The notes under the pieces: model-generated
The model's input: only the letters and a program-made list of their open reading frames with translations
What the model was told of the DNA's origin: nothing
Database searches by the model: none
Made by a program: the position numbers and the translations under genes
Assembly (NCBI GenBank): GCA_046723735.1
Contig: JBKOVB010000114.1
Span: 8,498-72,497 of the forward strand
Source of the DNA: Actinomycetota bacterium
GTDB lineage: Bacteria; Actinomycetota; Actinomycetes; Mycobacteriales; SCTD01
Length of the DNA stretch: 64,000 nucleotides
Reading direction: 5' to 3'
In this document: positions 1 through 64,000 of the stretch, in pieces
How the letters are laid out: each line of letters begins with the position of its first letter
Position numbering within the stretch: the first letter of the stretch is position 1

Positions 1-714
1 CGCGTTGTCAAGGGCGTCAACTTCACCGACCTCGTCGACGCCGGCGATCCGGTGGAGATGGCCAAGGTGTACGACGAGGAGGGTGCCGACGAGCTCGTCT
101 TCCTCGACATCACGGCCAGCTCCGGCTCGCGGGAGACGACCTACGACGTGGTCCGGCGCACTGCCGAACAGGTCTTCATCCCGCTCACCGTCGGTGGCGG
201 GGTGCGCAGCGTGGAGGACGTCGACCGGCTGCTGCGGGCCGGCGCCGACAAGGTCGGGGTCAACACCGCCGGCATCGCGCGGCCCGAACTGCTGAGCGAG
301 ATCGCAGAGCGGTTCGGCTCGCAGGTGCTGGTGCTGAGCGTGGACGCCCGCCGTGCCCCCGGGACGCCGAGCGGGTACGAGGTCACCACGCACGGCGGCC
401 GCAAGGGCACCGGCATCGACGCCGTCGCGTGGGCGGCGCGTGGCGAGGAGCTGGGCGTCGGGGAGATCCTGCTCAACTCGATGGACGCCGACGGCACCAA
501 GCAGGGCTACGACCTCGAGATGCTCGCCGCCGTACGCGCCGAGGTCACGGTGCCGCTGATCGCCAGCGGGGGAGCAGGATCGGTCGGCGACTTCGCCCCT
601 GCGGTGGCGGCGGGTGCGGACGCGGTGCTGGCCGCCAGCGTCTTCCACTTCGGGACGATGCGGATCGGGGACGCCAAGGAGGCGCTGCGCACCGCCGGCC
701 ACGCGGTCCGCTAA
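1..714 (+). CDS. hisF: Imidazole glycerol phosphate synthase cyclase subunit HisF (5' end cut by window edge)
   Basis: Frame 1 is open from base 1 ([38 protein letters not shown]...). It has a HisF-type (beta/alpha)8 sequence with GGGV and SGGAG phosphate loops and sits in his/trp synteny. Confidence 0.9.
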
Positions 715-755
715 CCGGTTCGCACCGTGTCCGGTCGACGTGCTGAGGTAGGGAG

Positions 756-2531
756 ATGTCCGAGGGGCGGGTGATCAGGCGCGGCCTGGGCGTGCTGTGG
801 CTCGCCGTCAAGGAGGAGCCCCGGATCTTCGCGCTGTCCGCCCTGGGCAGTGCCTTGTTCGGGGGCATGACAATCGCGCAGGCCTACGTCTTCGGGTACG
901 TCACCAGCGAGGTCATCGTCCCGAGCATCGAGAAGGGCCACGCGAAGCCGGCCGCGCTCGCGGGCGCCGTACTGCTCATCGTCGGCGTCGCCACCTTCAA
1001 GATCGTCGGCATCCTCGCGCGCCGGCTCGGGGCGGGGCTCATGCAGTACCGGCTCCAGGCGACCTACCGGCGCCGCGTCACCCGGAGATACCTGGAGCTG
1101 CCGCTGGAGTGGCACCAGCAGCACCCGACCGGCGAGCTGCTGTCCAACGCGAACGCCGACGTCGAGGCGACGTGGTACCCGATCGCGCCCTTCCCCTTCG
1201 CGGTCGGCGTGATTCTCATGCTCGTGACGACCCTGGCCCTGCTGTTCGTCACCGACCCGGTCCTGGCGGTGGTCGGCTCGGTGGTCTTCCCCGCCATCGC
1301 GGTGCTGACCGTCGTGTACTCCCGCCGCATGTCGCCGCTCATGACCCGGGCGCAGCAGCTGCGCGGCGAGGTGAGCGCGATCGCGCACGAGTCCTTCGAC
1401 GGGGCGCTCGTGGTCAAGACCCTGGGCCGTGAGGCGGACGAGACGGAGCGGTTCGCCAAGGCCAGCCGCGAGCTGCGCCGGACGCTGGTCTCCGTCGGCC
1501 GGGTGCGCGGGCTGTTCGACCCGGTCATGGAGGCGCTGCCCGTCCTCGGGGTGCTGCTCGTGCTGCTGGTCGGCACCTCGCGGGTTGGCAACGGCGACCT
1601 GTCCAGCGGTCAGCTGGTGCGGGTCGCCTACCTGTTCACGCTGCTGGCGTTCCCGGTCCGCGCCATCGGCTGGGTGCTCAACGAGCTGCCCCGCAGCGTC
1701 GTCGGGTACGACCGCATCTCGCGCGTGCTGCAGGCCACCGGCGCCCAGGAGCACGGCACCGGGCACCTCAGCGAGCACGGCCCGCTCGGCTTGGGCGTGA
1801 AGGACCTCTCCTTCGCGTACGGCGACGAGCCGGTCCTGCAGGACGTCACCCTCGACGTGCTTCCCGGCCGAACCGTCGCGGTGGTCGGCCCCACCGGGTC
1901 CGGCAAGTCCACCCTGGCCTCGCTGGTGGTGCGGCTCGTCGACCCGCTGACCGGCGAGGTGCTCTACGACGGGCACGACGTGCGCGCGCTCGCGGCCGGC
2001 GAGGTTCCGGCCGCGGCGGCGATCGCGCCGCAGAGCACGTTCCTGTTCCACGACACCGTGCGGGGCAACGTGACCCTGGGCGCCGAGGTGACGGACGAGG
2101 ACGTCTGGGAGGCCCTGCGGGTCGCCCAGGCGGACGGTTTCGTAGCCGCGCTCCCGCAGGGGCTGGACTCGGTCGTGGGCGAGCGCGGCACGACGCTGTC
2201 TGGTGGTCAGCGGCAGCGGCTGGCGCTCGCCCGCGCCGTCGCCCGGCACCCACGGCTGCTCGTCCTCGACGACGCCACGTCGAGCGTCGACCCGACCGTG
2301 GAGCAGCGGATCCTGGCGGGTCTGCGCGGCACCGCGGGCACCGTGGTCGTGGTCGCCTACCGCCGCGCCACGATCGCGCTCGCCGACGAGGTCGTGTACG
2401 TCGAGGACGGCCGCGTCGCCGACCGGGGCAGCCACGTGGAGCTGCTCGAGCGCTGCGCCGGCTACCGCGCCCTGGTCACCGCCTACGAGCAGGAGCAGGC
2501 CGGCGAGGCGCTCGAGGAGGAACCCGCGTGA
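756..2531 (+). CDS. ABC exporter half-transporter (fused permease + ATPase), subunit 1
   Basis: N-terminal multi-TM domain, then Walker A GPTGSGKST, signature LSGGQRQR and Walker B LLVLDDATS. Its stop overlaps the next start (GTGA). Confidence 0.85.
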   Translation: MSEGRVIRRGLGVLWLAVKEEPRIFALSALGSALFGGMTIAQAYVFGYVTSEVIVPSIEKGHAKPAALAGAVLLIVGVATFKIVGILARRLGAGLMQYRLQATYRRRVTRRYLELPLEWHQQHPTGELLSNANADVEATWYPIAPFPFAVGVILMLVTTLALLFVTDPVLAVVGSVVFPAIAVLTVVYSRRMSPLMTRAQQLRGEVSAIAHESFDGALVVKTLGREADETERFAKASRELRRTLVSVGRVRGLFDPVMEALPVLGVLLVLLVGTSRVGNGDLSSGQLVRVAYLFTLLAFPVRAIGWVLNELPRSVVGYDRISRVLQATGAQEHGTGHLSEHGPLGLGVKDLSFAYGDEPVLQDVTLDVLPGRTVAVVGPTGSGKSTLASLVVRLVDPLTGEVLYDGHDVRALAAGEVPAAAAIAPQSTFLFHDTVRGNVTLGAEVTDEDVWEALRVAQADGFVAALPQGLDSVVGERGTTLSGGQRQRLALARAVARHPRLLVLDDATSSVDPTVEQRILAGLRGTAGTVVVVAYRRATIALADEVVYVEDGRVADRGSHVELLERCAGYRALVTAYEQEQAGEALEEEPA

Positions 2532-4306
2532 GCACCGCGACCGTCGACCGGCGGGACGCCGAGCTCGGCTCGTTCGCGACGCTCGCGCGCGGCCTGCGGC
2601 TGGCCCCCGAGTTCCGCGCGGGCCTGGCCGTGACGCTGCTGCTCGCCCTCGTCTCCACGGCGGGCCGGGTCGTCGTGCCGATCGCCGTGCAGCAGACCAT
2701 CGACAAGGGGTTGTCCGGCCCGCAGCCCGACCTGCCGCTGGTGCGGTGGGCCTGCGGCCTCGCGGCTCTCGCGGTGGCCGCCACGGCTGCGGCCAACTAC
2801 GCCATGAACGTGCGGCTCTACCGCACTACCGAGAACGGTCTGCTGGCCCTGCGCACCCGCGGGTTCCGGCGGGTGCACGACCTGTCGGTGCTGCACCAGG
2901 CCGCGGAGCAGCGCGGGTCGCTGGTGGCCAGGGTGACCACCGACGTCGACCAGATGAGCTCGTTCATGCAGTTCGGCGGTGTCCTGGTGCTGGTCTCGGC
3001 CGCCCAGGTGCTGCTCGCCTCGCTCGTGATGCTGTGGTGGTCCTGGCAGCTCACCCTGGTGGTGTACGCCTGCATGCTTCCGCTCTTCCTGCTCCTGCGG
3101 CTGTTCCAGCGTCGGCTGCACACGGCCTACCGCGGCGTGCGCGAGCGGATCGGCGACTTGCTCGGTGCGGTCGCGGAGTCGGTCGTGGGTGCCCCCGTGA
3201 TCCGCGCCTACGGCGCGCAGGCCCGAACCGCCGAACGCATCGACGACGCCGTACGACGGACGACGCGCGCCCAGACGAAGGCGCAGGCCATCACGGCATT
3301 CACCTTCTGCAGCGGCGAGGTGGTGACCGCCCTCGCCACCTCCCTCGTCGTGGTGCTGGGCGTCTTCCTCGCGATCGACGGATCGCTCACGACGGGCAAG
3401 CTGGTGGGCTTCCTGTTCCTGGTGACGCTGTTCGTGCAGCCCATGCAGGTCGCCACCGAGGTGCTCAACGAGGCGCAGAACGCGATCGCCGGTTTGCGCC
3501 GGGTGCTCGGCGTGCTCGACACCCCGACCGACATCGCCGACCCGCAGCCCGGTCGTGACCTGCCGGACGGGCCGCTCGCGGTGCGCTTCGAGCACGTGCG
3601 CTACGCGTACCCCGGCGGGCCGGACGTGCTGCACGACGTCGACCTCGAGATCGCACCGCGCTCGAGGGTCGCGGTGGTGGGCGAGACCGGCAGCGGGAAG
3701 ACCACCTTCGCCAAGCTCCTCACCCGGCTCATGGACCCGACAGCAGGCCGCGTCGTGCTGTCCGGCGTGCCCTTGGACGAGGTGCGGTTCGCGTCGCTCC
3801 GCAAGCGGGTCGTGATGGTGCCGCAGGACGGCTACCTGTTCGACATGACCATCGCCGACAACGTCCGGTACGGCTGCCCCGACGCCGACGACGCCCAGCT
3901 GCGCCGGGGGTTCGAGGAGCTCGGGCTGCTCGACTGGCTCGACGGGCTGCCCGACGGGCTGCGCACTCCCGTCGGCGAGCGCGGCGAGTCGTTGTCGGTG
4001 GGGGAGCGCCAGCTGGTCGCCATCGCCCGGGCCTACGTCGCCGATCCCGACCTGCTCGTGCTGGACGAGGCCACCAGCGCGGTGGACCCGGCCACCGAGG
4101 TGCGGCTGTCCCGGGCGCTCGAGTCCCTCACCCGCGGGCGCACCACGCTCACCATCGCGCACCGCCTTTCGACCGCGGAGGCCGCGGACGAGGTAGTCGT
4201 CGTGGACCGCGGCCGGGTGGTCCAGCGGGGCCCGCACGAGCGCCTCGTCGCCGTACCTGGTGTGTACGCCGACCTGCACGCCTCCTGGGTGCGGCAGTCC
4301 CACTAG
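2528..4306 (+). CDS. ABC exporter half-transporter (fused permease + ATPase), subunit 2
   Basis: Multi-TM N-terminus, Walker [10 protein letters not shown], signature LSVGERQL, Walker [10 protein letters not shown]. It is translationally coupled to the upstream paralogue, which implies a heterodimeric exporter. Confidence 0.85.
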
Positions 4307-4320
4307 TCCCGGCTGACACA

Positions 4321-4704
4321 ATGACCGCCATGACCGCCGTGCGCCCCACCGAGCTCGACCCTGCCATCGCCGCCAAGCTCAAGCGCGACAAGGACGGCCT
4401 CGTCGTCGCCGTCTGCCAGCAGCACGACACCGGCGAGGTGCTCATGGTCGGCTGGATGGACGACCAGGCGCTGCACCTGACGCTCACCACGGGCCGTTGC
4501 ACGTACTGGTCGCGGTCGCGGCAGGAGTACTGGGTCAAGGGTGAGACGTCCGGCTCGCAGCAGTGGGTGAAGTCCGTCGCGCTGGACTGCGACGGCGACA
4601 CGCTGCTGGTCAAGGTCGACCAGGTGGGCGGCGCGTGCCACACCGGCGACCGGACCTGCTTCGACGCCCTGCCGCTGCCGGCCGTCGTCGGCGAGCGCCC
4701 ATGA
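4321..4704 (+). CDS. hisI: Phosphoribosyl-AMP cyclohydrolase HisI
   Basis: [26 protein letters not shown]...[17 protein letters not shown]...[21 protein letters not shown] is the HisI signature. Confidence 0.9.
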
Positions 4705-6179
4705 GTGCGCTCGGCGTCACGCGGCCGACGCCCGAGGAGTTCGCCACCCTCGACCAGCCGCTGGTGCCGGTGACGCGCCGCCTCCTCGCCGACGGCGAGA
4801 CCGCGATCGGGGTCTACCGCAAGCTCGCCGGGAACCGCCCAGGCACCTTCCTGCTCGAGTCGGCCGAGCAGGGCAAGTGGTCGCGCTGGTCGTTCGTGGG
4901 GGTCCGCTGCGCGGCCACGCTGACGGAGCGGGACGGCGAGGCGCTGTGGCTCGGCGACGCTCTGCCCACCACCTCGACCGACCCGATGGAGGCGCTGCGC
5001 GAGGCCGACGCGCTGCTGCGCTCGCCGCACGACCCCACCTTGCCGCCGTTCACGGGGGGTCTCGTCGGCTACCTCTCGTACGACGTGGTCCGCCGCCTCG
5101 AGCGACTGCCCGCCACCGCCCTGGACGAGCTGGGCATGCCCGAGCTGACCATGCTCCTGGCCACCGACCTCGCCGTCCTCGACCACAGCGACGGCACGAT
5201 CGTGCTGATCGCGAACGTCGTGCGGGGCGGGTCGTACGACGACGCGGTGGCCCGGCTCGACGCCATGCAGGCCGACCTGGGCAAGCCCGGCGAGCCCTCG
5301 GTGGCCGTCGTGGACCTGGAGGCGCCGCCGGCTTTCCGACGCAGGACGTCGGCCGAGGACCACATGGCCAAGGTCGAGGTCGTCAAGGAGCACATCCGTG
5401 CCGGTGACGCCTTCCAGGTCGTGCTGTCGCAGCGGTTCGAGGTGGACACCGAGGTCGACGCGCTGGACGTCTACCGCGTGCTGCGGGCGACCAACCCGTC
5501 GCCGTACATGTACCTGCTGCGCTTCGCGGGCCGCGAGTCGCCGTACGACGTGGTCGGCTCCTCTCCCGAGGCCCTCGTCACCGTGACCGACGGCAAGGCG
5601 GTGCTGCACCCGATCGCGGGCACCAAGCCGCGGGGGGAGACGCCCGAGGAGGACGTTGCTCTGGGCGCGCAGCTGCTCGCGGATCCCAAGGAGCGCAGCG
5701 AGCACGTGATGCTCGTCGACCTCGGCCGCAACGACCTCGGACGCGTATGCGCGCCGGGGACCGTGGACGTCGTCGACTTCATGACGCTCGAGCGGTACTC
5801 GCACGTCATGCACATCGTCTCGACGGTGGTCGGGGAGCTGGCGCCGGGTCGCACCGCGTTCGACGTCCTGACCGCGACGTTCCCCGCGGGCACCCTCTCG
5901 GGCGCCCCGAAGGTGCGGGCCATGGAGATCATCGAGTCGCTCGAGCCGGTCCGCCGCAACCTGTACGGCGGGTGCGTGGGCTACCTCGGCGCCGGCGGCG
6001 ACATGGACATGGCCATCGCGATCCGGACCGCGGTGCTGCACGAGGGCCGGGCCATCGTGCAGGCGGGCGGCGGGCTGGTCGCGGACAGCGACCCGGCCGC
6101 GGAGCAGGCCGAGTGCGAGAACAAGGCCGCGGCCGTCTTGCGCGCGATCGCGGCCGCCCAGACCCTGCACGGGGCATGA
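4701..6179 (+). CDS. trpE: Anthranilate synthase component I TrpE
   Basis: The internal ATG at 4701 overlaps the hisI stop (ATGA). Chorismate-binding motifs are present ([44 protein letters not shown]). Confidence 0.9.
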
Positions 6180-6736
6180 GCTCGGCCCCTGAGCGCCGAG
6201 AGCTGCTGCTCGCAGTGGTGCTGTGCGCCGCGGGCGCCGCGCTGGTGCTCTGGGGCGCCTCGGCCACGTGGTCGTCGTTCCACCCGGCGGGGGAAGCCCT
6301 CGGCGTCGTGGTGGCGCGCAGCTCGGGCCGTGCGCTGTTCCCCGCGACCGCGGCGCTCGGCTGGGCTGCGCTCGCCGGCGCGCTGGTGCTCGTGGCGGTG
6401 CGCGGCTGGGTGCGTCGTGCCGTCGGCCTGCTTCTGGCGGTCGCCGGCGTCGTGGTGATCGTGGACGCGGTGCGGGCGCTCGTCGACACACCGCCTCCGG
6501 TGAACGGGGCTGCCGTGCTGGAGGCAGGCGCCCTGCATGCCGGGCACGGGTGGATGGTGCTCACGCTCGTCGGCGGGGGGCTGCTCGTGCTGGCCGGAGC
6601 CTTCAGCGCCGTGCGCGGTGCTGACTGGGGAGGGCTCGGCTCGTCGTACGAGCCTCCGGGTGGCGCCCCCGAACCGCCGGTGACGGACAAGGGCGTCTGG
6701 GACGCGCTGGACCGCGGCGACGACCCGACCGCCTGA
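6176..6736 (+). CDS. Trp-operon-associated membrane protein (TIGR02234-like)
   Basis: The ATG at 6176 overlaps the trpE stop (ATGA). It has four predicted hydrophobic helices and holds the same position as Rv1610 between trpE and trpC. Confidence 0.7.
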   Translation: MSSAPERRELLLAVVLCAAGAALVLWGASATWSSFHPAGEALGVVVARSSGRALFPATAALGWAALAGALVLVAVRGWVRRAVGLLLAVAGVVVIVDAVRALVDTPPPVNGAAVLEAGALHAGHGWMVLTLVGGGLLVLAGAFSAVRGADWGGLGSSYEPPGGAPEPPVTDKGVWDALDRGDDPTA

Positions 6737-6936
6737 CACACCGGGCACCTTCGTCGCCCGACCCGTATGTGCGATCACGCATGTCCATATGCGATCCGAC
6801 ATGGCCGCTGCGGGAGAACGGCACGCGAGACGGTGTCGGGGCGGACCGTCCGGCGCCCTACGCACCCCGGAGGGAGGCAGCCGGATCGGCCCGTCTACCG
6901 TGAGGTGCACCACCCCGGACGACGGCAGGAGAACTC

Positions 6937-7743
6937 GTGAGCGTGCTCGACGACATCCTCGTCGGGGTGCGCGAGGACCTTGCGGCACGCCAGGCCGTGA
7001 CCTCGCTCCAACAGCTCAAGGAGCGTGCGGCCCAGCAGCCAGCGGCGCAGGACGGGGTCGCTGCGCTGAAGCAGCCCGGGGTCGCGGTGATCGCGGAGGT
7101 CAAGCGCAGCAGCCCCTCCAAGGGCGCGCTCGCCGCGATCGCCGACCCCGCTGGGCTCGCCGAGGACTACGAGGCGGGTGGTGCCAGCGTCATCTCGGTG
7201 CTCACCGAGGGGCGCCGGTTCGGCGGCTCGCTGGCCGACTTCGATGAGGTGCGTACGCGGGTGGACGTCCCCCTGCTGCGCAAGGACTTCATCGTCTCCA
7301 GCTATCAGCTCTGGGAAGCCCGGGCGCACGGTGCCGACCTGGTGCTGCTCATCGTCGCGGCGCTCGAGCAGGAGGCGCTCATCAGCCTGCGCGAGCGCAC
7401 CGAGTCGCTCGGCATGACCGCGCTCGTCGAGGTCCACGACGAGCAGGAGCTGGAGCGCGCGGTGGCCGCGGGCGCGCGGCTGATCGGGGTCAACGCCCGT
7501 GACCTCAAGACCCTCGAGGTCGACCGGAGTGTGTTCGGGCGGCTCAGCCCGCTCATGCCGGAGGGGGTCGTCAAGGTCGCGGAGTCCGGCGTACGCGGTC
7601 CGCATGACCTGCTCCACTACGCGGCGTCCGGGGCGGACGCCGTTCTCGTGGGGGAGGGCGTCGTCGTCGGCGGCAACCCCCGCCAGGCGGTGGCGGACCT
7701 GGTCACGGCAGGAGCCCACCCCGCAGCGCGGCACACGCCATGA
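6937..7743 (+). CDS. trpC: Indole-3-glycerol phosphate synthase TrpC
   Basis: [13 protein letters not shown]...[13 protein letters not shown]...[26 protein letters not shown]. An SD (GGCAGGAG) precedes the GTG start. Confidence 0.9.
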
Positions 7744-8933
7744 CCGGCCTCCCCGACGCGTCCGGCCATTTCGGCCCGTACGGCGGACGGTTCATCCCCG
7801 AGGCGCTCGTGGCCGCGCTCGACGAGCTCACCGAGGCGCACGCGGCCGCTCAGCAGGACCCCCTGTTCACGGCCGAGCTCGACGACCTGCTCGAGCACTA
7901 CGCCGGCCGACCGACGCCGCTGACCGAGGCGAAGCGCTTCTCGGAGCACGCTGGTGCGCGGGTCTTCGTCAAGCGCGAGGACCTCGCCCACACCGGTTCG
8001 CACAAGGTCAACAACGTGCTCGGGCAGGCGCTGCTCACCAAGCGGATGGGCAAGAAGCGCGTCATCGCCGAGACCGGGGCCGGCCAGCACGGCGTGGCCA
8101 CGGCGACCGCCGCGGCGCTCTTCGGCTTCGACTGCACGGTCTACATGGGCGAGGAGGACACCCGCCGCCAGGCGCTCAACGTCGCTCGCATGCGGCTGCT
8201 CGGGGCAGAGGTGGTGCCTGTCACGTCCGGCACCAAGACACTCAAGGACGCGACCAACGAGGCGTTCCGCGACTGGGTCGCGAACGTCGAGTCGACGCAC
8301 TACGTCATCGGGTCGGTCGTGGGCCCGCACCCGTTTCCCATGCTGGTGCGCGACTTCCAGCGGATCATCGGTGTCGAGACGCGCCAGCAGGTACTCGAGC
8401 GCGCGGGTCGCCTCCCTGACGCCGTGGTCGCCTGCGTCGGCGGCGGCAGCAACGCGATGGGGATCTTCCACCGCTTCCTGTCGGACGAGGGTGTGGCGCT
8501 CATCGGCTGCGAGGCCGGGGGTGAGGGGGTCGCGACCGGCCACCACGCCGCGCCGCTCACGGCCGGCGAGCCCGGTGTGCTGCACGGCGCGCGCTCCTAC
8601 CTCATGCAGGACGAGGACGGCCAGACGCTCGACACCCACTCCATCAGCGCGGGCCTCGACTACCCGGGCGTCGGTCCCGAGCACGCCTGGCTGCGCGACC
8701 AGGGCCGCGCGCAGTACCGCGCGGTCACCGACGACGACGCGATGGCCGCGCTGCAGCTGCTGGCGCGGACCGAGGGCATCCTCTGCGCCATCGAGTCGGC
8801 GCACGCCTTCGCCGGCGCGCTGCAGTGGGTGAAGGAGCACGACCGCGACGACCTGCTCGTCGTCGTGAACTGCAGCGGCCGCGGCGACAAGGACGTCGAC
8901 ACCGCGGGCCGGTACTTCGGGCTGCTCGCATGA
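7740..8933 (+). CDS. trpB: Tryptophan synthase beta chain TrpB
   Basis: [13 protein letters not shown]...HTGSHKVNN (PLP lysine motif)...[12 protein letters not shown] overlap with trpC. Confidence 0.95.
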
Positions 8934-9709
8934 CGCACCTCGACGAGCTGTTCGCGCGCTGCCGGGCGGAGGGTCGCGCCGCGCTGATCGGCTACCTGCC
9001 CGTCGGCTTCCCGTCGTACGACGCGTCCGTGGCTGCCATGGTGGCGATGGTCGAGGGCGGGGTGGACGCGGTCGAGGTCGGCGTGCCCTACTCCGACCCG
9101 GGCATGGACGGTCCGGTCATCCAGGTCGCGGTCGACCAGGCACTACGGGGCGGCACCCGGGTCGCGCAGGTCTTCGACGCCGTCCGGGCTGTCAGCGCGC
9201 ACGCGCCGACGGTGGTCATGGGGTACTGGAACCCGGTCGAGAAGTACGGGCCCGCCCGCTTCGCCAAGGACCTCAAGGCGGCCGGCGGGTCGGGCGCGAT
9301 CACCCCCGATCTCATCCCGGAGGAGGCCGGCCCGTGGCTCGAGGCCGCGCGCGCCGAGGACCTCAACCCGGTGTTCCTGGTGGCGCCGTCGAGCACCGAC
9401 GCGCGGCTGGAGGTGGTCGGCCGGACCAACCGTGGCTTCGTGTACGCCGCCAGCACGATGGGCGTGACCGGCACCCGTGACGCGGTCAGCAACCGCGCTG
9501 AGGAGCTGGTCGCGCGCACCCGGCTGCACACGGACCTACCGGTGTGCGTCGGGCTCGGGGTGAGCAACGGCGAGCAGGCCGCCGAGGTGGCGGCGTATGC
9601 CGACGGGGTCATCGTCGGCTCGGCGTTCGTGCGGGCGCTCCAGGACGGCGGCTCCGAGGCGGTCCGGGAGCTGGCGCGGGACCTCACCGCCGGCGTCCGC
9701 CAGCGTTGA
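8930..9709 (+). CDS. trpA: Tryptophan synthase alpha chain TrpA
   Basis: The internal ATG at 8930 overlaps the trpB stop. GYLPVGFPS...[18 protein letters not shown]...GVTG motifs are present. Confidence 0.9.
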
Positions 9710-9726
9710 GCGGGGGGCTCCATAAG

Positions 9727-10536
9727 GTGGTCGTCGTGCCCCTCGCGTACCTGCCGAGCCCGTCGAGCGGGGTCGTTCACATCGGCCCGTTCCCGCTGCG
9801 GGCCTACGCCGCCTGCATCCTGCTGGGGGTGGCCGTCGCCGTCCTCATCGGCGAGCGGCGCTGGGTGGCCCGCGGCGGCGAGCCCGGCACCGTGACGGAC
9901 GTCGCCGCGATCGCCGTACCGGCAGGTCTGATCGGGGCGCGGCTCTACCACGTGATCACGAGCCCCGACCAGTATGTCCACCACCCGTTGGAGGCGCTCT
10001 ACGTCTGGCGCGGGGGCCTAGGGATCTGGGGCGGTGTGCTGGGCGGTGCGCTCGGGGCCTGGTGGGCGCTGCGGCGCCGTCAGATCCCGTTCGGCGACTT
10101 CGCGGACGCGCTCGCCCCCGCCCTTCCGGTCGCGCAGGCCATCGGGCGGTTCGGGAACTGGTTCAACCAGGAGCTCTACGGCCGCGCCACCACGCTGCCG
10201 TGGGGGCTGAAGATCGACGCGGAGCACAGTCCCGACGGCGTCGCCGGCACGTACCACCCCACGTTCCTCTACGAGGCGCTGTGGAACCTCGGCGTGGCCG
10301 CGGTCGTCGTCTGGGCGGACCGGCGCTACCGGCTGCGGCGGGGCCGTGCCTTCGCGCTCTACGTGGCGCTGTACTGCGTGGGCCGTTTCTGGATCGAGGC
10401 GCTGCGCATCGACACCGCGCACCGGTTCTTCGGGCTCCGGCTCAACGACTACGTCGCCGTCGCCGTCTTCGTGGCAGCGGTCACGTACTTCGTCGCGCGT
10501 CGGGACAAGCCGGCCGACGTACCCTCGGAGCCATGA
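9727..10536 (+). CDS. lgt: Prolipoprotein diacylglyceryl transferase Lgt
   Basis: LAYLPSPSSGVVHIGPFPLRAYA...GRFGNWFNQELYG...HPTFLYE. The start could be the GTG at 9727 or at 9736. Confidence 0.85.
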   Translation: MVVVPLAYLPSPSSGVVHIGPFPLRAYAACILLGVAVAVLIGERRWVARGGEPGTVTDVAAIAVPAGLIGARLYHVITSPDQYVHHPLEALYVWRGGLGIWGGVLGGALGAWWALRRRQIPFGDFADALAPALPVAQAIGRFGNWFNQELYGRATTLPWGLKIDAEHSPDGVAGTYHPTFLYEALWNLGVAAVVVWADRRYRLRRGRAFALYVALYCVGRFWIEALRIDTAHRFFGLRLNDYVAVAVFVAAVTYFVARRDKPADVPSEP

Positions 10537-11261
10537 CGAGCGACGCCTCGACCCGCGTCCGGGCCCACGAGCTCCCCCAGCCGCACCACCGGGACGTGAC
10601 CGGTGGCTGGCTGCGGCCCGCCGTGTTCGGCATCAGCGACGGGCTGGTGAGCAACACGGCGCTGATCATGGGCGTCGCAGGGGCGAGTGTCAGCGCTCAC
10701 ACCGTCCTGCTCACCGGACTCGCGGGTCTGGCCTCCGGCGCCTTCAGCATGGCCGCTGGCGAGTACGTCAGCGTCGCCTCCCAGACCGAGCTCACCAAGG
10801 CCGAGATCGAGCTGGAGAAGTCCGAGCTGCAGCGAGTTCCGCACCTCGAGCTCGCCGAGCTGGCGCACATCTACGAGGAGCGCGGGCTCGACCCGGACCT
10901 CGCGACCGAGGTCGCCAAGCAGCTCTCGCGGGACCCAGAGGTGCAGTGGCGGGTGCACGCCCGCGAGGAGCTCGGCGTCGACCCCGACGACCTCCCCAGC
11001 CCGTGGGTGGCCGCCGGTTCGTCGTTCCTCGCGTTCTCCATCGGAGCGCTCCTGCCCCTGCTGCCCTACCTGCTGGGCGTCGGCGCGCTCGCGGGAGTGG
11101 TGCTGCTGTCCTCGATCAGCCTGTTCGTGGTCGGGGCCCTCGTCAGCCGCTTCACCACCCGGACCTGGTACTACTCGGGCGCCCGCCAGCTTCTGCTCGG
11201 CGCCTGCGCAGGGGGGGTCACCTACGGGATCGGCGCCGCGATCGGCACCACCACCGGGTGA
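10533..11261 (+). CDS. VIT1/CCC1-family (iron/manganese transporter-like) membrane protein
   Basis: The ATG at 10533 overlaps the lgt stop (ATGA). WLRPAVFGISDGLVSNTALIMGVAG...AGEYVSV, and the central helical EL..LA.IY..RGL segment is typical of VIT-family proteins. Confidence 0.75.
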   Translation: MTSDASTRVRAHELPQPHHRDVTGGWLRPAVFGISDGLVSNTALIMGVAGASVSAHTVLLTGLAGLASGAFSMAAGEYVSVASQTELTKAEIELEKSELQRVPHLELAELAHIYEERGLDPDLATEVAKQLSRDPEVQWRVHAREELGVDPDDLPSPWVAAGSSFLAFSIGALLPLLPYLLGVGALAGVVLLSSISLFVVGALVSRFTTRTWYYSGARQLLLGACAGGVTYGIGAAIGTTTG

Positions 11262-11267
11262 CGCGCG

Positions 11268-11308
11268 GCACACGACCCTGACGGGATATCCCGGTCAGAC
11301 ACGTGTGC
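11268..11308 (+). terminator. Long imperfect hairpin between the VIT gene and gltB (terminator or operator)
   Basis: GCACACG-ACC-CTGAC-GGGATATCCC-G-GTCAG-ACA-CGTGTGC. The outer 7-bp and inner 5-bp stems flank a palindromic GGGATATCCC core. There is no U-tract. Confidence 0.35.
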
Positions 11309-11405
11309 GGCTCGTGTAACCTGAACGTCATCTGCAGCAGGGCCAGCGACGTCCCGGGTGGCAGTGAGCACGAGGAGTCGTCCACCCCGACGGAAGGCCT
11401 GCACC

Positions 11406-14400
11406 ATGAGCACGACCGCCTTTCCCGCGCCCCAGGGCCTCTATGACCCGGCGAACGAGCACGACGCCTGCGGCGTCGCCTTCGTCGTGGACATCGCCGG
11501 GCGCGTCTCGCACGACATCGTGCTGCAGGGCGTCACCGCGCTCACCAACCTCGAGCACCGCGGTGCCTCGGGGGCCGAGCCGGAGACCGGTGACGGCGCC
11601 GGCATCCTCGTCCAGGTCCCTGACGCGTTCTACCGCGCCGTCCTGCCCGTCGCGCTGCCCGAGCAGGGTCACTACGCGGTCGGTACGGCGTTCCTCCCCA
11701 CCAACCCGCGGGCGGCCGTCGACGCGCAGCTGGCCATCGAGAAGATCGCGGCCGAGGAGGGCCTGCGGGTCGTCGTCTGGCGCGACCTGCCCACCGACGC
11801 CAAGGGCGCGGGCATCGGTCGGACCGCGGCCGAGGTCATGCCGGTGTTCCGCCAGCTGTTCCTCGCCGCCGCCGAGGGCGTCGAGCTCACGCCGTACGCC
11901 TTGGAGCGCCGCGCGTACGTGACGCGCAAGCGGGCCGAGCACGAGACCGGGACGTACTTCCCGTCGCTGTCCACCCGCACCGTCGTCTACAAGGGGATGC
12001 TCACGACCGAGCAGCTCCAGCCGTTCTTCCCGGACCTGTCGGACGAGCGGTTCGCGAGCGCGCTCGCGCTGGTGCACAGCCGGTTCAGCACCAACACGTT
12101 CCCGAGCTGGCCGCTGGCGCACCCGTACCGCTACATCGCCCACAACGGCGAGATCAACACCGTCAAGGGCAACCGCAACTGGATGCGGGCCCGGGAGGCT
12201 CTGCTGCGCGGCCCGCTCGAGCTGCCGGACGACCTGAGCCGGCTGTTCCCGATCTGCGCCCCGGGCGGCTCGGACTCGGCCAGCTTCGACGAGGTCCTCG
12301 AGCTGCTGCACATGGCCGGCCGGTCGCTGCCGCACGCGGTGCTCATGATGGTCCCGGAGGCGTGGGAGAACGCCGTCGACATGGACCCCGCGAAGCGGGC
12401 GTTCTACGAGTTCCACTCGTTCCTCATGGAGCCGTGGGACGGACCGGCCTGCGTGACCTTCACCGACGGCACGCTCATCGGTGCCGTGCTCGACCGGAAC
12501 GGCCTGCGGCCGTCGCGGTGGTGGGAGACCAAGGACGGCCGCGTCGTGCTGGCCTCCGAGGTCGGTGTGCTCGACATCCCCAGCGACCAGGTCGTGCGCA
12601 AGGGTCGGCTGCAGCCCGGCAAGATGTTCCTCGTCGACACGGCCAAGGGCCGCATCGTCGAGGACGACGAGATCAAGTCCGAGCTCGCCGCTGAGCACCC
12701 CTACCAGGACTGGTTGCACGCCGGCGTGGTGCGTCTCGAGGAGCTGCCCGAGCGCGAGCACGTGGTCTACACGCACGAGTCGGTCATGCGCCGGCAGCAG
12801 ACCTTCGGCTACACCGAGGAGGACCTGCGGGTCATCCTGCAGCCGATGGCCCGCACCGCCCAGGAGCCGATCGGCTCGATGGGCACCGACACGCCGGTGG
12901 CGGTCCTCAGCGAGAAGCCCCGACTGCTGTTCGACTACTTCAGCCAGCTGTTCGCGCAGGTGACGAACCCGCCGCTGGACGCGATCCGCGAGGAGCTCGT
13001 GACCTCGTTGGCGGGTTCGATCGGCCCGGAGGAGAACCTCCTCGAGCCGTCTGCCGCGAGCTGCCGGCAGGTCGTCGTACCGTTCCCGGTGATCGACAAC
13101 GACGAGCTCGCGAAGATCATGCACGTCAACGACGACGGCGACATGCCCGGGCTCGCGGCGGTCACGGTCTACGGCCTGTACCCCGTCAACGGCGGCGGCG
13201 AGGCGCTGCGAGACGCCCTCGACCGGGTCCGTCGCGAGGTGTCGACGGCCATCGCCAACGGCGCCCGCATCATCGTGCTGTCCGACCGCGAGTCGACCGA
13301 GCAGATGGCGCCGATCCCGTCGCTGCTGCTGACCAGCGCGGTGCACCACCACCTGATCCGGGAGAAGACCCGCACCCGGGTCGGCCTCATCGTCGAGGCC
13401 GGCGACGTGCGCGAGGTGCATCACGTCGCGCTCCTCGTCGGGTACGGCGCGGCTGCGGTCAACCCCTACCTGGCCATGGAGTCGGTCGAGGACCTGGTCC
13501 GCACCGGGACGCTCGACGGCCTCACCTACAAGCAGGCGCAGAAGAACCTCATCAAGGCGCTCGGCAAGGGCGTGCTCAAGGTGATGAGCAAGATGGGCAT
13601 CTCGACGATCGCGTCGTACACCGGTGCGCAGGTCTTCGAGGCGCTCGGGCTGTCGCAGGAGCTGGTGGACGAGTACTTCACCGGCACCACCAGCCGGCTC
13701 GGCGGCGTCGGCGTGGACGTGCTCGCCGCGGAGGTCGCGGCCCGGCACCGTCGTGCCTACCCGGCGAACGCCACCGAGCGCGCGCACCGGCGTCTCGAGG
13801 TCGGCGGCGAGTACCAGTGGCGCCGCGAGGGAGAGATCCACCTCTTCAACCCCGAGACGGTGTTCGCCCTTCAGCACTCGACCCGCTCGCAGCGCTACGA
13901 CCTGTTCAAGGACTACACCGCCAAGGTCGACGGGCTGTCCGAGCGGGCCGGCACGCTGCGCGGCCTGTTCAGCTTGCGCGAGGGGCTGCGCCAGCCGGTG
14001 CCGCTCGACGAGGTGGAGCCGGTCAGCGAGATCGTCAAGCGCTTCAACACCGGCGCCATGTCGTACGGCTCCATCAGCGCCGAGGCCCACGAGACCCTCG
14101 CCATCGCGATGAACCGTCTCGGAGGCCGGAGCAACACGGGGGAGGGCGGCGAGGACGTCGAGCGCCTGCACGACCCGGAGCGCTGCTCCGCCGTGAAGCA
14201 GGTCGCGTCCGGCCGGTTCGGCGTGACCAGCGAGTACCTCGTGCACGCCCGCGACATCCAGATCAAGATGGCCCAGGGCGCCAAGCCCGGCGAGGGCGGC
14301 CAGCTGCCCGGCCACAAGGTCTACCCGTGGATCGCCAAGACGCGGCACTCGACCGCGGGCGTCGGCCTCATCTCGCCGCCGCCGCACCACGACATCTACT

Positions 14401-15905
14401 CGATCGAGGACCTGGCGCAGCTCATCCACGACCTCAAGAACGCCAACACGCAGGCGCGCATCCACGTCAAGCTCGTGGCCGAGGTCGGCGTCGGGACGGT
14501 GGCGGCGGGCGTCTCCAAGGCGCACGCCGACGTGGTGCTCATCTCCGGCCACGACGGCGGCACCGGCGCCTCGCCGCTGACGTCGCTCAAGCACGCCGGG
14601 GCGCCGTGGGAGCTCGGCCTGGCCGAGACGCAGCAGACGCTGCTGCTCAACAACCTGCGCGACCGGATCGTGGTGCAGGTCGACGGGCAGCTCAAGACCG
14701 GACGCGACGTCGTCATCGCCGCGCTGCTCGGTGCCGAGGAGTACGGCTTCGCGACCGCTCCGCTGGTGGTCAGCGGCTGCGTGATGATGCGCGTCTGCCA
14801 TCTCGACACGTGTCCGGTAGGCATCGCCACCCAGAACCCCGAGCTGCGCAAGAAGTTCACCGGCCGCCCCGAGTTCGTCGTGACCTTCTTCGAGTACATC
14901 GCCGAGGAGGTCCGGGAGCACCTGGCACGCCTGGGCTTCCGCAGCATCGAAGAGGCCGTCGGCCACGCCGAGGTGCTCGACACCCGACGGGCGATCGAGC
15001 ACTGGAAGGCCTCCGGCCTTGACCTGGCCCCCGTTCTGCACGTGCCCGACCTGCCGGCCGGCACGCCGCTGACCCAGCAGGTGGCGCAGGACCACGGCCT
15101 CACGGGCGCGCTCGACAACACCCTGCTGCAGCTGTGCGAGCCGGCGCTCGCCGACGGCAGCAAGGTCACGCTCGAGCTGCCCGTGCGCAACGTCAACCGG
15201 ACCGTCGGCACCATGCTCGGCGCCGAGCTGACGCGCCGGTACGGCGGGGCAGGCCTGCCGGAGGGCACCATCGACATCACCTTCACGGGCTCGGCCGGCC
15301 AGTCGTTCGGCGCCTTCGCGCCCCGCGGCATCACGCTGCGCCTGCACGGAGACGCGAACGACTACGTCGGCAAGGGCCTCTCGGGTGGTCGGCTCGTCGT
15401 ACGGCCTGCGCTGGACGCGCCGTTCGCCGCGGAGGACAACGTCATCGCCGGCAACACGCTGCTCTACGGCGCCACCAGCGGCTCGCTGTTCGTGCGCGGG
15501 CGGGTCGGCGAGCGGTTCTGCGTCCGCAACTCCGGGGCGACCGCGGTGGTCGAGGGCGTGGGCGACCACGCCTGCGAGTACATGACCGGCGGCCGGGTGG
15601 CGATCATCGGCCCGACCGGGCGCAACGTCGCGGCCGGCATGAGCGGCGGCATCGCCTACGTCGTCGACCTCGACCCGCGCAACGTCAACACCGAGATGGT
15701 CGACCTCGACCCGCTCGACGACGGGGACCGGGAGACCCTCCGGCAGATGCTGGCGGAGCACGTCCAGGAGACCGGTTCCCCTGTGGCCCAGGCGCTGCTC
15801 GACCAGCCGGAGCGGTTCACCAAGGTCATGCCGCGCGACTACAAGCGCGTCCTCGCCGAGATGGCGGAGGAGTCCTCCGACTTCGCGACCGCAGGGAAGG
15901 GCTGA
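11406..15905 (+). CDS. gltB: Glutamate synthase large subunit GltB
   Basis: About 1500 aa. It has an N-terminal amidotransferase Cys ([11 protein letters not shown]), FMN/Fe-S central domains and a C-terminal GXGXG beta-helix region. An SD (GGAAGG) precedes the ATG at 11406. Confidence 0.95.
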
Positions 15906-15907
15906 TC

Positions 15908-17344
15908 ATGGCCGACCCCCAGGGCTTCCTGAAGCTCGACCGGCACACCCCGACGCGGCGTCCCGTCGACGTCCGCATCAGGGACTGGAAAGAGGTCTAC
16001 GAGGACTTCCCGCCCGAGGCCGTCCGCGACCAGGCGTCGCGGTGCATGGACTGCGGGATCCCCTTCTGCCACAACGGGTGTCCGCTCGGCAACCTCATCC
16101 CCGAGTGGAACGACCTGGTCTACAGGGACGACTGGCGGGAGGCGATCGAGCGCCTGCACGCCACGAACAACTTCCCGGAGTTCACCGGTCGGCTCTGCCC
16201 GGCGCCGTGCGAGGCCGCCTGCGTCCTCGGCATCAACGACGACGCGGTCACCATCAAGCAGGTCGAGGTCGAGATCATCGACCGCGCCTTCGCGGAGGGC
16301 TGGGTCGAGCCGCAGCCGGCCAAGGAGCGGACCAGCCGCCGGGTCGCGGTCGTGGGTTCCGGCCCCGCCGGTCTGGCCGCGGCGCAGCAGCTCACCCGTG
16401 CCGGCCACGACGTGGTGGTCTACGAGCGGGCCGACCGCATCGGCGGCCTGCTCCGCTACGGCATCCCCGAGTTCAAGATGGAGAAGGCGGTCCTCGACCG
16501 GCGGCTCGCCCAGATGGAGGCCGAGGGCACCGTCTTCCGGGCGGGTGTCGACGTGGGCGTCGACGTCGGAGCCGAGGTCCTCAAGAGCGACTTCGACGCG
16601 GTCGTGCTCGCCGGCGGCTCCACGCTGGGCCGCGACCTCAAGGTCCCCGGTCGGGAGCTCGACGGCATCCACCTGGCGATGGACTACCTCGTGCCCGCCA
16701 ACAGGGTCCAGCAGGGCGACCTCGACACCTGGCCCATCACGGCCGAGGGCAAGCACGTCGTGATCATCGGCGGTGGCGACACCGGCGCGGACTGCCTCGG
16801 TACGGCGCACCGTCAGGGCGCGCTGTCGGTGACCCAGCTCGAGATCATGCCGGAGCCGCCCGCCACCCGAGCCGGCTCGACGCCCTGGCCGACCTGGCCG
16901 CTGATGATGCGCACCTCGAGCGCGCACGAGGAGGGCGGCGAGCGGGTCTTCTCCGTGAGCACCACACGCTTCGTCGGCAGCGACGGCAAGGTTGACGCCC
17001 TCGAGCTCGTCGAGGTCGACGCGCAGTTCCAGCCCGTGCCGGGCTCGGAGCGGACGCTGCCGGCCCAGCTGGTGCTGCTCGCGATGGGGTTCACGGGGCC
17101 GCAGACCGAGGGCCTGCTCACCGACCTCGGCGTGGACATCGACGGCCGCGGCAACGTGGTGCGTGACCGCTCCTGGCAGACCACGGTCCCGGGCGTCTTC
17201 GTCGCAGGTGACATGGGCCGCGGTCAGTCGCTCATCGTCTGGGCGATCGCGGAGGGTCGGGCTGCGGCCGCCGCGGTGGACGCGTATCTGTCCGGCTCCA
17301 CGACGCTGCCGGCACCCGTCGTTCCGACCAGCCGGGCGATGTAG
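15908..17344 (+). CDS. gltD: Glutamate synthase small subunit GltD
   Basis: The ATG lies 2 nt after the gltB stop. Cys clusters (CMDCGIPFCHNGCPLGN, CPAPCEAAC) and Rossmann motifs VAVVGSGPAG and VVIIGGGDTG are present. Confidence 0.95.
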   Translation: MADPQGFLKLDRHTPTRRPVDVRIRDWKEVYEDFPPEAVRDQASRCMDCGIPFCHNGCPLGNLIPEWNDLVYRDDWREAIERLHATNNFPEFTGRLCPAPCEAACVLGINDDAVTIKQVEVEIIDRAFAEGWVEPQPAKERTSRRVAVVGSGPAGLAAAQQLTRAGHDVVVYERADRIGGLLRYGIPEFKMEKAVLDRRLAQMEAEGTVFRAGVDVGVDVGAEVLKSDFDAVVLAGGSTLGRDLKVPGRELDGIHLAMDYLVPANRVQQGDLDTWPITAEGKHVVIIGGGDTGADCLGTAHRQGALSVTQLEIMPEPPATRAGSTPWPTWPLMMRTSSAHEEGGERVFSVSTTRFVGSDGKVDALELVEVDAQFQPVPGSERTLPAQLVLLAMGFTGPQTEGLLTDLGVDIDGRGNVVRDRSWQTTVPGVFVAGDMGRGQSLIVWAIAEGRAAAAAVDAYLSGSTTLPAPVVPTSRAM

Positions 17345-17369
17345 CCCCACCGCCCCACCGCCCGTTCCT

Positions 17370-17432
17370 TGATCAACAGGAGAACAGGCCTGAACACACC
17401 CGGCGTGTCGGGTAAGGAACTCCTGATGATCA
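17370..17432 (+). repeat. 13-nt inverted repeat (12/13 bp) downstream of gltD; candidate terminator or regulatory hairpin
   Basis: TGATCAACAGGAG (17370-17382) pairs with CTCCTGATGATCA (17420-17432) with one mismatch. An inner ACCCG/CGGGT stem lies in a locally AT-richer patch. Confidence 0.4.
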
Positions 17433-17500
17433 CGGAGGGGAGGCGCGACGTGGCGAGGTTCACCCTTTCCACGAGGCGGACGATCCGTCACCGTGGGTGA
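17426..17500 (+). CDS. Candidate 24-codon upstream ORF (MITEGRRDVARFTLSTRRTIRHRG)
   Basis: AAGGA lies 7 nt upstream of the ATG, and third-codon positions are almost all G/C. Its TGA overlaps the GTG start of the next gene (GTGGGTGA). No homology evidence is available. Confidence 0.25.
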   Translation: MITEGRRDVARFTLSTRRTIRHRG

Positions 17501-18305
17501 CGTGTACTCGCTGGTGAGCGCGGCCGTGCTGGCCCAGGACGTCGCGCGCCACCCGCACGCGGTGCGCCTGGGCGACGTCCTCGACCGTGTGCTCGCGCTC
17601 ACGCCCGCTGACCTGGCGCGCCTGCGCGACCCCGCGCCCGAGGCGGTGCGCACGCGGGTGCTCGCCGCGTGCGACGTGCCGCAGGTCTCGAGCGCCTTGC
17701 GCGAGATGGCCCGCGAGATCGACGGGCGCACCCGCCCGGTCGAGGTGCTCGAGGTGGGGCTGCTCGGGACCCTCGACGACCTGCACGCGATGCTGCTGTG
17801 CGAGCAGCCCCTCGCGAGCGCCCATCCCGACGCGGCGCAGGTGGCGCTCGACGCGGTGACCGCGGCGTGGGCAGGCCTGAACGCCACGCTGGCCGACGTC
17901 ACCGTGCTCGCCGGGCCGTTCGAGACCACCCTGCCACCGGTGGGACCGCCGCTCCCGCTGACCCCGCGCACCGCCGCCGTGCACGCCGTCCTGGACGAGG
18001 TGGCCCGCCGTACGACGCAGGCATGGGAGCGCACCGCCCAGGCCCACCGCTCACGCCGCGGCGACCGGAGCTGGAGCCAGGTGATGCACGAGGCCTGCCT
18101 CGCCGCGTACGACGCGAACCGCGTGGAGGAGGTCGCCCGCGCCCAGCTCGCCGCGGCCCGCGCGCTCGCGCTCACCCACACGGGCACGGCCCGGTCGGCC
18201 GTCGCCATGGCGGTGACCGCCGCGGTGCAGGCAGCGTGCACCGCCGATGTGCTGAGTGCCACGGCCCTCTCGACCCTGCGCGCCGACTGGGAGGCCGGGT
18301 CATAG
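17493..18305 (+). CDS. Hypothetical protein (Ala/Leu-rich, helical), probably co-transcribed with pyk
   Basis: This is the only long ORF with coding-like composition here. It ends 9 nt before the pyk start. I recognise no motif. Confidence 0.55.
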   Translation: MGDVYSLVSAAVLAQDVARHPHAVRLGDVLDRVLALTPADLARLRDPAPEAVRTRVLAACDVPQVSSALREMAREIDGRTRPVEVLEVGLLGTLDDLHAMLLCEQPLASAHPDAAQVALDAVTAAWAGLNATLADVTVLAGPFETTLPPVGPPLPLTPRTAAVHAVLDEVARRTTQAWERTAQAHRSRRGDRSWSQVMHEACLAAYDANRVEEVARAQLAAARALALTHTGTARSAVAMAVTAAVQAACTADVLSATALSTLRADWEAGS

Positions 18306-18314
18306 GGTGAGATC

Positions 18315-19748
18315 GTGAAGCGCCGCGCGAAGATCGTCTGCACCCTGGGGCCCGCGACGGCGTCGTACGAGAAGGTCCGCGCGCTCGTCTACGCGGGCAT
18401 GGACGTGGCCCGCCTGAACTTCTCGCACGGCTCGCACGAGGACCACGCGAAGGCCTACGAGTGGGTCCGGCAGGCCAGCGACGAGGCGGGGCGCGCGGTC
18501 GCGATCCTCGTCGACCTGCAGGGGCCCAAGATCCGGCTGGGGACCTTCGCCGACGGGGCCGTCGTCTGGGCCACCGGCGAGGAGGTCACGATCACCACCG
18601 AGCCGGTGGTCGGAACCCACGACCTCGTCTCCACGACGTACCCCGGTCTGCCCGGCGACGTGAGTCCCGGCGACCGTGTCCTCGTCGACGACGGCCGGGT
18701 GGCGCTGCGCGTGGTCGAGGTTGCCGGTCCGCGGGTGAAGCTCCATGTCACCGAGGGTGGCCCGGTCTCGAACAACAAGGGCGTCTCGCTGCCGAACGTC
18801 GCCGTGAGCGTGCCGGCCTTGTCGGAGAAGGACGAGACGGACCTGCGCTTCGGGCTCCGGCTGGGCGCAGACCTAGTTGCCCTGTCGTTCGTCCGTGACG
18901 CCGAGGACGTCGGGCCGGTGCACAAGATCATGGACGAGGTGGGCCGCCGGGTCCCGGTCCTCGCCAAGATCGAGAAGCCGCAGGCGGTCGCCGCGCTGGG
19001 AGAGGTCACCGACGCCTTCGACGGCCTCATGGTGGCCCGCGGCGACCTGGGCGTGGAGATGCCCCTCGAGCGGGTCCCGCTGGTGCAGAAGCGTGCCGTG
19101 GCGGCAGCGCGGGAGCGGCACAAGCCGGTCATCGTCGCGACCCAGATGCTCGACTCCATGATCACGAACAGCCGGCCCACGCGCGCCGAGGCGAGCGACG
19201 TCGCGAACGCCGTCCTCGACGGCGCCGACGCGGTGATGCTCTCGGGCGAGACGAGCGTGGGCGCCTACCCGGTCGAGACCGTGGCCACGATGGCACGGAT
19301 CGTCACCGCCGCGGAGGAACGGCTCTCGCTGGTGCCGCGCACGCTGAGCCAGCCCGACGGGATCCCCGACGCCATCGCGCGCGCCGCCGCGGCGGTGGGG
19401 GAGCAGGTGGGGGCGAAGGCGCTCGTCGCCTTCACGCAGAGCGGCGACACGGCCCGGTTGCTCGCCGCGCACCGGTCAGCCATCCCGCTGGTCGCCTTCA
19501 CGCCGCTGCCCGAGGTGCGCAACCACCTGGCGCTCGTGTGGGGCGTGCAGGCCTACCTCGCGCCGCCGGTGGACCACACCGACGAGATGGTCCGGCAGGT
19601 GGACCACGCCATGATCGAGCTCGTGCGGCTCAAGGAGGGTGACTACGTCACGATCGTGGCTGGGAGCCCGCCGGGGCGGCCCGGGTCCACGAACGCGCTC
19701 CGGGTGTGGCGGCTGGGCGACCCGCTTCCCACGCCGCCGGCGCCTTAG
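18315..19748 (+). CDS. pyk: Pyruvate kinase
   Basis: RRAKIVCTLGPA...ARLNFSHG...MVARGDLGVEMP...ATQMLDSM...EASDVANAV. Confidence 0.95.
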   Translation: MKRRAKIVCTLGPATASYEKVRALVYAGMDVARLNFSHGSHEDHAKAYEWVRQASDEAGRAVAILVDLQGPKIRLGTFADGAVVWATGEEVTITTEPVVGTHDLVSTTYPGLPGDVSPGDRVLVDDGRVALRVVEVAGPRVKLHVTEGGPVSNNKGVSLPNVAVSVPALSEKDETDLRFGLRLGADLVALSFVRDAEDVGPVHKIMDEVGRRVPVLAKIEKPQAVAALGEVTDAFDGLMVARGDLGVEMPLERVPLVQKRAVAAARERHKPVIVATQMLDSMITNSRPTRAEASDVANAVLDGADAVMLSGETSVGAYPVETVATMARIVTAAEERLSLVPRTLSQPDGIPDAIARAAAAVGEQVGAKALVAFTQSGDTARLLAAHRSAIPLVAFTPLPEVRNHLALVWGVQAYLAPPVDHTDEMVRQVDHAMIELVRLKEGDYVTIVAGSPPGRPGSTNALRVWRLGDPLPTPPAP

Positions 19749-20284
19749 ACGTACAGGTAGCGCGGCGCCTTCACCCGCATCTGGGAGAACGTCCCGGCAC
19801 CGTTCATGTTGTACTGGCGCACCAGGACCGAGCCGTCGCGGTAGATCCCGGCCACCCAGGCGACGTGGCCGTAGCGACCGGCCTGGAAGGTGCCGACGCC
19901 GCCGTTCGCGTAGTACGGCGACTTCTCGTACGCGTTCCACTGCGCGACCGCGCCCACCCTGGGCGTCCGGGTGACCGTCTTGTGGAGCGCCACGGCGGTG
20001 CTGTCCCAGTTCAGGGCGCTGCCCCAGTAGTAGGTGCGGCCGTTGTAGACCGTCCGGTTGTTGATCCGGTGGCCCATCTTGTAGAGGCGCCAGGCGGCGT
20101 AGCTCACGCACTGGCGCTTGGTGAAGCCGAACGTGTCGATGGCGGTCCGCGAGCTGTTGGCCCACGGGTAGTCGTCGGTGTAGGCGCGGGCCGGCGCGGT
20201 CGGCAGGAGGAGCCCTGCGATCAGGAGCAGGACGACCACGGGGGCGCGGCGGAGCAGCTGGGCAGGTGTCACACAAGGAGTCAT
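19745..20284 (-). CDS. Secreted CHAP-domain peptidoglycan amidase/peptidase
   Basis: Signal peptide (LLLIAGLLLPTAPARA), CHAP catalytic Cys context (FTKRQCVSYAAWR) and His (YGHVAWV). Its stop overlaps the pyk stop. Confidence 0.75.
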   Translation of the reverse strand: MTPCVTPAQLLRRAPVVVLLLIAGLLLPTAPARAYTDDYPWANSSRTAIDTFGFTKRQCVSYAAWRLYKMGHRINNRTVYNGRTYYWGSALNWDSTAVALHKTVTRTPRVGAVAQWNAYEKSPYYANGGVGTFQAGRYGHVAWVAGIYRDGSVLVRQYNMNGAGTFSQMRVKAPRYLYV

Positions 20285-20560
20285 CGGGGGATCGGGGGCA
20301 CTTCCTTAAGCGGCCGTCGCGGCGAGGACCGAGAGGAAGCCGACGGCGGTCGGTCGGGAACGGCCCGACGTGCCCCAGGGATCGGGGTCAGTCGGGCGAT
20401 CCGCCCAGAGGGTACGGGCGGATCTGACCGTGATGCCTTATGTGTCCGGTGAGAACGTGTGAGGCCTGTCACAGATGTCCCAGAAGGGACAAACGGTCAC
20501 GCACGTGAACGCGGCAGCCTACCGGGCTGCGGGCGTGGGGTGCTCAGCCCAACCGGAAAG

Positions 20561-20634
20561 TGCCCCGGGTGGGATTCGAACCCACACTGTCGGTGGTTTG
20601 AGCACCGTGCGTCTGCCGGTTGCGCGACCGGGGC
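20561..20634 (-). tRNA. tRNA, anticodon CAA (Leu), 74 nt, with an atypically short 5-nt variable loop
   Basis: The minus-strand cloverleaf folds by hand. Acceptor GCCCCGG/CCGGGGC, D arm GCG-CAACCGGCAGA-CGC, anticodon arm CGGTG-CTCAAAC-CACCG, variable ACAGT, T arm GTGGG-TTCGAAT-CCCAC, discriminator A. No CCA is encoded. Confidence 0.85.
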
Positions 20635-20660
20635 GGTCCGGGCTCAAGAGTAGGGGTCGC

Positions 20661-20666
20661 TACCCT
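20661..20666 (+). promoter_or_regulatory. Candidate -10 hexamer TACCCT for a leaderless pdtaR-like transcript
   Basis: It matches TAnnnT exactly 6 nt upstream of the GTG at 20673. Only 38 nt separate this start from the divergent tRNA. Confidence 0.45.
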
Positions 20667-20672
20667 GCCCGG

Positions 20673-21266
20673 GTGATCGAGACTCCGCGTCCGCGCCGCG
20701 TCGTCGTCGCCGAGGACGAGGTGCTCATCCGCCTCGACCTCCGCGAGATGCTCGAGGAGGAGGGCTTCGAGGTGGTCGGCGAGGCCGGGGACGGCGAGAC
20801 CGCCGTACGTCTTGCTCAGGACCTGCGCCCGGACGTGGTGATCCTCGACGTCAAGATGCCGGCTCTCGACGGCATCGCCGCGGCCGAGCAGATCGTCGCG
20901 GGCCGCGTCGCCCCCGTGGTGATCCTTACCGCGTTCAGCCAGCGCGACCTGGTCGAGCGGGCTCGGGAGGCGGGCGCGATGGCCTACCTCGTCAAGCCGT
21001 TCGAGAAGAAGGACCTGGTCCCCACGATCGAGATGGCCGTCTCGCGCTTCGCCGAGATCGTCGCGCTCGAGGGCGAGGTGTCCGACCTGACCGGCCGGCT
21101 GGAGACCCGCAAGCTGGTCGACCGGGCGAAGGGGGTGCTGCAGACCGAGCACGGCATGACCGAGCCGGAGGCCTTCCGGTGGATCCAGCGCACCAGCATG
21201 GACCGTCGCCGCTCGATGCGGGCGGTGGCCCAGGACGTCGTGGACGGGGTGCTCCCGGCGCGCTGA
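20673..21266 (+). CDS. pdtaR: ANTAR-domain response regulator (PdtaR-like)
   Basis: The receiver has an acidic pocket (VVAEDE) and a phospho-acceptor (VVILDVKMPALDG). The C-terminal ANTAR helices are present (RKLVDRAKGVLQTEHGMTEPEAFRWIQRTSMDRRRSMRAVA). Confidence 0.85.
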   Translation: MIETPRPRRVVVAEDEVLIRLDLREMLEEEGFEVVGEAGDGETAVRLAQDLRPDVVILDVKMPALDGIAAAEQIVAGRVAPVVILTAFSQRDLVERAREAGAMAYLVKPFEKKDLVPTIEMAVSRFAEIVALEGEVSDLTGRLETRKLVDRAKGVLQTEHGMTEPEAFRWIQRTSMDRRRSMRAVAQDVVDGVLPAR

Positions 21267-21622
21267 GCTGGACACGAGACAGGGCCGGGCGCCTTTGGCT
21301 CCGTGGCAGGTCTTCCCCGACCCTGGCACGTTCTCTACTCGGCCGCCCCGGCCCTGTTCAGCGGCACACCCTAGACCCGGTGTCGGAGAAGGGTCAACGG
21401 CGGAAACCGGGTCTGAACGGGACGGAAGCGGCGAGTTGGACAAGCCCCTCGCGACCTGTTCGGTGACGCTGCGGATCGGTAGGGTGACAGTTCGTTCGGG
21501 GGGTGCCTCGGCACCCCTCGGTCGTGCCACCCAGCATCGGCGGCACGCCACCCCCGTGGCGTCCGTCGTCGGCTCGACCTCTGCCGGTTCACCCCTGCCG
21601 GCCCAGCCCTCGGAGAGTGCTC

Positions 21623-22219
21623 GTGTCCCGGAACCCGGTACGCGTACGACCCGCCACCGAGGCGGACCTGCCCGCCATGCTCGCCCTCGCGGAGGAGCTG
21701 CGCGAGCAGCTGCTCCCCGGTGAGGGGATCGGCCGCGCCGCGGCGAGCGGCGGACCCCGGCCCGCCCTGGAGCAGCGGTACCGCGACGCCCTCGCCGACC
21801 CCGACCGGCACCTCGTGCTGGCGGTCGCCGGCCCGGACGGCGGGCGGGAGCAGGTTTTGGGCATGGCGATGCTGAGCGTCGCCGGCACCAACGCGCTGTT
21901 GGACCTCCCCGCGGTGCACGTGACGCACTCGGTGGTGGCGGACAAGCAGCGCCGCCGCGGCGCCGGCCGGGCCCTGGTGGCGGCGGCGGCGGCCTACGCC
22001 GAGGAACGCGGCGTCGAGCAGCTCGTCGTGTCCGCCAACCCCGGCTCGCGCGAGGCCGCCCGCTTCTTCGCACGGCTCGGGTTCGCGCCGGTCGCCCTCC
22101 GCCGTACCGCTCCCGTCGCCGTCGTACGACGGAGGCTGGCGCTCGCGGACCGCACCGAGCCCGTGGGTCGGCGTCGGGCGCTGCGGGCCGCAGGTGTGGC
22201 CCGCACCCGTCAGCCCTGA
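21623..22219 (+). CDS. GNAT-family N-acetyltransferase
   Basis: VRPATEADLPAML...VADKQRRRGAGRALV (acetyl-CoA Q/RxxGxG/A motif)...ARLGF. An SD (GGAGAG) precedes the GTG. Confidence 0.75.
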   Translation: MSRNPVRVRPATEADLPAMLALAEELREQLLPGEGIGRAAASGGPRPALEQRYRDALADPDRHLVLAVAGPDGGREQVLGMAMLSVAGTNALLDLPAVHVTHSVVADKQRRRGAGRALVAAAAAYAEERGVEQLVVSANPGSREAARFFARLGFAPVALRRTAPVAVVRRRLALADRTEPVGRRRALRAAGVARTRQP

Positions 22220-22232
22220 CGGACCACCCTCC

Positions 22233-22238
22233 TAGACT
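22233..22238 (+). promoter_or_regulatory. Candidate -10 hexamer TAGACT for a leaderless polA transcript
   Basis: TAnnnT lies 7 nt upstream of the GTG at 22246. TGACGGAC sits 8 nt upstream of the hexamer and matches the RecA-NDp upstream element at 5 of 8 positions. Confidence 0.4.
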
Positions 22239-22245
22239 CCCGGCC

Positions 22246-24954
22246 GTGGGAGCAGACGACACCATCGAGCGGCCCTGCCTGCTCCTGCTGGACGGCCACT
22301 CGCTCGCCTACCGCGCTTTCTTCGCGCTGCCGGTCGAGAACTTCAGCACGACCGACGGGCAGCCCACGAACGCGGTCTACGGCTTCACGGCGATGCTGAT
22401 CAACGTCCTGCGCGACGAGCACCCGACGCACGTGGCCGTGACCTTCGATGTGAGCCGCCGCAACTTCCGGCACGAGGCCTACGCCGACTACAAGGCCGGC
22501 CGCTCCGAGACCCCGGCCGACTTCAAGGGCCAGGTGTCCCTGGTCCGCGAGGTGCTCGACGCGTTGCGCATCCCGGTGGTCACCGCCGAGGGCTACGAGG
22601 CCGACGACGTCATCGCGACGCTGGCGACCCAGGCGGCCGCGCAGGACATGGACGTGCTCGTCGTCACGGGCGACCGGGACACCTTCCAGCTCGTCGACGA
22701 CCGCATCACGGTCCTCTACAACTCGCGCGGCGTCTCCGACATGCGCCGGATGACGCCCGAGGCGGTGCAGGAGAAGTACGGCCTCAGCCCGGCCCAGTAC
22801 CCGGAGTTCGCGGCGCTGCGCGGCGACCCGTCCGACAACCTGCCCGGCATCCCCGGCCTGGGGGAGAAGACGGCCACCAAGCTGATCCAGCAGTACGGCG
22901 ACGTCGCGGGCCTGGTGGACCACGTGGACGAGGTCAAGGGCAAGGTGGGCGACAACCTGCGCGCCGGCCTGGCCGACGTCGTCCGCAACCGTCACCTGAC
23001 CGAGCTGGTCCGCACCGTGCCGCTCCAGGTCGGTCCGCAGGATCTCGCCGTCCAGCAGTGGGACCGCGACGAGGTGCACAAGGTCTTCGACGCGCTGCAG
23101 TTCAAGGTGCTGCGCGACCGGCTGTGGCAGACGCTGTCGGCCGCCGAGCCGGAGGCGGAGGAGGGCTTCGACGTCGAGCACCAGGTGCTCGCTCCCGGCG
23201 AGGTCGCGGGCTTCCTGGGCGGCCTTCCGGCGGGAGTGCGCGTCGGGCTGCACGTCCGTGGCAGCTGGGGCCGTGGCACCGGCGACGCGACCGGGCTGGG
23301 CATCGCTGCCGAGTCGGCGGCCGAGGGCGAGACCCGCGAGCGCGACGCGGCGTACGTCGACCTCATCGAGCTGACCCCCGACGACGACGCCGCCCTCGCG
23401 GCGTGGCTCGCGGACGAGAGCGTCCCCAAGGCGCTGCACGACCTGAAGGGCCCGCTGCTGGCCCTGACCGCACGCGGCTGGGACCTCAAGGGCGTCACGT
23501 CCGACACCGCGCTGGCCGCCTACCTCGCGCTGCCCGGCCAAGGGTCGTTCGACCTCGCCGACCTGTCGTTGCGGTACCTGCGCCGCGAGCTCCGCGCGGA
23601 GCAGGTCGAGAGCGGTCAGCTGTCCTTCGACGGCGCCGAGGACGACACCACGGCTGCCGATGCTGCGCTGCGGGCCCGAGCGGTGGCCGACCTCGCCGTC
23701 GCCCTGGACGCCGACCTGGAGCGCCGCGAGGCCACCGCCCTGCTGCGCGAGGTCGAGCTGCCGCTGGTCGACGTGCTCGCCGACGCCGAGCGCACCGGCA
23801 TCGCGGCCGACGTCGACCACCTGCAGCGGCTGGAGACCCGGTTGCGCGACCAGGTGAAGACCGCCGCCGAGGAGGCCTACGCCACCGTCGGCCACGAGTT
23901 CCACCTCGGGTCGCCCAAACAGCTGCAGCAGCTGCTGTTCGAGGAGCTGAACCTCCCCAAGACCAAGAAGATCAAGACGGGCTACACCACCGACGCCGAC
24001 TCGTTGCAGGGCCTGCTCGGCACCCATCCCGTCATCGAGGCCCTGCTCGCCCACCGTGAGATCACCCGGCTGCTCATGGTGGTGGAGAAGCAGCTGCTGC
24101 CGACCGTGGCGGACGACGGTCGGATCCACACCACCTTCAAGCAGATGGTGGCCGCCACCGGGCGGCTCTCCTCGGACAACCCCAACCTGCAGAACGTCCC
24201 CGTGCGGACGCCGCAGGGCAGGGAGATCCGGCAGGGGTTCGTGGCGGGTCCCGGCTACGAGGCGCTCATGACGGCGGACTACAGCCAGATCGAGATGCGG
24301 ATCATGGCTCACCTGTCCCGGGACGCCGGGCTCATCGAGGCCTTCACCACGGGGGAGGACCTGCACACCTTCGTGGCGTCGCGGGCCTTCGGCGTGCCGC
24401 CCGAGCAGGTCGACCCGGAGCTGCGCCGCCGCGTGAAGGCGATGTCGTACGGCCTGGCCTACGGCCTGTCGGCCTTTGGGCTCGCCTCGCAGCTGCGGAT
24501 CAGCACCGACGAGGCGCGCGAGCAGATGGCGGCCTACTTCGAGCGGTTCGGCGGTGTCCGCGACTACCTGCGCGACGTGGTCGAGCAGGCCCGCAAGGAC
24601 GGCTACACCTCCACGATCCTGGGCCGACGCCGGTACTTGCCGGACCTCACCTCCGACAACGGGCAGCGCCGGCAGATGGCGGAGCGGATGGCGCTCAACG
24701 CCCCCATCCAGGGCAGCGCCGCCGACATCATCAAGATCGCGATGCTGGGCGTGGCACGGGCGCTGAAGGAGGAGGGGCTGCGCAGCCGGCTCCTGCTGCA
24801 GGTCCACGACGAGCTGGTGCTCGAGGTGGCCGAGGGCGAGCAGGAGGCCCTGGAGGCCCTGGTACGGCGGGAGATGGGCGACGCGTTCCCCCTGTCCGTG
24901 CCCCTCGACGTCAGCGTGGGCGTGGGACGCAACTGGGACGAGGCGGGGCACTGA
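22246..24954 (+). CDS. polA: DNA polymerase I
   Basis: It has a 5'-nuclease domain (LLLLDGHSLAYRAFFALP), a Klenow-like polymerase domain (ADYSQIEMRIMAH, QVHDELVLE) and PolA motif B (RRRVKAMSYGLAYG). Confidence 0.95.
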   Translation: MGADDTIERPCLLLLDGHSLAYRAFFALPVENFSTTDGQPTNAVYGFTAMLINVLRDEHPTHVAVTFDVSRRNFRHEAYADYKAGRSETPADFKGQVSLVREVLDALRIPVVTAEGYEADDVIATLATQAAAQDMDVLVVTGDRDTFQLVDDRITVLYNSRGVSDMRRMTPEAVQEKYGLSPAQYPEFAALRGDPSDNLPGIPGLGEKTATKLIQQYGDVAGLVDHVDEVKGKVGDNLRAGLADVVRNRHLTELVRTVPLQVGPQDLAVQQWDRDEVHKVFDALQFKVLRDRLWQTLSAAEPEAEEGFDVEHQVLAPGEVAGFLGGLPAGVRVGLHVRGSWGRGTGDATGLGIAAESAAEGETRERDAAYVDLIELTPDDDAALAAWLADESVPKALHDLKGPLLALTARGWDLKGVTSDTALAAYLALPGQGSFDLADLSLRYLRRELRAEQVESGQLSFDGAEDDTTAADAALRARAVADLAVALDADLERREATALLREVELPLVDVLADAERTGIAADVDHLQRLETRLRDQVKTAAEEAYATVGHEFHLGSPKQLQQLLFEELNLPKTKKIKTGYTTDADSLQGLLGTHPVIEALLAHREITRLLMVVEKQLLPTVADDGRIHTTFKQMVAATGRLSSDNPNLQNVPVRTPQGREIRQGFVAGPGYEALMTADYSQIEMRIMAHLSRDAGLIEAFTTGEDLHTFVASRAFGVPPEQVDPELRRRVKAMSYGLAYGLSAFGLASQLRISTDEAREQMAAYFERFGGVRDYLRDVVEQARKDGYTSTILGRRRYLPDLTSDNGQRRQMAERMALNAPIQGSAADIIKIAMLGVARALKEEGLRSRLLLQVHDELVLEVAEGEQEALEALVRREMGDAFPLSVPLDVSVGVGRNWDEAGH

Positions 24955-25025
24955 GCGCAGCGGCGAGCTCGCGGAGCGAGGGAACGCCGGAGCGAATCGT
25001 GTCACTGAGCGGTCCGGGCTCGACC

Positions 25026-25589
25026 ATGGAGCGCGTGCTGGTCAGTGGCATCTCCGGCGCGGGGAAGAGCACTCTGGCACGGCGGCTCGCCGCGGCGAAG
25101 GGCCTGCCGTACCAGGAGCTTGACGCGCTCTTCCACGGCCCCGGGTGGACCGAGCGCCCGACCTTCGTTGCGGACGTCGAGGCGCTCGCAGCACAGGACC
25201 GGTGGGTCTTCGACAGCGACGGCTACGGCGCTGTGCGGGACGTGCTCTGGTCGCGGGCCGACACCCTCGTCTGGCTGGACCTGCCGCGTCGGCAGGTGAT
25301 GCTGCGGGTGCTGCGCCGGTCCCTCTGGCGGGCGCTGCGGCGCGTGGAGCTCTGGAACGGCAACCGCGAGGGCTTCGGCGCCTGGAAGGACTCGGGCCAT
25401 CCGGTTCGGTGGGCGTGGCACCAGCACGGCGCGCGCCGTGCCCTCGTCGCGGCGCGGGTGGCGGACCCGGCGTGGGGGCACCTCACGGTGCACCACCTGC
25501 GGTCGACGCGGGAGGCGCGCCGCTGGTGGCGGTCGGCCGTGCACGACGCGACCGCGCGAGCAGGACGGCCGTCAGCAGCACGGCGGTGA
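25026..25589 (+). CDS. P-loop NTPase (adenylate-kinase / topology-modulation-like)
   Basis: Walker A VSGISGAGKST is close to the N-terminus. It is a small single-domain kinase-like protein. The start could be the ATG at 25026 or the GTG at 24999. Confidence 0.6.
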   Translation: MERVLVSGISGAGKSTLARRLAAAKGLPYQELDALFHGPGWTERPTFVADVEALAAQDRWVFDSDGYGAVRDVLWSRADTLVWLDLPRRQVMLRVLRRSLWRALRRVELWNGNREGFGAWKDSGHPVRWAWHQHGARRALVAARVADPAWGHLTVHHLRSTREARRWWRSAVHDATARAGRPSAARR

Positions 25590-26754
25590 GGGCCGCGAGG
25601 CCGATCACGGGCGCGGGGCTCGTCGGGCGCACCACGAGCAGCACCACCGTCTCGAGGACGACCCCGGCGGCCACGACGCGCCCGGGCACCGGGTCGCCGA
25701 GCGCGATCGCGCGGTACAGCAGGAGCTGGACCAGCGCGAGTGCTGTTCCCTGCACCACCCACAGCGGGGCGAGGCCGGCCAGCGACGAGTAGTCGTCGCC
25801 GAAGGTGATCCGCAGCACCGGCGCGGCAACCAGCGCGCAGCCGACCAGCTCCAGGACGCCCAGCCCCGTCACGACCAGCACCGCGCGCCGGAGCACGAGG
25901 CGGCCCGGCTCGGGGTCGGACAGCCGGGGGAACACCACCAGCGCGATCGCCTGCGGCAACCAGAAGGCTGCCTTGGCCAGCACCGCTCCGGCGCCATAAC
26001 GGCCGGACTCACCGGGCGGCAGCAGGTGGCGGGCCAGCAGCAGGTCAAGGTTTGCCAGGACCAGCACGGCCAGCAGTCCCCCTGCGGCGGCGGCCGCCTC
26101 CCTGATCCCCGGGAGGCCCTTCGGGGCCGGGCCTCGCAACCTGCGTCCGACGAGTGCCACCGCGACCAGCGCGGCGAGCGCGAGACCGGCGCTGAGCGCG
26201 GCCATCACCGCGACGGGACCGCCACCGGCCAGCAGCGGCACCACGCCGAGTCCCTTCGCCAGCGCTTGCACCGCGATGAGCGCGGCGAGAGCCGCGAAGC
26301 GCTCGGCTCCCTGCAGCAGGCCGGCAGCGGCGGCGAGCACGACCCACGGGGCGAGCTGCGTGGCCAGCAGGAGCAGTCCGGCCGTGCCGGTGTGCAGGAA
26401 CGCGGCCAGCAGCGGGGCGGCGGCGGCGGCGATCAGCGCGACGACGACTGCCGCTCCCGCGGCGCGCAGCAGGAGCGCGCGCTCGCGCCCGCCGGGCGGT
26501 TCGCCTACCGGGCGCCTGGCCACCGAGCGAGCGGTCACGGCCTGCACCGCGAGGGCCGGCACGCTCGCCACGACCAGTACGCCGAGCAGGGCGCTCAGCT
26601 CGCCGTACCCGCTCTTGGTGAGCGCGTGCGCCCCGGCTGCTGCCAGGACGTAACCCACGACGTTGAGCAGCGTCAGCGCGGGTGTGACCAGCACGGCCCC
26701 GCGTGCGAGTGACGGGGCTCGCGGCTCGACCGGGACAGCGACCTCCGGGTTCAC
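25483..26754 (-). CDS. Multi-pass membrane protein, MOP/Wzx flippase-like
   Basis: About 12 hydrophobic segments, with a polysaccharide-biosynthesis-protein-like C-terminal half (RYGAGAVLAKAAFWLPQAIALVVFPRL). The start is uncertain (GTG at 26754 or 26778). The 3' end overlaps the P-loop gene by about 107 nt. Confidence 0.55.
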   Translation of the reverse strand: MNPEVAVPVEPRAPSLARGAVLVTPALTLLNVVGYVLAAAGAHALTKSGYGELSALLGVLVVASVPALAVQAVTARSVARRPVGEPPGGRERALLLRAAGAAVVVALIAAAAAPLLAAFLHTGTAGLLLLATQLAPWVVLAAAAGLLQGAERFAALAALIAVQALAKGLGVVPLLAGGGPVAVMAALSAGLALAALVAVALVGRRLRGPAPKGLPGIREAAAAAGGLLAVLVLANLDLLLARHLLPPGESGRYGAGAVLAKAAFWLPQAIALVVFPRLSDPEPGRLVLRRAVLVVTGLGVLELVGCALVAAPVLRITFGDDYSSLAGLAPLWVVQGTALALVQLLLYRAIALGDPVPGRVVAAGVVLETVVLLVVRPTSPAPVIGLAALTAVLLTAVLLARSRRARPTATSGAPPASTAGGAP

Positions 26755-26807
26755 GACGGGTCGGGGCCGCGCTTCCACGTTCGGACTGTAGAGGTCGGGC
26801 CAACGAG

Positions 26808-26813
26808 TAGCGT
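26808..26813 (+). promoter_or_regulatory. Candidate -10 hexamer TAGCGT for a leaderless uORF ahead of the AftD-like gene
   Basis: TAnnnT lies exactly 6 nt upstream of the ATG at 26820. The same hexamer recurs at 32213. Confidence 0.35.
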
Positions 26814-26819
26814 GGCGCC

Positions 26820-26873
26820 ATGGGGCACGTGCGGCACGCCGCCTGCGCCGAGGCAGGGACGGGCCGCGGGTGA
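26820..26873 (+). CDS. Candidate 17-codon leaderless uORF (MGHVRHAACAEAGTGRG)
   Basis: The ATG sits 6 nt after TAGCGT, and third-codon positions are nearly all G/C. Its TGA overlaps the GTG start of the AftD-like gene (GTGA). Confidence 0.25.
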   Translation: MGHVRHAACAEAGTGRG

Positions 26874-29800
26874 CGGACGTCCTCCCGGCGCCTGCCGTCG
26901 CCGAGATCTCACCAGCGACCCCACGCCTGATCCACCGCCTGAGGCTGCTGGCCGTCTGCCTGTTCCTCACCCTCCTCGCGTTCGTGCAGAGCCCGGGCCG
27001 CACGGCGGCCGACACCAAGGTCGACCTGACCACGAACCCGTGGGGGTTCCTCGGCCGGGCGCTTCGGTTGTGGGACCCGAGCGCGGCCTTCGGTCAGCTG
27101 CAGAACCAGGCCACCGGCTACCTGTTCCCGATGGGTCCGTTCTTCGGGCTGGGGCACCTGCTCGGCCTGCCGGGCTGGGTGGTCCAGCGCTGCTGGTGGG
27201 CGCTGCTCATGGTGGTCGCCTTCCTGGGCTTCGTGCGACTGGCTGGGCGCATGGGCATCGGCAGCTCGTGGGCGCGCGTGCTCGCCGGCGTGGCGTTCGC
27301 CGCGTCGCCTCGGGTGTCGAGCGTGCTGGGGGCCACCTCGGTGGAGGCGCTGCCGTTGTGCCTGACCCCCTGGGTGCTGATCCCGCTCGTGGACGCGGCC
27401 GCGGGACGGGTGTCGGCACGCCGGGGGGCCGCGCGCTCCGGGGTGGCCGTGCTGTGCGTGGGCGGCGTCAACGCGGTGGCCACCCTGGCCGCGCTCCCCG
27501 TGGCGGCGCTGTTCCTGCTGTGCTCGGTGCGAGGCAGGACACGGCGGGTCCTCCTCGGCTGGTGGTCGCTCTGCGTCGTGCTGGCGACCCTGTGGTGGGT
27601 CGTGCCGTTGCTGCTCCTGGGGCGGTACAGCCCGCCCTTCCTGAGCTACATCGAGTCCTCGACCGTCACCACCGGCTTCACGTCGTTGCCCGAGGCCGTC
27701 CGCGGCACCTCGCACTGGGTCGCGTTCCTGTCGAGCGGGGGCGCGCCTCTCTGGCCGGCCGCGTGGCGGCTCGTCACCGACTCGGTCACCATCCTCGACA
27801 CCGTGCTCCTCGCGGGGCTCGGCCTGCTCGGGCTGGCGCGCCGAGACCTGCCCTACCGGGCGACGCTGCTCCCCGCGGTGCTTCTGGGGCTCGTCCTCGT
27901 GACGGCGGGTCACGTGGGGCCGGTGGACGGGCCGTTCGCCGGGCACGTCCGCGCTGCCCTCGACGGCGCGCTGGCGCCGTTCCGCAACGTCCACAAGTTC
28001 GACGCGGTGATCCGCCTGCCGCTGATGCTCGCCGCCTGTCACGCGCTCAGCCGGCTGAGCCTGCCCGCCGTACGCCTGCCTGGACGCCTCGTGCCGGGAG
28101 AGGCCGTGACCGCCGCGCTGGCCGGCGTCGTCGTGCTCGGGGTCGTGAGCCCGCTCGTGCTGGGCCGCGCCGTACCGCCCGGCAGCTGGACGGAGCTCCC
28201 GAGCTACTGGCGGCAGACCGCGGACTACCTCGCCGGCCACCACGCCGAGGGGCGGGCGCTGCTGGTGCCGGGGTCGTCCTTCGCCGACTACCGCTGGGGT
28301 CGTACTGGCGACGAACCGCTCCAAGCGCTGGCCCGTTCGCCGTGGGCCGTGCGGAACGCCATCCCGCTCGCACGCCCGGGCACCATCAGGCTCCTCGACG
28401 CCGTGCAGCAGCGCCTCGCCCACGGCGACGGGTCCCCGGGCCTCACCGAGGCGCTGCAGCGCAGCGGAGTCGGCTTCCTCGTCGTCCGCAACGACCTCGA
28501 CTGGAGCGCCGCGCGGACGCCCCGCCCGGTCCTCGTCCACCAGGCGCTGCAGGACTCGCCGGGCATCCGTCGGGTTGCGGCCTTCGGGCCGACGGTCGCC
28601 GCACCCAGCACCCCCGGCTTCCTGCCCGACGCCGGCCTGGACCTGCCGTACCCCGCCGTGGAGATCTATCAGGTAGGTGACGGCGGTACCCGCCTCGACG
28701 CCGTCCCGGCCGCAGGTGCCCTGCAGGTCGCGGGCGGCCCTGAGGCGTTGCTCGCCGCAGCCGACCAGGGCCTGGTGCAGGGGCGGGTCACCACGCTCGC
28801 CGGCCAGCCGTCGGTGCCTGGGGGATCGAGGCAGGAGCTGGTCACGGACACGCTGCGCCGCACGGAGGCGCCGTTCGGCGCGCTGCCGGGGGACGCCGCG
28901 ACGCTTGCGGAGGACGACCCCTTCCGCGCCCAGCGAGGGGCGCACGACTACCTGCCGGTGCGGGGTGTCGAGCGGCAGACCGTGGCGCTGCCCGTGGGAG
29001 TACGACGGGTGCTGTCCTCCTCCTCCGGCTCCGACGCGACCGACCTGGTCCCGGCGGCTCAGTACTCGCCGTACAGCGCGGTCGACGGCTCGCTGCGGAC
29101 GTTCTGGCACTCGGCGTGGATCCACCACGCCGTCGGGCAGTGGCTCGAGCTCCGGCTCGCCCGGCCCGTCGACGTCAGCACGGTCCAGGTGGCCTTCGCC
29201 TCCGCCGGCCCGCTCTCCGACGTGACGTCGGTGACCGTGACCACGGACCGGGGTTCGCTCACCTCGCCCGTGGGCGTGGCCAACGAGGTCGTCTCGGTTC
29301 CCGCCATCCGTGGCCTCACCTCCCGCGTCCGGATCACCGTCGCGGGCGTGCGGGGCGGAGGCAGCGGGACGGCGGTCGGCGTGCGCGAGCTGGCGGTGCC
29401 CGGTGTCTCCGTCTCGACCACGCTGGTGACTCCGCGACCCGGGCCCCGGGCCACCGGCACGGCGTACCTCCTCCGTGACGTGCCCTTGGCGACCGACGGG
29501 TGCGTGCACGTGGGAGACCGGCCGCTCTGCACGTCCGCGCTCGTGACCCCTGACACCGTGGACGCTCCCGTCGACCGGCTCCTCGACGTCGTGCACGCCT
29601 CGGTGTACGGCGTGTCGGTGACCGCGCGGGCGTTGTCCGGCCCCGCCCTCGACGCCCTCGTCGACCAGGGACGTCCGCTGCAGGTCCGCGCCTCGTCCCG
29701 GGCCACGCCCGACGCGGCCGGCCGTCCCGGCGCTGTCGTCGACCGTGACGTGGGCACCGGCTGGGTCGCGGCGGCTCTCGACGAGGCACCGGCCCTCGAG

Positions 29801-31039
29801 CTGACGTGGGGCGGGGCGAGGACCCTGGACCGGCTGCGGCTGCTCGTCGACCCGGCCCTCGCAGCCTCGCACCCCCAGGCGGTCACCGTCGTCGCGGGTG
29901 GACGGCGGGCACGGGTGGTGGTCGACCCCGACGGCTGGGTCCGCTTCCCCAGGGTTCGCACCGACCGGCTGCGGCTCGAGCTCGACCCGGCCCGCTCGCG
30001 TGCCACTCGCGACGACCGCACCGGGGAGGTCGACACGCTGCCGGTCGGCGTGTCCGAGCTCGTGGTGCCCGGCCTGGAGGACCTGCGGCGTCGGGTCGAC
30101 CGGACTGCTGCGCGCACGCTTGCCTGCGGGCAGGGGCCGACCGTGCGGGTCGGGGGCGTGGTCCTCTCCACGAGGCTGACCGCGACCGTGGCTGGGCTGC
30201 TGGACGGTGCTGAGCTCCCGACGCAGACGTGCGCCTACGGTCCTGTCCCGCTGGGGGCGGGCCGGGTCAGGGTGGTGGCCAGCGCCTCCCCGGTGACGCG
30301 CCCCGTGTCGGTGTTGCTGACCGACCTGCGTGCCCCCGTCCCCGCCGCGGGCGGGCCGGCGCGCTCGGCGGCTCCACAGCGCTGGGACGCCGAGCACCGC
30401 ACTGTCGCGGTGGGAGCCGGCCCTGCGACGGTCCTCGTCGTGCACGAGAACGCCAACCCTGGGTGGCACGCACGGCTCGCCGGGCAGGCGCTGCGGCCCG
30501 TCGTCGTGGACGGGTGGCAGCAGGGCTGGCTGCTGCCGGCTGGTGAGGCCGGCACGGTGCGGCTGGAGTACGGGCCGGGGGCGACCTATCGCCGCGGGCT
30601 GCTCGTCGGCGTCCTCGCCGTGGTTGCGCTCCTGGCCCTGGCCCTGATGCGGGCCCGTCGACCGGGCGGAGTGCCGGCCGACGTGGTCCTCGGGGTGCCG
30701 CCCGCGGTCCGGGTCGTCTGCCTGGGGCTGCTCGTGCTCCTCGGCGGTCCGGTCGGGCTGGGCGTGCTCCTGGTGGTGGGCGCCGTGGTCCGGTTGCTGG
30801 AGGCACGAGGCCGGGCGCCCGCCACCGGCATCGTCGTCGCCGCCGTCCTCGGCACCGCCGCCGTCCTGGCGACCTCGCCGTGGCCCAGCGGGCGAGGCTC
30901 GCAGACCGCGCTCGCCCAGGTGCTGGTGCTCGTGGCGCTGGCTGCGGCGACGTGGTCGGAGCAGGCCCGACTCCCTAGGCACGGACCCTTCCGCGTCGGC
31001 CGCGCTCCTGGGCTGGGCGTTCGACGAGGCGGTAGCTGA
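26870..31039 (+). CDS. AftD-like GT-C membrane glycosyltransferase (alpha-(1->3)-arabinofuranosyltransferase family, DUF3367)
   Basis: 1389 aa. The N-terminal multi-TM GT-C region has the family-typical start (DTKVDLTTNPWGFLGRALRLWDPSAAFGQLQNQATGYLFPMGPFF). A large extracytoplasmic beta-rich region and C-terminal TM helices follow. Confidence 0.75.
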   Translation: MTDVLPAPAVAEISPATPRLIHRLRLLAVCLFLTLLAFVQSPGRTAADTKVDLTTNPWGFLGRALRLWDPSAAFGQLQNQATGYLFPMGPFFGLGHLLGLPGWVVQRCWWALLMVVAFLGFVRLAGRMGIGSSWARVLAGVAFAASPRVSSVLGATSVEALPLCLTPWVLIPLVDAAAGRVSARRGAARSGVAVLCVGGVNAVATLAALPVAALFLLCSVRGRTRRVLLGWWSLCVVLATLWWVVPLLLLGRYSPPFLSYIESSTVTTGFTSLPEAVRGTSHWVAFLSSGGAPLWPAAWRLVTDSVTILDTVLLAGLGLLGLARRDLPYRATLLPAVLLGLVLVTAGHVGPVDGPFAGHVRAALDGALAPFRNVHKFDAVIRLPLMLAACHALSRLSLPAVRLPGRLVPGEAVTAALAGVVVLGVVSPLVLGRAVPPGSWTELPSYWRQTADYLAGHHAEGRALLVPGSSFADYRWGRTGDEPLQALARSPWAVRNAIPLARPGTIRLLDAVQQRLAHGDGSPGLTEALQRSGVGFLVVRNDLDWSAARTPRPVLVHQALQDSPGIRRVAAFGPTVAAPSTPGFLPDAGLDLPYPAVEIYQVGDGGTRLDAVPAAGALQVAGGPEALLAAADQGLVQGRVTTLAGQPSVPGGSRQELVTDTLRRTEAPFGALPGDAATLAEDDPFRAQRGAHDYLPVRGVERQTVALPVGVRRVLSSSSGSDATDLVPAAQYSPYSAVDGSLRTFWHSAWIHHAVGQWLELRLARPVDVSTVQVAFASAGPLSDVTSVTVTTDRGSLTSPVGVANEVVSVPAIRGLTSRVRITVAGVRGGGSGTAVGVRELAVPGVSVSTTLVTPRPGPRATGTAYLLRDVPLATDGCVHVGDRPLCTSALVTPDTVDAPVDRLLDVVHASVYGVSVTARALSGPALDALVDQGRPLQVRASSRATPDAAGRPGAVVDRDVGTGWVAAALDEAPALELTWGGARTLDRLRLLVDPALAASHPQAVTVVAGGRRARVVVDPDGWVRFPRVRTDRLRLELDPARSRATRDDRTGEVDTLPVGVSELVVPGLEDLRRRVDRTAARTLACGQGPTVRVGGVVLSTRLTATVAGLLDGAELPTQTCAYGPVPLGAGRVRVVASASPVTRPVSVLLTDLRAPVPAAGGPARSAAPQRWDAEHRTVAVGAGPATVLVVHENANPGWHARLAGQALRPVVVDGWQQGWLLPAGEAGTVRLEYGPGATYRRGLLVGVLAVVALLALALMRARRPGGVPADVVLGVPPAVRVVCLGLLVLLGGPVGLGVLLVVGAVVRLLEARGRAPATGIVVAAVLGTAAVLATSPWPSGRGSQTALAQVLVLVALAAATWSEQARLPRHGPFRVGRAPGLGVRRGGS

Positions 31040-32165
31040 CGGCCGCGACCGCCAGGCTGCTGACCACGGTCACCAGCCAGACCGTCGTGAAGTGGCCGGT
31101 GAAGACGCGCACCCCCAGCATCTGGAACGTGACGTGCAGCACCACCAGGTGCAGCGCGAACAGGCTGTAGCTGATCAGGCCGACGAGATGGAGCGGTCGG
31201 CTGCTGAGCAGCCGCGTCCAGGGCGTGCCACCCGGCGGTGCGAAGACGGCGGGCAGCAGCAGCCAGCAGGCGCTCAGGCCGTACAGGACGTGCTTCGCGA
31301 CGGCTTCCCACCCCGTGGGCAGGACGAGCAGCTTCGGGCCGCCCAGCGGGGTAGCGGCCAGCAGGAAGAGCAGCACCGCGACCACGACGCAGGTACCCGG
31401 AGCGGACGCGAGCTCCTCGAGGGTGCGGGCCACGCCATCCCGAGGTCCGCGGGACACCCGGTGGTGCAGCACGGCGAGAGCCATGCCGAACGCGAACCAG
31501 TCCGCGTAGCCGGGCAGCCAGAGGTGGGCCGCGCCGGGGAGGAGCGGCCCGGCGGCGAGGGCGGTCCAGAGCCACCCCACGGCCACCAGGCTGACAAGGA
31601 CGACCGCGTCGGTACGCGACCCGACGGGCTCGCCGCGGCGCGCGCGCCGGCCGGCTAGCCACCAGGCGAACAGCGGCAGTGCGGCGTAGAAAGCCACCTC
31701 CGCGCACAGGCTCCACATCTGCGTGAGGCCCGCCGGGAGCGGTCGGTCCGGGTAGGTCTGCAGCAGCAGCAGGTTCGTGACCCACTCGCGCGGGCCGCGA
31801 CCGTGGTTCTCGGGGAGCAGCACGAACGCGACCACGACAGCCAGCCAGTAGACCGGCAGGATGCGCAGCGCTCGCCGTCTCAAGTACGTGCCCAGCGCTC
31901 CTCTGCGGACGCCGGTGACCAGCGGTCGGTAGAGCAGGAAGCCGGACAGCAGGAAGAACACCGCGACGCCGAAGTCGCCGCGCGCGAGCACGTACCCGAC
32001 AGGCCCCGGCTTCGCGGTCCGGCCGGTCTGGAAGGCGACGTGGGTCGTGACGACGGCGAGGGCAGCGAGGCCCCGGAGCCCGTCGAGGGCGGGGAAGCGG
32101 ATCCGTTCGCCTCGGAGCTCAAGCGCCGGCTCGTACAGGTCCTGCGTCGGTGAGATCGAGGTCAT
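30975..32165 (-). CDS. Acyltransferase family 3 membrane protein
   Basis: FPALDGLRGLAALAVVTTHVAF is the acyltransferase-3 N-terminal motif, followed by about 10 TM helices. The 3' end overlaps the AftD-like gene by 65 nt. Confidence 0.8.
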   Translation of the reverse strand: MTSISPTQDLYEPALELRGERIRFPALDGLRGLAALAVVTTHVAFQTGRTAKPGPVGYVLARGDFGVAVFFLLSGFLLYRPLVTGVRRGALGTYLRRRALRILPVYWLAVVVAFVLLPENHGRGPREWVTNLLLLQTYPDRPLPAGLTQMWSLCAEVAFYAALPLFAWWLAGRRARRGEPVGSRTDAVVLVSLVAVGWLWTALAAGPLLPGAAHLWLPGYADWFAFGMALAVLHHRVSRGPRDGVARTLEELASAPGTCVVVAVLLFLLAATPLGGPKLLVLPTGWEAVAKHVLYGLSACWLLLPAVFAPPGGTPWTRLLSSRPLHLVGLISYSLFALHLVVLHVTFQMLGVRVFTGHFTTVWLVTVVSSLAVAAVSYRLVERPAQERGRRGRVRA

Positions 32166-32212
32166 CGTCGCCCCACGCCTCGTGATGCGCCGCGGCGGGC
32201 CGGCGCACGGTC

Positions 32213-32218
32213 TAGCGT
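32213..32218 (+). promoter_or_regulatory. Candidate -10 hexamer TAGCGT for a leaderless transcript of the 591-aa membrane protein
   Basis: TAnnnT lies exactly 6 nt upstream of the GTG at 32225, inside a 59-bp divergent intergenic region. Confidence 0.45.
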
Positions 32219-32224
32219 CCGGGC

Positions 32225-34000
32225 GTGGCCACCTTCCGCCGGCGCTCGCTCGCCGGGCTCGGACTGGGCGGGCTGCTCGCGGTCGTGCTCCTCGCGCCAG
32301 TGCTGGGCAGGGGGGTCGTGCTCGTCCGCGACATGGTCTTCGTGCCGCACATCCCGCTGGGACGGCAGCTCCTTGGGCTCGGCGGCGTGCCGCGCGCGGT
32401 GCCCAGCGACCTGCTCGTGGCGCTCGGGACGCGTGTCGTGCCCGTGGGTTGGCTGCAGGACGTGGTCCTGGTCGGTGTCGTGCTGCTCGGCACGTGGGGT
32501 GCGGTGCGGCTCGCCCCGACCACGAGCCTGGCCGGCGCGCTCGCCGCAGGCACGGTGTACGGCTGGTCGGCCTTCGTGCACGAGCGGCTCCTGCTCGGCC
32601 AGTGGACGCTGCTGCTCGGGGCCGCGGTGCTTCCGTGGGCGACGCGGGCGGCGCTGGCCTGGCGTCGTGGCGAGCCGGGCTGGCCGGCGCTGGCCTGGCT
32701 GGCGGCGGCTGCTCTGGGCGGTGCCAACGCGCTGCTCCTTGTCGCCGTGGCCGTCGTGGTCTGCGGGCGCCCCGTGCGCGCCCTCGTGGCCACCGCGGTG
32801 CTCAGCGTCCCCTGGGCGCTGCCGGCGCTGCTGCACGGCGTCGTCGCCGGCGACCCGCACGGGGTGAGCGCCTTCGCGGCGCGCGCCGACGTCCCGGGCG
32901 GCGTGCTGCTGTCGTTGCTCACGGGCGGCGGCGTGTGGGCGCCTGCTGCCGTGCCGCCCGGCCGGGCCGCCGGCCTGCCCGTGGCGGTGGCGGTCCTGGC
33001 CCTCGCAGCCCTGGGTCTGCGGCGGGTGCACGCCCGTCTGGGGGGACCGCTGCTCGTGACGGGCGGGCTGGGGCTCGGCCTGGCACTGCTCGGTGTCCTT
33101 CCCGGCACCTCGGCCGTCCTGCGCTGGGCCGTGGTGCACGTGCCCGCAGCAGGTCTCCTGCGGGACGGCCAGAAGTGGGTCGCGCTGGTCGTGCTCGTCG
33201 CGAGCGCGTCCGTCGCGTGCGGGACCGAGGCTGTCCTGGCACGGGTGGCGTCCGAGCCCGTACGCCGGTGGGCCGGTGCGCTCGTGGTCCTGGCCCCGCT
33301 CGCGGCCCTCCCCGGTGCGGCGTGGGGAGAGAGCGGACGTCTGCAGGCGAGCACGTTGCCCGAGTCCTGGCACGAGGTCGTCGACGAGGCCCACGGCGTC
33401 GTGCTCGTCCTGCCGTGGCGCTCCTACCGCGCCTTTCCCTGGAACGGGGACCGCACGGTGCTCGACCCCGCGAGCAAGCTGCTGCAGCGGCCTGTCGTCG
33501 ACGACGACCTGCCGCTCGCCGGCGGGCAGGTCCAGGGCGAGGACCCGCTGGCGGCGCGCCTGGACCCTTTCGTCGGCACAGGCCGGCCGTTGCTTCCTGC
33601 CCTGCAGGCGGAGGGGGTGGCGCAAGTCCTCGTGGAGAAGAGGACGCGCGGTGAAGACGTGAGCGCCACGCGCCGCCGGCTCGAGGGCCTCCGCCTCGTG
33701 CGCGAGAACGATGAGCTGGCGCTCTACGCCGTTCCCGGCTCCGGCAGCGCCCCGTCCGAGCCGCCCCTGCCGCCCGTCGTGCTCGCGGATCTGGTGGTAG
33801 CCGCCTTCGGGCTGGTCGTCGTGGTGCACGCCGTGCGCGGTCGTCGGCTACCGACCCGTGCCGTAGGTGACGCTCGAGGAGGGGTGCGAGCTGCCGGCGG
33901 GGTTGTCGCTCGCAGCGGTCACGATCCCCAGCGCGGTGGCGCCCGCCAGCAGCAGGCCCGCGATGACGGTGACGACAGTGGTCATGGTCGGTGCTCCTAG
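32225..34000 (+). CDS. Polytopic membrane protein with a C-terminal soluble domain (GT-C-like architecture)
   Basis: Many N-terminal TM helices, then a soluble segment of about 200 aa and a final TM helix (VVLADLVVAAFGLVVVVHAV). The last 50 or so codons have poor codon bias and run antisense to a small ORF. Confidence 0.6.
   Translation: MATFRRRSLAGLGLGGLLAVVLLAPVLGRGVVLVRDMVFVPHIPLGRQLLGLGGVPRAVPSDLLVALGTRVVPVGWLQDVVLVGVVLLGTWGAVRLAPTTSLAGALAAGTVYGWSAFVHERLLLGQWTLLLGAAVLPWATRAALAWRRGEPGWPALAWLAAAALGGANALLLVAVAVVVCGRPVRALVATAVLSVPWALPALLHGVVAGDPHGVSAFAARADVPGGVLLSLLTGGGVWAPAAVPPGRAAGLPVAVAVLALAALGLRRVHARLGGPLLVTGGLGLGLALLGVLPGTSAVLRWAVVHVPAAGLLRDGQKWVALVVLVASASVACGTEAVLARVASEPVRRWAGALVVLAPLAALPGAAWGESGRLQASTLPESWHEVVDEAHGVVLVLPWRSYRAFPWNGDRTVLDPASKLLQRPVVDDDLPLAGGQVQGEDPLAARLDPFVGTGRPLLPALQAEGVAQVLVEKRTRGEDVSATRRRLEGLRLVRENDELALYAVPGSGSAPSEPPLPPVVLADLVVAAFGLVVVVHAVRGRRLPTRAVGDARGGVRAAGGVVARSGHDPQRGGARQQQARDDGDDSGHGRCS
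33848..33985 (-). CDS. Small membrane protein, 45 aa (MTTVVTVIAGLLLAGATALGIVTAASDNPAGSSHPSSSVTYGTGR)
   Basis: An AGGAG SD lies 5 nt upstream of the ATG and overlaps the TAG stop of the upstream GT4 gene. It has one TM helix, and third-codon positions are nearly all G/C. Confidence 0.5.
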   Translation of the reverse strand: MTTVVTVIAGLLLAGATALGIVTAASDNPAGSSHPSSSVTYGTGR

Positions 34001-35139
34001 GGACGGGATCGGCAGGACAGGACGTCGGAGAACGCGGACGTGGCAGCATCCCAGGTGAAGCGACGGGCGTGCTCGCGAGCGCCCTCGCCGAGCCGGCGGC
34101 GCAGGTCTCCGTCGCTCAGCAGGTCTCGCAGCGCCTGCCGCAGCTCGTCCTCGTCGTCCACGAGCAGGCCGGTGCGGCCGTGCACGACGGACTCGGCGAG
34201 GCCGCCGGCGGCCCGGAACGCGACGGAGGGCGTGCCGTACGAGCCGGCCTCCACGACCGACAACCCCCAGCCCTCCTTCAACGAGGGCACGGCGTGCACC
34301 CACGCGCGGGCGAGCAGCTCGGCCTTGTCCTGCTCGGTGACGCGGCCGTGCAGCAGGACGACCTCGTCGAGACCGAGCTCGGTCACCTTGGCGCGGACCG
34401 TGGGGAGCCAGTAGCCGTCACCTGCCACCTCCACGACGAGGTCCGGGATCTGAGCGCGCAGCGCTGCGGCGGCCTCGAGCACGAGCTCCACGCGCTTGTG
34501 CGGCACCACGCGCCCGAGCACCGCGACCGTCGGGCGGCTGCTGCGTGGGCTCGTCGTGGGCAGCGTCGCGGGCGTGCCGTTGTGGATCACCTGCACCTGC
34601 TCGGCGCTCACGCCGAGGCTGACGAGCTCGGCCTTCGTCACCTCGGACACCGCGACGTAGTCGCAGCGTCGGCCGACCCACGGGGCGAGCCGCGACTCCA
34701 GCCACCAGCCGACCCGGGCACGGACGGGCCCCAGCACCACGGGCCACTGCTCCCGGTGCACGTGGTGCACGAGGATCACCACCCGCTGCCGGGTCCACAG
34801 CCGCGCGAGGAACGGCATGCCGTTCTGCACCTCGACGACCACCCCGCTCCGCCCGAGACGGCCTGTCACGAGGAGCGCGGCCGCCCAGAGGAAGACGGTG
34901 AGGCGGCCCCCGCGCCGCACGTAGCGGACGTCGTCCTTCACCTCGTCGCGCGGGGCGTTGCGGTGCGCCGCGCAGAGCACGGTCACCCGGTCACCCGTGG
35001 CCGCGAGCCGGGCGGCCAGGGTCTCGACGTACAGCTCGGAGCCGCCACCTTCGGGGTTCGTCAGGTCCCGGTGGTTCAGCAGCAGAACCTCGCGGGGCGG
35101 CACCCGTCGTACCTCGTCGGGCGGAGCCGTCCGCTGCAC
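33997..35139 (-). CDS. Glycosyltransferase family 4 (GT-B)
   Basis: GGSELYVETLAARL near the N-terminus and the EGWGLSVVEAGSYGTPSVAF...GLLV E-x7-E region. The start is uncertain: GTG at 35139, or GTG at 35103 which has a GAGG SD. Confidence 0.8.
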   Translation of the reverse strand: MQRTAPPDEVRRVPPREVLLLNHRDLTNPEGGGSELYVETLAARLAATGDRVTVLCAAHRNAPRDEVKDDVRYVRRGGRLTVFLWAAALLVTGRLGRSGVVVEVQNGMPFLARLWTRQRVVILVHHVHREQWPVVLGPVRARVGWWLESRLAPWVGRRCDYVAVSEVTKAELVSLGVSAEQVQVIHNGTPATLPTTSPRSSRPTVAVLGRVVPHKRVELVLEAAAALRAQIPDLVVEVAGDGYWLPTVRAKVTELGLDEVVLLHGRVTEQDKAELLARAWVHAVPSLKEGWGLSVVEAGSYGTPSVAFRAAGGLAESVVHGRTGLLVDDEDELRQALRDLLSDGDLRRRLGEGAREHARRFTWDAATSAFSDVLSCRSRP

Positions 35140-35338
35140 GAGCCGCGGGGTCCGAGGTCCCAGCGTGGTGCCGGCCAACAGGGGCTGTCCTCTCGGTTCG
35201 TGCCGTGCGACGCGCCGGGCAGCGATGTGAACGGCGTGGGTCAACGCTCCCTGACCCGGACAGGTCAGGCCATGACGTGCCGGGACCCTTCTCCTCTGGT
35301 CCTTGAGGACTACGCGCGCGAAACAGGACACAGGTGGC

Positions 35339-35344
35339 TAGGGT
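35339..35344 (+). promoter_or_regulatory. Candidate -10 hexamer TAGGGT for a leaderless methyltransferase transcript
   Basis: TAnnnT lies exactly 6 nt upstream of the GTG at 35351. Confidence 0.45.
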
Positions 35345-35350
35345 CCGCTC

Positions 35351-36091
35351 GTGGCCGACGCCCTCCCTCCGCTGGGCTCCCTCGCCCGGAGCCTGGCGCT
35401 GCTGAGGGCGTTCTCCTACGAGCAGTCGGACCCGCCGCGCTTCTACTCGCTGCTCGCCGCCGACGCCGCCCGGCACGTCGAGCACTACGTGCCGTTGCGG
35501 GGGCGGACCGTCCTGGACGTCGGCGGCGGTCCGGGCTACTTCGCGGACGCCTTCCGGGCCCGCGGAGCCCGCTACGTCGGGGTCGACGCCGACGTCGGGG
35601 AGCTGTCGCTGCACGGACGGGCGGTTCCCGAGGGGACGGTGCTCGGGAGCGGCACGGCGTTGCCCTTCCGCGACGGAGCCGTCGACGTCGCCTACTCCAG
35701 CAACGTGCTGGAGCACGTGCGGGAGCCGGAGGCGATGGCCGACGAGATGGTGCGGGTCACACGTCCAGGCGGGCTGGTGTTCCTCTCCTACAACAACTGG
35801 CTGGCCCCCAACGGCGGCCACGAGACCGCCCCGTGGCACTACCTGGGCGGCCGTCGGGCCGCTGACCGCTGGGCCCGACGTCACGGGCGGCGCCCGAAGA
35901 ACGACTACGGCGTCTCGCTGTTCCGCATCTCGGTGGCGCAGATGCTGCGGTGGCTCGACGGCCGGCACGACGTCGTCGTCGTCGACGTGCTGCCCCGCTA
36001 CCACCCACGGTGGGCGCGCTGGGTCGTGCGCGTCCCCGTGCTGCGCGAGGTGCTCACCTGGAACCTGCTGCTCGTGCTGCGCCGCCTCTGA
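35351..36091 (+). CDS. Class I SAM-dependent methyltransferase
   Basis: SAM motif I VLDVGGGPGYF, then DVAYSSNVLEHV and RVTRPGGLVFL. Confidence 0.8.
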   Translation: MADALPPLGSLARSLALLRAFSYEQSDPPRFYSLLAADAARHVEHYVPLRGRTVLDVGGGPGYFADAFRARGARYVGVDADVGELSLHGRAVPEGTVLGSGTALPFRDGAVDVAYSSNVLEHVREPEAMADEMVRVTRPGGLVFLSYNNWLAPNGGHETAPWHYLGGRRAADRWARRHGRRPKNDYGVSLFRISVAQMLRWLDGRHDVVVVDVLPRYHPRWARWVVRVPVLREVLTWNLLLVLRRL

Positions 36092-36230
36092 CGTCCTTCT
36101 GGCGGGGGACGTCTCGCCTGTCCGCAGATCTCGTCCTTTCGTGCCATTGTCCGCCCTCGTCCCGGCTCAGAGGCTGAGCGTGTCGCGTGGGACACGTCGT
36201 GCTCGGGCACGGCGCGAACGGAGGAGACCG

Positions 36231-37235
36231 ATGCGGAGCAAGGCGGCAACGGGGCTGGTCGGGACCGGCGTGTTCGCGCTGGGGCTCGCCGTGCTCTTCC
36301 CACTGGTCGTGACCCCGGCTCTGCTCAAGGCGCCCGCCGAGATCAACCTCACGACCCACTCCCGCAGCGAGGCGCAGAAGCTCGACCCCGCCACCGACAC
36401 GCTGGTCCCCGTCACGGTCGACCTGACGCGCAAGCTCACCACGCACACGAACAAGGGCAAGATCGCGGGCAGCGACTCCGTCGGCGTGTACGACGAGCTG
36501 CTGGACCTCAAGCAGGTGAACGCGGACGGCACCCTGCCCTCGAGCACCGCGGCGGACGGCTCCTACCAGGGCATCGTCGCCCGGAGCTCCGTCGTGGCCT
36601 TCGACCGCAAGACCGGCCGGGGCGTGAGCAAGTACGGCGACACCTGGAGCACGTCCGGCCAGACGGTGAAGTTCCCCTTCGGCACCAAGAAGAGGACCTA
36701 CAACTTCTACGACCAGACCTCGGGCCGGGCCTGGCCGGTGAGCTTCGTCCGGACCACCAAGGTCAAGGGCCTGGAGGTCTACGAGTTCCACGGCACGATC
36801 CCGGAGATCTCGCTGGGCCAGTACGGCGCGCTCGCCGGCACCGACACGCTGTACAGCAACGCCGGGCGCACCATCCTCGTGGAGCCCGTCACGGGCTCGA
36901 TCGTCAGCCAGACGACCTCCCCGCACACCAGCATCAAGCTGCCCGACGGGACCGTGACCCCGGCGCTGGTCGTCCAGGAGCTGGTGCCGACGGATGCGAC
37001 GGTCGCCGAGCGCGTGAAGTACTCCAAGCACGTGAAGTCCGAGGCGAACCTGCTGCACGCCGCGCCGTGGGTGCTCGGCGTGCTGGGTCTGCTCCTGCTC
37101 GCCGGTGGCATCGTGCTCACCGTCCGGGCCGCACGCCGCAGCGACGTCGTCCCCGAGCGACGGCCCGACGTCACCGGCGCGGTGCCCCAGCCCCGGCAGG
37201 AGCCGGCCGTCGACCCCTCGAGGGTCGAGCAGTAG
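36231..37235 (+). CDS. DUF3068-family (PorA-like) envelope protein
   Basis: A GGAGGAG SD precedes the ATG at 36231. It has an N-terminal TM/signal anchor, a long beta-rich extracytoplasmic region and a C-terminal TM helix (WVLGVLGLLLLAGGIVL). Confidence 0.65.
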   Translation: MRSKAATGLVGTGVFALGLAVLFPLVVTPALLKAPAEINLTTHSRSEAQKLDPATDTLVPVTVDLTRKLTTHTNKGKIAGSDSVGVYDELLDLKQVNADGTLPSSTAADGSYQGIVARSSVVAFDRKTGRGVSKYGDTWSTSGQTVKFPFGTKKRTYNFYDQTSGRAWPVSFVRTTKVKGLEVYEFHGTIPEISLGQYGALAGTDTLYSNAGRTILVEPVTGSIVSQTTSPHTSIKLPDGTVTPALVVQELVPTDATVAERVKYSKHVKSEANLLHAAPWVLGVLGLLLLAGGIVLTVRAARRSDVVPERRPDVTGAVPQPRQEPAVDPSRVEQ

Positions 37236-37248
37236 CCCGGAGCGGTCG

Positions 37249-38064
37249 TCAGCCCTTGTGGGCGCTGAAGATCGCCGTACCCGGCAGCAGGGCGCCGCGG
37301 AAGGGTGACCACTGGCCCCACACCTCGGTGCGTCCCTCAGGCCACTCGGGCTCCTCGAGGTCGTCCAGGACGAGGCCGGCCTCGACGATGTCCCGGATGC
37401 GGTCGCTCATGGTGCGGTGGTGCTCGACGTACGTCGCCACGCCCTGCTCGTCCTCCTCGACGTAGGGCATGCGGTCGAAGTAGGACTGCCGGACGGTGAG
37501 CCCGTTCGGCCCCGGGTCGTCCGGGAACACCCAGCGGAACGGGTGGCTGACGCTGAAGACGAGCCGCCCGCCGGGCCGCAGCACGCGGGCGATCTCCTTC
37601 ATGGTCCGGGCGGAGTCGGCCACGAACGGGATGCCGCCGAAGGCGCTCGCGACGACGTCGAAGGAGGCGTCCAGGAAGGGCAGGCGCTGCGCGTCCGCCT
37701 GCACGTAGCGGCCGACGACCACCCCCGTACGGCGGTCGAGCTCGCGCGCCTGGTCGAGCTGGCCTCGGGAGACGTCGAACGCCGTGACCCGGGCGCCCTG
37801 GGACACCAGCCACCGTCCGGCCTGCGCGGCGCCGCAGCCGAGCTCCAGCACATCCCGGCCGCGGACGTCCCCGAGCAGCTGCGCCTCCTGCTCGCGCAGG
37901 CCCTCCGGGCACCACAGGAAGTCCACATCCCCGAGGGTGGCGCCGTGCTCGTCGTAGTACTCCGCGGCGTTCGCATCCCACCAGGACCGGTTGGCCTGGG
38001 CGCTCTCGGAGAGGCCGGCCCAACGGCGGACGGGGTGGGAGGCGTTCGACTCGGGCGCGCTCAT
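37249..38064 (-). CDS. Class I SAM-dependent methyltransferase
   Basis: VLELGCGAAQ (motif I), FDVVASAFG and VLRPGGRLVFSV. Only the last 271 codons of the 1251-aa track ORF are coding-like. Confidence 0.8.
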   Translation of the reverse strand: MSAPESNASHPVRRWAGLSESAQANRSWWDANAAEYYDEHGATLGDVDFLWCPEGLREQEAQLLGDVRGRDVLELGCGAAQAGRWLVSQGARVTAFDVSRGQLDQARELDRRTGVVVGRYVQADAQRLPFLDASFDVVASAFGGIPFVADSARTMKEIARVLRPGGRLVFSVSHPFRWVFPDDPGPNGLTVRQSYFDRMPYVEEDEQGVATYVEHHRTMSDRIRDIVEAGLVLDDLEEPEWPEGRTEVWGQWSPFRGALLPGTAIFSAHKG

Positions 38065-38226
38065 GCGCGTAGTCTGTACGTACGCGCTGCGGGCGCGGCA
38101 GCCTGCCTGCCCGCGGACGTCGAGTGAGCGACCATCCTTGCTGGCCTGACGACCTGCCCCGCTGCGTGCCTCGACCCGCCCACCAGGGGCAGGTCCCGAC
38201 CCCACCAGCAGCCGGAGCCCATTCCC

Positions 38227-39693
38227 TTGACCACCACCCTCACCTCCTCCTCCGCCCCGCAGGTCGCCGTCAACGACATCGGGTCCGAGGAGGACTTCCT
38301 CGCCGCCATCGACTCGACGATCAAGTACTTCAACGACGGCGACATCGTCGAAGGCACCATCGTCAAGGTCGACCGGGACGAGGTGCTGCTCGACATCGGC
38401 TACAAGACCGAGGGCGTCATCCCCTCCCGCGAGCTCTCGATCAAGCACGACGTCGACCCCAACGAGGTCGTCGCCGTGGGCGACCAGGTCGAGGCGCTCG
38501 TCCTCCAGAAGGAGGACAAGGAGGGCCGGCTGATCCTGTCCAAGAAGCGCGCCCAGTACGAGCGCGCCTGGGGCGACGTCGAGGCCAAGAAGGAGCGCGA
38601 CGAGGTCATCGAGGGCACCGTCATCGAGGTCGTCAAGGGCGGCCTCATCCTCGACATCGGCCTGCGCGGCTTCCTCCCCGCGTCGCTCGTCGAGATGCGC
38701 CGGGTCCGCGACCTGCAGCCCTACGTCGGCAAGAAGCTCGAGGCGAAGATCATCGAGCTCGACAAGAACCGCAACAACGTCGTCCTCTCCCGCCGGCAGT
38801 GGCTGGAGGAGACCCAGAGCGAGGTCCGCAGCAGCTTCCTCAACCAGCTGCAGAAGGGCCAGATCCGCACCGGCCAGGTGTCGTCCATCGTCAACTTCGG
38901 CGCCTTCGTCGACCTGGGCGGCGTGGACGGCCTCGTGCACGTCTCCGAGCTGTCCTGGAAGCACATCGACCACCCGTCCGAGGTCGTCGAGGTCGGCCAG
39001 GAGGTCACCGTCGAGGTCCTCGACGTCGACCTGGACCGCGAGCGCGTCTCCCTGTCGCTGAAGGCGACGCAGGAGGACCCGTGGCAGCAGTTCGCCCGCA
39101 CGCACCAGATCAACCAGGTCGTGCCCGGTCGCGTCACCAAGCTGGTGCCGTTCGGTGCGTTCGTGCGCGTCGACGAGGGCATCGAGGGCCTGGTCCACAT
39201 CTCCGAGCTGGCCGAGCGCCACGTCGAGATCCCGGAGCAGGTCGTCAACGTTGGTGACGAGCTGCTGGTCAAGGTCATCGACATCGACCTCGAGCGCCGT
39301 CGCATCAGCCTCTCGCTGAAGCAGGCCAACGAGGGCGGCACCATCGAGGTCGAGCACTTCGACCCGACGCAGTACGGCATGGCCGCGTCGTACGACGAGC
39401 AGGGCAACTACATCTACCCCGAGGGCTTCGACCCCGAGTCGGGCGAGTGGCTGCCGGGCTACGAGGCCGCCCGCGAGGCGTGGGAGGCGCAGTACGCCGA
39501 GGCGCAGAAGCGCTTCGAGCAGCACCAGGAGCAGATCCGCCGTATGCAGGCTGCGGACGCCGAGGCCGGCGAGTCGACGTCGTACTCCTCCGAGGCCGGC
39601 GAGGGCCAGCCCGCGCCGGCGCCCTCGGGCGGCACGCTCGCGACCGACGAGGCGCTGCAGGCGCTGCGCGAGAAGCTGTCCGGCGGAGCGTAG
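38227..39693 (+). CDS. rpsA: 30S ribosomal protein S1
   Basis: Four S1 repeats (GDIVEGTIVKVD, VIEGTVIEVVKGGLILDIG, GQVSSIVNFGAFVDLG, GRVTKLVPFGAFVRV). The start is apparently a TTG. Confidence 0.95.
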   Translation: MTTTLTSSSAPQVAVNDIGSEEDFLAAIDSTIKYFNDGDIVEGTIVKVDRDEVLLDIGYKTEGVIPSRELSIKHDVDPNEVVAVGDQVEALVLQKEDKEGRLILSKKRAQYERAWGDVEAKKERDEVIEGTVIEVVKGGLILDIGLRGFLPASLVEMRRVRDLQPYVGKKLEAKIIELDKNRNNVVLSRRQWLEETQSEVRSSFLNQLQKGQIRTGQVSSIVNFGAFVDLGGVDGLVHVSELSWKHIDHPSEVVEVGQEVTVEVLDVDLDRERVSLSLKATQEDPWQQFARTHQINQVVPGRVTKLVPFGAFVRVDEGIEGLVHISELAERHVEIPEQVVNVGDELLVKVIDIDLERRRISLSLKQANEGGTIEVEHFDPTQYGMAASYDEQGNYIYPEGFDPESGEWLPGYEAAREAWEAQYAEAQKRFEQHQEQIRRMQAADAEAGESTSYSSEAGEGQPAPAPSGGTLATDEALQALREKLSGGA

Positions 39694-39740
39694 GCGCGAG
39701 CGCCGAAGCGTCCCACGTGACGCCCAGTAGGACCGCGTGA

Positions 39741-39776
39741 GACGAGCCCCCTGCCCCTGCGGGCGGGGGGCTCGTC
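39741..39776 (+). terminator. Strong GC-rich hairpin after rpsA (intrinsic terminator candidate)
   Basis: GACGAGCCCCC-T-GCCC-CTGC-GGGC-G-GGGGGCTCGTC forms a stem of about 16 bp with a tetraloop, 48 nt after the rpsA stop. Only a short T-containing tail follows. Confidence 0.65.
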
Positions 39777-39782
39777 TACGTT
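39777..39782 (+). promoter_or_regulatory. Candidate -10 hexamer TACGTT for a leaderless coaE transcript
   Basis: TAnnnT lies 7 nt upstream of the GTG at 39790 and directly abuts the rpsA terminator hairpin. Confidence 0.4.
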
Positions 39783-39789
39783 CTGGGCC

Positions 39790-40434
39790 GTGCTGAAGAT
39801 CGGCCTCACGGGCGGCATCGGGTCGGGCAAGTCCACCGTGGCGCGGCTGCTCACGTCGTACGGCGCGGTGCTCGTGGACGCCGACGCGGTGGCCCGCGAG
39901 GTCGTGGGGCCCGGCACCCCGGGGCTCGCGGCGGTGGTGGACGAGTTCGGGCCCGAGGTCCTGCTGCCGGACGGGGCGCTGGACCGCGAGGGGTTGGGCC
40001 GGGTGGTGTTCGGCGACGACGGGCGACGGGCGGCGCTGAACGCGATCGTGCACCCCTTGGTGGGCGCGCGGATGGCCGAGCTGGAGGAGCGTGCGCGCAC
40101 GACGGGTGCGCCGGCGGTGGTGCACGACGTGCCGCTGCTCGCCGAGAACGGCCTGGCTTCCCTGTACGACGAGGTGCTGGTCGTCGACTGCCCCGTCGAG
40201 CTCCAGGTGGCCCGGCTCGTGGGCCAGCGGGGGATGGCCGAGGCGGACGCGCGGGCTCGCATCGCGGCCCAGGCCACCCGCGAGGAGCGACTCGCCGTCG
40301 CGACGCACGTCATCGTCAACGACGGCGGCCTCGCCGAGCTCGAGACCCGTGTCCGCGCGGTGTGGGACGAGGTACTGGCGCCGCACGCCCACGTCGGTGA
40401 TCATGAGGGGCCGCCGGCCCCCGACGTGCGCTGA
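39790..40434 (+). CDS. coaE: Dephospho-CoA kinase
   Basis: [14 protein letters not shown]-loop at the N-terminus, then [12 protein letters not shown] and IVHPLV. It is the short form (214 aa), without the C-terminal extension seen in mycobacterial CoaE. Confidence 0.9.
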
Positions 40435-40449
40435 GCCTCGGGAGGTCCT

Positions 40450-41943
40450 GTGCGTCGTACGGCACGAGCCCTGGTGGGCGTGGTCGTGGGGTGTCTGATG
40501 GTCGGGCTGCCCGGCGTCGCGCACGCCACGGCCGGCGACCTCGGCCACGACGTCTCCTACCCGCAGTGCGGGAGCACGCTGCCGTCGACGACCGACGCGT
40601 TCCGTCTCGTGGGGGTCACCGACGGCAAACCGTGGTACGTCAACCCGTGCCTCGTCGACCAGGCGCAGTGGGCGGCGGGTGCTGCCGAGCGTGGGCTGTA
40701 CACCAACACGGCCAACCCTGGGCACGTGAGCAGCCACTGGCCGACGTCCGGCTCGGGCCGGTGCCACGACGCCACCGTGGACACGGACAGCGGCTGCGCC
40801 TACGAGTACGGCAGGGCTGCGGCGGCCGACGCCCTGGCCCAAGCGACCAGCGCGCTGTCCGGCACCGGCGTGGACCCCAAGGGCGTCACCTGGTGGCTCG
40901 ACGCGGAGGGGAGCCGCACGCCCGGCCAGAACGGCAACTCCTGGGTGGGCAGCGGCGTCGTCAACGCGGCCGACCTGCAGGGCTTCGTCGACGGGCTGCG
41001 CCAAGGTGGTGTACCGGAGGTCGGCATCTACTCCACGGCGTTCCAGTGGGGCGACATCACCGAGGGCTACAGCCGGGCGACGAGCTCCGGCTACCGGTCA
41101 GCCTGGGGCTTCGCGCCGTCGTACCCGATCGAGGACGGGCCGGTCTGGTTCGCAGGCGTCGGCAGCCTCGGAGACGCGCAGAACGCCTGCAGCACGGGGT
41201 CGTTCACCGGCGGAGAGCGGCTGCTGGCGCAGTACGCGGACGCCGGCAGCGGGCTCGACGGCGACCACCGGTGCGCGGACCCGGACCACGGGTTGCCCAC
41301 GGTCGCTGTCGGCGCCCCGACCCACCTCGTGACGAGGACCTCGACCGTCGCTGCCTCGTGGACGGGCGCCGACACGGGGACCGGCGTGGCGAGCTACGAC
41401 CTCCGCACCGAGCGCGCGCCCTACAACGGGGCCTTCCGGGCGTGGCAGTACCCCGCGGCGCTGCAGCGCACCGCGACACGTTCCGCGAGCGTCTCGACGA
41501 CCGGGCAGGGTTGGACGACCTGCATCGCGGTCCGGAGCCGCGACGTCGCGGGCAACCTCTCGGCATGGTCGGCGATCCGCTGCACCGCCGTCCCGCTGGA
41601 CGACCGGGCCCTCTCCGCGAGCGCCGGGTGGTCGCGGGCCACTGGCCGCGGGTACTTCGCCTCGACGTACACGACCACGACCCGGTACGGCGCGACGCTG
41701 GTCCGGACCGGCGTTGTCTCCACGCGCCTGCACCTGCTGGCCCTGCGCTGCAGCACCTGCGGCAAGGTGGGCGTGTACGTCGGCAGCACGCTGCTCGCGA
41801 CGGTGAACCTCGCGGCGACCAGCACGTCTGTCGCGACGATCCCGCTGCCGCGGTTCTCGCTGCGCAGCGCCACCGTGACGATCAAGGTGCTCACCTCGGG
41901 CAGGACGGTGCGGGTGGACGGGCTGGCCACGAGCCGCGTCTGA
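40450..41943 (+). CDS. Secreted protein: GH25/DUF1906-like N-terminal domain plus a beta-rich C-terminal domain
   Basis: Signal peptide (VVGCLMVGLPGVAHA). GHDVSYPQCGSTLP...WWLDAEG...GIYSTAFQWGDI resembles DUF1906 glycoside-hydrolase-like domains. The C-terminal 250 aa are unassigned. Confidence 0.55.
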   Translation: MRRTARALVGVVVGCLMVGLPGVAHATAGDLGHDVSYPQCGSTLPSTTDAFRLVGVTDGKPWYVNPCLVDQAQWAAGAAERGLYTNTANPGHVSSHWPTSGSGRCHDATVDTDSGCAYEYGRAAAADALAQATSALSGTGVDPKGVTWWLDAEGSRTPGQNGNSWVGSGVVNAADLQGFVDGLRQGGVPEVGIYSTAFQWGDITEGYSRATSSGYRSAWGFAPSYPIEDGPVWFAGVGSLGDAQNACSTGSFTGGERLLAQYADAGSGLDGDHRCADPDHGLPTVAVGAPTHLVTRTSTVAASWTGADTGTGVASYDLRTERAPYNGAFRAWQYPAALQRTATRSASVSTTGQGWTTCIAVRSRDVAGNLSAWSAIRCTAVPLDDRALSASAGWSRATGRGYFASTYTTTTRYGATLVRTGVVSTRLHLLALRCSTCGKVGVYVGSTLLATVNLAATSTSVATIPLPRFSLRSATVTIKVLTSGRTVRVDGLATSRV

Positions 41944-41956
41944 CTGCCGCACTCCG

Positions 41957-42008
41957 TGATCATGGGAGCCGTGGCTACCCCTGGGTGGTCCGGGGGTGCC
42001 CATGATCA
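41957..42008 (+). repeat. Perfect 10-bp inverted repeat TGATCATGGG ... CCCATGATCA
   Basis: The arms lie at 41957-41966 and 41999-42008 with a 32-nt spacer, between the secreted-protein stop and the uvrB promoter. Confidence 0.5.
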
Positions 42009-42019
42009 TGAAGGTGGGA

Positions 42020-42041
42020 TGTCGGTGGCGGGACGTACGGT
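42020..42041 (+). promoter_or_regulatory. RecA-independent DNA-damage promoter (RecA-NDp / PafBC-type) for uvrB
   Basis: TGTCGGTG-GCGGGACG-TACGGT matches the published consensus tTGTCRgtg-N8-TAnnnT exactly. The hexamer ends 6 nt before the uvrB ATG, which implies a leaderless mRNA. Confidence 0.65.
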
Positions 42042-42047
42042 GGTCAG

Positions 42048-44201
42048 ATGCCACGCACGGAGGTCCCCCTCAAGCGCGGGCACGGCGTCCGTCCCACCGT
42101 GCCGCGGCTCGACACGACCCTGCGGCGCAGCACCAGGCCCTTCCAGGTGGTCAGCGAGTTCGAGCCCTCGGGCGACCAGCCCGCCGCCATCACGGAGATG
42201 GCGCAGCGCCTCGAGAAGGGCGTCCCCGACGTCGTGCTGCTCGGCGCGACGGGCACCGGCAAGTCGGCCACGACGGCCTGGCTGATCGAGCAGGTGCAGC
42301 GCCCGACGCTCGTGATGGCCCCGAACAAGACCCTCGCCGCCCAGCTCGCCAACGAGTTCCGCGAGCTGCTGCCCCACAACGCGGTCGAGTACTTCGTCAG
42401 CTACTACGACTACTACCAGCCCGAGGCCTACGTCCCGCAGACGGACACCTACATCGAGAAGGACTCGAGCATCAACGAGGAGGTGGAGCGCCTCCGGCAC
42501 AGCGCCACCATGAGCCTGCTGACCCGCCGCGACGTCGTGGTGGTCGCGTCGGTGTCGTGCATCTACGGCCTGGGGACGCCCCAGGAGTACGTCGACCGGA
42601 TGGTGCGGCTCCAGGTCGGCGAGGAGGTCGAGCGCGACCAGCTGCTGCGCCGCCTCGTGGACGTCCAGTACACCCGCAACGACCTGTCCTTCACGCGCGG
42701 CACCTTCCGGGTGCGGGGGGACACCATCGAGGTCTTTCCGGTGTACGAGGAGCTCGCCGTCCGGGTGGAGATGTTCGGGGACGAGATCGAGAAGGTGATG
42801 TCGCTGCACCCGCTCACCGGCGAGGTGGTGGCGGAGCACGACGAGCTGTTCGTCTTCCCCGCCACCCACTACGTCGCCGGCCCGGAGCGGATGGAGCGGG
42901 CCGTCGCCGGCATCGAGGTCGAGCTGGAGGAGCGCCTCACGGTGCTGGAGGGCCAGGGCAAGCTGCTCGAGGCTCAGCGGCTGCGGATGCGGACGACGTA
43001 CGACGTCGAGATGATGCGGCAGGTCGGCTTCTGCAACGGGATCGAGAACTACAGCCGCCACATCGACGGTCGTGGGGCAGGCAGCCCGCCGCACACGCTG
43101 CTGGACTACTTCCCCGAGGACTTCCTCCTCGTCATCGACGAGTCGCACGTGACGGTGCCGCAGATCGGTGGCATGTACGAGGGCGACATGTCCCGCAAGC
43201 GGACGCTGGTCGACCACGGCTTCCGCCTGCCGAGCGCCTGCGACAACCGGCCGCTGAGGTGGGAGGAGTTCCTGGAGCGCACCGGCCAGACCGTCTACCT
43301 CTCCGCCACCCCGGGGCCCTACGAGCTTTCCCGGGTCAAGGACGACGTGGTCGAGCAGGTCATCCGCCCGACCGGCCTCGTCGACCCCGAGATCGTCGTG
43401 AAGCCGACCAAGGGCCAGATCGACGACCTCGTCCACGAGATCCGGCTGCGGGCCGACAAGGGTGAGCGCGTCCTGGTCACGACCCTGACCAAGAAGATGT
43501 CCGAGGACCTGACGGACTACCTGCTCGAGCTCGGCATCCGCGTCCGGTACCTCCACTCAGAGGTCGACACGATCCGCCGGATCGAGCTGCTCAAGGAGCT
43601 GCGGCAGGGGGTCTTCGACGTCCTGGTCGGCATCAACCTGCTCCGCGAGGGCCTCGACCTCCCGGAGGTGTCGCTCGTCGCCATCCTCGACGCCGACAAG
43701 GAGGGCTTCCTGCGCTCGGGCACCAGCCTCATCCAGACGATCGGCCGGGCGGCCCGCAACGTCAGCGGTCAGGTCCACATGTACGCCGACACCGTGACGC
43801 CGAGCATGGCGAAGGCGATCGACGAGACGTCCCGGCGGCGCGCGAAGCAGATCGCCTACAACACCGAGCGGGGGCTCGACCCCCAGCCGTTGCGCAAGAA
43901 GATCGCGGACATCCTGGACGACATCGTCCGGGAGGACCCCGAGCTGGTCGGCGGCAGCGGCCGCAACGTCTCGCGGGGCAAGGCGCCCGTCCCGGGGGCG
44001 GCGGCGCACGTCCCGCGCACCCATGTCGGGGCGCTCAAGGGGATGCCCCGCGCCGAGCTGGCCCAGCTCATCCAGCAGCTGCAGGACCAGATGCACGAGG
44101 CGGCCCGCGAGCTCAGCTTCGAGCTCGCCGCGCGTTTGCGTGACGAGGTCAACGAGCTCAAGAAGGAGCTCAGGGGGATGGACGCCGCGGGGATCCGGTA
44201 G
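42048..44201 (+). CDS. uvrB: Excinuclease ABC subunit B
   Basis: [14 protein letters not shown], Walker [13 protein letters not shown] box (VIDESHVT), helicase motifs and the C-terminal UVR domain ([17 protein letters not shown]). Confidence 0.95.
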
Positions 44202-44892
44202 GTGCAGGGCGGGCCCCTGCCCCGAGCCCCTCACGCAGGGCGATGGTCACCGCCTCGAGGCTGGTGTGCACGCCGAGCTTGGCCAGCACGTTCTGCGCGT
44301 GCGTCCGGACCGTGTTCACGGACAGCCGCAGACGGGCGGCGATCTCCTCGCGGGACAGGCCCTCCGCCATGCCCACGAGCACCTGCCGCTCGCGCCCGGT
44401 CAGCCGCTCGAGCCGGGCGACGGCCGCCGCGTCCTGCTCCCGGACGAGGTTCTGCACGACCTCGCCGAGCACCGCTCTCGGCAGCCACCACTCGCCGTCG
44501 GCGACGGCGCTGATCACCTGGGACACCTCCGCCAGGGGGGCGCTCTTGGGCAACCAGCCGCGCGCCCCGGCGACGACCAGAGCGCCGAGAGCCCGGGTCC
44601 CCTCGTCCGCGGTGAGCACGACCAGCCCGACCTCCGGGTGGCGGCGTCTGACCTCGTCCAGGAACCCGACTTGCCAGGAGCCGGGCTCCACACCGACCAC
44701 CACGACGCGGGGGGCGACGTGCTGGAGCCGGTGCAACGCGTCGTCGGCGCTGCTCGCCGACCAGACCAGACCGGTGCGCGACTCCAGCGCCAGACCCAGG
44801 GCCAGGCCCTCCGCGAACGTGCGCTCGGGGTCGACCACGAGCACATCCACCGTGCCCAGCGGCGCCTGCCGTCTCTCGACGGTCGTCGTCAC
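44170..44892 (-). CDS. LuxR/NarL-family response regulator, atypical (phospho-acceptor Asp replaced by Gly)
   Basis: The C-terminal HTH is [44 protein letters not shown]. In the receiver-like N-terminus, [10 protein letters not shown] aligns to the canonical DLILLDLNMPG. The GTG start overlaps the upstream stop (GTGA). Confidence 0.75.
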
Positions 44893-45521
44893 GAGCAGCA
44901 CGGCAACCGGTCGTGGGGCGCGCGGGCATGCCGGGCGACGTGCGCGACCGCCTCGACGCGCGAGTGCGCCCCCAGCTTGTCGAGGATGGACTGCACGTAG
45001 CTCCGTGCGGTCGACTGCGTGATGCCGAGCTCGCGGGCGATGCCCTCGGTCGACCGAGCGGCGACCAGCAGGGCGAGCACCTCGGACTCCCGGGCGGTCA
45101 GGAAGCGCAGCCGCCAAGCACCGTCTGCGAGCGGCTCCTGTGCCGATGGCGTCAGCTCGAGGGGCACTGGCGCCCCGTGCACCGCCGCGAGCAACCCTTC
45201 CAGGGAGTCGGTGCGAGGCACCACCTGGTGGGCACCCGCCTCGAGCGCGGCACGTCGCTGCTCCCCGTCGTCGGCCGTGGACAGGCAGACGACGAGGGTC
45301 TGCGGCCAGGCCCGCCGTACCCGCCGGACCACCGCCAGCGCGGCAGCGACGTCCGAGCGCAGGCTGATGACCAGCAGGTGCGCCGCCCTGTCGGCGAGGC
45401 ACGCGGCGACGTCGGCCGCGCGCGTGACGACGCTGACCTCGCACAGCCCCTCCCGGCGCAGCGCGAGCCCCAACGACTGGCCGAACATGAGCTGCTCGTC
45501 GCAGACCAAGGCGCTCTCCAT
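44889..45521 (-). CDS. LuxR/NarL-family response regulator, atypical (phospho-acceptor Asp replaced by Ser, conserved Lys replaced by Arg)
   Basis: The HTH is LTARESEVLALLVAARSTEGIARELGITQSTARSYVQSILDKLG. In the receiver-like N-terminus, HLLVISLRS sits at the phospho-acceptor position. A GGGGGAG SD is present. Confidence 0.75.
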   Translation of the reverse strand: MESALVCDEQLMFGQSLGLALRREGLCEVSVVTRAADVAACLADRAAHLLVISLRSDVAAALAVVRRVRRAWPQTLVVCLSTADDGEQRRAALEAGAHQVVPRTDSLEGLLAAVHGAPVPLELTPSAQEPLADGAWRLRFLTARESEVLALLVAARSTEGIARELGITQSTARSYVQSILDKLGAHSRVEAVAHVARHARAPHDRLPCCS

Positions 45522-45561
45522 GGCTCCCCCTCTCGCCCTGACGAGGCCGGGGGAGCGGGGA

Positions 45562-45570
45562 CTGATACGT
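45562..45570 (+). promoter_or_regulatory. Copy 1 of the recurring 9-mer CTGATACGT
   Basis: It lies in the divergent region between the LuxR-type gene (start 45521) and the GT2 gene (start 45663), and is oriented toward the GT2 gene 93 nt downstream. Confidence 0.4.
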
Positions 45571-45662
45571 CAGCCTCCTGCGTTCGTCCTAGTCCTCTTG
45601 CAGGCTCTGCCCGAGGTGGTGCCGATGTCACGGTGGGCGAGAGCCACGTCACGGGAGGGCCG

Positions 45663-46694
45663 ATGGCACGACCGCTCGAGCCCGCGGACGGGCGCGTCTC
45701 CGTCATGATGCCCCTACGGCAGGAGGGGCCGGAGCTGCACCGGGTGCTGGAGGCGGTCACAGGTCAGGACTGCCCGGCGCTCGACCGGATCGTGGTCGCC
45801 GTCGGTCCGAGCCAGGACGGGACGGACGAGGTCGTCCGGGCCTGGGCCGCCCGCGACCCGCGGCTGCTGGTCTTGGACAACCCCGAGGGCATCGTGAGCA
45901 CCGGCCTCAACCGGGCGCTGGAGGCGGTCACGAGCCGTTACGTCGTGCGGATCGACGGTCACTGCCTGGTGCCCCGGAACTACGTGGGTCACCTGCTGCG
46001 GACGGCTGAGCGGACGGGCGCCACCTGCACGGGTCCGCGCCTGCGCACGGTGGGTTCGGGCACGATGCAGCGCGCCATCGCGGCCGCGATGAGCTCGCGG
46101 TTCGGCGTCGGCGGCTCCCGCTTCCGGACCGCCACGCGCTCCGGCTTCGTCGACACCGTGGCCTTCGGGCTCTACGAGCGCGACCTGTTGGTGCAGCTGG
46201 GCGGGTTCCGGCCCGAGCTGGTGCGCAACCAGGACGACGAGCTCAACGCGCGCCTGCGCCGGGCCGGTGGGACCGTGTACCTGGACGCCGACGTGTGCGT
46301 CGACTACTACCCCCGCCGCCGGCTCCGGGCGCTGTGGCGTCAGTACTACGAGTACGGGTACTGGCGCACCGTCAGCGCTCGGTCGTTCGGGGACCGGCTC
46401 GGCCCGCGGCAGCTCGCGCCTGGCGCCTTCGTCGCCGGGCTGGTGGGAGGTCTCGCGGTCACTCTCGCGGGGCAGCCGCTGCCCCTGCTCGTGGCCGTCG
46501 TCGCGTACGGCGGGGTGCTGGCCCTGCTCGTGATGCAGACCCTGCGTCGCACCTCGGACCCCGCCGTGGCGCTGCTCAGCGCCCCGGCAGGCGCCGTGCT
46601 GCACGTGTCGTACGGCTGTGGCCTGTGGCGTTCGCTGCTGCGGCCCGGGATGCTGCGCCCGGCGCGTTCGCCGCAGCAGCAGGCAGGCGGATGA
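45663..46694 (+). CDS. Glycosyltransferase family 2 with C-terminal TM helices
   Basis: A GGGAGGG SD precedes the ATG. VSVMMPLRQEG...DGTDEVVRAW...LDNPEGIVSTGLNRAL...RIDGH...QDDELN, followed by 2-4 hydrophobic helices. Confidence 0.8.
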   Translation: MARPLEPADGRVSVMMPLRQEGPELHRVLEAVTGQDCPALDRIVVAVGPSQDGTDEVVRAWAARDPRLLVLDNPEGIVSTGLNRALEAVTSRYVVRIDGHCLVPRNYVGHLLRTAERTGATCTGPRLRTVGSGTMQRAIAAAMSSRFGVGGSRFRTATRSGFVDTVAFGLYERDLLVQLGGFRPELVRNQDDELNARLRRAGGTVYLDADVCVDYYPRRRLRALWRQYYEYGYWRTVSARSFGDRLGPRQLAPGAFVAGLVGGLAVTLAGQPLPLLVAVVAYGGVLALLVMQTLRRTSDPAVALLSAPAGAVLHVSYGCGLWRSLLRPGMLRPARSPQQQAGG

Positions 46695-48088
46695 CCGTGC
46701 TCCTGCAGGCCGCCAAGCCCCCGCCCCCCGCCCCTCCCGACGCGCGGCGCTCGCCGGCGTGGCCGCTGGTGCTTGTCCCCCTGCTCGTCGTCCCCCTCGG
46801 CTGCCTTGCGTTGCTCGTGTGGCTGCCCGAGATGGGCGGGGTGCGCCTCGCCAGCGCGGTGTTCCTCCTGGTCGCCGTGCTCGTCCTGCTCGTGCGGCCG
46901 CGAGGCCTTCTGTCAGCACGCACGTGGGTGGTCGGCTACCTCGTCCTGCAGTTCCCCGTCCGCGCGCTGTTCCTGCTCACCGCTCCCAAGGAGAGACCGC
47001 CCATCTACGCCGAGGTGTCGCCCGGCGTGGGTCTCGAGCCGGCGTTGGTCACGGCCCTGCTCGAGTCGATCTTGGGCCTGGCGGTGCTCGGGGCCGTCTA
47101 CGTCCTGGGGCACCAGTACTGGCGCCCGCCGACTCGTCCGTCGATGCACGTGGCGCTGCGGTGGCAGAGGGCGTACCTGCTGCTGCTCGTCGGGGCGTTC
47201 ATGCTGCCGATCGAGCTCACCGCCGGCAGCGGCTCGAGCGGTGCGTTCATCATCAGCCTCCCTGGGCTCGCGGCCTCGGGGGCGGCCGCGGTCGTCTGCT
47301 TCGCCTTCGTGCAGTCACCCGGCCGCTGGTGGCCGATCTTCCTGCTCGCGGTCGCCTACACCGCGGCCAGGGTCACCCTGCTCTCGTCGAAGATGGCGCT
47401 GCTCGCGGGCCTGCTCGCCGCGGTCCTCAGCCTGGTCGGCCGGCTGCAGCGGCGACGGGGACGGCTGCCGGTCGTGCGCGGCACGATCGTGGTGCTCGTC
47501 TGCCTGGCCACGGCGTCGTACATCTTCGCCGTGGGCAGCGGCCGCAGCCACGGGCGTGGCGTCGCCGACTCGGTCGGGCAAGGGGCGCAGGCCGCGGTGT
47601 CCCGCAGCTACGGGGTGGACGCCGTGGTGGCCACGAACGAGCACCTCGCCAGGGGGGCGCGGCCGTTGTACGGCCAGAGCTTCGTCGAGATCGTCTACTC
47701 CTGGGTGCCACGCGCGTTCTGGCCGGACAAGCCGAGGTCGTTCTCCATCCGGTACGGCGAGGACGTGTTCTCCTTCACCCAGGGCGTCGGCCGGGAGTTC
47801 TTCGCGCCCAGCTACTCCGGGGAGTGGCTGCTGAACTTCGGGGTGCCCGGGCTCGTCCTGGGCTGGATGTTGTTCGGCCTTGCGCTGGCCCGGGTGGACG
47901 CGCTCGCCTCGATACCCCACCGGATGCTGTGGCTCGCGTCGCTGGTGCACCTCGTCGAGGGGTCGGTGGTGGCCCAGTTCTGGTTGGCGGCGCCGTTCAT
48001 CGTGGGCGGGTACTGGGTGCTGCGCCGTGACGCAGTCGTCCCGGACGCCCTGCGGCTGGCGCCGGTGCCGCTGGAGGCGACCGCTTAG
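46691..48088 (+). CDS. Wzy-like oligosaccharide repeat-unit polymerase / O-antigen-ligase-like membrane protein
   Basis: The ATG overlaps the GT2 stop (ATGA). It has about 10-12 TM helices and one larger loop. There are no catalytic motifs I can name, so the call rests on architecture and context. Confidence 0.55.
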   Translation: MTVLLQAAKPPPPAPPDARRSPAWPLVLVPLLVVPLGCLALLVWLPEMGGVRLASAVFLLVAVLVLLVRPRGLLSARTWVVGYLVLQFPVRALFLLTAPKERPPIYAEVSPGVGLEPALVTALLESILGLAVLGAVYVLGHQYWRPPTRPSMHVALRWQRAYLLLLVGAFMLPIELTAGSGSSGAFIISLPGLAASGAAAVVCFAFVQSPGRWWPIFLLAVAYTAARVTLLSSKMALLAGLLAAVLSLVGRLQRRRGRLPVVRGTIVVLVCLATASYIFAVGSGRSHGRGVADSVGQGAQAAVSRSYGVDAVVATNEHLARGARPLYGQSFVEIVYSWVPRAFWPDKPRSFSIRYGEDVFSFTQGVGREFFAPSYSGEWLLNFGVPGLVLGWMLFGLALARVDALASIPHRMLWLASLVHLVEGSVVAQFWLAAPFIVGGYWVLRRDAVVPDALRLAPVPLEATA

Positions 48089-49350
48089 AGCGTCTCGACG
48101 TTGTCGCCTTTCATGCGGTTCCGCGCGTCGAAGACGTAACGGGCGTGCGCCGTGACGAGGTCGTAGTCGAAGCAGTCGTGGTCGGTCACGAGGACCACGG
48201 CGTCTGCGGCCCGCACCTCGTCCACGGTGAGGTCGACCCGCGTCACGTGCGACGGCACCTGCGCGTCGTGCAGGTGCGGGTCGCAGGCGCGCACCTCGGC
48301 CCCCAGCGCCCGCAGCCGCTCGGCGACGACCGCCCCCGGTGCCTCGCGCGCGTCACCCGTGTTCCTCTTGTACGACAGGCCGAGGAGCAGGACCCGTGCC
48401 CCGTTCAGCGCCTGCTGGCGCCGGTTGAGGCCGAGCATGACGCGGCGCACCACGTGGTCGGGCATGTGGTCGTTGACGTCGTTGGCGAGCTCCACGAACC
48501 GGAACGGGTGGCCGAGGCTCTGGCGCACGCTCCACGACAGGTAGCTCGGGTCGATGGGCAGGCAGTGGCCCCCGACCCCCGGACCAGGGGTGAACGGCAT
48601 GAAGCCGAAGGGCTTCGTCGCCGCGGCCTCGATCGCGGCCCAGATGTCGATCCGGAGGTCCGCCGCGAACATGGCCAGCTCGTTGACCAGCGCGATGTTC
48701 ACGTGCCGGAACGTGTTCTCCAGCAGCTTGGCGAGCTCCGCCTCGCGGGTCGACGGGACGGCCACGGTGCGGCTGACGATGCGTTCGTAGAACGCGCGCA
48801 CACGCTCGAGCGACAGGTGGTCGATCCCTGAGATGATCTTCGGCGTGTTCTCGAGGCGCCACGTCGTGTTCCCCGGGTCGATCCGCTCGGGGCTGTAGCC
48901 GAGGTAGAAGTCGGTCCCCGCGCGCAGCCCGCTGCCGTCCTCGAGGATCGGCCCCACGACCTCCTCCGTCGTGCCGGGGTACGTCGTGGACTCCAGCACC
49001 ACCAGGGCTCCGGGTCGCAGGTAGGGCGCCAGCGTGCGGGTGGCGTGCTCCACGAACGACAGGTCGGGGGCGCCATCCGCGAGCGGGGTGGGCACGGTGA
49101 CCACGGCGGTGTCGAAGTCCGCGCACACCTGCGCGTCGTTCCCGGCGACGAGGCGCCCCGTGGCCAGGCAGGCGGCCAGCACCTCGTCGGGGATGTCCTC
49201 GACGTAGGAACACCCGGCGTTCAGGGCGTCGACCCGCGACTGCTGCACCTCGTAGCCGCCGACGAGGAACCCCGCCTGCGTGGCGCGTACGGCGAGGGGC
49301 AGACCCACGTAGCCGAGGCCGACCACGACGACCTTCTGGGGAGCTGTCAC
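48085..49350 (-). CDS. Nucleotide-sugar 6-dehydrogenase (UDP-N-acetyl-hexosamine dehydrogenase WecC/WbpA/TviB-like)
   Basis: N-terminal Rossmann VVVVGLGYVGLPLA, catalytic GGHCLPIDPSYL and the ELANDVNDHMP motif typical of the HexNAc-dehydrogenase branch. GTGA overlap with the upstream GT4. Confidence 0.85.
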   Translation of the reverse strand: MTAPQKVVVVGLGYVGLPLAVRATQAGFLVGGYEVQQSRVDALNAGCSYVEDIPDEVLAACLATGRLVAGNDAQVCADFDTAVVTVPTPLADGAPDLSFVEHATRTLAPYLRPGALVVLESTTYPGTTEEVVGPILEDGSGLRAGTDFYLGYSPERIDPGNTTWRLENTPKIISGIDHLSLERVRAFYERIVSRTVAVPSTREAELAKLLENTFRHVNIALVNELAMFAADLRIDIWAAIEAAATKPFGFMPFTPGPGVGGHCLPIDPSYLSWSVRQSLGHPFRFVELANDVNDHMPDHVVRRVMLGLNRRQQALNGARVLLLGLSYKRNTGDAREAPGAVVAERLRALGAEVRACDPHLHDAQVPSHVTRVDLTVDEVRAADAVVLVTDHDCFDYDLVTAHARYVFDARNRMKGDNVETL

Positions 49351-50414
49351 ATCCGGCCTCCCGCCAGATCGGGCCACTGCCAGTCGGGGTGCTCGCCTGT
49401 CGCCAGGGCCAGCACCCGGCGGCGCCAGGCCGGCAACGCGAACTCCTCTGCAAACTTCGTCGTGTCCGCGCGGGCGGTGTCGCTCACGTGCAGCCGCCAG
49501 GCTGCCTCCGCCACCGCGCCGGGCGTGGCCCCGGCGGCCAGGAGCACGCCGGTGCGCCCGTCCACGATGCTGAAGCCGCTCCCGCCGCACTCGAGCACGA
49601 CGGCGGGGCACCCGTGGGTCGCCGCCTCGAGCACCACCAGGCCCAGACCCTCGAACTCGCCCGCTTCAGTGCGGGGCAGGAACAGCAGCACGTCCGCGTC
49701 GGCGTACAGCCGCTGCTTCACCTCCTCCGGCACACCGCCGTGGATGGCGACCTTGAGCCCCGGCCGCGTGACGCCTGCGGCCCGGGCGCACAGCCGTGCC
49801 AGGTCTGGACCGGGTCCGACGACGTCGAGCCTTGTGGGGATGCTGGTCGCCAGCTCCCGTGCCGCCTCGATCGCCAGGTCGTGCCCCTTGCGAGGGACCG
49901 CGCGGCCGACCGACAGCAGTCGCACCTCGCCGTCCGGACGGGAGCGGCTCGTGACGCCGCGCGCAGGGGAGATGGGAGGGCCGACCAGCTCCGCCCGCGG
50001 GCGCAGGTCCGGCGGCAGCAGCTGCACCGCCAGCGGGCTGACGGCGAGCAAGGCTGCGGCCTCGTGGAGGATCCGGTCCCGTGCCCGTCGCTGGAGGGAC
50101 CCGGCATCGCGCGTCAGCTCCGCGCCGTGCAGCCAGAGCAGGCCCTCCTTCAGCACGCCGGGATGCCGCACCCCTACGAGGGTGTGCGTCTTCCACGTGA
50201 GCGACATCCAGGAGCCGTGCGGCCGCGGGGAGCGCACGACGCCCCCCAGCCCGACGTGCAGCCTCGCCGGGCCTCCCGCGTCCATGAGTGCGGCATGAAC
50301 CTGCCGGGCCACGCCCTCCACGCCCCCGATGTACGCGGACGGGCTGAACACCTGCACCGGGGCCCGCTGAGTGCCAACGGTGGCGTGCACGTGGCGTGGG
50401 GCCGTCGACGTCAC
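49347..50414 (-). CDS. Glycosyltransferase family 4 (GT-B)
   Basis: IGGVEGVARQV near the N-terminus and EGLGLVVLEAATHGCPAVV...GVLL (E-x7-E). There are GTGA overlaps at both ends. Confidence 0.8.
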   Translation of the reverse strand: MTSTAPRHVHATVGTQRAPVQVFSPSAYIGGVEGVARQVHAALMDAGGPARLHVGLGGVVRSPRPHGSWMSLTWKTHTLVGVRHPGVLKEGLLWLHGAELTRDAGSLQRRARDRILHEAAALLAVSPLAVQLLPPDLRPRAELVGPPISPARGVTSRSRPDGEVRLLSVGRAVPRKGHDLAIEAARELATSIPTRLDVVGPGPDLARLCARAAGVTRPGLKVAIHGGVPEEVKQRLYADADVLLFLPRTEAGEFEGLGLVVLEAATHGCPAVVLECGGSGFSIVDGRTGVLLAAGATPGAVAEAAWRLHVSDTARADTTKFAEEFALPAWRRRVLALATGEHPDWQWPDLAGGRM

Positions 50415-51178
50415 TCGTGCACCCTGGTCGCCACCGCGGCCATCGCCCACGAGGGGTGGAGCCCACAGCGGTGCAGCTCGAAGGCGGAGTCGCCCGGGAG
50501 CACGCGACCGGGCAGCGCGCTCGCCGCGCTGCGGTAGCCGGCCTCGGCGACCAGCTCCAGGTCGCGCGGCGTGTAGTCGACGCCCGGGAGCCCGTAGGGC
50601 AACGAGAAGTCCAGGATCGGCATGCCGAGGCGTGCCTCGAGCTCTGCCTTCGAGTCCCGCACCTCCTGGCGGGCAGTGCGCAGGTCCAGGGCGGCAAGGC
50701 GGGCGTGCGTGAGGCTGTGGGAGCCGAGGTGCATGCCATGGTCGGCCAGCCGCGTGCAGTCGCTCCAGGTGAGCTTGTCCTTGCTCTTGCCGGCCACCAC
50801 CTGGCCGGTGGTGATGAAGAACGACGCCGGCACGTTGAGCTCCTGCAGCAGCGACAGAACCTCGCCCACCCACTCCTTGTGGCCGTCGTCAAAGGTGAGG
50901 CAGAAGCGTGGACCACCGAGCGGGTCGTGCGAGGTGGTCGAGTCGAGCGTCTCGTCCCACGTGACGAACCGTCCACGGTCGAGCATCGCCTGGATCTGCC
51001 GCCGCAGGCCTGACGGGTCGTCCACGCCGTGGTACAGAAGGACGAAGATGCCTCCCGTGGTCTCGGGCAGCCGATGCCGCAGCCCGGCAGGGGCGAGGAT
51101 GAACGACTGGAGGCGTGGTCGGGCCCGCAACCAGGCCCGGGTGCGCGGGAGAGCTCCACCCGCGAGGTACGCATTCAT
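50411..51178 (-). CDS. Polysaccharide deacetylase (NodB / CE4 family)
   Basis: LTFDDGH (metal/catalytic motif 1), HSLTH (motif 2) and LPYG. I prefer the ATG at 51178 because the upstream 90 nt of the ORF have poor codon bias and an ATA codon. Confidence 0.8.
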   Translation of the reverse strand: MNAYLAGGALPRTRAWLRARPRLQSFILAPAGLRHRLPETTGGIFVLLYHGVDDPSGLRRQIQAMLDRGRFVTWDETLDSTTSHDPLGGPRFCLTFDDGHKEWVGEVLSLLQELNVPASFFITTGQVVAGKSKDKLTWSDCTRLADHGMHLGSHSLTHARLAALDLRTARQEVRDSKAELEARLGMPILDFSLPYGLPGVDYTPRDLELVAEAGYRSAASALPGRVLPGDSAFELHRCGLHPSWAMAAVATRVHE

Positions 51179-51353
51179 GAACGGATGCTTACCGGGGGAG
51201 GCGATCCGCGGAGCCTGCACGCGAACTAGTGCTCGTTGAGCCGGGTCCCGTACCGCCGCGTGTATCACGGGGGCGAACCGTGCGCTCTTGTCGAGAGCCG
51301 CATGCTTCGGCGCGCGTCACAGACGGTTGCTTTTGGTTCGCGAGAGGGACGAC

Positions 51354-52061
51354 ATGGCGCCTGATGCCGAGGTCCGCATGATCCGGCGACATGCCCCGCT
51401 CGTCGTGGCGTGCCTCGTGGCAGGGGCGTTGACGGCCGCTCTGCTCTCGGCGCGCACGCCGCGTGAGTACCAGTCCGATGTCGGCCTGTTCGTGTCCGCC
51501 ACACGCTCCGCCACCTCGGGCGGGGTCTACGACCGGGCGCGCTTCGCCCAGGAGCGTGTGAAGTCCTACGTCCCGCTCGTGACGAGCCCGTCGGTGATGA
51601 GCGCGGTGATCAAGGACCTCGAGCTCGGCACCACACCGGAGCGGCTGGCCCAGCAGCTCTCGGTCACGGCGTCGCCCGACACCGTCCTGCTCCGCATCGT
51701 CGCGACTGATCGCTCAGCGGCCACCGCCCGCGACATCGCCAACGCGACGGCGGAGGAGTTCGCGCACTTCGCGGTGGCGCTTGAGGGGCGGGACGGGTCC
51801 GTGCCGTCGGTTCAGCTGCGGATCACCAAGCCGGCCGAGCTCAACCGCACCCCCGTACGCCCCCGCACCGCGTACAACCTGGCCCTGGGCGTGTTCTTCG
51901 GCCTCCTCATGGGGCTCGGCCTTGCCGCGCTGCGAGAGCGGTGGAGCCCGACCCCTGCGACCACACCCGAGCCGCAGGACGAGCCGGCGGCAAGCGCCTG
52001 GCCGCCCCACTCCGTCATCGAGCCGCACGTGGCTCGCCGAGCGTCCCACCGGCCGAGCTGA
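51354..52061 (+). CDS. Wzz-like polysaccharide co-polymerase (chain-length determinant), no kinase domain
   Basis: N-terminal TM (LVVACLVAGALTAALL), a Wzz-like segment (YQSDVGLFVS...VLLRIVATDRSAATARDIANATAEEF) and a C-terminal TM (LALGVFFGLLMGLGLAAL). Confidence 0.65.
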   Translation: MAPDAEVRMIRRHAPLVVACLVAGALTAALLSARTPREYQSDVGLFVSATRSATSGGVYDRARFAQERVKSYVPLVTSPSVMSAVIKDLELGTTPERLAQQLSVTASPDTVLLRIVATDRSAATARDIANATAEEFAHFAVALEGRDGSVPSVQLRITKPAELNRTPVRPRTAYNLALGVFFGLLMGLGLAALRERWSPTPATTPEPQDEPAASAWPPHSVIEPHVARRASHRPS

Positions 52062-52103
52062 CCAGCCGGGGTCGACCAGCCGTCGACGGATCGAAGGAGG
52101 ACC

Positions 52104-53090
52104 ATGGGGCAGACGGCCGGAAGAGTGCTGGTGGTCGGCCCCTCGAAGGTCGGCGACATGGCGTGGTTCCTCGCCCTGGCCTACCGACGGCTGGGATGGC
52201 AGGTCTCGTTGCTCGACGACCGGGCATACGTCAGCCGAGGGATCCCGGGAACCGTCGGCAAGGCGCTCTGGATCCTCGAACGGGACCACCGCATCACCCA
52301 CCGTACGCGCAGCCTCGGTGAGATCCTGCGGCGACGGGCGCGCGGGTGCGACCACGTGATCACGGTGAAGGGCGAGTACTTCAACCCGGAGGACGTCGCC
52401 GCGGTTTCCGCCTCCGTGCCGTTCGTGAACTGGCACCCGGACCACCCGGTGCTGGACCAGGCGTACGTCTGCATCCCGCACTACACCGCTTTCTGCCCGA
52501 AGGACAGCTGGAGCACGCAACGGCTGCGGGCCATGGGGTTTCTCAACGTCACGACCCTGCCGCACGCCTCTGACCCGCAGGTGCTCTACGGCCGTCGCGA
52601 GGAGCCGGCGGAGCCGTCCTGCTCCGTGGTCGCTGGCATGTACCCCTACCGGCGGCACTGGGTGGAGCAGGCGCGCGCCCTCGGCCTGCGTGTCGAGATG
52701 TGGGGCAGCACGTTGGGTGAGGAGCTGCCTGCTGTGACGGCCCGGGCCAAGCAGGCCGTCGGGCCGGAACAGGGCAGGGCGCTGCGGACCGGCTGCTTCA
52801 CGTTGAACACGCACGCACCCAAGGACGTGGCGGGCGGCAACCAGCGGGTCTTCGACGCCGCCGCCGCGGGTGCACCCCAGCTCACCGAGCGCCTTCCCGA
52901 GAGCCTGCGGCACTTCGAGCCGGACACGGAGATCGCGGTCTTCGAGGACCGTGAAGAGTTCGAGAGCCAGGTGAAGGAGCTTGTGGCGAGCCCCGCGCTG
53001 CGGGACCGCCTCGCCCGCAACAGCCACGAACGGCTGCGCGCGGAGCACACCTACGAGCACCGCATACACACCATCCTCGGCCTGCTGTGA
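52104..53090 (+). CDS. CgeB-family glycosyltransferase-like protein
   Basis: A GAAGGAGGA SD is present. The C-terminal region (NQRVFDAAAAGAPQLTE...EIAVFEDREEFESQVKELVASPALRDRLARNSHERLRAEHTYEHRI) is typical of CgeB/Glyco_trans_1_2 proteins. Confidence 0.6.
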   Translation: MGQTAGRVLVVGPSKVGDMAWFLALAYRRLGWQVSLLDDRAYVSRGIPGTVGKALWILERDHRITHRTRSLGEILRRRARGCDHVITVKGEYFNPEDVAAVSASVPFVNWHPDHPVLDQAYVCIPHYTAFCPKDSWSTQRLRAMGFLNVTTLPHASDPQVLYGRREEPAEPSCSVVAGMYPYRRHWVEQARALGLRVEMWGSTLGEELPAVTARAKQAVGPEQGRALRTGCFTLNTHAPKDVAGGNQRVFDAAAAGAPQLTERLPESLRHFEPDTEIAVFEDREEFESQVKELVASPALRDRLARNSHERLRAEHTYEHRIHTILGLL

Positions 53091-53094
53091 GCGG

Positions 53095-54207
53095 GTGCCC
53101 GTCGCCGTGCTGACCTGGGAACGTCTGTCCCTCGACGACGTCGACTGGGCGCGCCTGGACGCGCTGCCCGACCGCGTGCTCTTCCAGACACGTGCATGGC
53201 TCGAGTTCCTGGCGGACACCCAGGGGGGCGAACCGGTCGTCGCGGTGCTGCGTGACGGCCAGGAGGAACGCGGCTGGTTCACCGGCCTCGTCACCTCGCG
53301 CCTGGGCATGCGTCTGCTCGGGGCGCCGCTGCCCGGCTGGACGACCCAGTACATGGGTTTCAACCTGCTGCCGGGCAGCTCGCGAGGCGAAGCGCTGGCG
53401 GGGCTGGCCCGGTTCGCCTTCGGCGACCTGCGGTGCGTCCATGCGGAGGTGTGCGACCGGTACGCCGGGCCGGCGGACCTCCAGCCGCTGGCGGGCCCCT
53501 GCGACGAAATCCTGACGTACTCCGTGGACCTCCGGCCGGAGGAGGACGAGATCCGCAGGCGCATGACGAGTGGCACGCGACAGAACATGCGCAAGGCGGA
53601 ACGGGTCGGGCTCACGGTGGAGGATGCCGAGCCCGAGGGCTTCGCGGCCGAGTACTACGCGCAGCTCGAGGACGTCTTCGCCAAGCAGCGGCTCGTCCCG
53701 ACGTACTCGCAGCAGCGGGTCGAGGCGCTCATCCGCCACGTCCACCCGACGGGCAACCTGCAGCTGATCCGGGTGCGGGCGGCGGACGGGACCTCGATCG
53801 CCACCGCGCTGGTCGCGGGTCTGGGTCCGGCTGCGTACTTCTGGGGCGGGGCGAGCTGGCGGCAGCACCAGCACCTGCGGCCCAACGAGCTGCTCTTCTG
53901 GCACGCCTTCACGACCTGGAAGGCTCGCGGCGCCGAGGAGTTCGACTTCGGCGGCGGCGGCGACTACAAGCGCAAGTACGGCGCGTGCGAGCTTGTCGTG
54001 CCGCACGCCCGGCTGTCGCGGTGGCGGGTGCTCGAGCACCTCCGTGACGCCGCCAAGCACGCGGTCAAGGTGCGGCAGCAGGCAGCAGGCGCGGTACGCC
54101 GGGCGGTCGGCCCGGGGGCTCCGGACGCGCCAAGGCGGCGCGACCGGGAGGTCACGCCGCCTTGGCGTCGTTCAGGTGCGGGGGAGGGTCAGCGACCGCC
54201 CTCGTAA
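53095..54207 (+). CDS. FemAB-like / GNAT-fold (Acetyltransf_6) aminoacyl- or peptidyl-transferase-like protein
   Basis: FQTRAWLEFL at the N-terminus, then RQNMRKAERVGL and YFWGGASWRQHQHLRPNELLFWHAFTTWKARGAEEFDFGG, as in FemX/CelD-like proteins. It starts 4 nt after the CgeB-like stop. Confidence 0.6.
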   Translation: MPVAVLTWERLSLDDVDWARLDALPDRVLFQTRAWLEFLADTQGGEPVVAVLRDGQEERGWFTGLVTSRLGMRLLGAPLPGWTTQYMGFNLLPGSSRGEALAGLARFAFGDLRCVHAEVCDRYAGPADLQPLAGPCDEILTYSVDLRPEEDEIRRRMTSGTRQNMRKAERVGLTVEDAEPEGFAAEYYAQLEDVFAKQRLVPTYSQQRVEALIRHVHPTGNLQLIRVRAADGTSIATALVAGLGPAAYFWGGASWRQHQHLRPNELLFWHAFTTWKARGAEEFDFGGGGDYKRKYGACELVVPHARLSRWRVLEHLRDAAKHAVKVRQQAAGAVRRAVGPGAPDAPRRRDREVTPPWRRSGAGEGQRPPS

Positions 54208-55895
54208 GCACCGATGTCGAACGTCGAACCCTGCGGACGACCCACGAGGTCGAGGTCGTACGAAGGAGCCTGCTGGCTCGTGCCCTTGTCGATCACCGGG
54301 CTCGTCGTCTTGACGTGGTAGTCGCCGCCCGAGTAGTTGACGAACTGCGGGTCTGCCGTCACGGTGCCGGTCGGGACGCCGCCGCCGCTGAGCGAGTAGG
54401 CGCCAGAGGCGTTGCCGTAGAGCAGGTTGTTGGCGTAGGTGTTCACGCCGACCCGGCCCATCTCACGGATGCCCCAGTAGCCGTTGTTGACCACGACGTT
54501 GTTCGTCACGACGGTGCCCGAGTCGATGCCCGGCGCGATGTCGTTGCCCTCCAGCGAGCCACCGATCACCATGCCGCCCTGCGTGTTGCGGAAGACGGTG
54601 TTGTTGGCGATGTACACGTGGTTCGCGTTGTGCCAGAGGTGGATGCCCCAGCCGCTCGTGTCGTAGACGAGGTTGTTGAGGATCCGACCGCCGTACGGGC
54701 CCTGGTAGTAGATGCCGTGGATGAGACCGCAGCTGCTCACCGGAGCCTTGATGTTGTGGATGACGTTGCCGATCGAGTCGACGTTGGTCTCCGAGTAGTT
54801 CTGCAGCTCGATGCCGGCACCACCGCGCGAGCAGTCCGGCGGAGCCATGTCGTGGATGTGGTTGCCCAGGAAGCGGTCGTTGGAGGCCGTCGACATGATG
54901 CCGCTGTACTTCGAGCCGGTGATGTCGAAGTTCTGGATCACGACCCACTGGCCGGTGTTGGTCCAGGCGTTGGTGCTGCCCGGCGCGTAGATCTTCGCAC
55001 CCCACTTGCTGTCGGAGACGAAGGTGATCGGAGCGCTCTGTGTGCCGCTGTTGACGGACTCGACGTACCCGTAGGTGCCGGGCCCGACATGCACGATGGT
55101 GCCGGCGGTGGCCACGCTGGCCGCCTTGCTGACCTGACGGAACGGCGCGCTGCTCGTGCCGGGGTTGCTGTCGCTGCCGGAAGCCGAGACGTACAGGTTC
55201 TTCGTCCCGACGAGCGGCCACGGGTCGGTGCTCGTCGGCGCGCTCGGTGACGTGGTCGGGCTCGCGGAGGGCGACGGCGACGCGGTCGGGCTGGTGGTCG
55301 GGCTGGCCGTGGGGCTCGCCGTCGGGCTGCTCGTGGGCGTGCTGCTCCCCTTGCGGGCCACGACCTCGATGCCCTTCACCATCGCGTTGTTGACGCTGGC
55401 GCTGAAGCCCAGGTCGACGTTGCTGTCGCCGGACTTCACCGTGAAGGTCACGTCGTACGCCGTGTCGGCGCCGACCACCTTCACCAGGTCGAGGTTGGAC
55501 ACGACCGTGTTGCCCTCGGCCGTGGCGGAGAAGACGCGCTGGCCGGCCGTGGTCGCCCACGTCTCGGCCATCCGCAGCGTGACGTCGTAGAAGCCCGCGG
55601 CAGGGACCGGGATCTTGTAGCCGGACATGCCGTAGCGCTCGGTGGCGTAGGCCGTGGGGTTGTCCGTGTTGGCGATCGTGTGCGTGTTCGCCGCCGCGGC
55701 ACCACCGATGAAGTACTGGTCGGCGATCCACGTCTGGCCGGACGGGTCGGTGTAGCCGGCACCGCCGGCGTTGATGTGGACGCTCCAGGGCGTCGTGGTG
55801 GCCGCGTTGGCCAGGGTCAAGGGGAGGGCGGCCGCTGCCGCCGCGAGAGCCACCGGGAGGGCGACCAGAGCGGTTTTCTTCTTGGTGCACCGCAT
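54189..55895 (-). CDS. Secreted malectin-like carbohydrate-binding domain, Pro/Thr/Ser linker and right-handed beta-helix (polysaccharide lyase/hydrolase-like)
   Basis: Signal peptide (ALPLTLANA), a malectin-like region (INAGGAGYTDPSGQTWIADQYF), a PT/S linker and beta-helix repeats rich in N/G/I/V (NNTVFRN, TNNVVVNN). An AGGAGA SD is present. Confidence 0.7.
   Translation of the reverse strand: MRCTKKKTALVALPVALAAAAAALPLTLANAATTTPWSVHINAGGAGYTDPSGQTWIADQYFIGGAAAANTHTIANTDNPTAYATERYGMSGYKIPVPAAGFYDVTLRMAETWATTAGQRVFSATAEGNTVVSNLDLVKVVGADTAYDVTFTVKSGDSNVDLGFSASVNNAMVKGIEVVARKGSSTPTSSPTASPTASPTTSPTASPSPSASPTTSPSAPTSTDPWPLVGTKNLYVSASGSDSNPGTSSAPFRQVSKAASVATAGTIVHVGPGTYGYVESVNSGTQSAPITFVSDSKWGAKIYAPGSTNAWTNTGQWVVIQNFDITGSKYSGIMSTASNDRFLGNHIHDMAPPDCSRGGAGIELQNYSETNVDSIGNVIHNIKAPVSSCGLIHGIYYQGPYGGRILNNLVYDTSGWGIHLWHNANHVYIANNTVFRNTQGGMVIGGSLEGNDIAPGIDSGTVVTNNVVVNNGYWGIREMGRVGVNTYANNLLYGNASGAYSLSGGGVPTGTVTADPQFVNYSGGDYHVKTTSPVIDKGTSQQAPSYDLDLVGRPQGSTFDIGAYEGGR
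55224..55349 (-). repeat. Low-complexity tandem coding repeat (S/T-P-T-A-S-P linker)
   Basis: It encodes SSTPTSSPTASPTASPTTSPTASPSPSASPTTSPSAPTS. The DNA shows reiterated GGTCGGGCT-like units. Confidence 0.8.
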
Positions 55896-55969
55896 GGCGA
55901 AGCTGTCTCCTGAGGGGGGTCGGAGCTATGACCCCCTGTGCTTCGACCAGGTCCCGGAAGCGCTTGACT

Positions 55970-55978
55970 ACGTATCAG
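55970..55978 (-). promoter_or_regulatory. Copy 2 of the recurring 9-mer CTGATACGT (minus strand)
   Basis: The plus strand reads ACGTATCAG. It lies 75 nt upstream of the ATG (55895) of the malectin/beta-helix gene and is oriented toward it. Confidence 0.4.
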
Positions 55979-56066
55979 GAGTGGCACGTCACACTGCGTT
56001 GTCAGGTCGCCCCGGCGCATGCGCGTTCGTCCCAAATACAGTTGCGCGCAAGGGGATGAAGCGGCC

Positions 56067-57305
56067 TCAGCCGTCAACGGCGCTTGCGCGCTTCGTCCCC
56101 TCTGCGACGTCGGCGGCCGTTGCCGGTCGAGTCCGACGTAGCAGGACGTAGCCGACGACGGCGGCCAGCCCCTCGGCGGCGAGCAGGACGACCGGCATCA
56201 CCCAGGAGCGCGCCACAGCGAGCCCCGTCACGGCCGCGCCGATCACCAGGACGGGTGCAAGCATGTTCACGACGATGCGCTGCTTGTCCCGGTACCCGAC
56301 GATGAGGCCGATCTCGACCACGTACTTGGGCCCCCACACCGCGAGCAGCAGGGCACCGAGCGCGGCGTATCCGGCTGCCCCCGTGTAGCTGGGACCGACC
56401 AGCGGCGCGAGCACCGGTTGCCACAGCAGCACCCCTGCACCCACGCCGAGGAGGCCGGGCAGCGACGCGCCGAGCACGACCCGCCCCGACATGGGACGGG
56501 CCCGGGCGAGCAACGGGGGGAGGGCGTTCTGCAGGAGCAGCCACAACGCGTTCGCGGCGGCGGCGGCGGCCCGCATGCCGAGGGCGAACGCACCCGCCGC
56601 CTGCGTGCTGCCGGTGCTGGTCATCGTCGCGAGCGCAAGAGGTACGGCGACCTGTCCCCCGACCCCGGCTGCCCCGAACAGCAGAGAGGTCTGCAGGTGA
56701 CCTTTCCAGGCGCGCCAGGAAGCCACCCAGCGAGGAACTCCGCTCGTCCGGCTCAGGACCAGCATCGCCACCGCCGCGCCCGCGAGCGGCGAGAGCCCGA
56801 AGGCGAGCGCGTAGACCACGGGCTCGGACGGCGGGACGACCACCCACACCGTGAGGCAGCACAGGACGACGGCCCAGTTCGCCGCGCCGAGCTGCACGAG
56901 CTGCCCCCGTGCGCGCAGCCACCAGTCGGGGAACACGGCGTACGCGACGAGGTAGGGGCTCATCGCCAGCAGGAGCCTGCCGTTCTGGGTCGAGCCGGCT
57001 CCGGTGACCAGGAGCAGCAGGACCAGCACGGCGCTCACCGCGACCGCGAGTGCGAGGTACAGGCTGAAGATCTCGCTGCCCAGCCGGCGCTGCTCGGAGC
57101 CGGCGCTCGCTGCGAGGGTCCTGATCGAGTAGCCGGCCTGTCCGAGGTCGACAGCCCACCAGGCGTAGCCGATCCAGCTCAGGGCTACCGCGAAGTACGC
57201 GAACGAGGAGGCGCCGAGCTTGCGCGCGACGAGGACGACGGCCAGGAAGGCGACGAGCTTGGGCAGCCAGTCGGAGACCACCGTCAGCAGCAAGGTCCGG
57301 CGCAA
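56067..57305 (-). CDS. Wzx-type (MOP superfamily) polysaccharide flippase
   Basis: About 12 TM helices with a polysaccharide-biosynthesis-protein N-terminus (LVAFLAVVLVARKLGASSFAYFAVALSW). The proposed TTG start at 57305 has a GAGGA SD 4 nt upstream, but the start is uncertain. Confidence 0.65.
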   Translation of the reverse strand: MRRTLLLTVVSDWLPKLVAFLAVVLVARKLGASSFAYFAVALSWIGYAWWAVDLGQAGYSIRTLAASAGSEQRRLGSEIFSLYLALAVAVSAVLVLLLLVTGAGSTQNGRLLLAMSPYLVAYAVFPDWWLRARGQLVQLGAANWAVVLCCLTVWVVVPPSEPVVYALAFGLSPLAGAAVAMLVLSRTSGVPRWVASWRAWKGHLQTSLLFGAAGVGGQVAVPLALATMTSTGSTQAAGAFALGMRAAAAAANALWLLLQNALPPLLARARPMSGRVVLGASLPGLLGVGAGVLLWQPVLAPLVGPSYTGAAGYAALGALLLAVWGPKYVVEIGLIVGYRDKQRIVVNMLAPVLVIGAAVTGLAVARSWVMPVVLLAAEGLAAVVGYVLLRRTRPATAADVAEGTKRASAVDG

Positions 57306-57360
57306 CGGTTCCTCAGCTCCCTCGGGGGCGTCGTACGAAGAGGAATCCGGGTCGCGTCGC

Positions 57361-57369
57361 CTGATACGT
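57361..57369 (+). promoter_or_regulatory. Copy 3 of the recurring 9-mer CTGATACGT
   Basis: It lies in the divergent region between the Wzx gene and the ATP-grasp gene, 87 nt upstream of the ATP-grasp GTG. It shares the 10-mer CTGATACGTC with copy 1. Confidence 0.4.
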
Positions 57370-57455
57370 CCCCGGCTGAGCCATGTGTATCTATAGCGCG
57401 ACCAGGTGCTCTGCAGGTAAGCACGGCCCTGTTGCGCGGCCGGGAGAGGGGCGAG

Positions 57456-58640
57456 GTGAGCAGCGCTCCTGCCCTCCGGCGCCAACGGAGCAGGCCCGCG
57501 GAGCGGGTGCAACGTGCCCTGCTGCTCGGCGACAGCATGGACATGGCCCATGCGCTCTGGGCCGCCGGTGCGCTGACGACGGTCATCGGGGGCAAGCATG
57601 CCCCCGCCCGCTACTCCAGGCACGGTTTTGCCTGGCTTCCTGACCCGCGGCCCCGCGACGAGGACCTTGTCCGGATGCTTCGTGAGCTGGGGTCCACGAC
57701 CAGCCCGCCCGCCCTGTTCTACGAGACCGACCGCGACCTGCTGTTCGTGTCCCGCAACCGCGAGGCGCTGGGCGTCGGCCTCGCCATGCTGCTGCCACCT
57801 CCGGGTCTCGTGGAGCAGCTGGTCTCCAAGGGCGCCTTCGCCGCGCTTTCCCGACAGCTCGACCTCCCGGTCCCGCAGAGCTGGAGCGTGAACACGACGG
57901 AGTCGGACCCTCTGCCCGAGGGGCCCTACCCGTTGCTCGTGAAGCCGATGGTGCGTGACACGCGGTGGGACCTGGTGGCCCGTGGCAAGGCCGTCGTCGT
58001 CCAGCGGCCGAAGGAACTTGCCCGGCTCATCGAGTCCCTCGCCGAGACCCACGCCGAGGTCGTCGTGCAGGCCTACGTTCCGGGCGAGGAGACCAGGGTC
58101 GAGAGCTACCACGTGTACGTCGACAGCGACGGCGAGGTCGCGGCGGAGTTCACCGGGTGCAAGATCCGGACGCTCCCGCTCGCGAACGGCTATTCCACCG
58201 CGCTGGTGACGACCTGCGAGACCGATGTCCGCGACGTCGGACGCTCCGTCGTAGACGCGCTCGGGCTCGTGGGGGTTGCCAAGCTCGACTTCAAGCGCGA
58301 CCCGCAGGGCAGGCTCTGGCTGCTGGAGGTGAACCCCCGCTTCAACCTATGGCACCACCTGGGCGCCGCGGCGGGTGTGAACATCCCGGCCTTCGTCCTG
58401 GCGGACCTGGCGCGCTCCGAGCGACCCGCTGCTGCCGTGGCCCGACCGGGTGTGTCGTGGTGCAACGTCCCCCGCGACCTCGTGGCCGCCCGGGCCAGCG
58501 GACTCGGGGTCGTCGAGTGGTGGCGCTGGGCGCGCACGTGCGAAGCGGTCACCGGGCTCGAGCTGACCGATCCGCTGCCCTTCTTCCTCGGCAAGCTGCT
58601 GCCATGGGGTGCCGCGCACCTCCACTGGTCGGGGTTCTGA
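57456..58640 (+). CDS. ATP-grasp domain protein (carboxylate-amine ligase-like)
   Basis: LLVKPMVRD...VVVQAYVPGEETRVESYHVYVD...AKLDFKRDPQGRLWLLEVNPRFNLWHHL, an ATP-grasp core with an E-x-N Mg site. The GTG start at 57456 is inferred. Confidence 0.75.
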   Translation: MSSAPALRRQRSRPAERVQRALLLGDSMDMAHALWAAGALTTVIGGKHAPARYSRHGFAWLPDPRPRDEDLVRMLRELGSTTSPPALFYETDRDLLFVSRNREALGVGLAMLLPPPGLVEQLVSKGAFAALSRQLDLPVPQSWSVNTTESDPLPEGPYPLLVKPMVRDTRWDLVARGKAVVVQRPKELARLIESLAETHAEVVVQAYVPGEETRVESYHVYVDSDGEVAAEFTGCKIRTLPLANGYSTALVTTCETDVRDVGRSVVDALGLVGVAKLDFKRDPQGRLWLLEVNPRFNLWHHLGAAAGVNIPAFVLADLARSERPAAAVARPGVSWCNVPRDLVAARASGLGVVEWWRWARTCEAVTGLELTDPLPFFLGKLLPWGAAHLHWSGF

Positions 58641-58642
58641 CC

Positions 58643-59446
58643 ATGCGCTACGCCGTCCTGTCCGACGTCCACGCCAACCTGACCGCGCTCACCGCCGTTC
58701 TCGAGGCGCTCGACGACGTGGACGCCTACCTGTGCACGGGGGACCTCGTCGGGTACGGCCCGAGCCCCAACGAGTGCGTCGAGCTCCTGGCGGCCATCGG
58801 GGCGGTCTGCGTGGCCGGCAACCATGACCTCATCGCGGTGGGCGCGCTGGACGAGACGCAATCGGGTCTGCTGGCGCGGCAGACCCTCGCCTGGACGCGC
58901 CGCGTCATGACCCCTGCCGCCAGGGCCTACTTGCAGGCGCTGCCCCGGACGACCACCGTGGCCGAGCTGCTGCTGGCTCACGGCTCCCCGGAGGACCCTG
59001 AGGAGTACGTCCTCCGGCCGGAGCGGGCCGTCGAGATCCTCGCGAAGGTCGAGGACCCGCAGGTGACCACGGTCCTGCTGGGGCACACCCACCATCAGTG
59101 GGTCGTCGGGGCGGCGGAAGGCGTGCTGCTGCACCGGCGCACGGGCCGGGTCGACCTGGTGCAGGGCCAGCGGTACCTCCTCAACGCGGGCAGTGTCGGG
59201 CAGTCACGGGACGGCGACGCGCTGGCCCGCTTCCTGGTGCTGGACACGACGGAGCGCACGGCCGAGATGAAGGCGGTCGAGTACGACGTGCGCGCCTCCA
59301 GCGCGGCGCTGCGCGCGGCGGGACTCCCCGTGCGTGCTCTGCACGCCACCGACCACTCGCCGCGCGAGCTCGCTCTCGGCGCCCGGCGCCGGCTCCGGCG
59401 GGCGACCGAGCGCTGGACCGGGCGCCCCCTGCGGCCTCGCGTCTGA
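58643..59446 (+). CDS. Metallophosphoesterase (YfcE/MJ0936-like)
   Basis: SDVHAN, GDLVGYGP, GNHD and GHTH motifs appear in the canonical order. It starts 2 nt after the ATP-grasp stop. Confidence 0.85.
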   Translation: MRYAVLSDVHANLTALTAVLEALDDVDAYLCTGDLVGYGPSPNECVELLAAIGAVCVAGNHDLIAVGALDETQSGLLARQTLAWTRRVMTPAARAYLQALPRTTTVAELLLAHGSPEDPEEYVLRPERAVEILAKVEDPQVTTVLLGHTHHQWVVGAAEGVLLHRRTGRVDLVQGQRYLLNAGSVGQSRDGDALARFLVLDTTERTAEMKAVEYDVRASSAALRAAGLPVRALHATDHSPRELALGARRRLRRATERWTGRPLRPRV

Positions 59447-59487
59447 GCCAACCGCCAGGGCAGTCCCACTGGGTGGAACCACAGCGC

Positions 59488-59500
59488 TTACCGCCGGTAA
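59488..59500. promoter_or_regulatory. 13-bp palindrome TTACCG-C-CGGTAA (candidate operator)
   Basis: Perfect 6-bp arms flank one central base, 56 nt upstream of the GT4 GTG at 59556. Confidence 0.35.
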
Positions 59501-59555
59501 CAGGTGCTCGCTACCCTGTGTGCTCCTTTTGTGTCCCCGATCGACAGGAGCGCCG

Positions 59556-60833
59556 GTGCCGGACTCCCCGGTGGCTGCCGACGGCGGCCGCCCCCTTCGC
59601 ATCGCGCTCCTGTCCTATCGGAGCAAGCCGCACTGCGGCGGTCAGGGCGTCTACGTCCGGCACCTGTCCCGGGAGCTCGTCGGGCTCGGGCACGAGGTCG
59701 AGGTGCTGAGCGGGCCGCCGTACCCGTTGCTCGACCCCGGCGTCGACCTGACGCCCTTGCCGAGCCTCGACCTCTACCGCGACCCGGACCCGTTCCGGGT
59801 GCCGTGGCCGCGCGAGTTCAAGACGCTGATCGACGTCCTCGAGTTCGGGATCATGTGCACGGCGGGCTTCCCGGAGCCGCTGACCTTCAGCCTCCGGGCC
59901 CACCGCGCGCTGCGCGACCGCGCCGTGAAGCCGGACATCATCCACGACAACCAGACGCTCGGTTACGGGATGCTGCTCATGCAGCGCGACGGCCTGCCGG
60001 TGATCGCGAACGTGCACCACCCGATCACCGTGGACAAGAGGCTCGACCTGGCCGCGTCACCGCTGCGCAAGAAGTTCTCCAAGTGGCGCTGGTACGGCTT
60101 CCTGGGGATGCAGGGCCGGGTCGTACGCCGGATGCCGACCCTCATGACCGTCAGCGAGAACTCCTTCGACGACATCGTCAGCGACTTCGGCGTCGACCCG
60201 GAGCTCATGCGCGTCATCCCCGTCGGGGTGGAGCACGACGTGTTCGTGCCGCCGACGCTGCCGCGCGTGCCGGGCAGGATCGTCGCGACGGCCAGCGCCG
60301 ACCACCCGCTGAAAGGCATCGTCCCGCTGCTCGAGGCCGTCGCGAAGCTGCGCACCGAGCGCGACGTGGAGCTCGTCGTCGTCGGCAAGGCGCAGTCCGA
60401 CGGCGCCGCGGCCCGCACCGTGGAGCGGCTGGGCCTGAAGGACACCGTGCGGTTCGTCTCCGGCCTGTCGGAGGACGAGCTCGTCGCGACCTTCGGGTCG
60501 GCGCAGGTCGGCGTCGTGCCCAGCCTCTACGAAGGGTTCAGCCTGCCCGCCATCGAGCTCATGTCGTGCGCCACGCCGCTCGTGTGCACCACGGCCGGCG
60601 CGCTGCCCGAGGTCGTCGGCGACGCCGCCCTGCAGGTGCCCCCTGGCGACCCGGAGGCGCTCGCCGCCACGATCAAGCGGGTCCTCGACGACGAGGACCT
60701 CGCCGCCGACCTCGGCGCCCGGGGGCGGGACCGGGTCATGACCCGCTACACCTGGCGCTCCGTCGCCGAGCAGACCGTCGCCTGGTACCGCGACCACCTC
60801 GCCGCCACCAAGGGGGAGGCCCTGCCGTGCTGA
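59556..60833 (+). CDS. Glycosyltransferase family 4 (GT-B)
   Basis: An AGGAG SD lies 6 nt upstream of the GTG. RIALLSYRSKPHCGGQGVYVRHLSREL at the N-terminus and PSLYEGFSLPAIELMSCATPLV (E-x7-E). Confidence 0.85.
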   Translation: MPDSPVAADGGRPLRIALLSYRSKPHCGGQGVYVRHLSRELVGLGHEVEVLSGPPYPLLDPGVDLTPLPSLDLYRDPDPFRVPWPREFKTLIDVLEFGIMCTAGFPEPLTFSLRAHRALRDRAVKPDIIHDNQTLGYGMLLMQRDGLPVIANVHHPITVDKRLDLAASPLRKKFSKWRWYGFLGMQGRVVRRMPTLMTVSENSFDDIVSDFGVDPELMRVIPVGVEHDVFVPPTLPRVPGRIVATASADHPLKGIVPLLEAVAKLRTERDVELVVVGKAQSDGAAARTVERLGLKDTVRFVSGLSEDELVATFGSAQVGVVPSLYEGFSLPAIELMSCATPLVCTTAGALPEVVGDAALQVPPGDPEALAATIKRVLDDEDLAADLGARGRDRVMTRYTWRSVAEQTVAWYRDHLAATKGEALPC

Positions 60834-61561
60834 CCGTCGACTTCGAGCAGTTCCCCGTGGGCCCGGGAGACCGGGTCCTCGACATGGGGTGCGGCGGCGG
60901 GCGGCACGCGTTCGCGCTGTACCGGCGCGGCGCGCATGTCGTGGCCCTCGACTACAGCCACGACGACCTCGTCGAGGTCCGCACCATGTTCGGCGCCATG
61001 GCCGACGAGGGCGAGGTGCCCCAGCACGCGCAGGCCCAGGCGGTCCGCGGCACGGCGTACGCGCTGCCGTTCGCCGACGAGACGTTCGACCGCGTCGTGG
61101 CCGCCGAGGTGCTGGAGCACCTGCCCGCGGACACCGACGCCATTGCCGAGCTGTTCCGGGTGCTCAAGCCGGGTGGCCTGATCGCTGTCACGGTGCCACG
61201 CTGGCTGCCCGAGCAGGTCTGCTGGGCGCTCTCTGACGCCTACCACAACGTCGAGGGTGGCCACGTCCGCATCTACAAGGGCACCGAGCTCGTGCGACGG
61301 CTCGAGGACACCGGGCTGGTCTTCGAGGGGCGGCACCACGCGCACGGGCTGCACTCGCCGTACTGGTGGCTGAAGTGCGCGGTCGGGGTGTCGAACGACG
61401 GCAACCCCCTCGTGAAGGCCTACCACCGGCTGCTGGTCTGGGACATGGTCAAGCAGCCGCTCCTGACCCGGGTCGCGGAGCGGGTCCTGCAGCCGCTGGT
61501 CGGCAAGTCGCTCGTCGTCTACCTGCGCAAGCCCGAGAGGACCGCCCGTGCGGCGGCCTGA
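60827..61561 (+). CDS. Class I SAM-dependent methyltransferase
   Basis: The GTG overlaps the GT4 3' end. VLDMGCGGGRH (motif I), FDRVVAAEVLEHL and VLKPGGLIAVTV. Confidence 0.8.
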   Translation: MLTVDFEQFPVGPGDRVLDMGCGGGRHAFALYRRGAHVVALDYSHDDLVEVRTMFGAMADEGEVPQHAQAQAVRGTAYALPFADETFDRVVAAEVLEHLPADTDAIAELFRVLKPGGLIAVTVPRWLPEQVCWALSDAYHNVEGGHVRIYKGTELVRRLEDTGLVFEGRHHAHGLHSPYWWLKCAVGVSNDGNPLVKAYHRLLVWDMVKQPLLTRVAERVLQPLVGKSLVVYLRKPERTARAAA

Positions 61562-62624
61562 GCTGCGCGGCCTGCCGGGGGTCCTCACCCGCGAGCAGCT
61601 GCAGCAGACCGTCGACGCCATCGCCGCAGTGCAGCAGCCGTGCGGCTCGCTGCCCTGGCCCGACGGGCACACCGACGCCTGGGACCACGTCGAGTGCGCG
61701 ATGGTCCTCACGCTCGGCGGGAGGCTCGAGGAGGCGCAGCAGGCGTACGCGTGGCTCCGTCGTACCCAGGCCACCGACGGCTCATGGGCGACGTCGTACG
61801 ACCAGCTCGAGGTCCTCGACCCGATGGTCGACGTGAACCAGTGCGCCTACGTCGCCGTGGGCATCTGGCAGTGGTGGATGGTGACTGGCGACCGGTCGCT
61901 GCCAGAGCAGATGTGGCCGCACATCCGGCGTGCCCTCGACCTGGTGTGCGACATGCAGCACCCGGGCGGGCACATCCTGTGGGCCCACGACGCCGGGGTG
62001 CCGCGCCAGGAGGCGCTGCTCACCGGATCCTCGTCGATGTACCAGTCGCTGCGCTGTGGCATCGCGCTCGCGGAGCTGCTCGGGGAGCCCCAGCCGGAGT
62101 GGGAGCTCGCGGCCGGGCTGCTGCAGCACGCGGTGGCGCACCACCCCGAGGTGTTCGCCGACAAGAGCCGGTTCTCGATGGACTGGTACTACCCGGTGCT
62201 CGGCGGCGCTGTCCGGGGCAAGGCGGCCCAGTCGTTGTTCGACAAGCACTGGGACACCTTCGTCGTACCAGGCCTCGGCGCGCGGTGCGTCAGCGACCGG
62301 CCGTGGGTGACGGGTGCCGAGACGGCCGAGCTCGCCATGGCGCTGCTCGTCGCCGGCGACCCGGACCGGGCCCGGCAGATGCTCCTCGACGTCCAGCACC
62401 TCCGCCACGACGACGGCTCGTACTGGACCGGTCTCGTGTACGACGAGGACGTCCGCTGGCCGGAGGAGCGCAGCTCCTGGACCGCCGCTGCCATGGTGCT
62501 CGCGGCCGACGCCCTCGCGGGCGGCCCGACGCTGGCGCTGTTCGCCGGCGACGACCTCCCGACCGGCGTGCTGCTCCCCGAGGACGTCTGCCTCGAGGAC
62601 AGCGCCCACTGCACGGCGCTCTGA
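61548..62624 (+). CDS. Prenyltransferase / squalene-oxidase-repeat ((alpha/alpha)6 barrel) protein, cytoplasmic
   Basis: Repeated Q/DGSW-type motifs (QATDGSWATSY, HDDGSYWTGL, QQPCGSLPW) are typical of terpenoid-cyclase/prenyltransferase-fold repeats. There is no signal peptide, and it overlaps the methyltransferase by 14 nt. Confidence 0.6.
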   Translation: MRRPELRGLPGVLTREQLQQTVDAIAAVQQPCGSLPWPDGHTDAWDHVECAMVLTLGGRLEEAQQAYAWLRRTQATDGSWATSYDQLEVLDPMVDVNQCAYVAVGIWQWWMVTGDRSLPEQMWPHIRRALDLVCDMQHPGGHILWAHDAGVPRQEALLTGSSSMYQSLRCGIALAELLGEPQPEWELAAGLLQHAVAHHPEVFADKSRFSMDWYYPVLGGAVRGKAAQSLFDKHWDTFVVPGLGARCVSDRPWVTGAETAELAMALLVAGDPDRARQMLLDVQHLRHDDGSYWTGLVYDEDVRWPEERSSWTAAAMVLAADALAGGPTLALFAGDDLPTGVLLPEDVCLEDSAHCTAL

Positions 62625-62629
62625 GCGCT

Positions 62630-62671
62630 GCCGTCCGGACCGGAGTCGTGTTGCGCCCCGGTCCGGACGGC
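62630..62671. terminator. Perfect 14-bp-stem hairpin between convergent genes (bidirectional terminator candidate)
   Basis: GCCGTCCGGACCGG, a 14-nt loop, then CCGGTCCGGACGGC. It begins 6 nt after the 62624 stop and lies 38 nt from the 62709 stop. Confidence 0.6.
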
Positions 62672-62708
62672 GTCGGTGGGGCGTGGGGCGACTCCCGTCC
62701 TCGACGGG

Positions 62709-63338
62709 TCAGGTGACCAGCGCGTCCTGACGGCGCAGCACCCGCAGCGACCCGGTCGCGGAGACCTGCTCGAAGGCGCCGCTGTCGACGGCCCGGCACA
62801 CCACGTGCCACGGCGGCCGGCCGCCGTCCTCGGGGTCGGGGAACACGTCGTGCACGGCGAGCAGCCCGCCCACGACCACGTGCGGCGCGAAGGCGGCGTA
62901 GTCGTGCTGCGCCACCTCCTCCGTGTGGTTCCCGTCGAGGAACAGGAACGTCAGCGGCGAGGACCACCAGCGCGCGACCTGCTGCGTGGTGCCGACGACC
63001 GCAGTCACCACGTCGTCGAGGCCCGCGTCCCACAGCGTCCGGCGCAGCGACGGCAGCGTTTCCAGACGGCCCGTGTGCGGGTCGACCAGGGAGGCGTCGT
63101 GCCACTCCCAGCCGGGCTGGTTCTCCTCCGAGCCGCGGTGGTGGTCCAGCGTTGCCAGGTGGGCGCCAACCTCACGGGCGGCCGCACCAAGGTGCACCGT
63201 CGACTTGCCGCAGTAGGTGCCGACCTCGAGCCACAGCCCCGGCGCCGCCCCCAGGGCGGCCGCGTGCAGGGCCGCCGCCTCGTCGTCGGGCAGGAAGCCC
63301 TTGGTGGCAGCGGCCACGGCGAGCAGGTCGGGGGTCAC
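62709..63338 (-). CDS. Class I SAM-dependent methyltransferase (Methyltransf_24 / O-methyltransferase-like)
   Basis: LEVGTYCGKSTVHL (motif I), LFLDGNH and VVGGLLAVHDV. The GTG at 63338 has a GAGAGGA SD. Confidence 0.7.
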   Translation of the reverse strand: MTPDLLAVAAATKGFLPDDEAAALHAAALGAAPGLWLEVGTYCGKSTVHLGAAAREVGAHLATLDHHRGSEENQPGWEWHDASLVDPHTGRLETLPSLRRTLWDAGLDDVVTAVVGTTQQVARWWSSPLTFLFLDGNHTEEVAQHDYAAFAPHVVVGGLLAVHDVFPDPEDGGRPPWHVVCRAVDSGAFEQVSATGSLRVLRRQDALVT

Positions 63339-63446
63339 GGGAGTCCTCTCGAGCAGCGGGCCAACCAGTATCACCCGGCGGGTGAGCTCCCTCTCCTTGC
63401 CCCCTCCGGGGCGGCGGGTGAAGGCTCCGGCGTGGGGGGTGGTCTC

Positions 63447-64000
63447 ATGCACCTGCACCGCGTGGCACCTGACGTCACGGTCCTCAGCGACGGCCAGGAG
63501 ATCCCGGGTCTGGGGGTGCTCCCGGTGAACACGTTCGTGATCACGGGAACGCAGCCCGTGGTTGTCGACACGGGACTCGGTACTCCTGACAAGGACTACC
63601 TGGCCGATCTCGCCCAGGTGATCGACCCGGCAGACGTGCGGTGGATCTGGCTCACGCACCCGGATCGCGACCACACCGGTGGCCTGCTGGCTCTCCTCGA
63701 GGCCGCGCCGCGGGCCCGGCTCGTCACGACCTTCGCCGGCGTCGGGATCTACGGGTGCGAGCACCCGCTGCCGCTGGAGAGGATCTACTTCCTCAACCCG
63801 GGGCAAGAGCTCGACGTGGGTGACCGCACGCTTCTCGCGCTGCGGCCGCCGCTGTTCGACAGTCCCGCCACGACGGGGTTCCTGGACCGGTCGACCGGGA
63901 TCCTGTTCTCCTCCGACTGCTTCGGCGGCCCCCTGCCCTCCGCAGAGCTCGCCACGGCGGGCGACGTACGCGCCGTCGCGCCTGACGACCTCCGGGCCGC
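63447..64000 (+). CDS. MBL-fold metallo-hydrolase (3' end runs off the window)
   Basis: My own translation from the ATG at 63447 gives MHLHRVAPDVTVL...VVVDTGLGT...WIWLTHPDRDHTGG (a variant of the HxHxDH motif)...SSDCFGG. The frame is open to the window end and is not in the ORF track because it has no stop. Confidence 0.75.
   Translation, partial: MHLHRVAPDVTVLSDGQEIPGLGVLPVNTFVITGTQPVVVDTGLGTPDKDYLADLAQVIDPADVRWIWLTHPDRDHTGGLLALLEAAPRARLVTTFAGVGIYGCEHPLPLERIYFLNPGQELDVGDRTLLALRPPLFDSPATTGFLDRSTGILFSSDCFGGPLPSAELATAGDVRAVAPDDLRA

Follow-up and report, generated by a model that had tools for sequence, protein, structure and literature searches.

The window analysed here is a stretch of 64 kb in which GC3-based gene calling places 18 genes between uvrB (42048–44201, + strand; Pfam UvrB_inter, UvrB and UVR domains) and a partial MBL/ODP-fold gene (63447–63998, +; Lactamase_B and ODP matches), the conserved left and right flanks of the locus. 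Called proteins were assigned to families with Pfam and NCBIfam profiles, which bore out the gene count and nearly all the families named in an earlier note made from the sequence alone. The ∼19 kb downstream of uvrB is, however, made up of two adjacent glycan systems that are unrelated to each other, and not the single 19 kb island proposed there. The first is an accessory polysaccharide island (g31–g44, 44213–59545), a ∼15.3 kb insertion comprising two atypical LuxR regulators and 12 Wzx/Wzy-type polysaccharide genes, with a mean GC3 of ∼0.92 against ∼0.95–0.96 in the flanks. The second is a four-gene cluster, ManT-MeT3-MmpH-MeT1 (g45–g48, 59556–63338), for 3-O-methylmannose polysaccharide (MMP). 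The tight gene coupling described earlier was seen again, as an ATGA overlap at g33/g34, overlaps of 7 bp (g45/g46) and 14 bp (g46/g47) in the MMP cluster, and spacers of 2–4 bp at g39/g40 and g43/g44.

Three glycosyltransferases are encoded in the island: a membrane-anchored GT2 (g33; 45633–46694, +; PF00535, 66 bits) with a hydrophobic C-terminal segment (residues 261–301) and the membrane GT2 6YV7 as its closest solved structure, a GT4 (g36; 49347–50357, −; PF00534, 74 bits) and a CgeB-like GT-B enzyme of the Glyco_trans_1_2 family (g39; 52104–53090, +; PF13524, 94 bits). The putative repeat-unit polymerase g34 (46691–48088, +) has ∼12 transmembrane segments and a weak TIGR04370 match (26 bits, E 4e-6, below cut-off); it has no Pfam match, and its AlphaFold2 model (pLDDT 80) found no fold match in the PDB. 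TIGR04370 is the sole match in 19 of 26 members of its family, which numbers only 27, all from MAGs or metagenomes. The chain-length protein g38 (51354–52061, +) is Wzz/PCP-like and lacks a kinase partner; its TIGR01006 score (52 bits) is below cut-off, its GNVR match is weak, and it has two transmembrane helices if started at the ATG at 51354. The flippase g42 (56067–57305, −), of Wzx-type MOP character with ∼12 transmembrane segments, narrowly passes the PF01943 cut-off (28.6 against 28.2 bits), and its orthologues bear the same domain. One more distantly related cluster version unites Bac_transf, Wzz and Wzx genes with the Wzy homologue, its Wzz gene (PF02706) standing at the place equivalent to g38. 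Together with this distant version, the Wzx, Wzy-like and PCP assignments, though made at weak or borderline HMM scores, support the earlier proposal that the pathway looks Wzx/Wzy-dependent. The GT2, GT4 and CgeB-like enzymes would assemble about four sugars into a repeat unit, which Wzx would flip and the Wzy-like protein polymerise, with the kinase-less PCP setting chain length. The 12-gene set is not any characterised cluster, so that the combination described earlier as uncharacterised remains so for these genes, but not for the last four, which form the known MMP cluster.

The dehydrogenase g35 (48085–49326, −; TIGR03026, 389 bits) is of the UDP-HexNAc 6-dehydrogenase (ManNAc/GlcNAc/GalNAc) type, matching PDB entries 4R16 (1.6e-67), Cap5O (3.2e-54) and 3G79 (1.9e-52), whereas UDP-Glc dehydrogenases in the PDB reach 1.4e-38 at best and mostly 1e-26 to 1e-28. 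The island also encodes a secreted protein, g41 (54189–55895, −), which joins a malectin domain (80 bits) to a PL9-like right-handed β-helix (Beta_helix and Pel9A-like_beta_helix matches), shows a signal peptide (MRCTKKK...LANA) if the ATG at 55895 is taken as its start, and has one to three paralogues in relatives; by family it is a candidate polysaccharide lyase or hydrolase. Since g35 matches UDP-HexNAc dehydrogenases and a PL9-like β-helix is present, the product probably contains a uronic acid, and judging from the gene content it is most likely an acidic HexNAc-uronic-acid heteropolysaccharide that is partly de-N-acetylated and further decorated. Because no UDP-GlcNAc 2-epimerase is present, the uronic acid, which g35 would supply to the repeat unit, may be GlcNAcA, ManNAcA or GalNAcA; g41 would trim or release the acidic polymer.

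Rather than being a released exopolysaccharide or capsule, this product could be an anionic polymer of the teichuronic acid type that is anchored in the wall by attachment to peptidoglycan or arabinogalactan. In Micrococcus luteus, teichuronic acid follows a logic of ManNAcA-type dehydrogenase and WecA/TagO-type priming, which the dehydrogenase here and the priming proposed below resemble, and the absence of a tyrosine kinase for the PCP is also in keeping with a wall polymer. We nevertheless think wall anchoring unlikely, while granting it some weight, as the island contains no LCP (LytR-CpsA-Psr) ligase, and both a secreted lyase-like β-helix protein and accessory presence or absence are more typical of an exopolysaccharide or capsule. 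The alternative bears solely on where the polymer ends up and agrees with everything else in our explanation.

Four further genes may act in decoration. These encode a NodB-type deacetylase (g37; 50411–51178, −; PF01522, 73 bits; start approximate, orthologues being 256–271 aa), an Acetyltransf_6/FemAB-like transferase (g40; 53095–54207, +, start approximate; PF13480, 60 bits; TIGR03019, E 1.8e-7; weak match to the FemX structure 6SNR), an ATP-grasp carboxylate-amine ligase of the COG3919 'D-aspartate ligase' type (g43; 57507–58640, +) and, coupled to it, a calcineurin-like metallophosphoesterase (g44; 58643–59446, +; Metallophos_2, 65 bits) that matches the uncharacterised protein 3RQZ at 4.9e-35. 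The start of g43 as first read had to be corrected to 57507, giving 377 aa. This protein has more than 1320 homologues and matches PF15632, Dala_Dala_lig_C and ATP-grasp_3, and its AlphaFold2 model (pLDDT 95), with L-amino acid ligase 3VOT, PurK, PylC and RizA as top fold matches, is closest to L-amino-acid ligases and PylC. In metagenomes a g44 homologue lies directly 3′ of the ATP-grasp gene at 23 of 62 loci and a FemAB-like gene directly 5′ of it at 13 of 53; the order PGT, FemAB-like, ATP-grasp holds at eight of the nine loci where it was checkable, and one protein, P0092, fuses ATP-grasp to Acetyltransf_6. Blastococcus also has the trio, as does an Acetobacteraceae MAG, where it adjoins a PIG-L deacetylase. 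These three genes form a widespread, uncharacterised module and are candidates for decorating the polymer: judging by family membership and gene neighbourhood, the NodB deacetylase would free an amino group, which g40 and g43 would then acylate, probably with an amino acid.

A different chemistry can be modelled on Campylobacter jejuni Cj1438C/Cj1435, a precedent for an ATP-grasp/phosphatase pair (PMC11800379), in which the ATP-grasp enzyme would link a phosphorylated amine or amino acid through an amide bond to the uronic acid's C6 carboxylate, after which the phosphoesterase would strip the phosphate, with no acylation of a de-N-acetylated amine. This would suit the uronic-acid-forming dehydrogenase and the tight, recurrent coupling of g43 and g44, and it would give the phosphoesterase a role, which our main explanation does not. 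We regard it as improbable, because the Pfam matches of g43 are not those of a TupA-like ATP-grasp enzyme, g44 is a calcineurin-like phosphatase and hence of another superfamily than HAD, a PLP enzyme that could make the phospho-amine is lacking, and the recurrent, in one case fused, partner is FemAB-like, a type of enzyme that acts on amines. Moreover, tblastn found no dehydrogenase homologue near 80 metagenomic ATP-grasp genes (median locus 5.9 kb). It found no deacetylase homologue there either, which speaks against acylation of a freed amine, although this is the chemistry we prefer.

As to how the repeat unit is begun, no Bac_transf or Glycos_transf_4 domain occurs among the 49 proteins called in the window, six-frame tblastn of the window with three Bac_transf proteins found nothing, and the three syntenic MAG copies of the island likewise lack a priming transferase. 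This extends to the whole 64 kb the absence of a WbaP/WecA-type enzyme reported earlier for the island, but such an absence is not the anomaly it was taken for: Wzy-dependent loci with GlcNAc as first sugar classically rely on an unlinked WecA, as in the Escherichia coli O-antigen paradigm, and mycobacterial arabinogalactan is WecA-primed. The window encodes an AftD-type arabinosyltransferase, suggesting an arabinogalactan-type wall. Because of this gene, and because the window and the syntenic copies lack a PGT, we consider, from 64 kb of the genome, that an unlinked WecA-type GlcNAc-1-phosphate transferase most likely primes the polyprenyl carrier.

It is very doubtful that the island is instead self-sufficient, one of its own proteins starting on the lipid carrier non-canonically, the candidates being g33, whose gene shows translational coupling to that of the polytopic g34, and the CgeB-like g39. 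The lack of a PGT is common to all four cluster copies, g33 has a C-terminal membrane segment and is similar to a minimal membrane GT2, and g34 has no recognised fold match; yet GT2 enzymes move sugars rather than sugar phosphates, two relatives have in their cluster a PAP2 polyprenyl-pyrophosphate phosphatase-like gene, in keeping with ordinary Und-PP chemistry, the distant version, which makes special amino sugars, has an ordinary Bac_transf PGT of its own beside its Wzy homologue, and Wzy loci that lack a PGT and depend on WecA are common.

The two LuxR/GerE-family regulators at the uvrB end of the island are both atypical, with receiver domains that match only weakly. In g31 (44170–44901, −; GerE 57 bits; Response_reg 27.7 bits, below cut-off) alignment places Gly at the phospho-acceptor Asp position, and in g32 (44889–45521, −; GerE 53 bits; Response_reg 31 bits) Ser takes that place, as it does in the L085 and L086 orthologues. 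The rare motif CCTGATAC stands in every promoter region of the island. TGATAC occurs five times in the 64 kb window, always between genes: in the divergent regulator/GT2 promoter region (45563–45568, +; conserved in L085 and L086), in that of the deacetylase and Wzz genes (51262–51267, −), 76 nt upstream of g41 (55972–55977, −), in the divergent Wzx/ATP-grasp promoter region (57362–57367, +; conserved in L081) and, outside the island, ahead of MeT1. The promoter regions of orthologues retain it, whereas the island-less relatives do not have it; L087 keeps it, yet no regulator pair adjoins its cluster. The sub-operons share the CCTGATAC promoter motif and are probably co-regulated by g31 and g32, which, lacking the phospho-acceptor Asp, would act independently of phosphorylation.

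Comparison with relatives defines the insertion. DNA homology to the island-less L172 and L170 ends at ∼44212 and resumes at ∼59546, and where the island would sit these relatives have a uvrB–manT spacer of 88–115 bp. Their gene order is uvrB-manT-meT3-mmpH-meT1-MBL/TerC...uvrA, the MBL gene after MeT1 in L170 being a 74% identical orthologue of the right flank. Both have UvrB proteins 90% identical to that of the window and no island genes, which confirms that the segment is accessory rather than core. Three uncultured Frankiales/Mycobacteriales MAGs carry the insertion in syntenic form: L087, with 92% UvrB identity, has it directly after uvrB, L081 and L085 come from a second MAG, and L086 comes from a third. 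In the more distant L001 a different polysaccharide cluster, with a Bac_transf gene, follows uvrB, and in L002 uvrB is followed by TerC. The 15.3 kb segment is thus carried by some close relatives, lacking in others and replaced in a distant one, while the MMP cluster is normally the direct neighbour of uvrB in this uncultured lineage (GTDB Mycobacteriales, NCBI 'Frankiales'). The island borders have neither a tRNA nor a flanking repeat, and the Pfam matches of its proteins include no integrase or transposase family.

The last four genes run in the order GT4, methyltransferase, (α/α)6-barrel protein, methyltransferase, differing from the order first given. ManT (g45; 59556–60833, +), an α-(1→4)-mannosyltransferase, matches M. 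hassiacum ManT (7QSG) at E 7.6e-132 and is 90–91% identical to its L170 and L172 counterparts, there directly after uvrB. The putative 3-O-methyltransferase MeT3 (g46; 60827–61561, +; Methyltransf_11, 77 bits), for which E ≤ 1e-30 gives at least 7995 homologues, overlaps both manT and mmpH and is placed as pMeT3 is in M. hassiacum (PMC9883506). The supposed prenyltransferase-fold protein is the endo-α-(1→4)-mannosidase MmpH (g47; 61548–62624, +; 358 aa; 7QSJ, E 8.6e-126), a glycoside hydrolase whose equivalents of the catalytic residues Asp47, Asp50 and Glu262 are conserved in the alignment. MeT1 (g48; 62709–63338, −; Methyltransf_24; 6G7D, E 3.8e-70), the 1-O-methyltransferase, is 209 aa long, as in L170 and L172, so that the end coordinate given earlier, 63338, is its correct start. 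That all 18 genes form one Wzx/Wzy island whose g45–g48 enzymes decorate the same exported polymer is already contradicted and scarcely credible, for although the genes are contiguous, g43–g47 share a strand, the g44–g45 gap is only 110 bp and the two parts also adjoin in a Frankiales MAG, g45, g47 and g48 match M. hassiacum MMP enzymes (E 1e-70 to 1e-132), L170 and L172 have the four genes by themselves after uvrB and L015 has them near it, MMP genes are 82–93% identical between genomes against 53–82% for island genes, and four extra genes separate the parts in L081.

Overall, we consider it likely that an accessory Wzx/Wzy-type island, with the mechanism and regulation proposed above, lies beside an MMP cluster. 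Set against known systems, g43 and g44 differ from the C. jejuni pair both in the ATP-grasp type and in the phosphatase. For g45–g48 the earlier note had weighed its proposal against a match to a well-characterised cluster, and that is what we find: given the PDB matches, the retained MmpH catalytic residues and a gene order the same as that of M. hassiacum MHAS_04402–04405, they are the cluster already characterised in mycobacteria for cytoplasmic MMP, a polymethylated polysaccharide that is intracellular and has no connection with Wzx/Wzy export.

Raw ORF lists were uninformative because the G+C content of the window is 72%; gene calling was based on GC3 and gave 49 genes, 18 of which have uvrB (42048-44201) on their left and a partial MBL-fold gene (63447-63998) on their right. 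Scans of these 18 against Pfam and NCBIfam bore out nearly every family that the earlier note had named. They encode two GerE/LuxR regulators (g31 and g32), a GT2 (g33), a polytopic Wzy-like protein (g34), a UDP-HexNAc-type dehydrogenase (g35), a GT4 (g36), a NodB deacetylase (g37), a two-TM PCP/Wzz-like protein (g38), a Glyco_trans_1_2 (CgeB-like) protein (g39), an Acetyltransf_6 (FemAB-like) protein (g40), a malectin/beta-helix protein (g41), a MOP flippase (g42), an ATP-grasp ligase (g43) and a metallophosphoesterase (g44), together with a second GT4, two methyltransferases and a 358-aa protein. The HMM scores behind the Wzy, Wzz and Wzx calls were weak or borderline. Three starts were corrected: that of the PCP to 51354, from which two TM helices are encoded, that of the beta-helix protein to 55895, which gives a clear signal peptide, and that of the ATP-grasp gene to 57507, yielding 377 aa. 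The right end given in the note, 63338, coincides with the correct start of the last gene, that for MeT1. To the left lies the actinobacterial polA-rpsA-coaE-uvrB neighbourhood, and positions 1-24954 hold housekeeping genes: hisF-like, two ABC exporters, hisI, trpE-trpC-trpB-trpA, lgt, VIT1, gltB-gltD, pyk, a CHAP-domain protein, tRNA-Leu(CAA) (20560-20634), an ANTAR response regulator, a GNAT protein and polA.

The interval combines a known cluster for mycobacterial 3-O-methylmannose polysaccharide (MMP; g45-g48) with an accessory Wzx/Wzy-type locus (g31-g44) that is restricted to the lineage and otherwise conventional; what had been observed there was right, and the interpretation then given, a single polysaccharide island, was partly right. 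MMP is a cytoplasmic polymethylated polysaccharide, unrelated to Wzx/Wzy export. We matched g45 to PDB 7QSG, the alpha-(1->4)-mannosyltransferase ManT of M. hassiacum (E 7.6e-132, residues 14-416), g47 to 7QSJ, the M. hassiacum MMP hydrolase MmpH, an endomannosidase (E 8.6e-126), and g48 to 6G7D, the 1-O-methyltransferase MeT1 (E 3.8e-70). In the alignment of g47 to 7QSJ the catalytic Asp47, Asp50 and Glu262, found important in MmpH by mutagenesis (PMC9883506), are kept, as are the D-x-W-D and W-V-T-G-A-E-T-x-E stretches, and Phe102 is replaced by Gln; the supposed prenyltransferase-fold protein is an (alpha/alpha)6-barrel hydrolase. g46, a putative 3-O-methyltransferase gene, encodes a class I SAM methyltransferase and sits between manT and mmpH, overlapping both, which is the pMeT3 position and makes the assignment a positional one; its best 120 homologues listed were all MAG or metagenome proteins. 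The order manT-meT3-mmpH-meT1, also found in the compared loci L015, L081, L170 and L172, is that of MHAS_04402 (ManT), 04403 (pMeT3), 04404 (MmpH) and 04405 (MeT1) in M. hassiacum (PMC9883506). With this order, the ManT, MmpH and MeT1 matches and the intervening class I methyltransferase in common, g45-g48 are by sequence the characterised MMP cluster. It differs from the M. hassiacum one in its host, an uncultured Frankiales/Mycobacteriales-type actinomycete rather than a Mycobacterium, in having a predicted product, and in lying, in this lineage, directly 3' of uvrB. In this way four genes that would otherwise be annotated as generic glycosyltransferase, as methyltransferase or as hypothetical find their place in the MMP pathway, and genomic evidence for polymethylated polysaccharides now extends to abundant, uncultured soil Frankiales/Mycobacteriales.

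Two long metagenome contigs, L170 and L172 (UvrB 90% identical), set the borders of the remaining block. Both read rpsA-coaE-uvrB-manT-meT3-mmpH-meT1 followed by MBL/TerC, L172 also carrying uvrA-uvrC, and their uvrB-manT spacer is only 88-115 bp; the MMP cluster thus stands alone after uvrB, and the claim that all 18 genes form one island does not hold. DNA homology of the window to these contigs ends ~11 bp past the uvrB stop (~44212) and is back ~10 bp ahead of the manT start (~59546), and the insert therefore spans ~44213-59545, which is 15.3 kb and comprises g31-g44. A syntenic copy of the cluster is present in one Frankiales MAG (L081/L085) and in a second one (L086), and in a Mycobacteriales MAG (L087, UvrB 92%) the polysaccharide genes follow uvrB directly and the regulator pair is missing. 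The block that had been described as one of 19 kb accordingly consists of the MMP cluster plus a 15.3 kb island, and this island is accessory, as had been supposed, being found in these genomes and absent from L170 and L172. None of the island genes occurred at ~25 other actinobacterial uvrB loci compared. A mobile genomic island was ruled out: a Pfam scan of the island proteins gave no integrase or transposase family, no boundary repeats were found at its borders, and no tRNA lies there, the sole tRNA of the window being at 20560-20634. The GC3 of the island is ~0.92 as against ~0.95-0.96 in the flanking genes, and between carriers its proteins are 53-82% identical as against 82-93% for the flanking UvrB, ManT and MmpH. 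We regard the island as a surface-polysaccharide locus of variable content with a fixed place in the chromosome, probably exchanged by recombination via the conserved flanks.

A uvrB scan of genome contigs supplied three further loci (L001, L002 and L015); the best identity among the matches listed, mostly from distant taxa, was 81-82%. In L002 (UvrB 82%) TerC follows uvrB. The more distant L001 (UvrB 81%), the closest GTDB representative among the matches listed, carries another polysaccharide cluster after uvrB (13026-21554) with an epimerase, DUF6308, Bac_transf, a GDP-mannose-dehydratase-like protein, NPCBM + beta-helix and a Wzz-BY-kinase fusion; given this different cluster, the uvrB site may be a general hotspot for polysaccharide loci. 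A variable uvrB-manT site would be useful for typing these MAGs and for reading their surface diversity. The Frankiales MAG locus (L081 12174-15946; L085 1-7118) is larger than that of the window. In L081 the cluster is followed by four acylation genes, the MMP cluster, TerC and an MBL gene; the four encode an acyl-CoA dehydrogenase, an acyl-AMP ligase, an ACP and a GNAT (N-acylation-type) and separate manT from the phosphoesterase gene. The regulator pair is preceded by genes for an Asn synthase, a GT4, an epimerase, a methyltransferase and two polysaccharide lyases of PF14099, and the locus further has three beta-helix paralogues and, between the dehydrogenase and GT4 genes, a PAP2 gene that the window lacks.

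Other insertions and glycan genes lie nearby. Between coaE and uvrB, a gene at 40474-41943 encodes a protein of 489 aa that is hydrophobic at its N-terminus and unmatched in Pfam and NCBIfam; because coaE and uvrB are adjacent, ~45 bp apart, in L170 and L172, it is a second small insertion beside uvrB. The corresponding place in L001 holds an unrelated 371-aa protein without a Pfam match. A second glycan gene group, between polA and rpsA (25483-37235), comprises a Polysacc_synt flippase-like gene (25483-26694, minus strand), an AftD-type GT-C arabinofuranosyltransferase (26870-31039, plus strand; PF11847, 815 bits), a 591-aa ORF without a Pfam match (32225-34000, plus strand), a GT4 (33997-35103, minus strand), a methyltransferase and a PorA-like protein (36231-37235, plus strand). 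The corresponding place in L170 is taken by AftD, an acyltransferase and PorA. The 1.2 kb gap in the gene calls at 30975-32165 contains a 396-aa minus-strand ATG ORF that overlaps the end of the AftD gene.

By family assignment the island encodes three glycosyltransferases, a NodB deacetylase, a flippase, a polymerase-like protein and a kinase-less PCP. The flippase g42, of the MOP-family Wzx type, scored 28.6 bits with PF01943 (cut-off 28.2) and has ~12 TM; its orthologues also match PF01943. The putative PCP g38 reached 52 bits with TIGR01006 (cut-off 296) and 21 bits with GNVR, under cut-off, and has two-TM topology. For g34 the TIGR04370 score was 26 bits, under the cut-off of 40, and 19/26 family members matched this model (best E 9.4e-10). 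The family counts just 27 members among 5.8 billion clusters, every one of them from a MAG or metagenome, and as a whole gave no Pfam match; an AF2 model of g34 (pLDDT 80) gave no PDB fold match. Since neither search gave anything, the Wzy assignment rests on TIGR04370 and context: in a distant version of the cluster the g34 homologue is the sole polymerase candidate, beside a Bac_transf priming transferase, Wzz (PF02706) and Wzx. Topology, TIGR04370 and this context support g34 as a putative Wzy-like polymerase. A synthase-dependent pathway via the GT2 was rejected because this enzyme is a small one and the island has Wzx and PCP. Among structures, those of UDP-ManNAc and NDP-GalNAc dehydrogenases come nearest to the UDP-HexNAc 6-dehydrogenase g35, ahead of those of UDP-Glc dehydrogenases, and g41 belongs by family to secreted malectin + PL9-like beta-helix proteins. 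The product would be an acidic heteropolysaccharide with a HexNAc-uronic acid, which the lyase-like g41 might trim.

The absence of a priming transferase from the island, already remarked upon in the note, extends to the whole window, where none of the 49 proteins has a Bac_transf or Glycos_transf_4 domain (WbaP/WecA type) and a six-frame tblastn with three Bac_transf proteins found nothing. It also extends to the syntenic copies, so that the absence is conserved in all four copies of the cluster. Such an enzyme is not obligatory in the locus because it may be unlinked, and in the E. coli paradigm Wzy-dependent loci with GlcNAc as first sugar normally have none of their own and are served by an unlinked WecA. 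By analogy, priming by an unlinked WecA fits the present locus, for which the absence would be normal. Consistent with this reading, the island has no genes for special first sugars, and the distant cluster version, which makes formylated or aminated sugars, has its own priming transferase. The AftD-type arabinosyltransferase encoded in the window suggests an arabinogalactan-type wall, and the arabinogalactan of mycobacteria is WecA-primed.

In a receiver alignment including canonical regulators, which have the phospho-acceptor Asp, this column holds Gly in g31 and Ser in g32; the orthologues in L085 and L086 likewise have no Asp, and no kinase gene lies beside g31/g32. The two thus count as regulators of an atypical kind, independent of phosphorylation. 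Across the whole window there are five copies of the hexamer TGATAC, always in intergenic DNA; each of the island's four promoter regions has one, and no other rare hexamer is common to all four. Ten more copies, all intergenic, were found in or beside the cluster in L081, L085, L086 and L087, and none in the island-less L170 and L172. The motif has the consensus CCTGATAC-R-Y and is the predicted binding site of g31/g32. It was ruled out as a SigA -10 element (no TANNNT) and as a sigma-28-type -10 element (no TAAA -35 upstream). A companion TAGTSC box, which in three genomes follows the motif by 19-21 nt in the regulator/GT2 region, was discarded for its inconsistent placement elsewhere. The fifth copy (63368-63373, minus strand) lies outside the island, 30 nt upstream of the MeT1 start, and could be due to chance or to cross-regulation between the surface polysaccharide and MMP capping. 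An AGATAC variant faces wzx in the Wzx/ATP-grasp intergenic region (57390-57400; ~9930 in L081), conserved in the window and L081 and forming an inverted pair with a TGATAC copy.

We compared 80 metagenomic loci around homologues of g43, a family of more than 1,320 members at ~45-60% identity that are often auto-named 'D-aspartate ligase'; one (P0008) is from Geodermatophilus. A g44-like metallophosphoesterase gene lies directly 3' of the ATP-grasp gene in 23/62 informative loci and a FemAB-like gene directly 5' in 13/53, with a small Bac_transf priming transferase ahead of the latter in 8 of the 9 checkable loci among those 13; one homologue (P0092) is an ATP-grasp + Acetyltransf_6 fusion. 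The trio recurs in a different polysaccharide cluster of Blastococcus and stands alone beside a PIG-L deacetylase in an Acetobacteraceae MAG. The folds nearest to an AF2 model of g43 (pLDDT 95) were L-amino-acid ligases, PurK and PylC, a model-based result that confirms the superfamily only and leans towards amino-acid ligases. g44 is nearest to the uncharacterised metallophosphoesterase 3RQZ and weakly similar to Ap4A-hydrolase-type enzymes, PDB sequence searches with g43, g40 and g44 returned generic or uncharacterised relatives only, and literature searches yielded no characterised polysaccharide cluster combining the three families. We tentatively suggest, as one possibility, that ATP-grasp ligase, coupled phosphoesterase and FemAB-like protein form a widespread uncharacterised glycan-tailoring module, here switched on with the island by the two phosphorylation-independent LuxR regulators via the CCTGATAC motif. 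Its job would be to place an amino acid or short peptide on a lipid-linked amino sugar of surface polysaccharides. In our main reading of this island, the NodB deacetylase would expose an amine on the lipid-linked unit, which g40 and g43 would acylate with an amino acid.

The main rival to this reading, which we consider rather unlikely, is that the ATP-grasp enzyme amidates a uronic acid with a phospho-amine and the phosphoesterase then dephosphorylates the product, as in Campylobacter (PMC11800379). This logic would explain the phosphoesterase, which is left without a role in amino-acid transfer, and the glucuronamide module of C. jejuni HS:2 (C-terminal ATP-grasp of Cj1438 and phosphatase Cj1435; PMC11800379) is likewise a ligase-phosphatase pair in a uronic-acid locus. 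However, it uses other enzyme families, a TupA-like ATP-grasp and a HAD phosphatase, whereas g43 matches PF15632, PF07478 and PF02655, not the TupA-like family, and g44 is calcineurin-like; PLP enzymes for making the phospho-amine are also absent here.

The amino-acid-transferring module proposed for g40, g43 and g44 would be analogous to FemX/Aslfm chemistry on lipid II. FemX/FemAB and the ATP-grasp Aslfm act on glycan precursors linked to a lipid or a nucleotide, adding amino acids at a free amine, a likeness carried by the FemAB-like g40 and the auto-annotation of g43 homologues; unlike that system, similarity is low (FemX, E 0.031) and the setting is a Wzy-type locus, not peptidoglycan synthesis. 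With PEP-CTERM/exosortase (XrtA) EPS loci the island shares a FemAB-like protein, a polysaccharide deacetylase, a chain-length determinant, an EpsA-type LuxR and GT4 transferases of the 'stp' kind, and in the Frankiales relative there are also genes for Asn synthase, acyl-AMP ligase and ACP; all NCBIfam matches to the XrtA markers TIGR03019, TIGR03006, TIGR03007, TIGR03088, TIGR04063 and TIGR03020 were far under cut-off, and the window encodes no exosortase domain. Nothing in the interval is categorically new, the island adding one to the uncharacterised clusters of Wzy type, and the leads with some novelty, both testable, are only the tailoring module, recurrent and of uncharacterised chemistry, and the compact predicted regulon, in which a rare promoter motif goes with the pair of atypical LuxR regulators. 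From E. coli-type Wzx/Wzy loci the island differs in its actinomycete host, its short kinase-less PCP, its Wzy-like family of 27 sequences and the addition of the deacetylase/FemAB-like/ATP-grasp/phosphoesterase set, the malectin-beta-helix protein and the two atypical LuxR regulators. It resembles them in its flippase, polymerase-like and chain-length proteins, several glycosyltransferases and nucleotide-sugar dehydrogenase, in having neither priming transferase nor mobility genes, and in its fixed site between housekeeping genes with content varying among relatives; like fixed O-antigen/capsule sites, the uvrB-manT junction is empty, holds this island or holds another cluster.

What the first reader, a model, noticed from the sequence alone, without database searches (positions are those of the whole stretch)
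45562..57369. The 9-mer CTGATACGT recurs in three promoter regions of the island
I found the exact sequence CTGATACGT three times:
- 45562-45570 (+), between the LuxR-type gene and the GT2 gene.
- 57361-57369 (+), between the Wzx and ATP-grasp genes.
- 55970-55978 (-), upstream of the malectin/beta-helix gene.

Each copy points toward a gene start 75-93 nt downstream. Copies 1 and 3 (45562 and 57361) share the 10-mer CTGATACGTC.

Five of the nine positions are A/T in a genome where A and T are rare. By a rough composition argument, fewer than one copy is expected in the whole window. All three lie in the few intergenic regions of one island. I noticed no further copy by eye.

This looks like a shared cis-element defining a regulon. 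The adjacent tandem LuxR-type proteins are the obvious candidate binders.
Basis: seen in the sequence. Interest (0 to 1): 0.6.

Follow-up and report, generated by a model that had tools for sequence, protein, structure and literature searches.

The report
Shared promoter box of polysaccharide operons
The repeated 9-mer is real and is part of a conserved two-block DNA signal that sits in front of most operons of a cell-surface polysaccharide system, most likely a promoter read by a dedicated alternative (ECF) sigma factor rather than a LuxR binding site; this is an ordinary kind of gene switch in an uncultured actinobacterial genus.

Summary
Observation confirmed. CTGATACGT occurs three times in the window (0.06 expected) and five times in the 3.39-Mb genome. 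All five copies are non-coding.

The conserved core is the heptamer CTGATAC. It is one block of a two-block unit, AGAGC(C)-N14-15-TGATAC. On the other strand this reads GTATC(A/T)-N14-15-SSCTC(T).

- TGATAC is the most enriched 6-mer in the island's intergenic DNA (P=3e-7).
- GATAC is present in all 12 orthologous intergenic regions of the four species that carry the island.
- In intergenic regions with a gene start on one side only, the unit points GTATCA->CTCT->gene.
- In divergent regions two units lie back to back.

The geometry matches actinobacterial ECF-sigma promoters (for example sigma-D, GTAAC-N17-18-GAT). An ECF sigma gene lies in a second locus of the same system (contig C70: pglC-degT-capD-ORF-ECF). 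The unit lies within 5 kb of that gene or its homologue in 8 of 11 genomes, including two without the LuxR pair.

So the shared cis-element and regulon are supported. LuxR as binder is not favoured, and copies 1 and 3 probably serve luxR1 and wzx, not GT2 and ATP-grasp. Copy 2 (malectin gene) has no second block, is not conserved and remains unexplained. No transcript data were available.

The parts
45542..45570 (-). Unit 1. Read on the minus strand it is GTATCA (45568-45563), N15, GCCTCG (45547-45542), ending 20 nt before the luxR1 ATG at 45521.
   Evidence: Conserved as GTGATACAT in G001 and CTGATACGC in G014.
57339..57369 (-). Unit 2. It reads GTATCA (57367-57362), N17, TCCTCT (57344-57339), ending 33 nt before the wzx TTG at 57305.
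   Evidence: Heptamer conserved in G001, G005 and G014.
57387..57412 (+). Unit 3, back to back with unit 2. It reads GTATCT-N14-TGCTCT, ending 43 nt before the ATP-grasp GTG at 57456.
   Evidence: A second inverted heptamer is present in all four species, with an inner spacer of 11-38 nt.
51262..51288 (+). Unit 4. It reads GTATCA-N15-CGCTCT, ending 65 nt before the wzz ATG at 51354, in the divergent region shared with the deacetylase gene (ATG 51178).
   Evidence: Conserved in G001, G005 (two copies) and G014.
63368..63394 (+). Unit 5. It reads GTATCA-N15-CCCTCT, ending 52 nt before the ATG at 63447 of a metallo-beta-lactamase-fold gene. It is 29 nt upstream of the GTG at 63338 of the divergent Methyltransf_24 gene. 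This unit is less certain because that start codon is inferred.
55970..55978 (-). It is a heptamer only, with no second block, and is not conserved in G001, G005 or G014. Unexplained.
44889..45521 (-). luxR1: a REC + GerE response regulator that lacks the phospho-acceptor Asp. It is probably transcribed from unit 1.
44170..44901 (-). luxR2: a second Asp-less REC + GerE regulator, overlapping the end of luxR1.
45590..45604 (+). TAGTCC-N4-GCAGG block upstream of GT2 (ATG 45663), conserved in G001 and G014. A copy, TAGTTC-N4-GCAGG, lies at 51214-51228 (-) upstream of the deacetylase gene. It is a candidate separate promoter or leader element for GT2 and the deacetylase operon.

Best explanation
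CTGATACGT is this genome's long form of the heptamer CTGATAC.

Shown:
- The heptamer is one block of a conserved bipartite unit. Read on the opposite strand the unit is GTATC(A/T)-N14-15-(S)SCTC(T).
- The unit stands in front of most transcription units of a two-locus cell-envelope polysaccharide system.
- Locus A is the window island: luxR1-luxR2, wzz-GT-FemAB-like, wzx, ATP-grasp-phosphoesterase, and the MBL-fold gene.
- Locus B is contig C70: pglC-degT-capD, an unknown ORF, an ECF sigma gene, and a divergent STAS gene.
- Outlying targets are a DUF4012 gene and a third beta-helix gene.

Inferred:
- The unit is an ECF-sigma-type promoter. GTATC is the -35 box, CTC(T) is the -10 box 17-18 nt later, and transcription starts a few nt downstream. 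The -10 block ends 8-91 nt before the start codon for most genes.
- In divergent intergenic regions two such promoters lie back to back, with the -35 boxes in the middle.
- The sigma is most likely the ECF sigma of locus B (C70:4416-5006), which would also drive its own operon in relatives.
- The Asp-less LuxR pair is then a member of the regulon, not its master.
For: 1. Enrichment. TGATAC is the top 6-mer in island intergenic DNA, with 5 copies in 5 regions against 0.13 expected (P=3e-7). All 5 TGATAC copies in the window are non-coding and in the island.

2. Conservation. GATAC occurs in 12/12, TGATAC in 11/12 and CTGATAC in 8/12 orthologous intergenic regions of the four island-bearing species. 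Shuffles reach at most 8 for the 5-mer and 4 for the 6-mer.

3. Second block. GAGC lies 20-21 nt upstream of GATAC in 10/18 sites, against a null maximum of 5. In 28 units matched with a 14-17 nt spacer allowed, the spacer is 14 or 15 in 26.

4. Direction. Six non-divergent contexts point GTATCA->CTCT->gene:
- G000 capD (C70:3900-3926)
- G000 DUF4012 gene (C122:1765-1791)
- G005 GT2
- G001 acyl-CoA-dehydrogenase-like gene
- G005 pas-luxR-ECF operon
- G008 RR-ECF operon
A further unit, upstream of the G000 third beta-helix gene (C145), also points at its gene. Every pair seen in a divergent region has the heptamers inside, with a variable inner spacer of 7-38 nt.

5. Geometry. It equals the published actinobacterial ECF promoter layout: sigma-D GTAAC-N17-18-GAT and sigma-H GGAAT-N18-20-GTT (PMC11588781).

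6. Link to the ECF sigma gene. The gene is confirmed (Sigma70_r2; TIGR02937 at 80 bits). A strict GAGC-N14-16-TGATAC match lies within 5 kb of the ECF gene or its homologue in 8 of 11 genomes. Genus members with the ECF orthologue have 2-7 matches, against 0-4 in those without (Mann-Whitney p=0.002). G006 and G008 have units in front of the ECF operon but no LuxR1 orthologue and no island A.

7. No canonical -10. The 12 orthologous regions contain no TANNNT on either strand, against 8-14 expected. The one island region without a unit has TACCCT in the right place.

8. Functional coherence. All strict genome hits that have a downstream gene are polysaccharide-related.
Against: - No transcription start data.
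- GTATC lacks the 'AAC' core typical of ECF -35 boxes, and no described ECF group with this motif was found.
- Gene starts in relatives come from my own rough caller. The automated direction count was only 6 against 5 before manual correction.
- The capD-region partner units in G001 and G014 have no called target gene.
- In G000 the region upstream of the ECF gene has GTATCA boxes but only a weak -10 (CGTCGG), 162 nt from the start.
- Copy 2, its paralogue on C85 and the C146 copy are heptamers without a second block and face their genes the other way. C146 is not conserved in 23 relatives.
- A bipartite operator for a transcription factor would give the same sequence pattern.
Confidence: 0.45

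Rival explanations
1. The bipartite unit is the operator of a DNA-binding regulator. The first reader proposed the island's tandem Asp-less LuxR/NarL-type pair, for example as a heterodimer with one HTH on TGATAC and the other on AGAGC two helical turns away. It would activate or repress promoters that lack good -35/-10 boxes, as RcsA-RcsB does at capsule operons.
For: - Both proteins are REC + GerE HTH regulators of the NarL/FixJ family.
- The pair is adjacent to GT2 in G001 and G014, and LuxR-type regulator genes lie beside the ECF gene in G005.
- A unit lies in the luxR1-GT2 region in all three genomes with that arrangement, which would fit autoregulation.
- Heptamer-only copies (S2, C85, C146, C9) are easier to explain as factor sites than as promoters.
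Against: - The unit is present beside the ECF sigma gene in G006 and G008, which have no LuxR1 orthologue (E<1e-24) and no island A.
- The two blocks are unlike each other and 14-15 nt apart, unlike the adjacent half-sites of NarL-family dimers.
- Paired units have a variable inner spacer of 7-38 nt, which is awkward for one protein complex.
- The recognition helix of the G005 LuxR1-like protein differs while the motif is unchanged.
Confidence: 0.3
2. The element works in the orientation the first reader assumed. CTGATAC would be a promoter box or a 5'-leader RNA element (ops/JUMPstart-like) pointing at GT2, the malectin gene and ATP-grasp, with leaders of about 70-100 nt.
For: - All five exact 9-mers have a same-strand start 76-101 nt away.
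- ATACGT, TGATAC and CTGATA are the three top-ranked of 409 A/T-rich 6-mers for lying 70-116 nt upstream of a same-strand start.
- S2, C85 and C146 have only that gene start nearby.
Against: - Most sites lie in divergent regions, where the distance test cannot tell direction.
- Six non-divergent units point the other way.
- Pairs would be face to face, with interdigitated promoters.
- No Rfam match.
- Hairpins between paired heptamers are no more stable than shuffles, and both arms are conserved in sequence without compensatory change.
- No common -10 lies at a fixed distance downstream.
Confidence: 0.07
3. Chance recurrence of an A/T-containing word in the A/T-richer intergenic DNA of a high-GC genome, with no function.
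For: - The genome-wide count of the 9-mer (5) equals the composition expectation of about 6.
- TGATAC as a word is not unusual in count or non-coding share.
- Copies S2 and C146 are not conserved.
Against: - Clustering P=3e-7 after an unbiased scan of all 6-mers.
- 12/12 conservation across four species whose proteins are only about 60% identical.
- A fixed second block.
- Linkage to the ECF gene in 8 of 11 genomes.
Confidence: 0.02

Closest known systems
Actinobacterial ECF sigma promoters, especially sigma-D (ECF40) of Corynebacterium glutamicum and Mycobacterium tuberculosis: GTAAC-N17-18-GAT (PMC11588781)
   Same: - A five-base -35 box of the form G-T-A-x-C, a short -10 box and a fixed 17-18 nt spacer.
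- A small ECF sigma of about 190 aa.
- A regulon of cell-envelope genes.
- The motif stands in front of the sigma's own operon in several genomes.
   Different: - The -35 is GTATC, not GTAAC, so there is no 'AAC' core.
- The -10 is CTC(T), not GAT.
- The sigma matches no named NCBIfam equivalog, only the ECF superfamily model.
- No RsdA-like anti-sigma was recognised. Instead there is an unknown 121-aa ORF and a divergent STAS-domain gene.
- Sigma dependence is untested.
RcsA-RcsB at the RcsAB box of capsule (cps/wza) operons; NarL heptamer sites
   Same: Two LuxR-type HTH proteins are encoded next to polysaccharide genes. A short asymmetric box lies upstream of the operons and of the regulator gene itself.
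   Different: - The blocks are dissimilar and 14-15 nt apart, not adjacent half-sites.
- The box also occurs in genomes without the pair.
- Both regulators lack the phospho-acceptor Asp.
- No binding data exist.
JUMPstart/ops element with RfaH in Gram-negative polysaccharide operons
   Same: A short conserved word recurs upstream of several polysaccharide operons.
   Different: - ops acts in the transcribed leader in one orientation.
- Here the direction tests place the heptamer upstream of the start.
- No RNA family match was found.

Membership tests
ECF-sigma-dependent promoter | Two short conserved blocks with a fixed spacer (pentamer to triplet about 17-20 nt) | tested here: met
   GTATC-N17-18-CTC. 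In 28 units matched with a 14-17 nt spacer allowed, the hexamer-to-hexamer spacer is 14 or 15 in 26. The second block is enriched at a fixed offset, 10/18 against a null maximum of 5.
ECF-sigma-dependent promoter | -35 box with an 'AAC' core (GGAAC/GTAAC type) | tested here: not met
   The -35 is invariantly GTATC. This is one base away from sigma-D's GTAAC.
ECF-sigma-dependent promoter | A copy in front of the sigma's own operon (autoregulation) | tested here: inconclusive
   Met in G005, G006, G008 and G014 according to my gene calls. In G000 the region upstream of the ECF gene has GTATCA boxes, but only a weak -10, 162 nt away.
ECF-sigma-dependent promoter | Motif and sigma gene co-occur across genomes | tested here: met
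   A strict match lies within 5 kb of the ECF gene or its homologue in 8 of 11 genomes. Match counts are 2-7 with the orthologue and 0-4 without (p=0.002).
ECF-sigma-dependent promoter | Transcription start a few nt downstream of the -10, and dependence on the sigma | not testable with these tools
ECF-sigma-dependent promoter | Cognate anti-sigma encoded next to the sigma | tested here: inconclusive
   The 121-aa ORF downstream has no Pfam or NCBIfam match. A STAS-domain gene lies divergent to the sigma gene.
NarL/FixJ (LuxR-type) response-regulator operator | REC + GerE regulator encoded beside the sites | tested here: met
   luxR1 and luxR2.
NarL/FixJ (LuxR-type) response-regulator operator | Repeated similar half-sites at a short fixed spacing (for example 7-2-7) | tested here: not met
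   The blocks are AGAGC and TGATAC, 14-15 nt apart. Heptamer pairs are spaced 7-38 nt apart.
NarL/FixJ (LuxR-type) response-regulator operator | Sites present only where the regulator is present | tested here: not met
   G006 and G008 carry units beside the ECF gene but have no LuxR1 orthologue.
Known structured RNA or leader element | Match to an Rfam model, or covarying helix | tested here: not met
   No Rfam match at E<=1. Hairpin z-scores range from -2.6 to +0.3, and both arms are invariant in sequence.
Sigma-28/WhiG promoter (TAAA-N15-GCCGATAA) | Consensus boxes, and sigma distribution matching the motif | tested here: not met
   A FliA/WhiG-family sigma is present across the genus regardless of the motif. 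No TAAA box occurs at the expected spacing, and no match to the combined TAAA-N14-16-(S)C(Y)GATA pattern was found anywhere in the genome.

The most novel reading that the evidence does not exclude
The GTATC box may be read by two homologous helix-turn-helix modules: region 4 of a non-canonical ECF sigma (-35 GTATC, -10 CTCT) and the sigma-4-like GerE domains of the phosphorylation-independent LuxR pair. The sigma itself transcribes the pair. The pair would then feed back by competing with or assisting the sigma at the same box. The heptamer-only copies (malectin gene, C85, C146, C9) would be LuxR-only sites. The whole would form a self-contained, horizontally movable sigma/regulator/promoter code for a two-locus glycopolymer system.
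Probability: 0.1. Interest if true: 0.6.

Novelty: new member of a known kind. Interest (0 to 1): 0.38.

Why it matters
If confirmed, the motif gives a ready regulon map for an uncharacterised cell-surface polysaccharide system in an uncultured actinobacterial genus.
- It ties together two loci that lie on different contigs, including the priming transferase that the window island lacks.
- It assigns a target motif to an ECF sigma of no named group, whose -35 box lacks the usual AAC core.
- It corrects which genes the repeated word serves.

It is a sound but ordinary regulatory finding. Its main use is for annotation and for choosing promoters and sigma pairs to test.

Tried and rejected
- **Sigma-70 readings of the heptamer.** As a -35 box it has no common -10 at 16-19 nt. 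As a -10 box it does not fit TANNNT (sequence inspection).
- **Classical ECF reading in the forward orientation** (AAC ... CGT). No match.
- **Rfam scan of 40-64 kb.** Nothing found.
- **RNA hairpin between paired heptamers.** Not more stable than shuffles.
- **Sigma-28/WhiG.** The sigma is genus-wide and there are no TAAA boxes.
- **Repeat or mobile element.** Blastn of the intergenic regions against the genome found only a 17-nt match between S3 and C9. That pair aligns over about 40 nt with z of about 7, but the C9 copy is absent from the orthologous regions of G005 and G013.
- **Conservation of the C146 copy upstream of a core GT4 gene.** Absent in all 23 relatives with a match.
- **Literature search for the motif.** It returned only primers and unrelated hits.
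- **One-mismatch 9-mer count.** Uninformative.
- **Global MAFFT alignment of the intergenic regions.** Too diverged except for S1.
- **The look-up of sequencing runs.** Closed.

Full report
**Observation.** CTGATACGT is present exactly three times in the window, at 45562 (+), 55970 (-) and 57361 (+). Dinucleotide shuffles give 0.06 expected copies. The single one-mismatch hit, inside wzx, is chance level. The whole assembly (3.39 Mb, 72% G+C, 176 contigs) holds five exact copies, which matches composition. All five are non-coding, and each has a same-strand start 76-101 nt away. Only 16% of comparable 9-mers are non-coding, and about 7% of random non-coding positions have such a start. One-mismatch variants (153 genome-wide, 103 coding) are not enriched.

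**Gene map** (GC3 and codon-score calls plus Pfam):
- uvrB, 42048-44201 (+)
- luxR2, 44170-44901 (-)
- luxR1, 44889-45521 (-)
- GT2, 45663-46694 (+)
- O-antigen-polymerase-like membrane protein, to 48088 (+)
- UDP-sugar dehydrogenase, a GT4 and a polysaccharide deacetylase on the minus strand (deacetylase ATG 51178)
- wzz-like (ATG 51354), Glyco_trans_1_2 and FemAB-like acetyltransferase (+)
- malectin/beta-helix protein, 54189-55895 (-)
- wzx, 56067-57305 (-)
- ATP-grasp, 57456-58640, and a metallophosphoesterase (+)
- GT4, methyltransferase and a prenyltransferase-like protein (+)
- Methyltransf_24 gene (-)
- an MBL-fold gene from about 63447 (+)

**The core is shorter than the 9-mer and more widespread.** TGATAC occurs five times in the window. 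I scanned every 6-mer in the island's 1083 nt of intergenic DNA against the other 320 kb of non-coding DNA. TGATAC/GTATCA comes first, with 5 copies in 5 regions against 0.13 expected (P=3e-7).

Only four of 23 species of the genus carry the island: G000, G001, G005 and G014. Their proteins are about 60-75% identical and the intergenic DNA is otherwise unalignable. Even so, across the 12 orthologous regions luxR1|GT2, wzx|next gene and deacetylase|wzz:
- GATAC is present in 12/12.
- TGATAC is present in 11/12.
- CTGATAC is present in 8/12.
Each is the most widely shared word of its length. Shuffles reach at most 8 for the 5-mer and 4 for the 6-mer. The CGT tail of the 9-mer is not conserved (A/G, then T/C).

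**A second block.** Aligning 18 heptamers on GATAC shows GAGC, usually AGAGC(C), 20-21 nt upstream in 10 sites. The null maximum is 5. Written on the other strand the unit is GTATC(A/T)-N-SSCTC(T). Among 28 units found in the loci of seven genomes with a 14-17 nt spacer allowed, the spacer is 14 or 15 in 26. The five window units are listed under 'parts'.

**Direction.** Most units lie between divergent genes, where direction cannot be read. Where only one gene start is near, the unit points GTATCA -> CTCT -> gene:
- G000 capD (C70:3900-3926, 88 nt to the start)
- G000 DUF4012 gene (C122:1765-1791)
- G005 GT2, where uvrB's stop is on the other side and the unit is 61 nt from an ATG preceded by GGAGGAGGAG
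- a G001 acyl-CoA-dehydrogenase-like gene, 56 nt from a GTG preceded by GGAGG
- the G005 pas-luxR-ECF operon
- the G008 RR-ECF operon
A further unit lies upstream of a third beta-helix gene in G000 (C145:17567-17592) and also points at its gene.

The automated tally was 6 against 5. Of the five contrary cases, one is a locus-end artefact, two are weak variants, and two are the partners of capD-directed units. In G005 that partner faces a small called ORF. All pairs in divergent regions have the heptamers inside and the CTCT blocks outside, with inner spacers from 7 to 38 nt. This is the normal layout of back-to-back divergent promoters. It would be an odd layout for face-to-face promoters or for a single protein complex. 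The -10 block ends 8-91 nt before the start codon in 16 of 20 cases.

**Second locus and the sigma factor.** In G014 the island continues leftward into pglC-degT-capD, an ECF sigma gene, further regulators and a GGDEF-EAL protein. In G000 the orthologues lie on contig C70:
- pglC, 54-686
- degT, 689-1903
- capD, 1910-3811
- an unknown 121-aa ORF
- ECF sigma, 4416-5006
- a divergent STAS gene, 5348-5701
C70 also has TGATAC copies in both of these intergenic regions. Pfam and NCBIfam confirm an ECF-type sigma: Sigma70_r2, and TIGR02937 at 80 bits against a cut-off of 43.

Orthologues exist in the four island genomes and also in G006, G008 and G010, with more distant homologues in other families. 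A strict GAGC-N14-16-TGATAC match lies within 5 kb of the ECF gene or homologue in 8 of the 11 genomes that have one. Chance would give about 1% per genome. Genus members with the orthologue have 2-7 strict matches and those without have 0-4 (p=0.002). G006 and G008 lack island A and lack a LuxR1 orthologue, yet they carry units directly in front of the operon that contains the ECF gene.

Published actinobacterial ECF promoters have the same geometry: sigma-D GTAAC-N17-18-GAT and sigma-H GGAAT-N18-20-GTT (PMC11588781). Here the layout is GTATC-N17-18-CTC. The 12 orthologous regions contain no TANNNT hexamer on either strand, against 8-14 expected. The only island region without a unit has TACCCT 38 nt before the GT4 start.

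**The LuxR pair.** Both proteins are REC + GerE regulators of the NarL/FixJ family, and both have a non-Asp residue at the phospho-acceptor position. The same holds in the orthologues. The pair is adjacent to GT2 in G001 and G014. In G005, LuxR-type genes lie beside the ECF gene, and a similar Asp-less pair lies on a small contig. LuxR1 orthologues are absent from the sampled genomes of the rest of the genus and order. Under the promoter reading, unit 1 is the promoter of the pair itself. Nothing excludes that the pair also binds these boxes, but the distribution argues against it as the primary reader.

**What does not fit.**
- Copy 2 (malectin gene) and its paralogue upstream of a second beta-helix gene (C85, CTGATACAT) share a homologous leader. 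They have no second block and face their genes in the 'forward' sense.
- The orthologous genes in G001, G005 and G014 carry GGTTC-N16-CGTCGA at that place instead. That is itself an ECF-like promoter.
- The C146 copy upstream of a core GT4 gene is absent in all 23 relatives with a match.
- The C9 copy shares a 17-mer, and about 40 alignable nt, with unit 2. It is absent from the orthologous regions of G005 and G013.
These heptamer-only copies may be factor sites, remnants or chance.

**Limits.**
- There are no transcript data.
- Gene starts outside G000 rest on a home-made caller.
- Contig breaks hide some contexts.
- The strict patterns were chosen after seeing the sites.

**Verdict.** A real, conserved cis-regulatory unit defines a regulon (about 0.9). 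A transcription-factor operator, with the LuxR pair as the named candidate, has about 0.3.

Noticed in passing
G000 contig C70:54-5701 (locus L089): A second locus of the same polysaccharide system: pglC-like priming sugar transferase, DegT aminotransferase, CapD/PglF-like dehydratase, an unknown 121-aa ORF, an ECF sigma gene and a divergent STAS-domain gene. It supplies the priming transferase that the window island lacks.
   Followed up: partly
window 55896-55969 (-); C85:1477-1553; L005:15413-15500 and 16854-16940; L007:3640-3713 and 5031-5106; L047:3307-3400: The beta-helix/malectin genes share a conserved leader. In G001, G005 and G014 it begins with GGTTC-N16-CGTCGA, an ECF-like promoter. 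In G000 this is degenerate (TAGTC/GACTC ... GGTCGAA). A conserved GGGTC...GACCC hairpin then lies just before the CAGGAG ribosome site.
   Followed up: partly
window 45590-45604 (+) and 51214-51228 (-): TAGTyC-N3-TGCAGGCTC is shared by the GT2 and deacetylase upstream regions. These are the only two non-coding copies of TAGT.C....GCAGG in the genome, and the block is conserved upstream of GT2 in G001 and G014. It is a possible separate promoter or leader element.
   Followed up: partly
window 51187-51193 (-), 57416-57422 (+), 59486-59492 (-): GGTAAGC occurs three times in the window, all in island intergenic regions. It is the second-ranked word in the 7-mer enrichment test (P=2e-6 before correction). 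Orientation relative to the genes is inconsistent.
   Followed up: no
window 44170-45521 (-): Both LuxR-type response regulators and their orthologues in G001, G014 and G005 have Ser, Gly or Ala at the phospho-acceptor position. The two genes overlap by a few nt.
   Followed up: partly
window 59512-59517 (+): TACCCT, a canonical actinobacterial -10 hexamer, lies 38 nt before the GT4 GTG at 59556. This is the one island intergenic region that has no GTATC unit.
   Followed up: no
C9:29055-29125 versus window 57337-57412: The region between an M15-peptidase-like gene and a FadD-like gene shares GAAGAG..ATCCG..GCCTGATACGTCCCCGG and a following GTATCT with the wzx|ATP-grasp region (alignment z about 7). 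It looks like a copied promoter piece and is absent in the orthologous regions of G005 and G013.
   Followed up: partly
C59:12666-13343 (-): A bona fide FliA/WhiG-family sigma factor (290 bits, cut-off 190) is present in this genome and in most of the genus. No canonical TAAA-N15-GCCGATAA promoters were found.
   Followed up: no
L046:6431-11314 (G014): In G014 the ECF sigma gene is followed on the same strand by two more LuxR-type regulators, a histidine-kinase-like fragment and a PAS-GGDEF-EAL protein. All lie between capD and the LuxR pair, which suggests c-di-GMP input into the system.
   Followed up: no

Follow-up and report, generated by a model that had tools for sequence, protein, structure and literature searches.

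The window, meaning the whole 64,000-nt stretch of DNA that was analysed, has 72% G+C and is actinobacterial. Genes were called via third-position GC, and their products were compared with Pfam, NCBIfam and the sequences of the PDB. All the genes on which the initial annotation built its proposal are present where it had placed them, which confirms the observation itself. They are enclosed in a glycan locus of the Wzx/Wzy type that spans 45.6-63.5 kb (Table 1), and two related MAGs keep the entire locus in synteny. The tandem LuxR/GerE pair at the locus edge, candidate regulators, holds the same position in a syntenic Frankiales MAG locus (L001), where the GT2 gene is also kept. The Wzy-like polymerase has no match in the Pfam scan and a weak one to TIGR04370 (26 bits vs a cut-off of 40). 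The chain-length protein lacks a kinase domain; its Wzz and GNVR matches lie under the cut-offs, and TIGR01006 matches at 1.7e-14. The CgeB-like glycosyltransferase gene stops 4 nt 5' of the Fem-like gene, and its counterparts in L007 and L008 (73-80% identity) adjoin a Fem-like gene too. The malectin/beta-helix protein is probably a glycan-processing hydrolase or lyase, and beta-helix genes recur in related loci. In L007, the second GT4 has a counterpart of 82% identity, and the locus tail (60827..63458) is syntenic at 82-89% identity. The window contains no initiating phosphoglycosyl transferase.

Table 1. Genes of the glycan locus and its edge (window positions), with the matches or features on which each assignment rests
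Feature	Position	Strand	Basis
LuxR/GerE-type response regulators, two in tandem	44170-44901 + 44889-45521	-	Pfam Response_reg + GerE
GT2 glycosyltransferase	45633..46694	+	PF00535, 66 bits
Wzy-like repeat-unit polymerase, 465 aa	46691..48088	+	~10 TM segments; ten hydrophobic segments
NDP-sugar 6-dehydrogenase, UDP-HexNAc branch	48085..49377	-	three UDPG_MGDP_dh domains, all present
GT4 glycosyltransferase	49347..50450	-	PF00534, 74 bits
NodB-type polysaccharide deacetylase	50411..51178	-	Polysacc_deac_1 PF01522, 72.5 bits
Wzz/PCP-like chain-length determinant	51327..52061	+	TM segments at residues 21 + 181
CgeB-like glycosyltransferase (Glyco_trans_1_2)	52104..53090	+	PF13524, 93.7 bits
Fem-fold double-GNAT acyl/aminoacyl transferase, PF13480 (CelD/BcsL/HfsK) family	53095..54207	+	Acetyltransf_6, 59.8 bits
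Malectin + right-handed beta-helix protein, secreted	54189..55895	-	PF11721, PF13229, PF22842; N-terminal hydrophobic segment
Wzx-type flippase	56067..57305	-	PF01943, 28.6 bits vs cut-off 28.2; at least 9 TM segments
ATP-grasp carboxylate-amine ligase, COG3919/PRK12767-like uncharacterised family	57456..58640	+	
Calcineurin-like metallophosphoesterase	58643..59446	+	PF12850 + PF00149
GT4 glycosyltransferase	59520..60833	+	PF00534 + PF13439
SAM methyltransferase (locus tail)	60827-61561	+	Pfam
TPR-like protein, function not predicted (locus tail)	61548-62624	+	Pfam
Methyltransf_24 (locus tail)	62709-63458	-	Pfam

The deacetylase, one GT4 and the dehydrogenase are co-transcribed in that order, with the dehydrogenase gene last and the GT4 gene overlapping both of the others on the gene map. 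The dehydrogenase scores 395 bits against TIGR03026 (cut-off 190), and its motif GGHCLPIDP, at residue 269, contains the catalytic Cys. The closest solved relatives are UDP-ManNAcA dehydrogenase 4r16 (1e-68) and Cap5O (1e-55), whereas UDP-glucose dehydrogenases match at merely 1e-29 to 1e-39. Motif and relatives bear out the UDP-HexNAc branch proposed for this enzyme, which lies under all equivalog cut-offs (WecC, TviB, archaeal ManNAc dehydrogenase) and is thus placed to branch, not to an exact sugar. The locus very probably uses a HexNAc-uronic acid. The NodB deacetylase, likewise proposed from the start, has intact catalytic motifs (TFDD95, HSLTH154, PYG194) and, with neither signal peptide nor TM segment, is predicted to be cytoplasmic.

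The Fem-like transferase, the ATP-grasp ligase and the phosphoesterase

Structure prediction and remote homology agree with the FemX fold suggested for the Fem-like protein. The top 11 Foldseek matches of its AlphaFold model (pLDDT 89) in the PDB are all aa-tRNA-dependent transferases (FemX, Sbb17/Sba18, FemA; E 6e-18 to 5e-11, TM 0.59-0.65), and acetyl-CoA tandem GNATs are clearly lower (E ~1e-9, TM 0.35-0.5), a likeness of double-GNAT architecture that says nothing of the identity of the acyl donor. The Sbb17/Sba18 structures among these matches were solved with a bound amino-sugar compound, streptothrisamine, and a sequence profile of the protein finds 6snr in the PDB at 2e-8. Residues Y291, K292 and G296 are invariant (Y291-K292 across 33 homologues), and the Tyr291-Lys292 dyad possibly occupies the place of the catalytic aromatic-Lys pair of Fem enzymes, equivalent to Lys305 in FemX_Wv and Phe328-Lys329 in DhpH-C. 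Judged by this dyad, the protein does not appear to be of a CelD type devoid of transferase residues, the outcome against which the initial annotation had warned. Its C-terminal helix (311-338) is basic, and it has no TM segment or signal peptide. A database protein of identical sequence (P0001) begins 4 codons further downstream than the called ORF.

The double-GNAT fold, the basic C-terminal helix and, as the sequences suggest, the aromatic-Lys dyad are common to this protein and to FemX, FemA, FemB, Orf11, Sba18 and Sbb17. However, identity to these enzymes is 10-18%, PF02388 gives 14 bits against a cut-off of 24, and the S. aureus coiled-coil arm is missing. Their acceptor is a peptidoglycan stem or an antibiotic, whereas here it would be a glycan intermediate. 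Orf11 uses Gly-tRNA to aminoacylate the amino sugar of streptothrisamine (PMC12945691).

The model of the ATP-grasp protein (pLDDT 91) leads Foldseek to the generic ATP-grasp fold (TM ~0.6). The Mg/ATP motif LLEVNPR is intact, K163 is invariant, and TM segments and a signal peptide are absent. Even at E<=10 the protein does not match the TupA-like ATP-grasps (PF14305), the family of Cj1438C, which is the sole uronate amidoligase of glycans to have been characterised (PMC11800379). An identical protein in the database, P0121, has 377 aa, implying a start at 57507. The phosphoesterase ATG lies exactly 2 nt past the TGA of the ATP-grasp gene, the spacing first reported, and the two genes are translationally coupled. 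The phosphoesterase also has intact catalytic motifs (DVH8, GD33, GNHD59, HG113, GHTH147), and no signal peptide or TM segment is predicted. The label YfcE-like does not hold, as TIGR00040 gives 27 bits vs a cut-off of 56; among solved structures the closest is 3rqz (5e-35), itself uncharacterised, with ApaH/PrpE-like enzymes next.

Recurrence of the cassette across phyla

Co-occurrence was counted over 80 genome loci of ATP-grasp relatives from four phyla, taking neighbours within 10 kb. A phosphoesterase gene is present in 51 of the 80 loci, directly downstream of the ATP-grasp gene in 49; of 47 gaps measured, 45 are <=15 nt, and in 21 cases the two genes overlap by 1 or 4 nt. Fem-like genes occur in 57/80 loci, at least one of the two partners in 72/80 and both in 36/80. 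Reverse look-ups from the phosphoesterase (n=2) found the ATP-grasp gene upstream both times, the surroundings being a glycan locus that included deacetylase and PF13480 genes, and GT4, deacetylase and Fem-like genes are grouped in L003, L005, L088, L089 and L090. ATP-grasp, phosphoesterase and Fem-like genes form a recurrent, widespread and unstudied cassette over four phyla, described here as new. This co-occurrence is directly established, as are the gene content, folds, catalytic motifs, cytoplasmic location and operon coupling at the window locus. It runs counter to the earlier statement that the activities rarely co-occur, since deacetylase, Fem-like, ATP-grasp and phosphoesterase genes are found together in many genomes. 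Within 10 kb of the ATP-grasp gene, a NodB deacetylase is found in only 16/80 loci and a sugar dehydrogenase in just 3/80.

Among the best 120 homologues, 8 have a PIG-L deacetylase fused to the ATP-grasp part; among the genome loci, such a fusion is seen in 3 and an adjacent PIG-L gene in 1 (Geodermatophilus). This fusion or adjacency points to a sugar amine, not a carboxyl, as the ATP-grasp partner, and its restriction to one genus suggests that it probably arose only once. The Fem-like/ATP-grasp/phosphoesterase trio of Azospirillum is found outside recognisable glycan loci, so the module is not always polysaccharide-acting.

Possible chemistry of the module

Related gene pairs are found in other EPS systems. 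The Caulobacter crescentus holdfast uses the deacetylase HfsH and HfsK, a PF13480 Fem-like N-acyltransferase (PMC5362036). As here, a cytoplasmic polysaccharide deacetylase and a soluble Fem-like GNAT belong to a Wzx/Wzy-type EPS pathway, but the holdfast has no ATP-grasp enzyme, metallophosphoesterase partner or HexNAc-uronic acid dehydrogenase, and HfsK binds c-di-GMP. A Fem-like GNAT and a NodB deacetylase also go together in XrtA/PEP-CTERM EPS loci. However, the window proteins score 30.5 vs a cut-off of 260 for TIGR03019 ('FemAB family') and 21.5 vs 276 for the deacetylase model TIGR03006, exosortase/PEP-CTERM context is absent from the window, and the organism is of Gram-positive type.

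The three-gene module probably attaches groups resembling amino acids to amino sugars that have lost their acetyl group, and not necessarily to a sugar-acid carboxyl. The best explanation overall, which we hold with slightly less than even confidence, is a glycan with a de-N-acetylated HexNAc-uronate whose amine is given an amide-linked substituent by the conserved module before flipping. The substrates, step order and nature of the substituent that we infer are as follows. The 45.6-63.5 kb region would direct the synthesis of a heteropolysaccharide of the surface or cell wall by means of four glycosyltransferases, a flippase, a polymerase, a chain-length protein, two methyltransferases and a secreted processing enzyme with a beta-helix. 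Through the deacetylase-GT4-dehydrogenase sub-operon, UDP-HexNAc-uronic acid would be made and transferred and its N-acetyl group removed in the cytoplasm, so that an intermediate linked to a nucleotide or lipid has a free 2-amino group. On this amine, the accessory module would install a new amide-linked substituent ahead of flipping. The Fem-fold enzyme would move an aminoacyl group, the donor most likely being aminoacyl-tRNA (compare Orf11/Sba18 acting on an amino sugar), or alternatively a CoA- or ACP-borne acyl group. The ATP-grasp enzyme may form a second amide bond via an acyl-phosphate, either between a carboxylate and the sugar amine or as an extension of the first residue, and the metallophosphoesterase may strip a phosphate ester from one ligase substrate, by analogy with Cj1438C/Cj1435 and with the MshA2 step of mycothiol synthesis.

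The initial annotation, an amino-acid-decorated aminouronic polymer, is thus partly supported: the glycan locus, the very probable HexNAc-uronic acid, the deacetylase and the FemX fold stand, and amidation of the uronate carboxyl by the ATP-grasp enzyme is weakened. Spelt out, that model would have the aminouronic acid amidated at both amine and carboxyl, with the Fem-like enzyme acting on the 2-amine, the ATP-grasp enzyme activating the C6 carboxylate for an amino compound, and the phosphoesterase then dephosphorylating the amine donor, which would be the phosphate of an aminoalcohol like that of C. jejuni. Such a double decoration is unlikely, and uronate-carboxyl amidation is a minority possibility beside the best reading, in which the exposed amine of the sugar carries the amide-linked decoration. 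A HexNAc-type 6-dehydrogenase is encoded in the window locus and its close relatives, the distant L006 has a dehydrogenase too, and in pseudomurein the peptide is attached to the N-acetyltalosaminuronic acid carboxyl. Moreover, exactly such carboxyl chemistry is performed by the sole biochemically proven glycan ligase/phosphatase pairing, that of the C. jejuni HS:2 capsule, in which Cj1438C joins serinol-P in amide linkage to the C6 carboxylate of GlcA, after which Cj1435 removes the phosphate from the product (PMC11800397). The window pair seems to share this logic, an ATP-dependent amide ligase on a glycan intermediate followed by a dedicated phosphatase for a substrate-borne phosphate, and the carboxyl reading is therefore only weakened. 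However, the C. jejuni enzymes are a TupA-like ATP-grasp and a HAD phosphatase, whereas those here are from another ATP-grasp family and the calcineurin-like superfamily. The uronate link is not conserved among relatives of the window ATP-grasp, the dehydrogenase being rare near them and absent from L087-L091; the PIG-L fusion indicates the amine, and the locus has no aminotransferase or decarboxylase for making an aminoalcohol phosphate.

Plain re-acylation is less probable again. The PF13480 protein would then be an HfsK-like N-acyltransferase with an acyl-CoA or acyl-ACP donor, tuning the charge of a partly de-N-acetylated polymer, and the ATP-grasp/phosphoesterase pair would supply or edit the donor or be unrelated. 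Family membership fits this, as do the proposed role of HfsK as acylator of HfsH-exposed amines (PMC5362036), the coupling of 'FemAB' and deacetylase models by NCBIfam in PEP-CTERM EPS, weakly matched here, and acyl-CoA dehydrogenase and AMP-ligase (+ACP) genes beside the module in L001/L007, L003 and L084. Yet the acyl-CoA dehydrogenase/AMP-ligase pair occurs in just 2/80 loci, the top structural matches are aa-tRNA-dependent, the aromatic-Lys dyad is invariant, and the near-obligate ATP-grasp/phosphoesterase coupling is left unexplained.

The trio might also serve to make or modify a small molecule or peptidoglycan precursor, such as a mycothiol-like aminoacyl-glucosaminide, and its place in a polysaccharide locus would then be incidental. 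Mycothiol/bacillithiol synthesis employs MshA (GT4), MshA2 (phosphatase), MshB (PIG-L deacetylase, recalling the Geodermatophilus fusion), MshC (ligase) and MshD (tandem GNAT), and the GT4, phosphatase, deacetylase, ATP-dependent ligase and tandem GNAT here would mirror it step for step: glycosylation, dephosphorylation, de-N-acetylation, ATP-dependent amino-acid ligation to the GlcN amine and GNAT acylation. The likeness drawn is one of step order; the mycothiol ligase is aaRS-like rather than ATP-grasp, and the product is a small thiol, not a polymer. Although the Azospirillum trio is a stand-alone three-gene unit (neighbours: MFS transporter, Suv3 helicase, GST, 5'-nucleotidase, histidine kinase) and recognisable glycan genes lie near only 8/34 proteobacterial loci (a lower bound), a non-glycan role is very improbable here, since glycan genes lie near 20/27 actinobacterial loci, at least six Actinomycetota loci of differing layout (the window, L006, L087, L089, L090, L091) have the genes interspersed among those for Wzx, Wzy and glycosyltransferases, and the window Fem-like gene is closely joined to a glycosyltransferase gene.

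Organization of the glycan locus

Bacterial surface glycans often carry amide-linked amino acids and unusual N-acyl groups, but to our knowledge few of the enzymes responsible have been identified. The locus described here points to a compact gene set consisting of a Fem-fold GNAT, an ATP-grasp protein and a translationally coupled metallophosphoesterase, usually accompanied by a deacetylase. Because the G+C content of the window (72%) swamps raw ORF lists with shadow ORFs, genes were called via third-position GC, and the domain content of the calls was established by Pfam and NCBIfam scans. A single coherent locus spans 44.2-63.5 kb, with the housekeeping genes polA, rpsA, coaE and uvrB directly upstream, and the same gene order occurs in the closest retrievable relatives, which are Frankiales/Mycobacteriales MAGs. 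Wzx-, Wzy- and Wzz-like genes are all present in the window, consistent with a Wzx/Wzy-dependent pathway. Domain scans of the window found no initiating phosphoglycosyl transferase; a Bac_transf gene is present in the related locus L090 (Pseudonocardia hydrocarbonoxydans). Rfam and tRNA scans of the region gave no matches. The tandem LuxR-type response regulators between uvrB and the glycan genes have no histidine kinase nearby; an equivalent pair holds the same position in a related MAG (L001), and they are likely the regulators of the locus. A second envelope-glycan region lies upstream (25483-37235), and its gene content suggests an arabinan-containing, mycolata-like envelope.

Features of the glycan locus and of regions upstream of it (window coordinates)
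Feature	Position	Strand	Remarks
Polysacc_synt flippase-like gene	25483-26754		second in window
AftD-like GT-C arabinofuranosyltransferase	26870-31039		PF11847, 815 bits
Acyl_transf_3 gene	30975-32165
Unknown ORF	32225-34000		591 aa
GT4	33997-35178		upstream region
Methyltransferase	35351-36091		upstream region
PorA/DUF3068 protein	36231-37235
497-aa ORF	40450-41943	+	GC3 0.94, no Pfam match, overlaps the 180-aa ORF (alternative call)
180-aa ORF	41421-41963	-	GC3 0.96
Two LuxR-type response regulators	44170-45521	-	Pfam/NCBIfam
GT2	45633-46694	+	Pfam/NCBIfam
Wzy-like protein	46691-48088	+	10 TM, family score below cut-off
NDP-sugar dehydrogenase	48085-49377	-	operon member
GT4	49347-50450	-	operon member
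NodB deacetylase	50411-51178	-	operon member
Wzz-like protein	51327-52061	+	2 TM, Pfam/NCBIfam
CgeB-like glycosyltransferase	52104-53090	+	Pfam/NCBIfam
Fem-like protein	53095-54207	+	PF13480 'Acetyltransf_6', 4 nt after CgeB-like glycosyltransferase
Secreted malectin/beta-helix protein	54189-55895	-	Pfam/NCBIfam
Wzx-like flippase	56067-57305	-	at least 9 TM, 28.6 vs cut-off 28.2
ATP-grasp protein	57456-58640	+	Pfam/NCBIfam
Calcineurin-like metallophosphoesterase	58643-59446	+	2 nt after ATP-grasp
GT4, methyltransferase, TPR-like protein, second methyltransferase	59520-63458

The ATP-grasp/phosphoesterase pair and the question of carboxyl amidation

The initial annotation proposed an aminouronic acid polymer amidated on both the amine and the carboxyl, and its assignments of the two sugar-modifying enzymes stand. 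The dehydrogenase (TIGR03026, 395 against a cut-off of 190) carries the catalytic Cys in GGHCLPIDP and is closer to UDP-ManNAcA dehydrogenase 4r16 (1e-68), Cap5O (1e-55) and NDP-GalNAcA dehydrogenase (8e-54) than to UDP-glucose dehydrogenases (1e-29 to 1e-39); as it scores under all equivalog cut-offs (275/750, 226/459 and 210/592), it is placed in the HexNAc branch and not with one sugar. The NodB (CE4) deacetylase (Pfam 72.5 bits) has the catalytic and metal-binding motifs TFDD95 and HSLTH154, and no export signal was found in it. The ends of the genes for the deacetylase, GT4 and dehydrogenase overlap in the minus-strand operon, and since the three are co-transcribed in the window and in close relatives, an aminouronic acid is a reasonable acceptor here.

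The ATP-grasp model (pLDDT 91) has the generic fold, with TM ~0.6 in Foldseek to 2pn1, PurK, L-amino-acid ligases, biotin carboxylases and PylC. The Mg/ATP motif LLEVNPR is intact, K163, E291 and N293 are invariant, and the only Pfam matches are ATPgrasp_Ter (28.8 against 29.1), Dala_Dala_lig_C and ATP-grasp_3. We know of no study of any of its relatives in the module. Many of the 120 best homologues bear the automated JGI name 'D-aspartate ligase', a name only and as such a lead; the E. faecium D-aspartate ligase Aslfm joins D-Asp to the epsilon-amine of Lys. A PIG-L deacetylase is fused to the ATP-grasp domain in 8 of these 120 homologues. A further apparent fusion, of ATP-grasp with PF13480 in the database protein P0221, was set aside, as the protein, from a 3.3-kb contig, starts inside the Fem-like part and the call may be a read-through.

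The phosphoesterase, correctly placed by the initial annotation right behind the ATP-grasp gene, has complete metal-binding motifs (DVH8, GD33, GNHD59, HG113 and GHTH147) and scores 65 bits with PF12850. Its former YfcE-like label does not hold (TIGR00040, 27 bits where 56 are required); among solved structures the uncharacterised 3rqz is closest, with ApaH/PrpE-like enzymes next. The 120 best homologues are all single-domain, so that fusions give no functional clue.

When one genome per species was scanned in a library of ~186,000 species genomes, 375 ATP-grasp relatives were found, and neighbours were counted around the best 80 of these, which belong to Actinomycetota, Gemmatimonadota, Acidobacteriota/Armatimonadota and Proteobacteria. 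Targeted phmmer/hmmsearch was used for the counts, all-against-all ORF clustering being dominated by high-GC shadow ORFs, and glycan genes nearby were recognized if they resembled proteins encoded in the window, which makes the counts of such glycan genes lower bounds. A phosphoesterase homologue is present in 51/80 loci, in 49 of them directly downstream of ATP-grasp on the same strand; the gap is at most 15 nt in 45 of the 47 measured cases, and in 21 of the 47 the genes overlap by 1 or 4 nt. PF13480 Fem-like genes, in two Pfam-confirmed subgroups, occur in 57/80 loci; 72 contain a phosphoesterase or a Fem-like gene and 36 contain both. Within 10 kb of ATP-grasp, a NodB deacetylase is found in 16/80 loci and a sugar dehydrogenase in 3/80. 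Look-ups starting from the phosphoesterase (n=2; L090 and L091) find ATP-grasp directly upstream in both, within glycan loci that have PF13480 genes plus deacetylase or amino-sugar genes. In further independent arrangements (L005, L006, L087-L089), GT4, deacetylase, ATP-grasp, phosphoesterase, Wzy and beta-helix genes occur together with one to three Fem-like genes. What is conserved is the ATP-grasp/phosphoesterase pair along with Fem-like transferases, a unit generally linked to de-N-acetylation and glycosyltransfer, and not to uronic-acid formation. PIG-L fusions were downgraded as general evidence, because among the 80 loci the fused (three) and adjacent (one) cases are all from Geodermatophilus.

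These counts bear on the dual amidation, in which the ATP-grasp protein acts on the uronate carboxyl. An enzyme of this kind exists: Cj1438C, of the TupA-like family, amidates capsular glucuronate of C. jejuni at its C6 carboxylate (PMC11800379, PMC11800397), and the HexNAc-type dehydrogenase of the window could furnish a uronate. The window ATP-grasp has no match to the Cj1438C family PF14305 even at E<=10, and a sugar dehydrogenase accompanies so few of its relatives that carboxyl amidation, as first proposed, is not upheld and dual amidation appears unlikely.

The Fem-like protein and possible amine acylation

The Fem-like protein belongs to PF13480 (CelD/BcsL/HfsK; 59.8 bits against a cut-off of 22) and does not reach membership of PF02388 (FemAB; 14 bits, E 0.022, cut-off 24), which has precomputed matches on some homologues with 51-55% identity. 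Its AlphaFold model (pLDDT 89; alignment of 33 homologues) shows the tandem double-GNAT architecture of FemABX enzymes, in which the substrate cleft separates the two domains. In Foldseek searches of the PDB, where rank speaks for architecture and not for donor chemistry, aminoacyl-tRNA-dependent transferases take all of the top 11 places (E 6e-18 to 5e-11, TM 0.59-0.65). S. aureus FemX is the best (E 6e-18, TM 0.65); Sbb17/Sba18 bound to the amino-sugar compound streptothrisamine reach E ~1e-15 with a target TM of 0.77-0.79, and W. viridescens FemX and S. aureus FemA are also among the 11. Acetyl-CoA tandem GNATs, MprF and N-myristoyltransferases rank lower (E ~1e-9, TM 0.35-0.5). The FemX-type fold, anticipated by the initial annotation, is thus confirmed by the predicted structure; sequence profiles against the PDB likewise retrieve FemX (2e-8) and Sba18 (0.014).

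Fem-type enzymes depend on one Lys (Lys305 in FemX_Wv; Lys329, after Phe328, in DhpH-C) and use a basic tRNA-binding helix, and Orf11 uses Gly-tRNA to attach glycine to the streptothrisamine amino sugar (review, PMC12945691). In the window protein, Y291-K292 and G296 (motif GGGGDYKRKYG) are invariant among the 33 homologues, and the C-terminal helix 311-338 is basic, with seven K/R and two D/E. As for the putative mapping of K292 onto FemX Lys305, HMM alignments of the profile to the PDB end at FDFGGG, and a 67-aa query across the Y291-K292 motif retrieves only spurious MHC chains.

Our literature search documented a single studied PF13480 member, the Caulobacter holdfast protein HfsK, which is proposed to acylate amines freed by the deacetylase HfsH (PMC5362036). 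A simple CoA- or ACP-dependent re-acylation would be compatible with this precedent; given the fold matches and the recurrent ATP-grasp partner, it seems distinctly unlikely for the window. Genes that might provide some lineages with another acyl donor do occur, as an acyl-CoA dehydrogenase and an AMP-dependent ligase flank the module in three unrelated genomes (L001:19213-21035; L003:1-3428, there with a carrier protein; L084:4811-7527). The two were rejected as conserved partners, since both are found in just 2/80 loci. L003 also encodes a glycine-producing serine hydroxymethyltransferase (10999-12270), convergent to three PF13480 genes and a deacetylase, a weak hint at glycine as donor in that organism.

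Proposed pathway and its reach

Neither TM segments nor signal peptides are present in the deacetylase, Fem-like protein, ATP-grasp protein or phosphoesterase, so that any chemistry would take place on nucleotide- or lipid-linked intermediates before flipping. Tentatively, we favour as most economical a pathway in which a HexNAc-uronic acid would be made and transferred, its N-acetyl group taken off, and the amine re-acylated with a new amide-linked group that the Fem-fold enzyme would assemble together with the ATP-grasp protein, all substrates being deduced; this is quite possible. The phosphoesterase would assist by stripping a phosphate borne by one ligase substrate. A ligase-then-phosphatase logic is proven for the C. 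jejuni capsule pair Cj1438C/Cj1435 and is proposed likewise here; the mycothiol pathway uses the same phosphate-removal logic. A non-glycan role of the cassette is improbable in view of the many glycan loci that carry it, even though no glycan locus surrounds the Azospirillum trio (L024, L084). In A. canadense (L024:8622-11985) and A. lipoferum Sp59b (L084:8712-12005), PF13480, ATP-grasp and metallophosphoesterase genes stand alone, next to genes for an MFS transporter, a Suv3-like helicase, a GST, a 5'-nucleotidase-like protein and a PAS histidine kinase.

The enzyme families are each known already, and the pairing of deacetylase and Fem-like protein has a published holdfast parallel; a parallel with Myxococcus ExoG/ExoI is not counted as evidence. 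A literature search found no published description of a deacetylase, a Fem-like protein, a COG3919-type ATP-grasp and a coupled metallophosphoesterase together. If the pathway is confirmed, tRNA-dependent aminoacylation would reach exopolysaccharides, beyond peptidoglycan and antibiotics, a function would be assigned to the PF13480 'CelD/BcsL/HfsK' family, and a second ligase/phosphatase decoration system would stand besides that of Campylobacter. Cultured carriers of the module are Pseudonocardia hydrocarbonoxydans, Geodermatophilus spp. and Azospirillum spp.

A broader and more doubtful reading sees the trio as a widespread machine that would furnish polysaccharides other than peptidoglycan with short peptide or aminoacyl side chains, attached to their de-N-acetylated amino sugars by amide bonds formed in both a tRNA-dependent and an ATP-dependent manner. 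Soil Actinomycetota, Gemmatimonadota, Acidobacteriota and Alphaproteobacteria would then make a 'peptido-glycan' other than murein, perhaps cross-linkable, and loci with up to three or four Fem-like paralogues, such as Geodermatophilus L087, would add successive residues as FemX, FemA and FemB do. L087:5148-12852 (Geodermatophilus sp. DSM 45219) holds three consecutive PF13480 paralogues, reminiscent of these stepwise additions; after them come an unknown protein of 479 aa, a PIG-L-ATP-grasp fusion and the phosphoesterase, and the group adjoins a GH18 gene and a deacetylase-GT2 (chitin-synthase-like) gene. No cytoplasmic phosphoesterase was found in the Gemmatimonadota (0/14 loci). In 13 loci that form one cluster, with Gemmatimonadales L019:11225-12694 as the representative, a secreted lipoprotein-like ORF lies ~1.3 kb downstream of ATP-grasp; as judged by eye, it has an Fn3-like region and a possible metallophosphatase-like motif.
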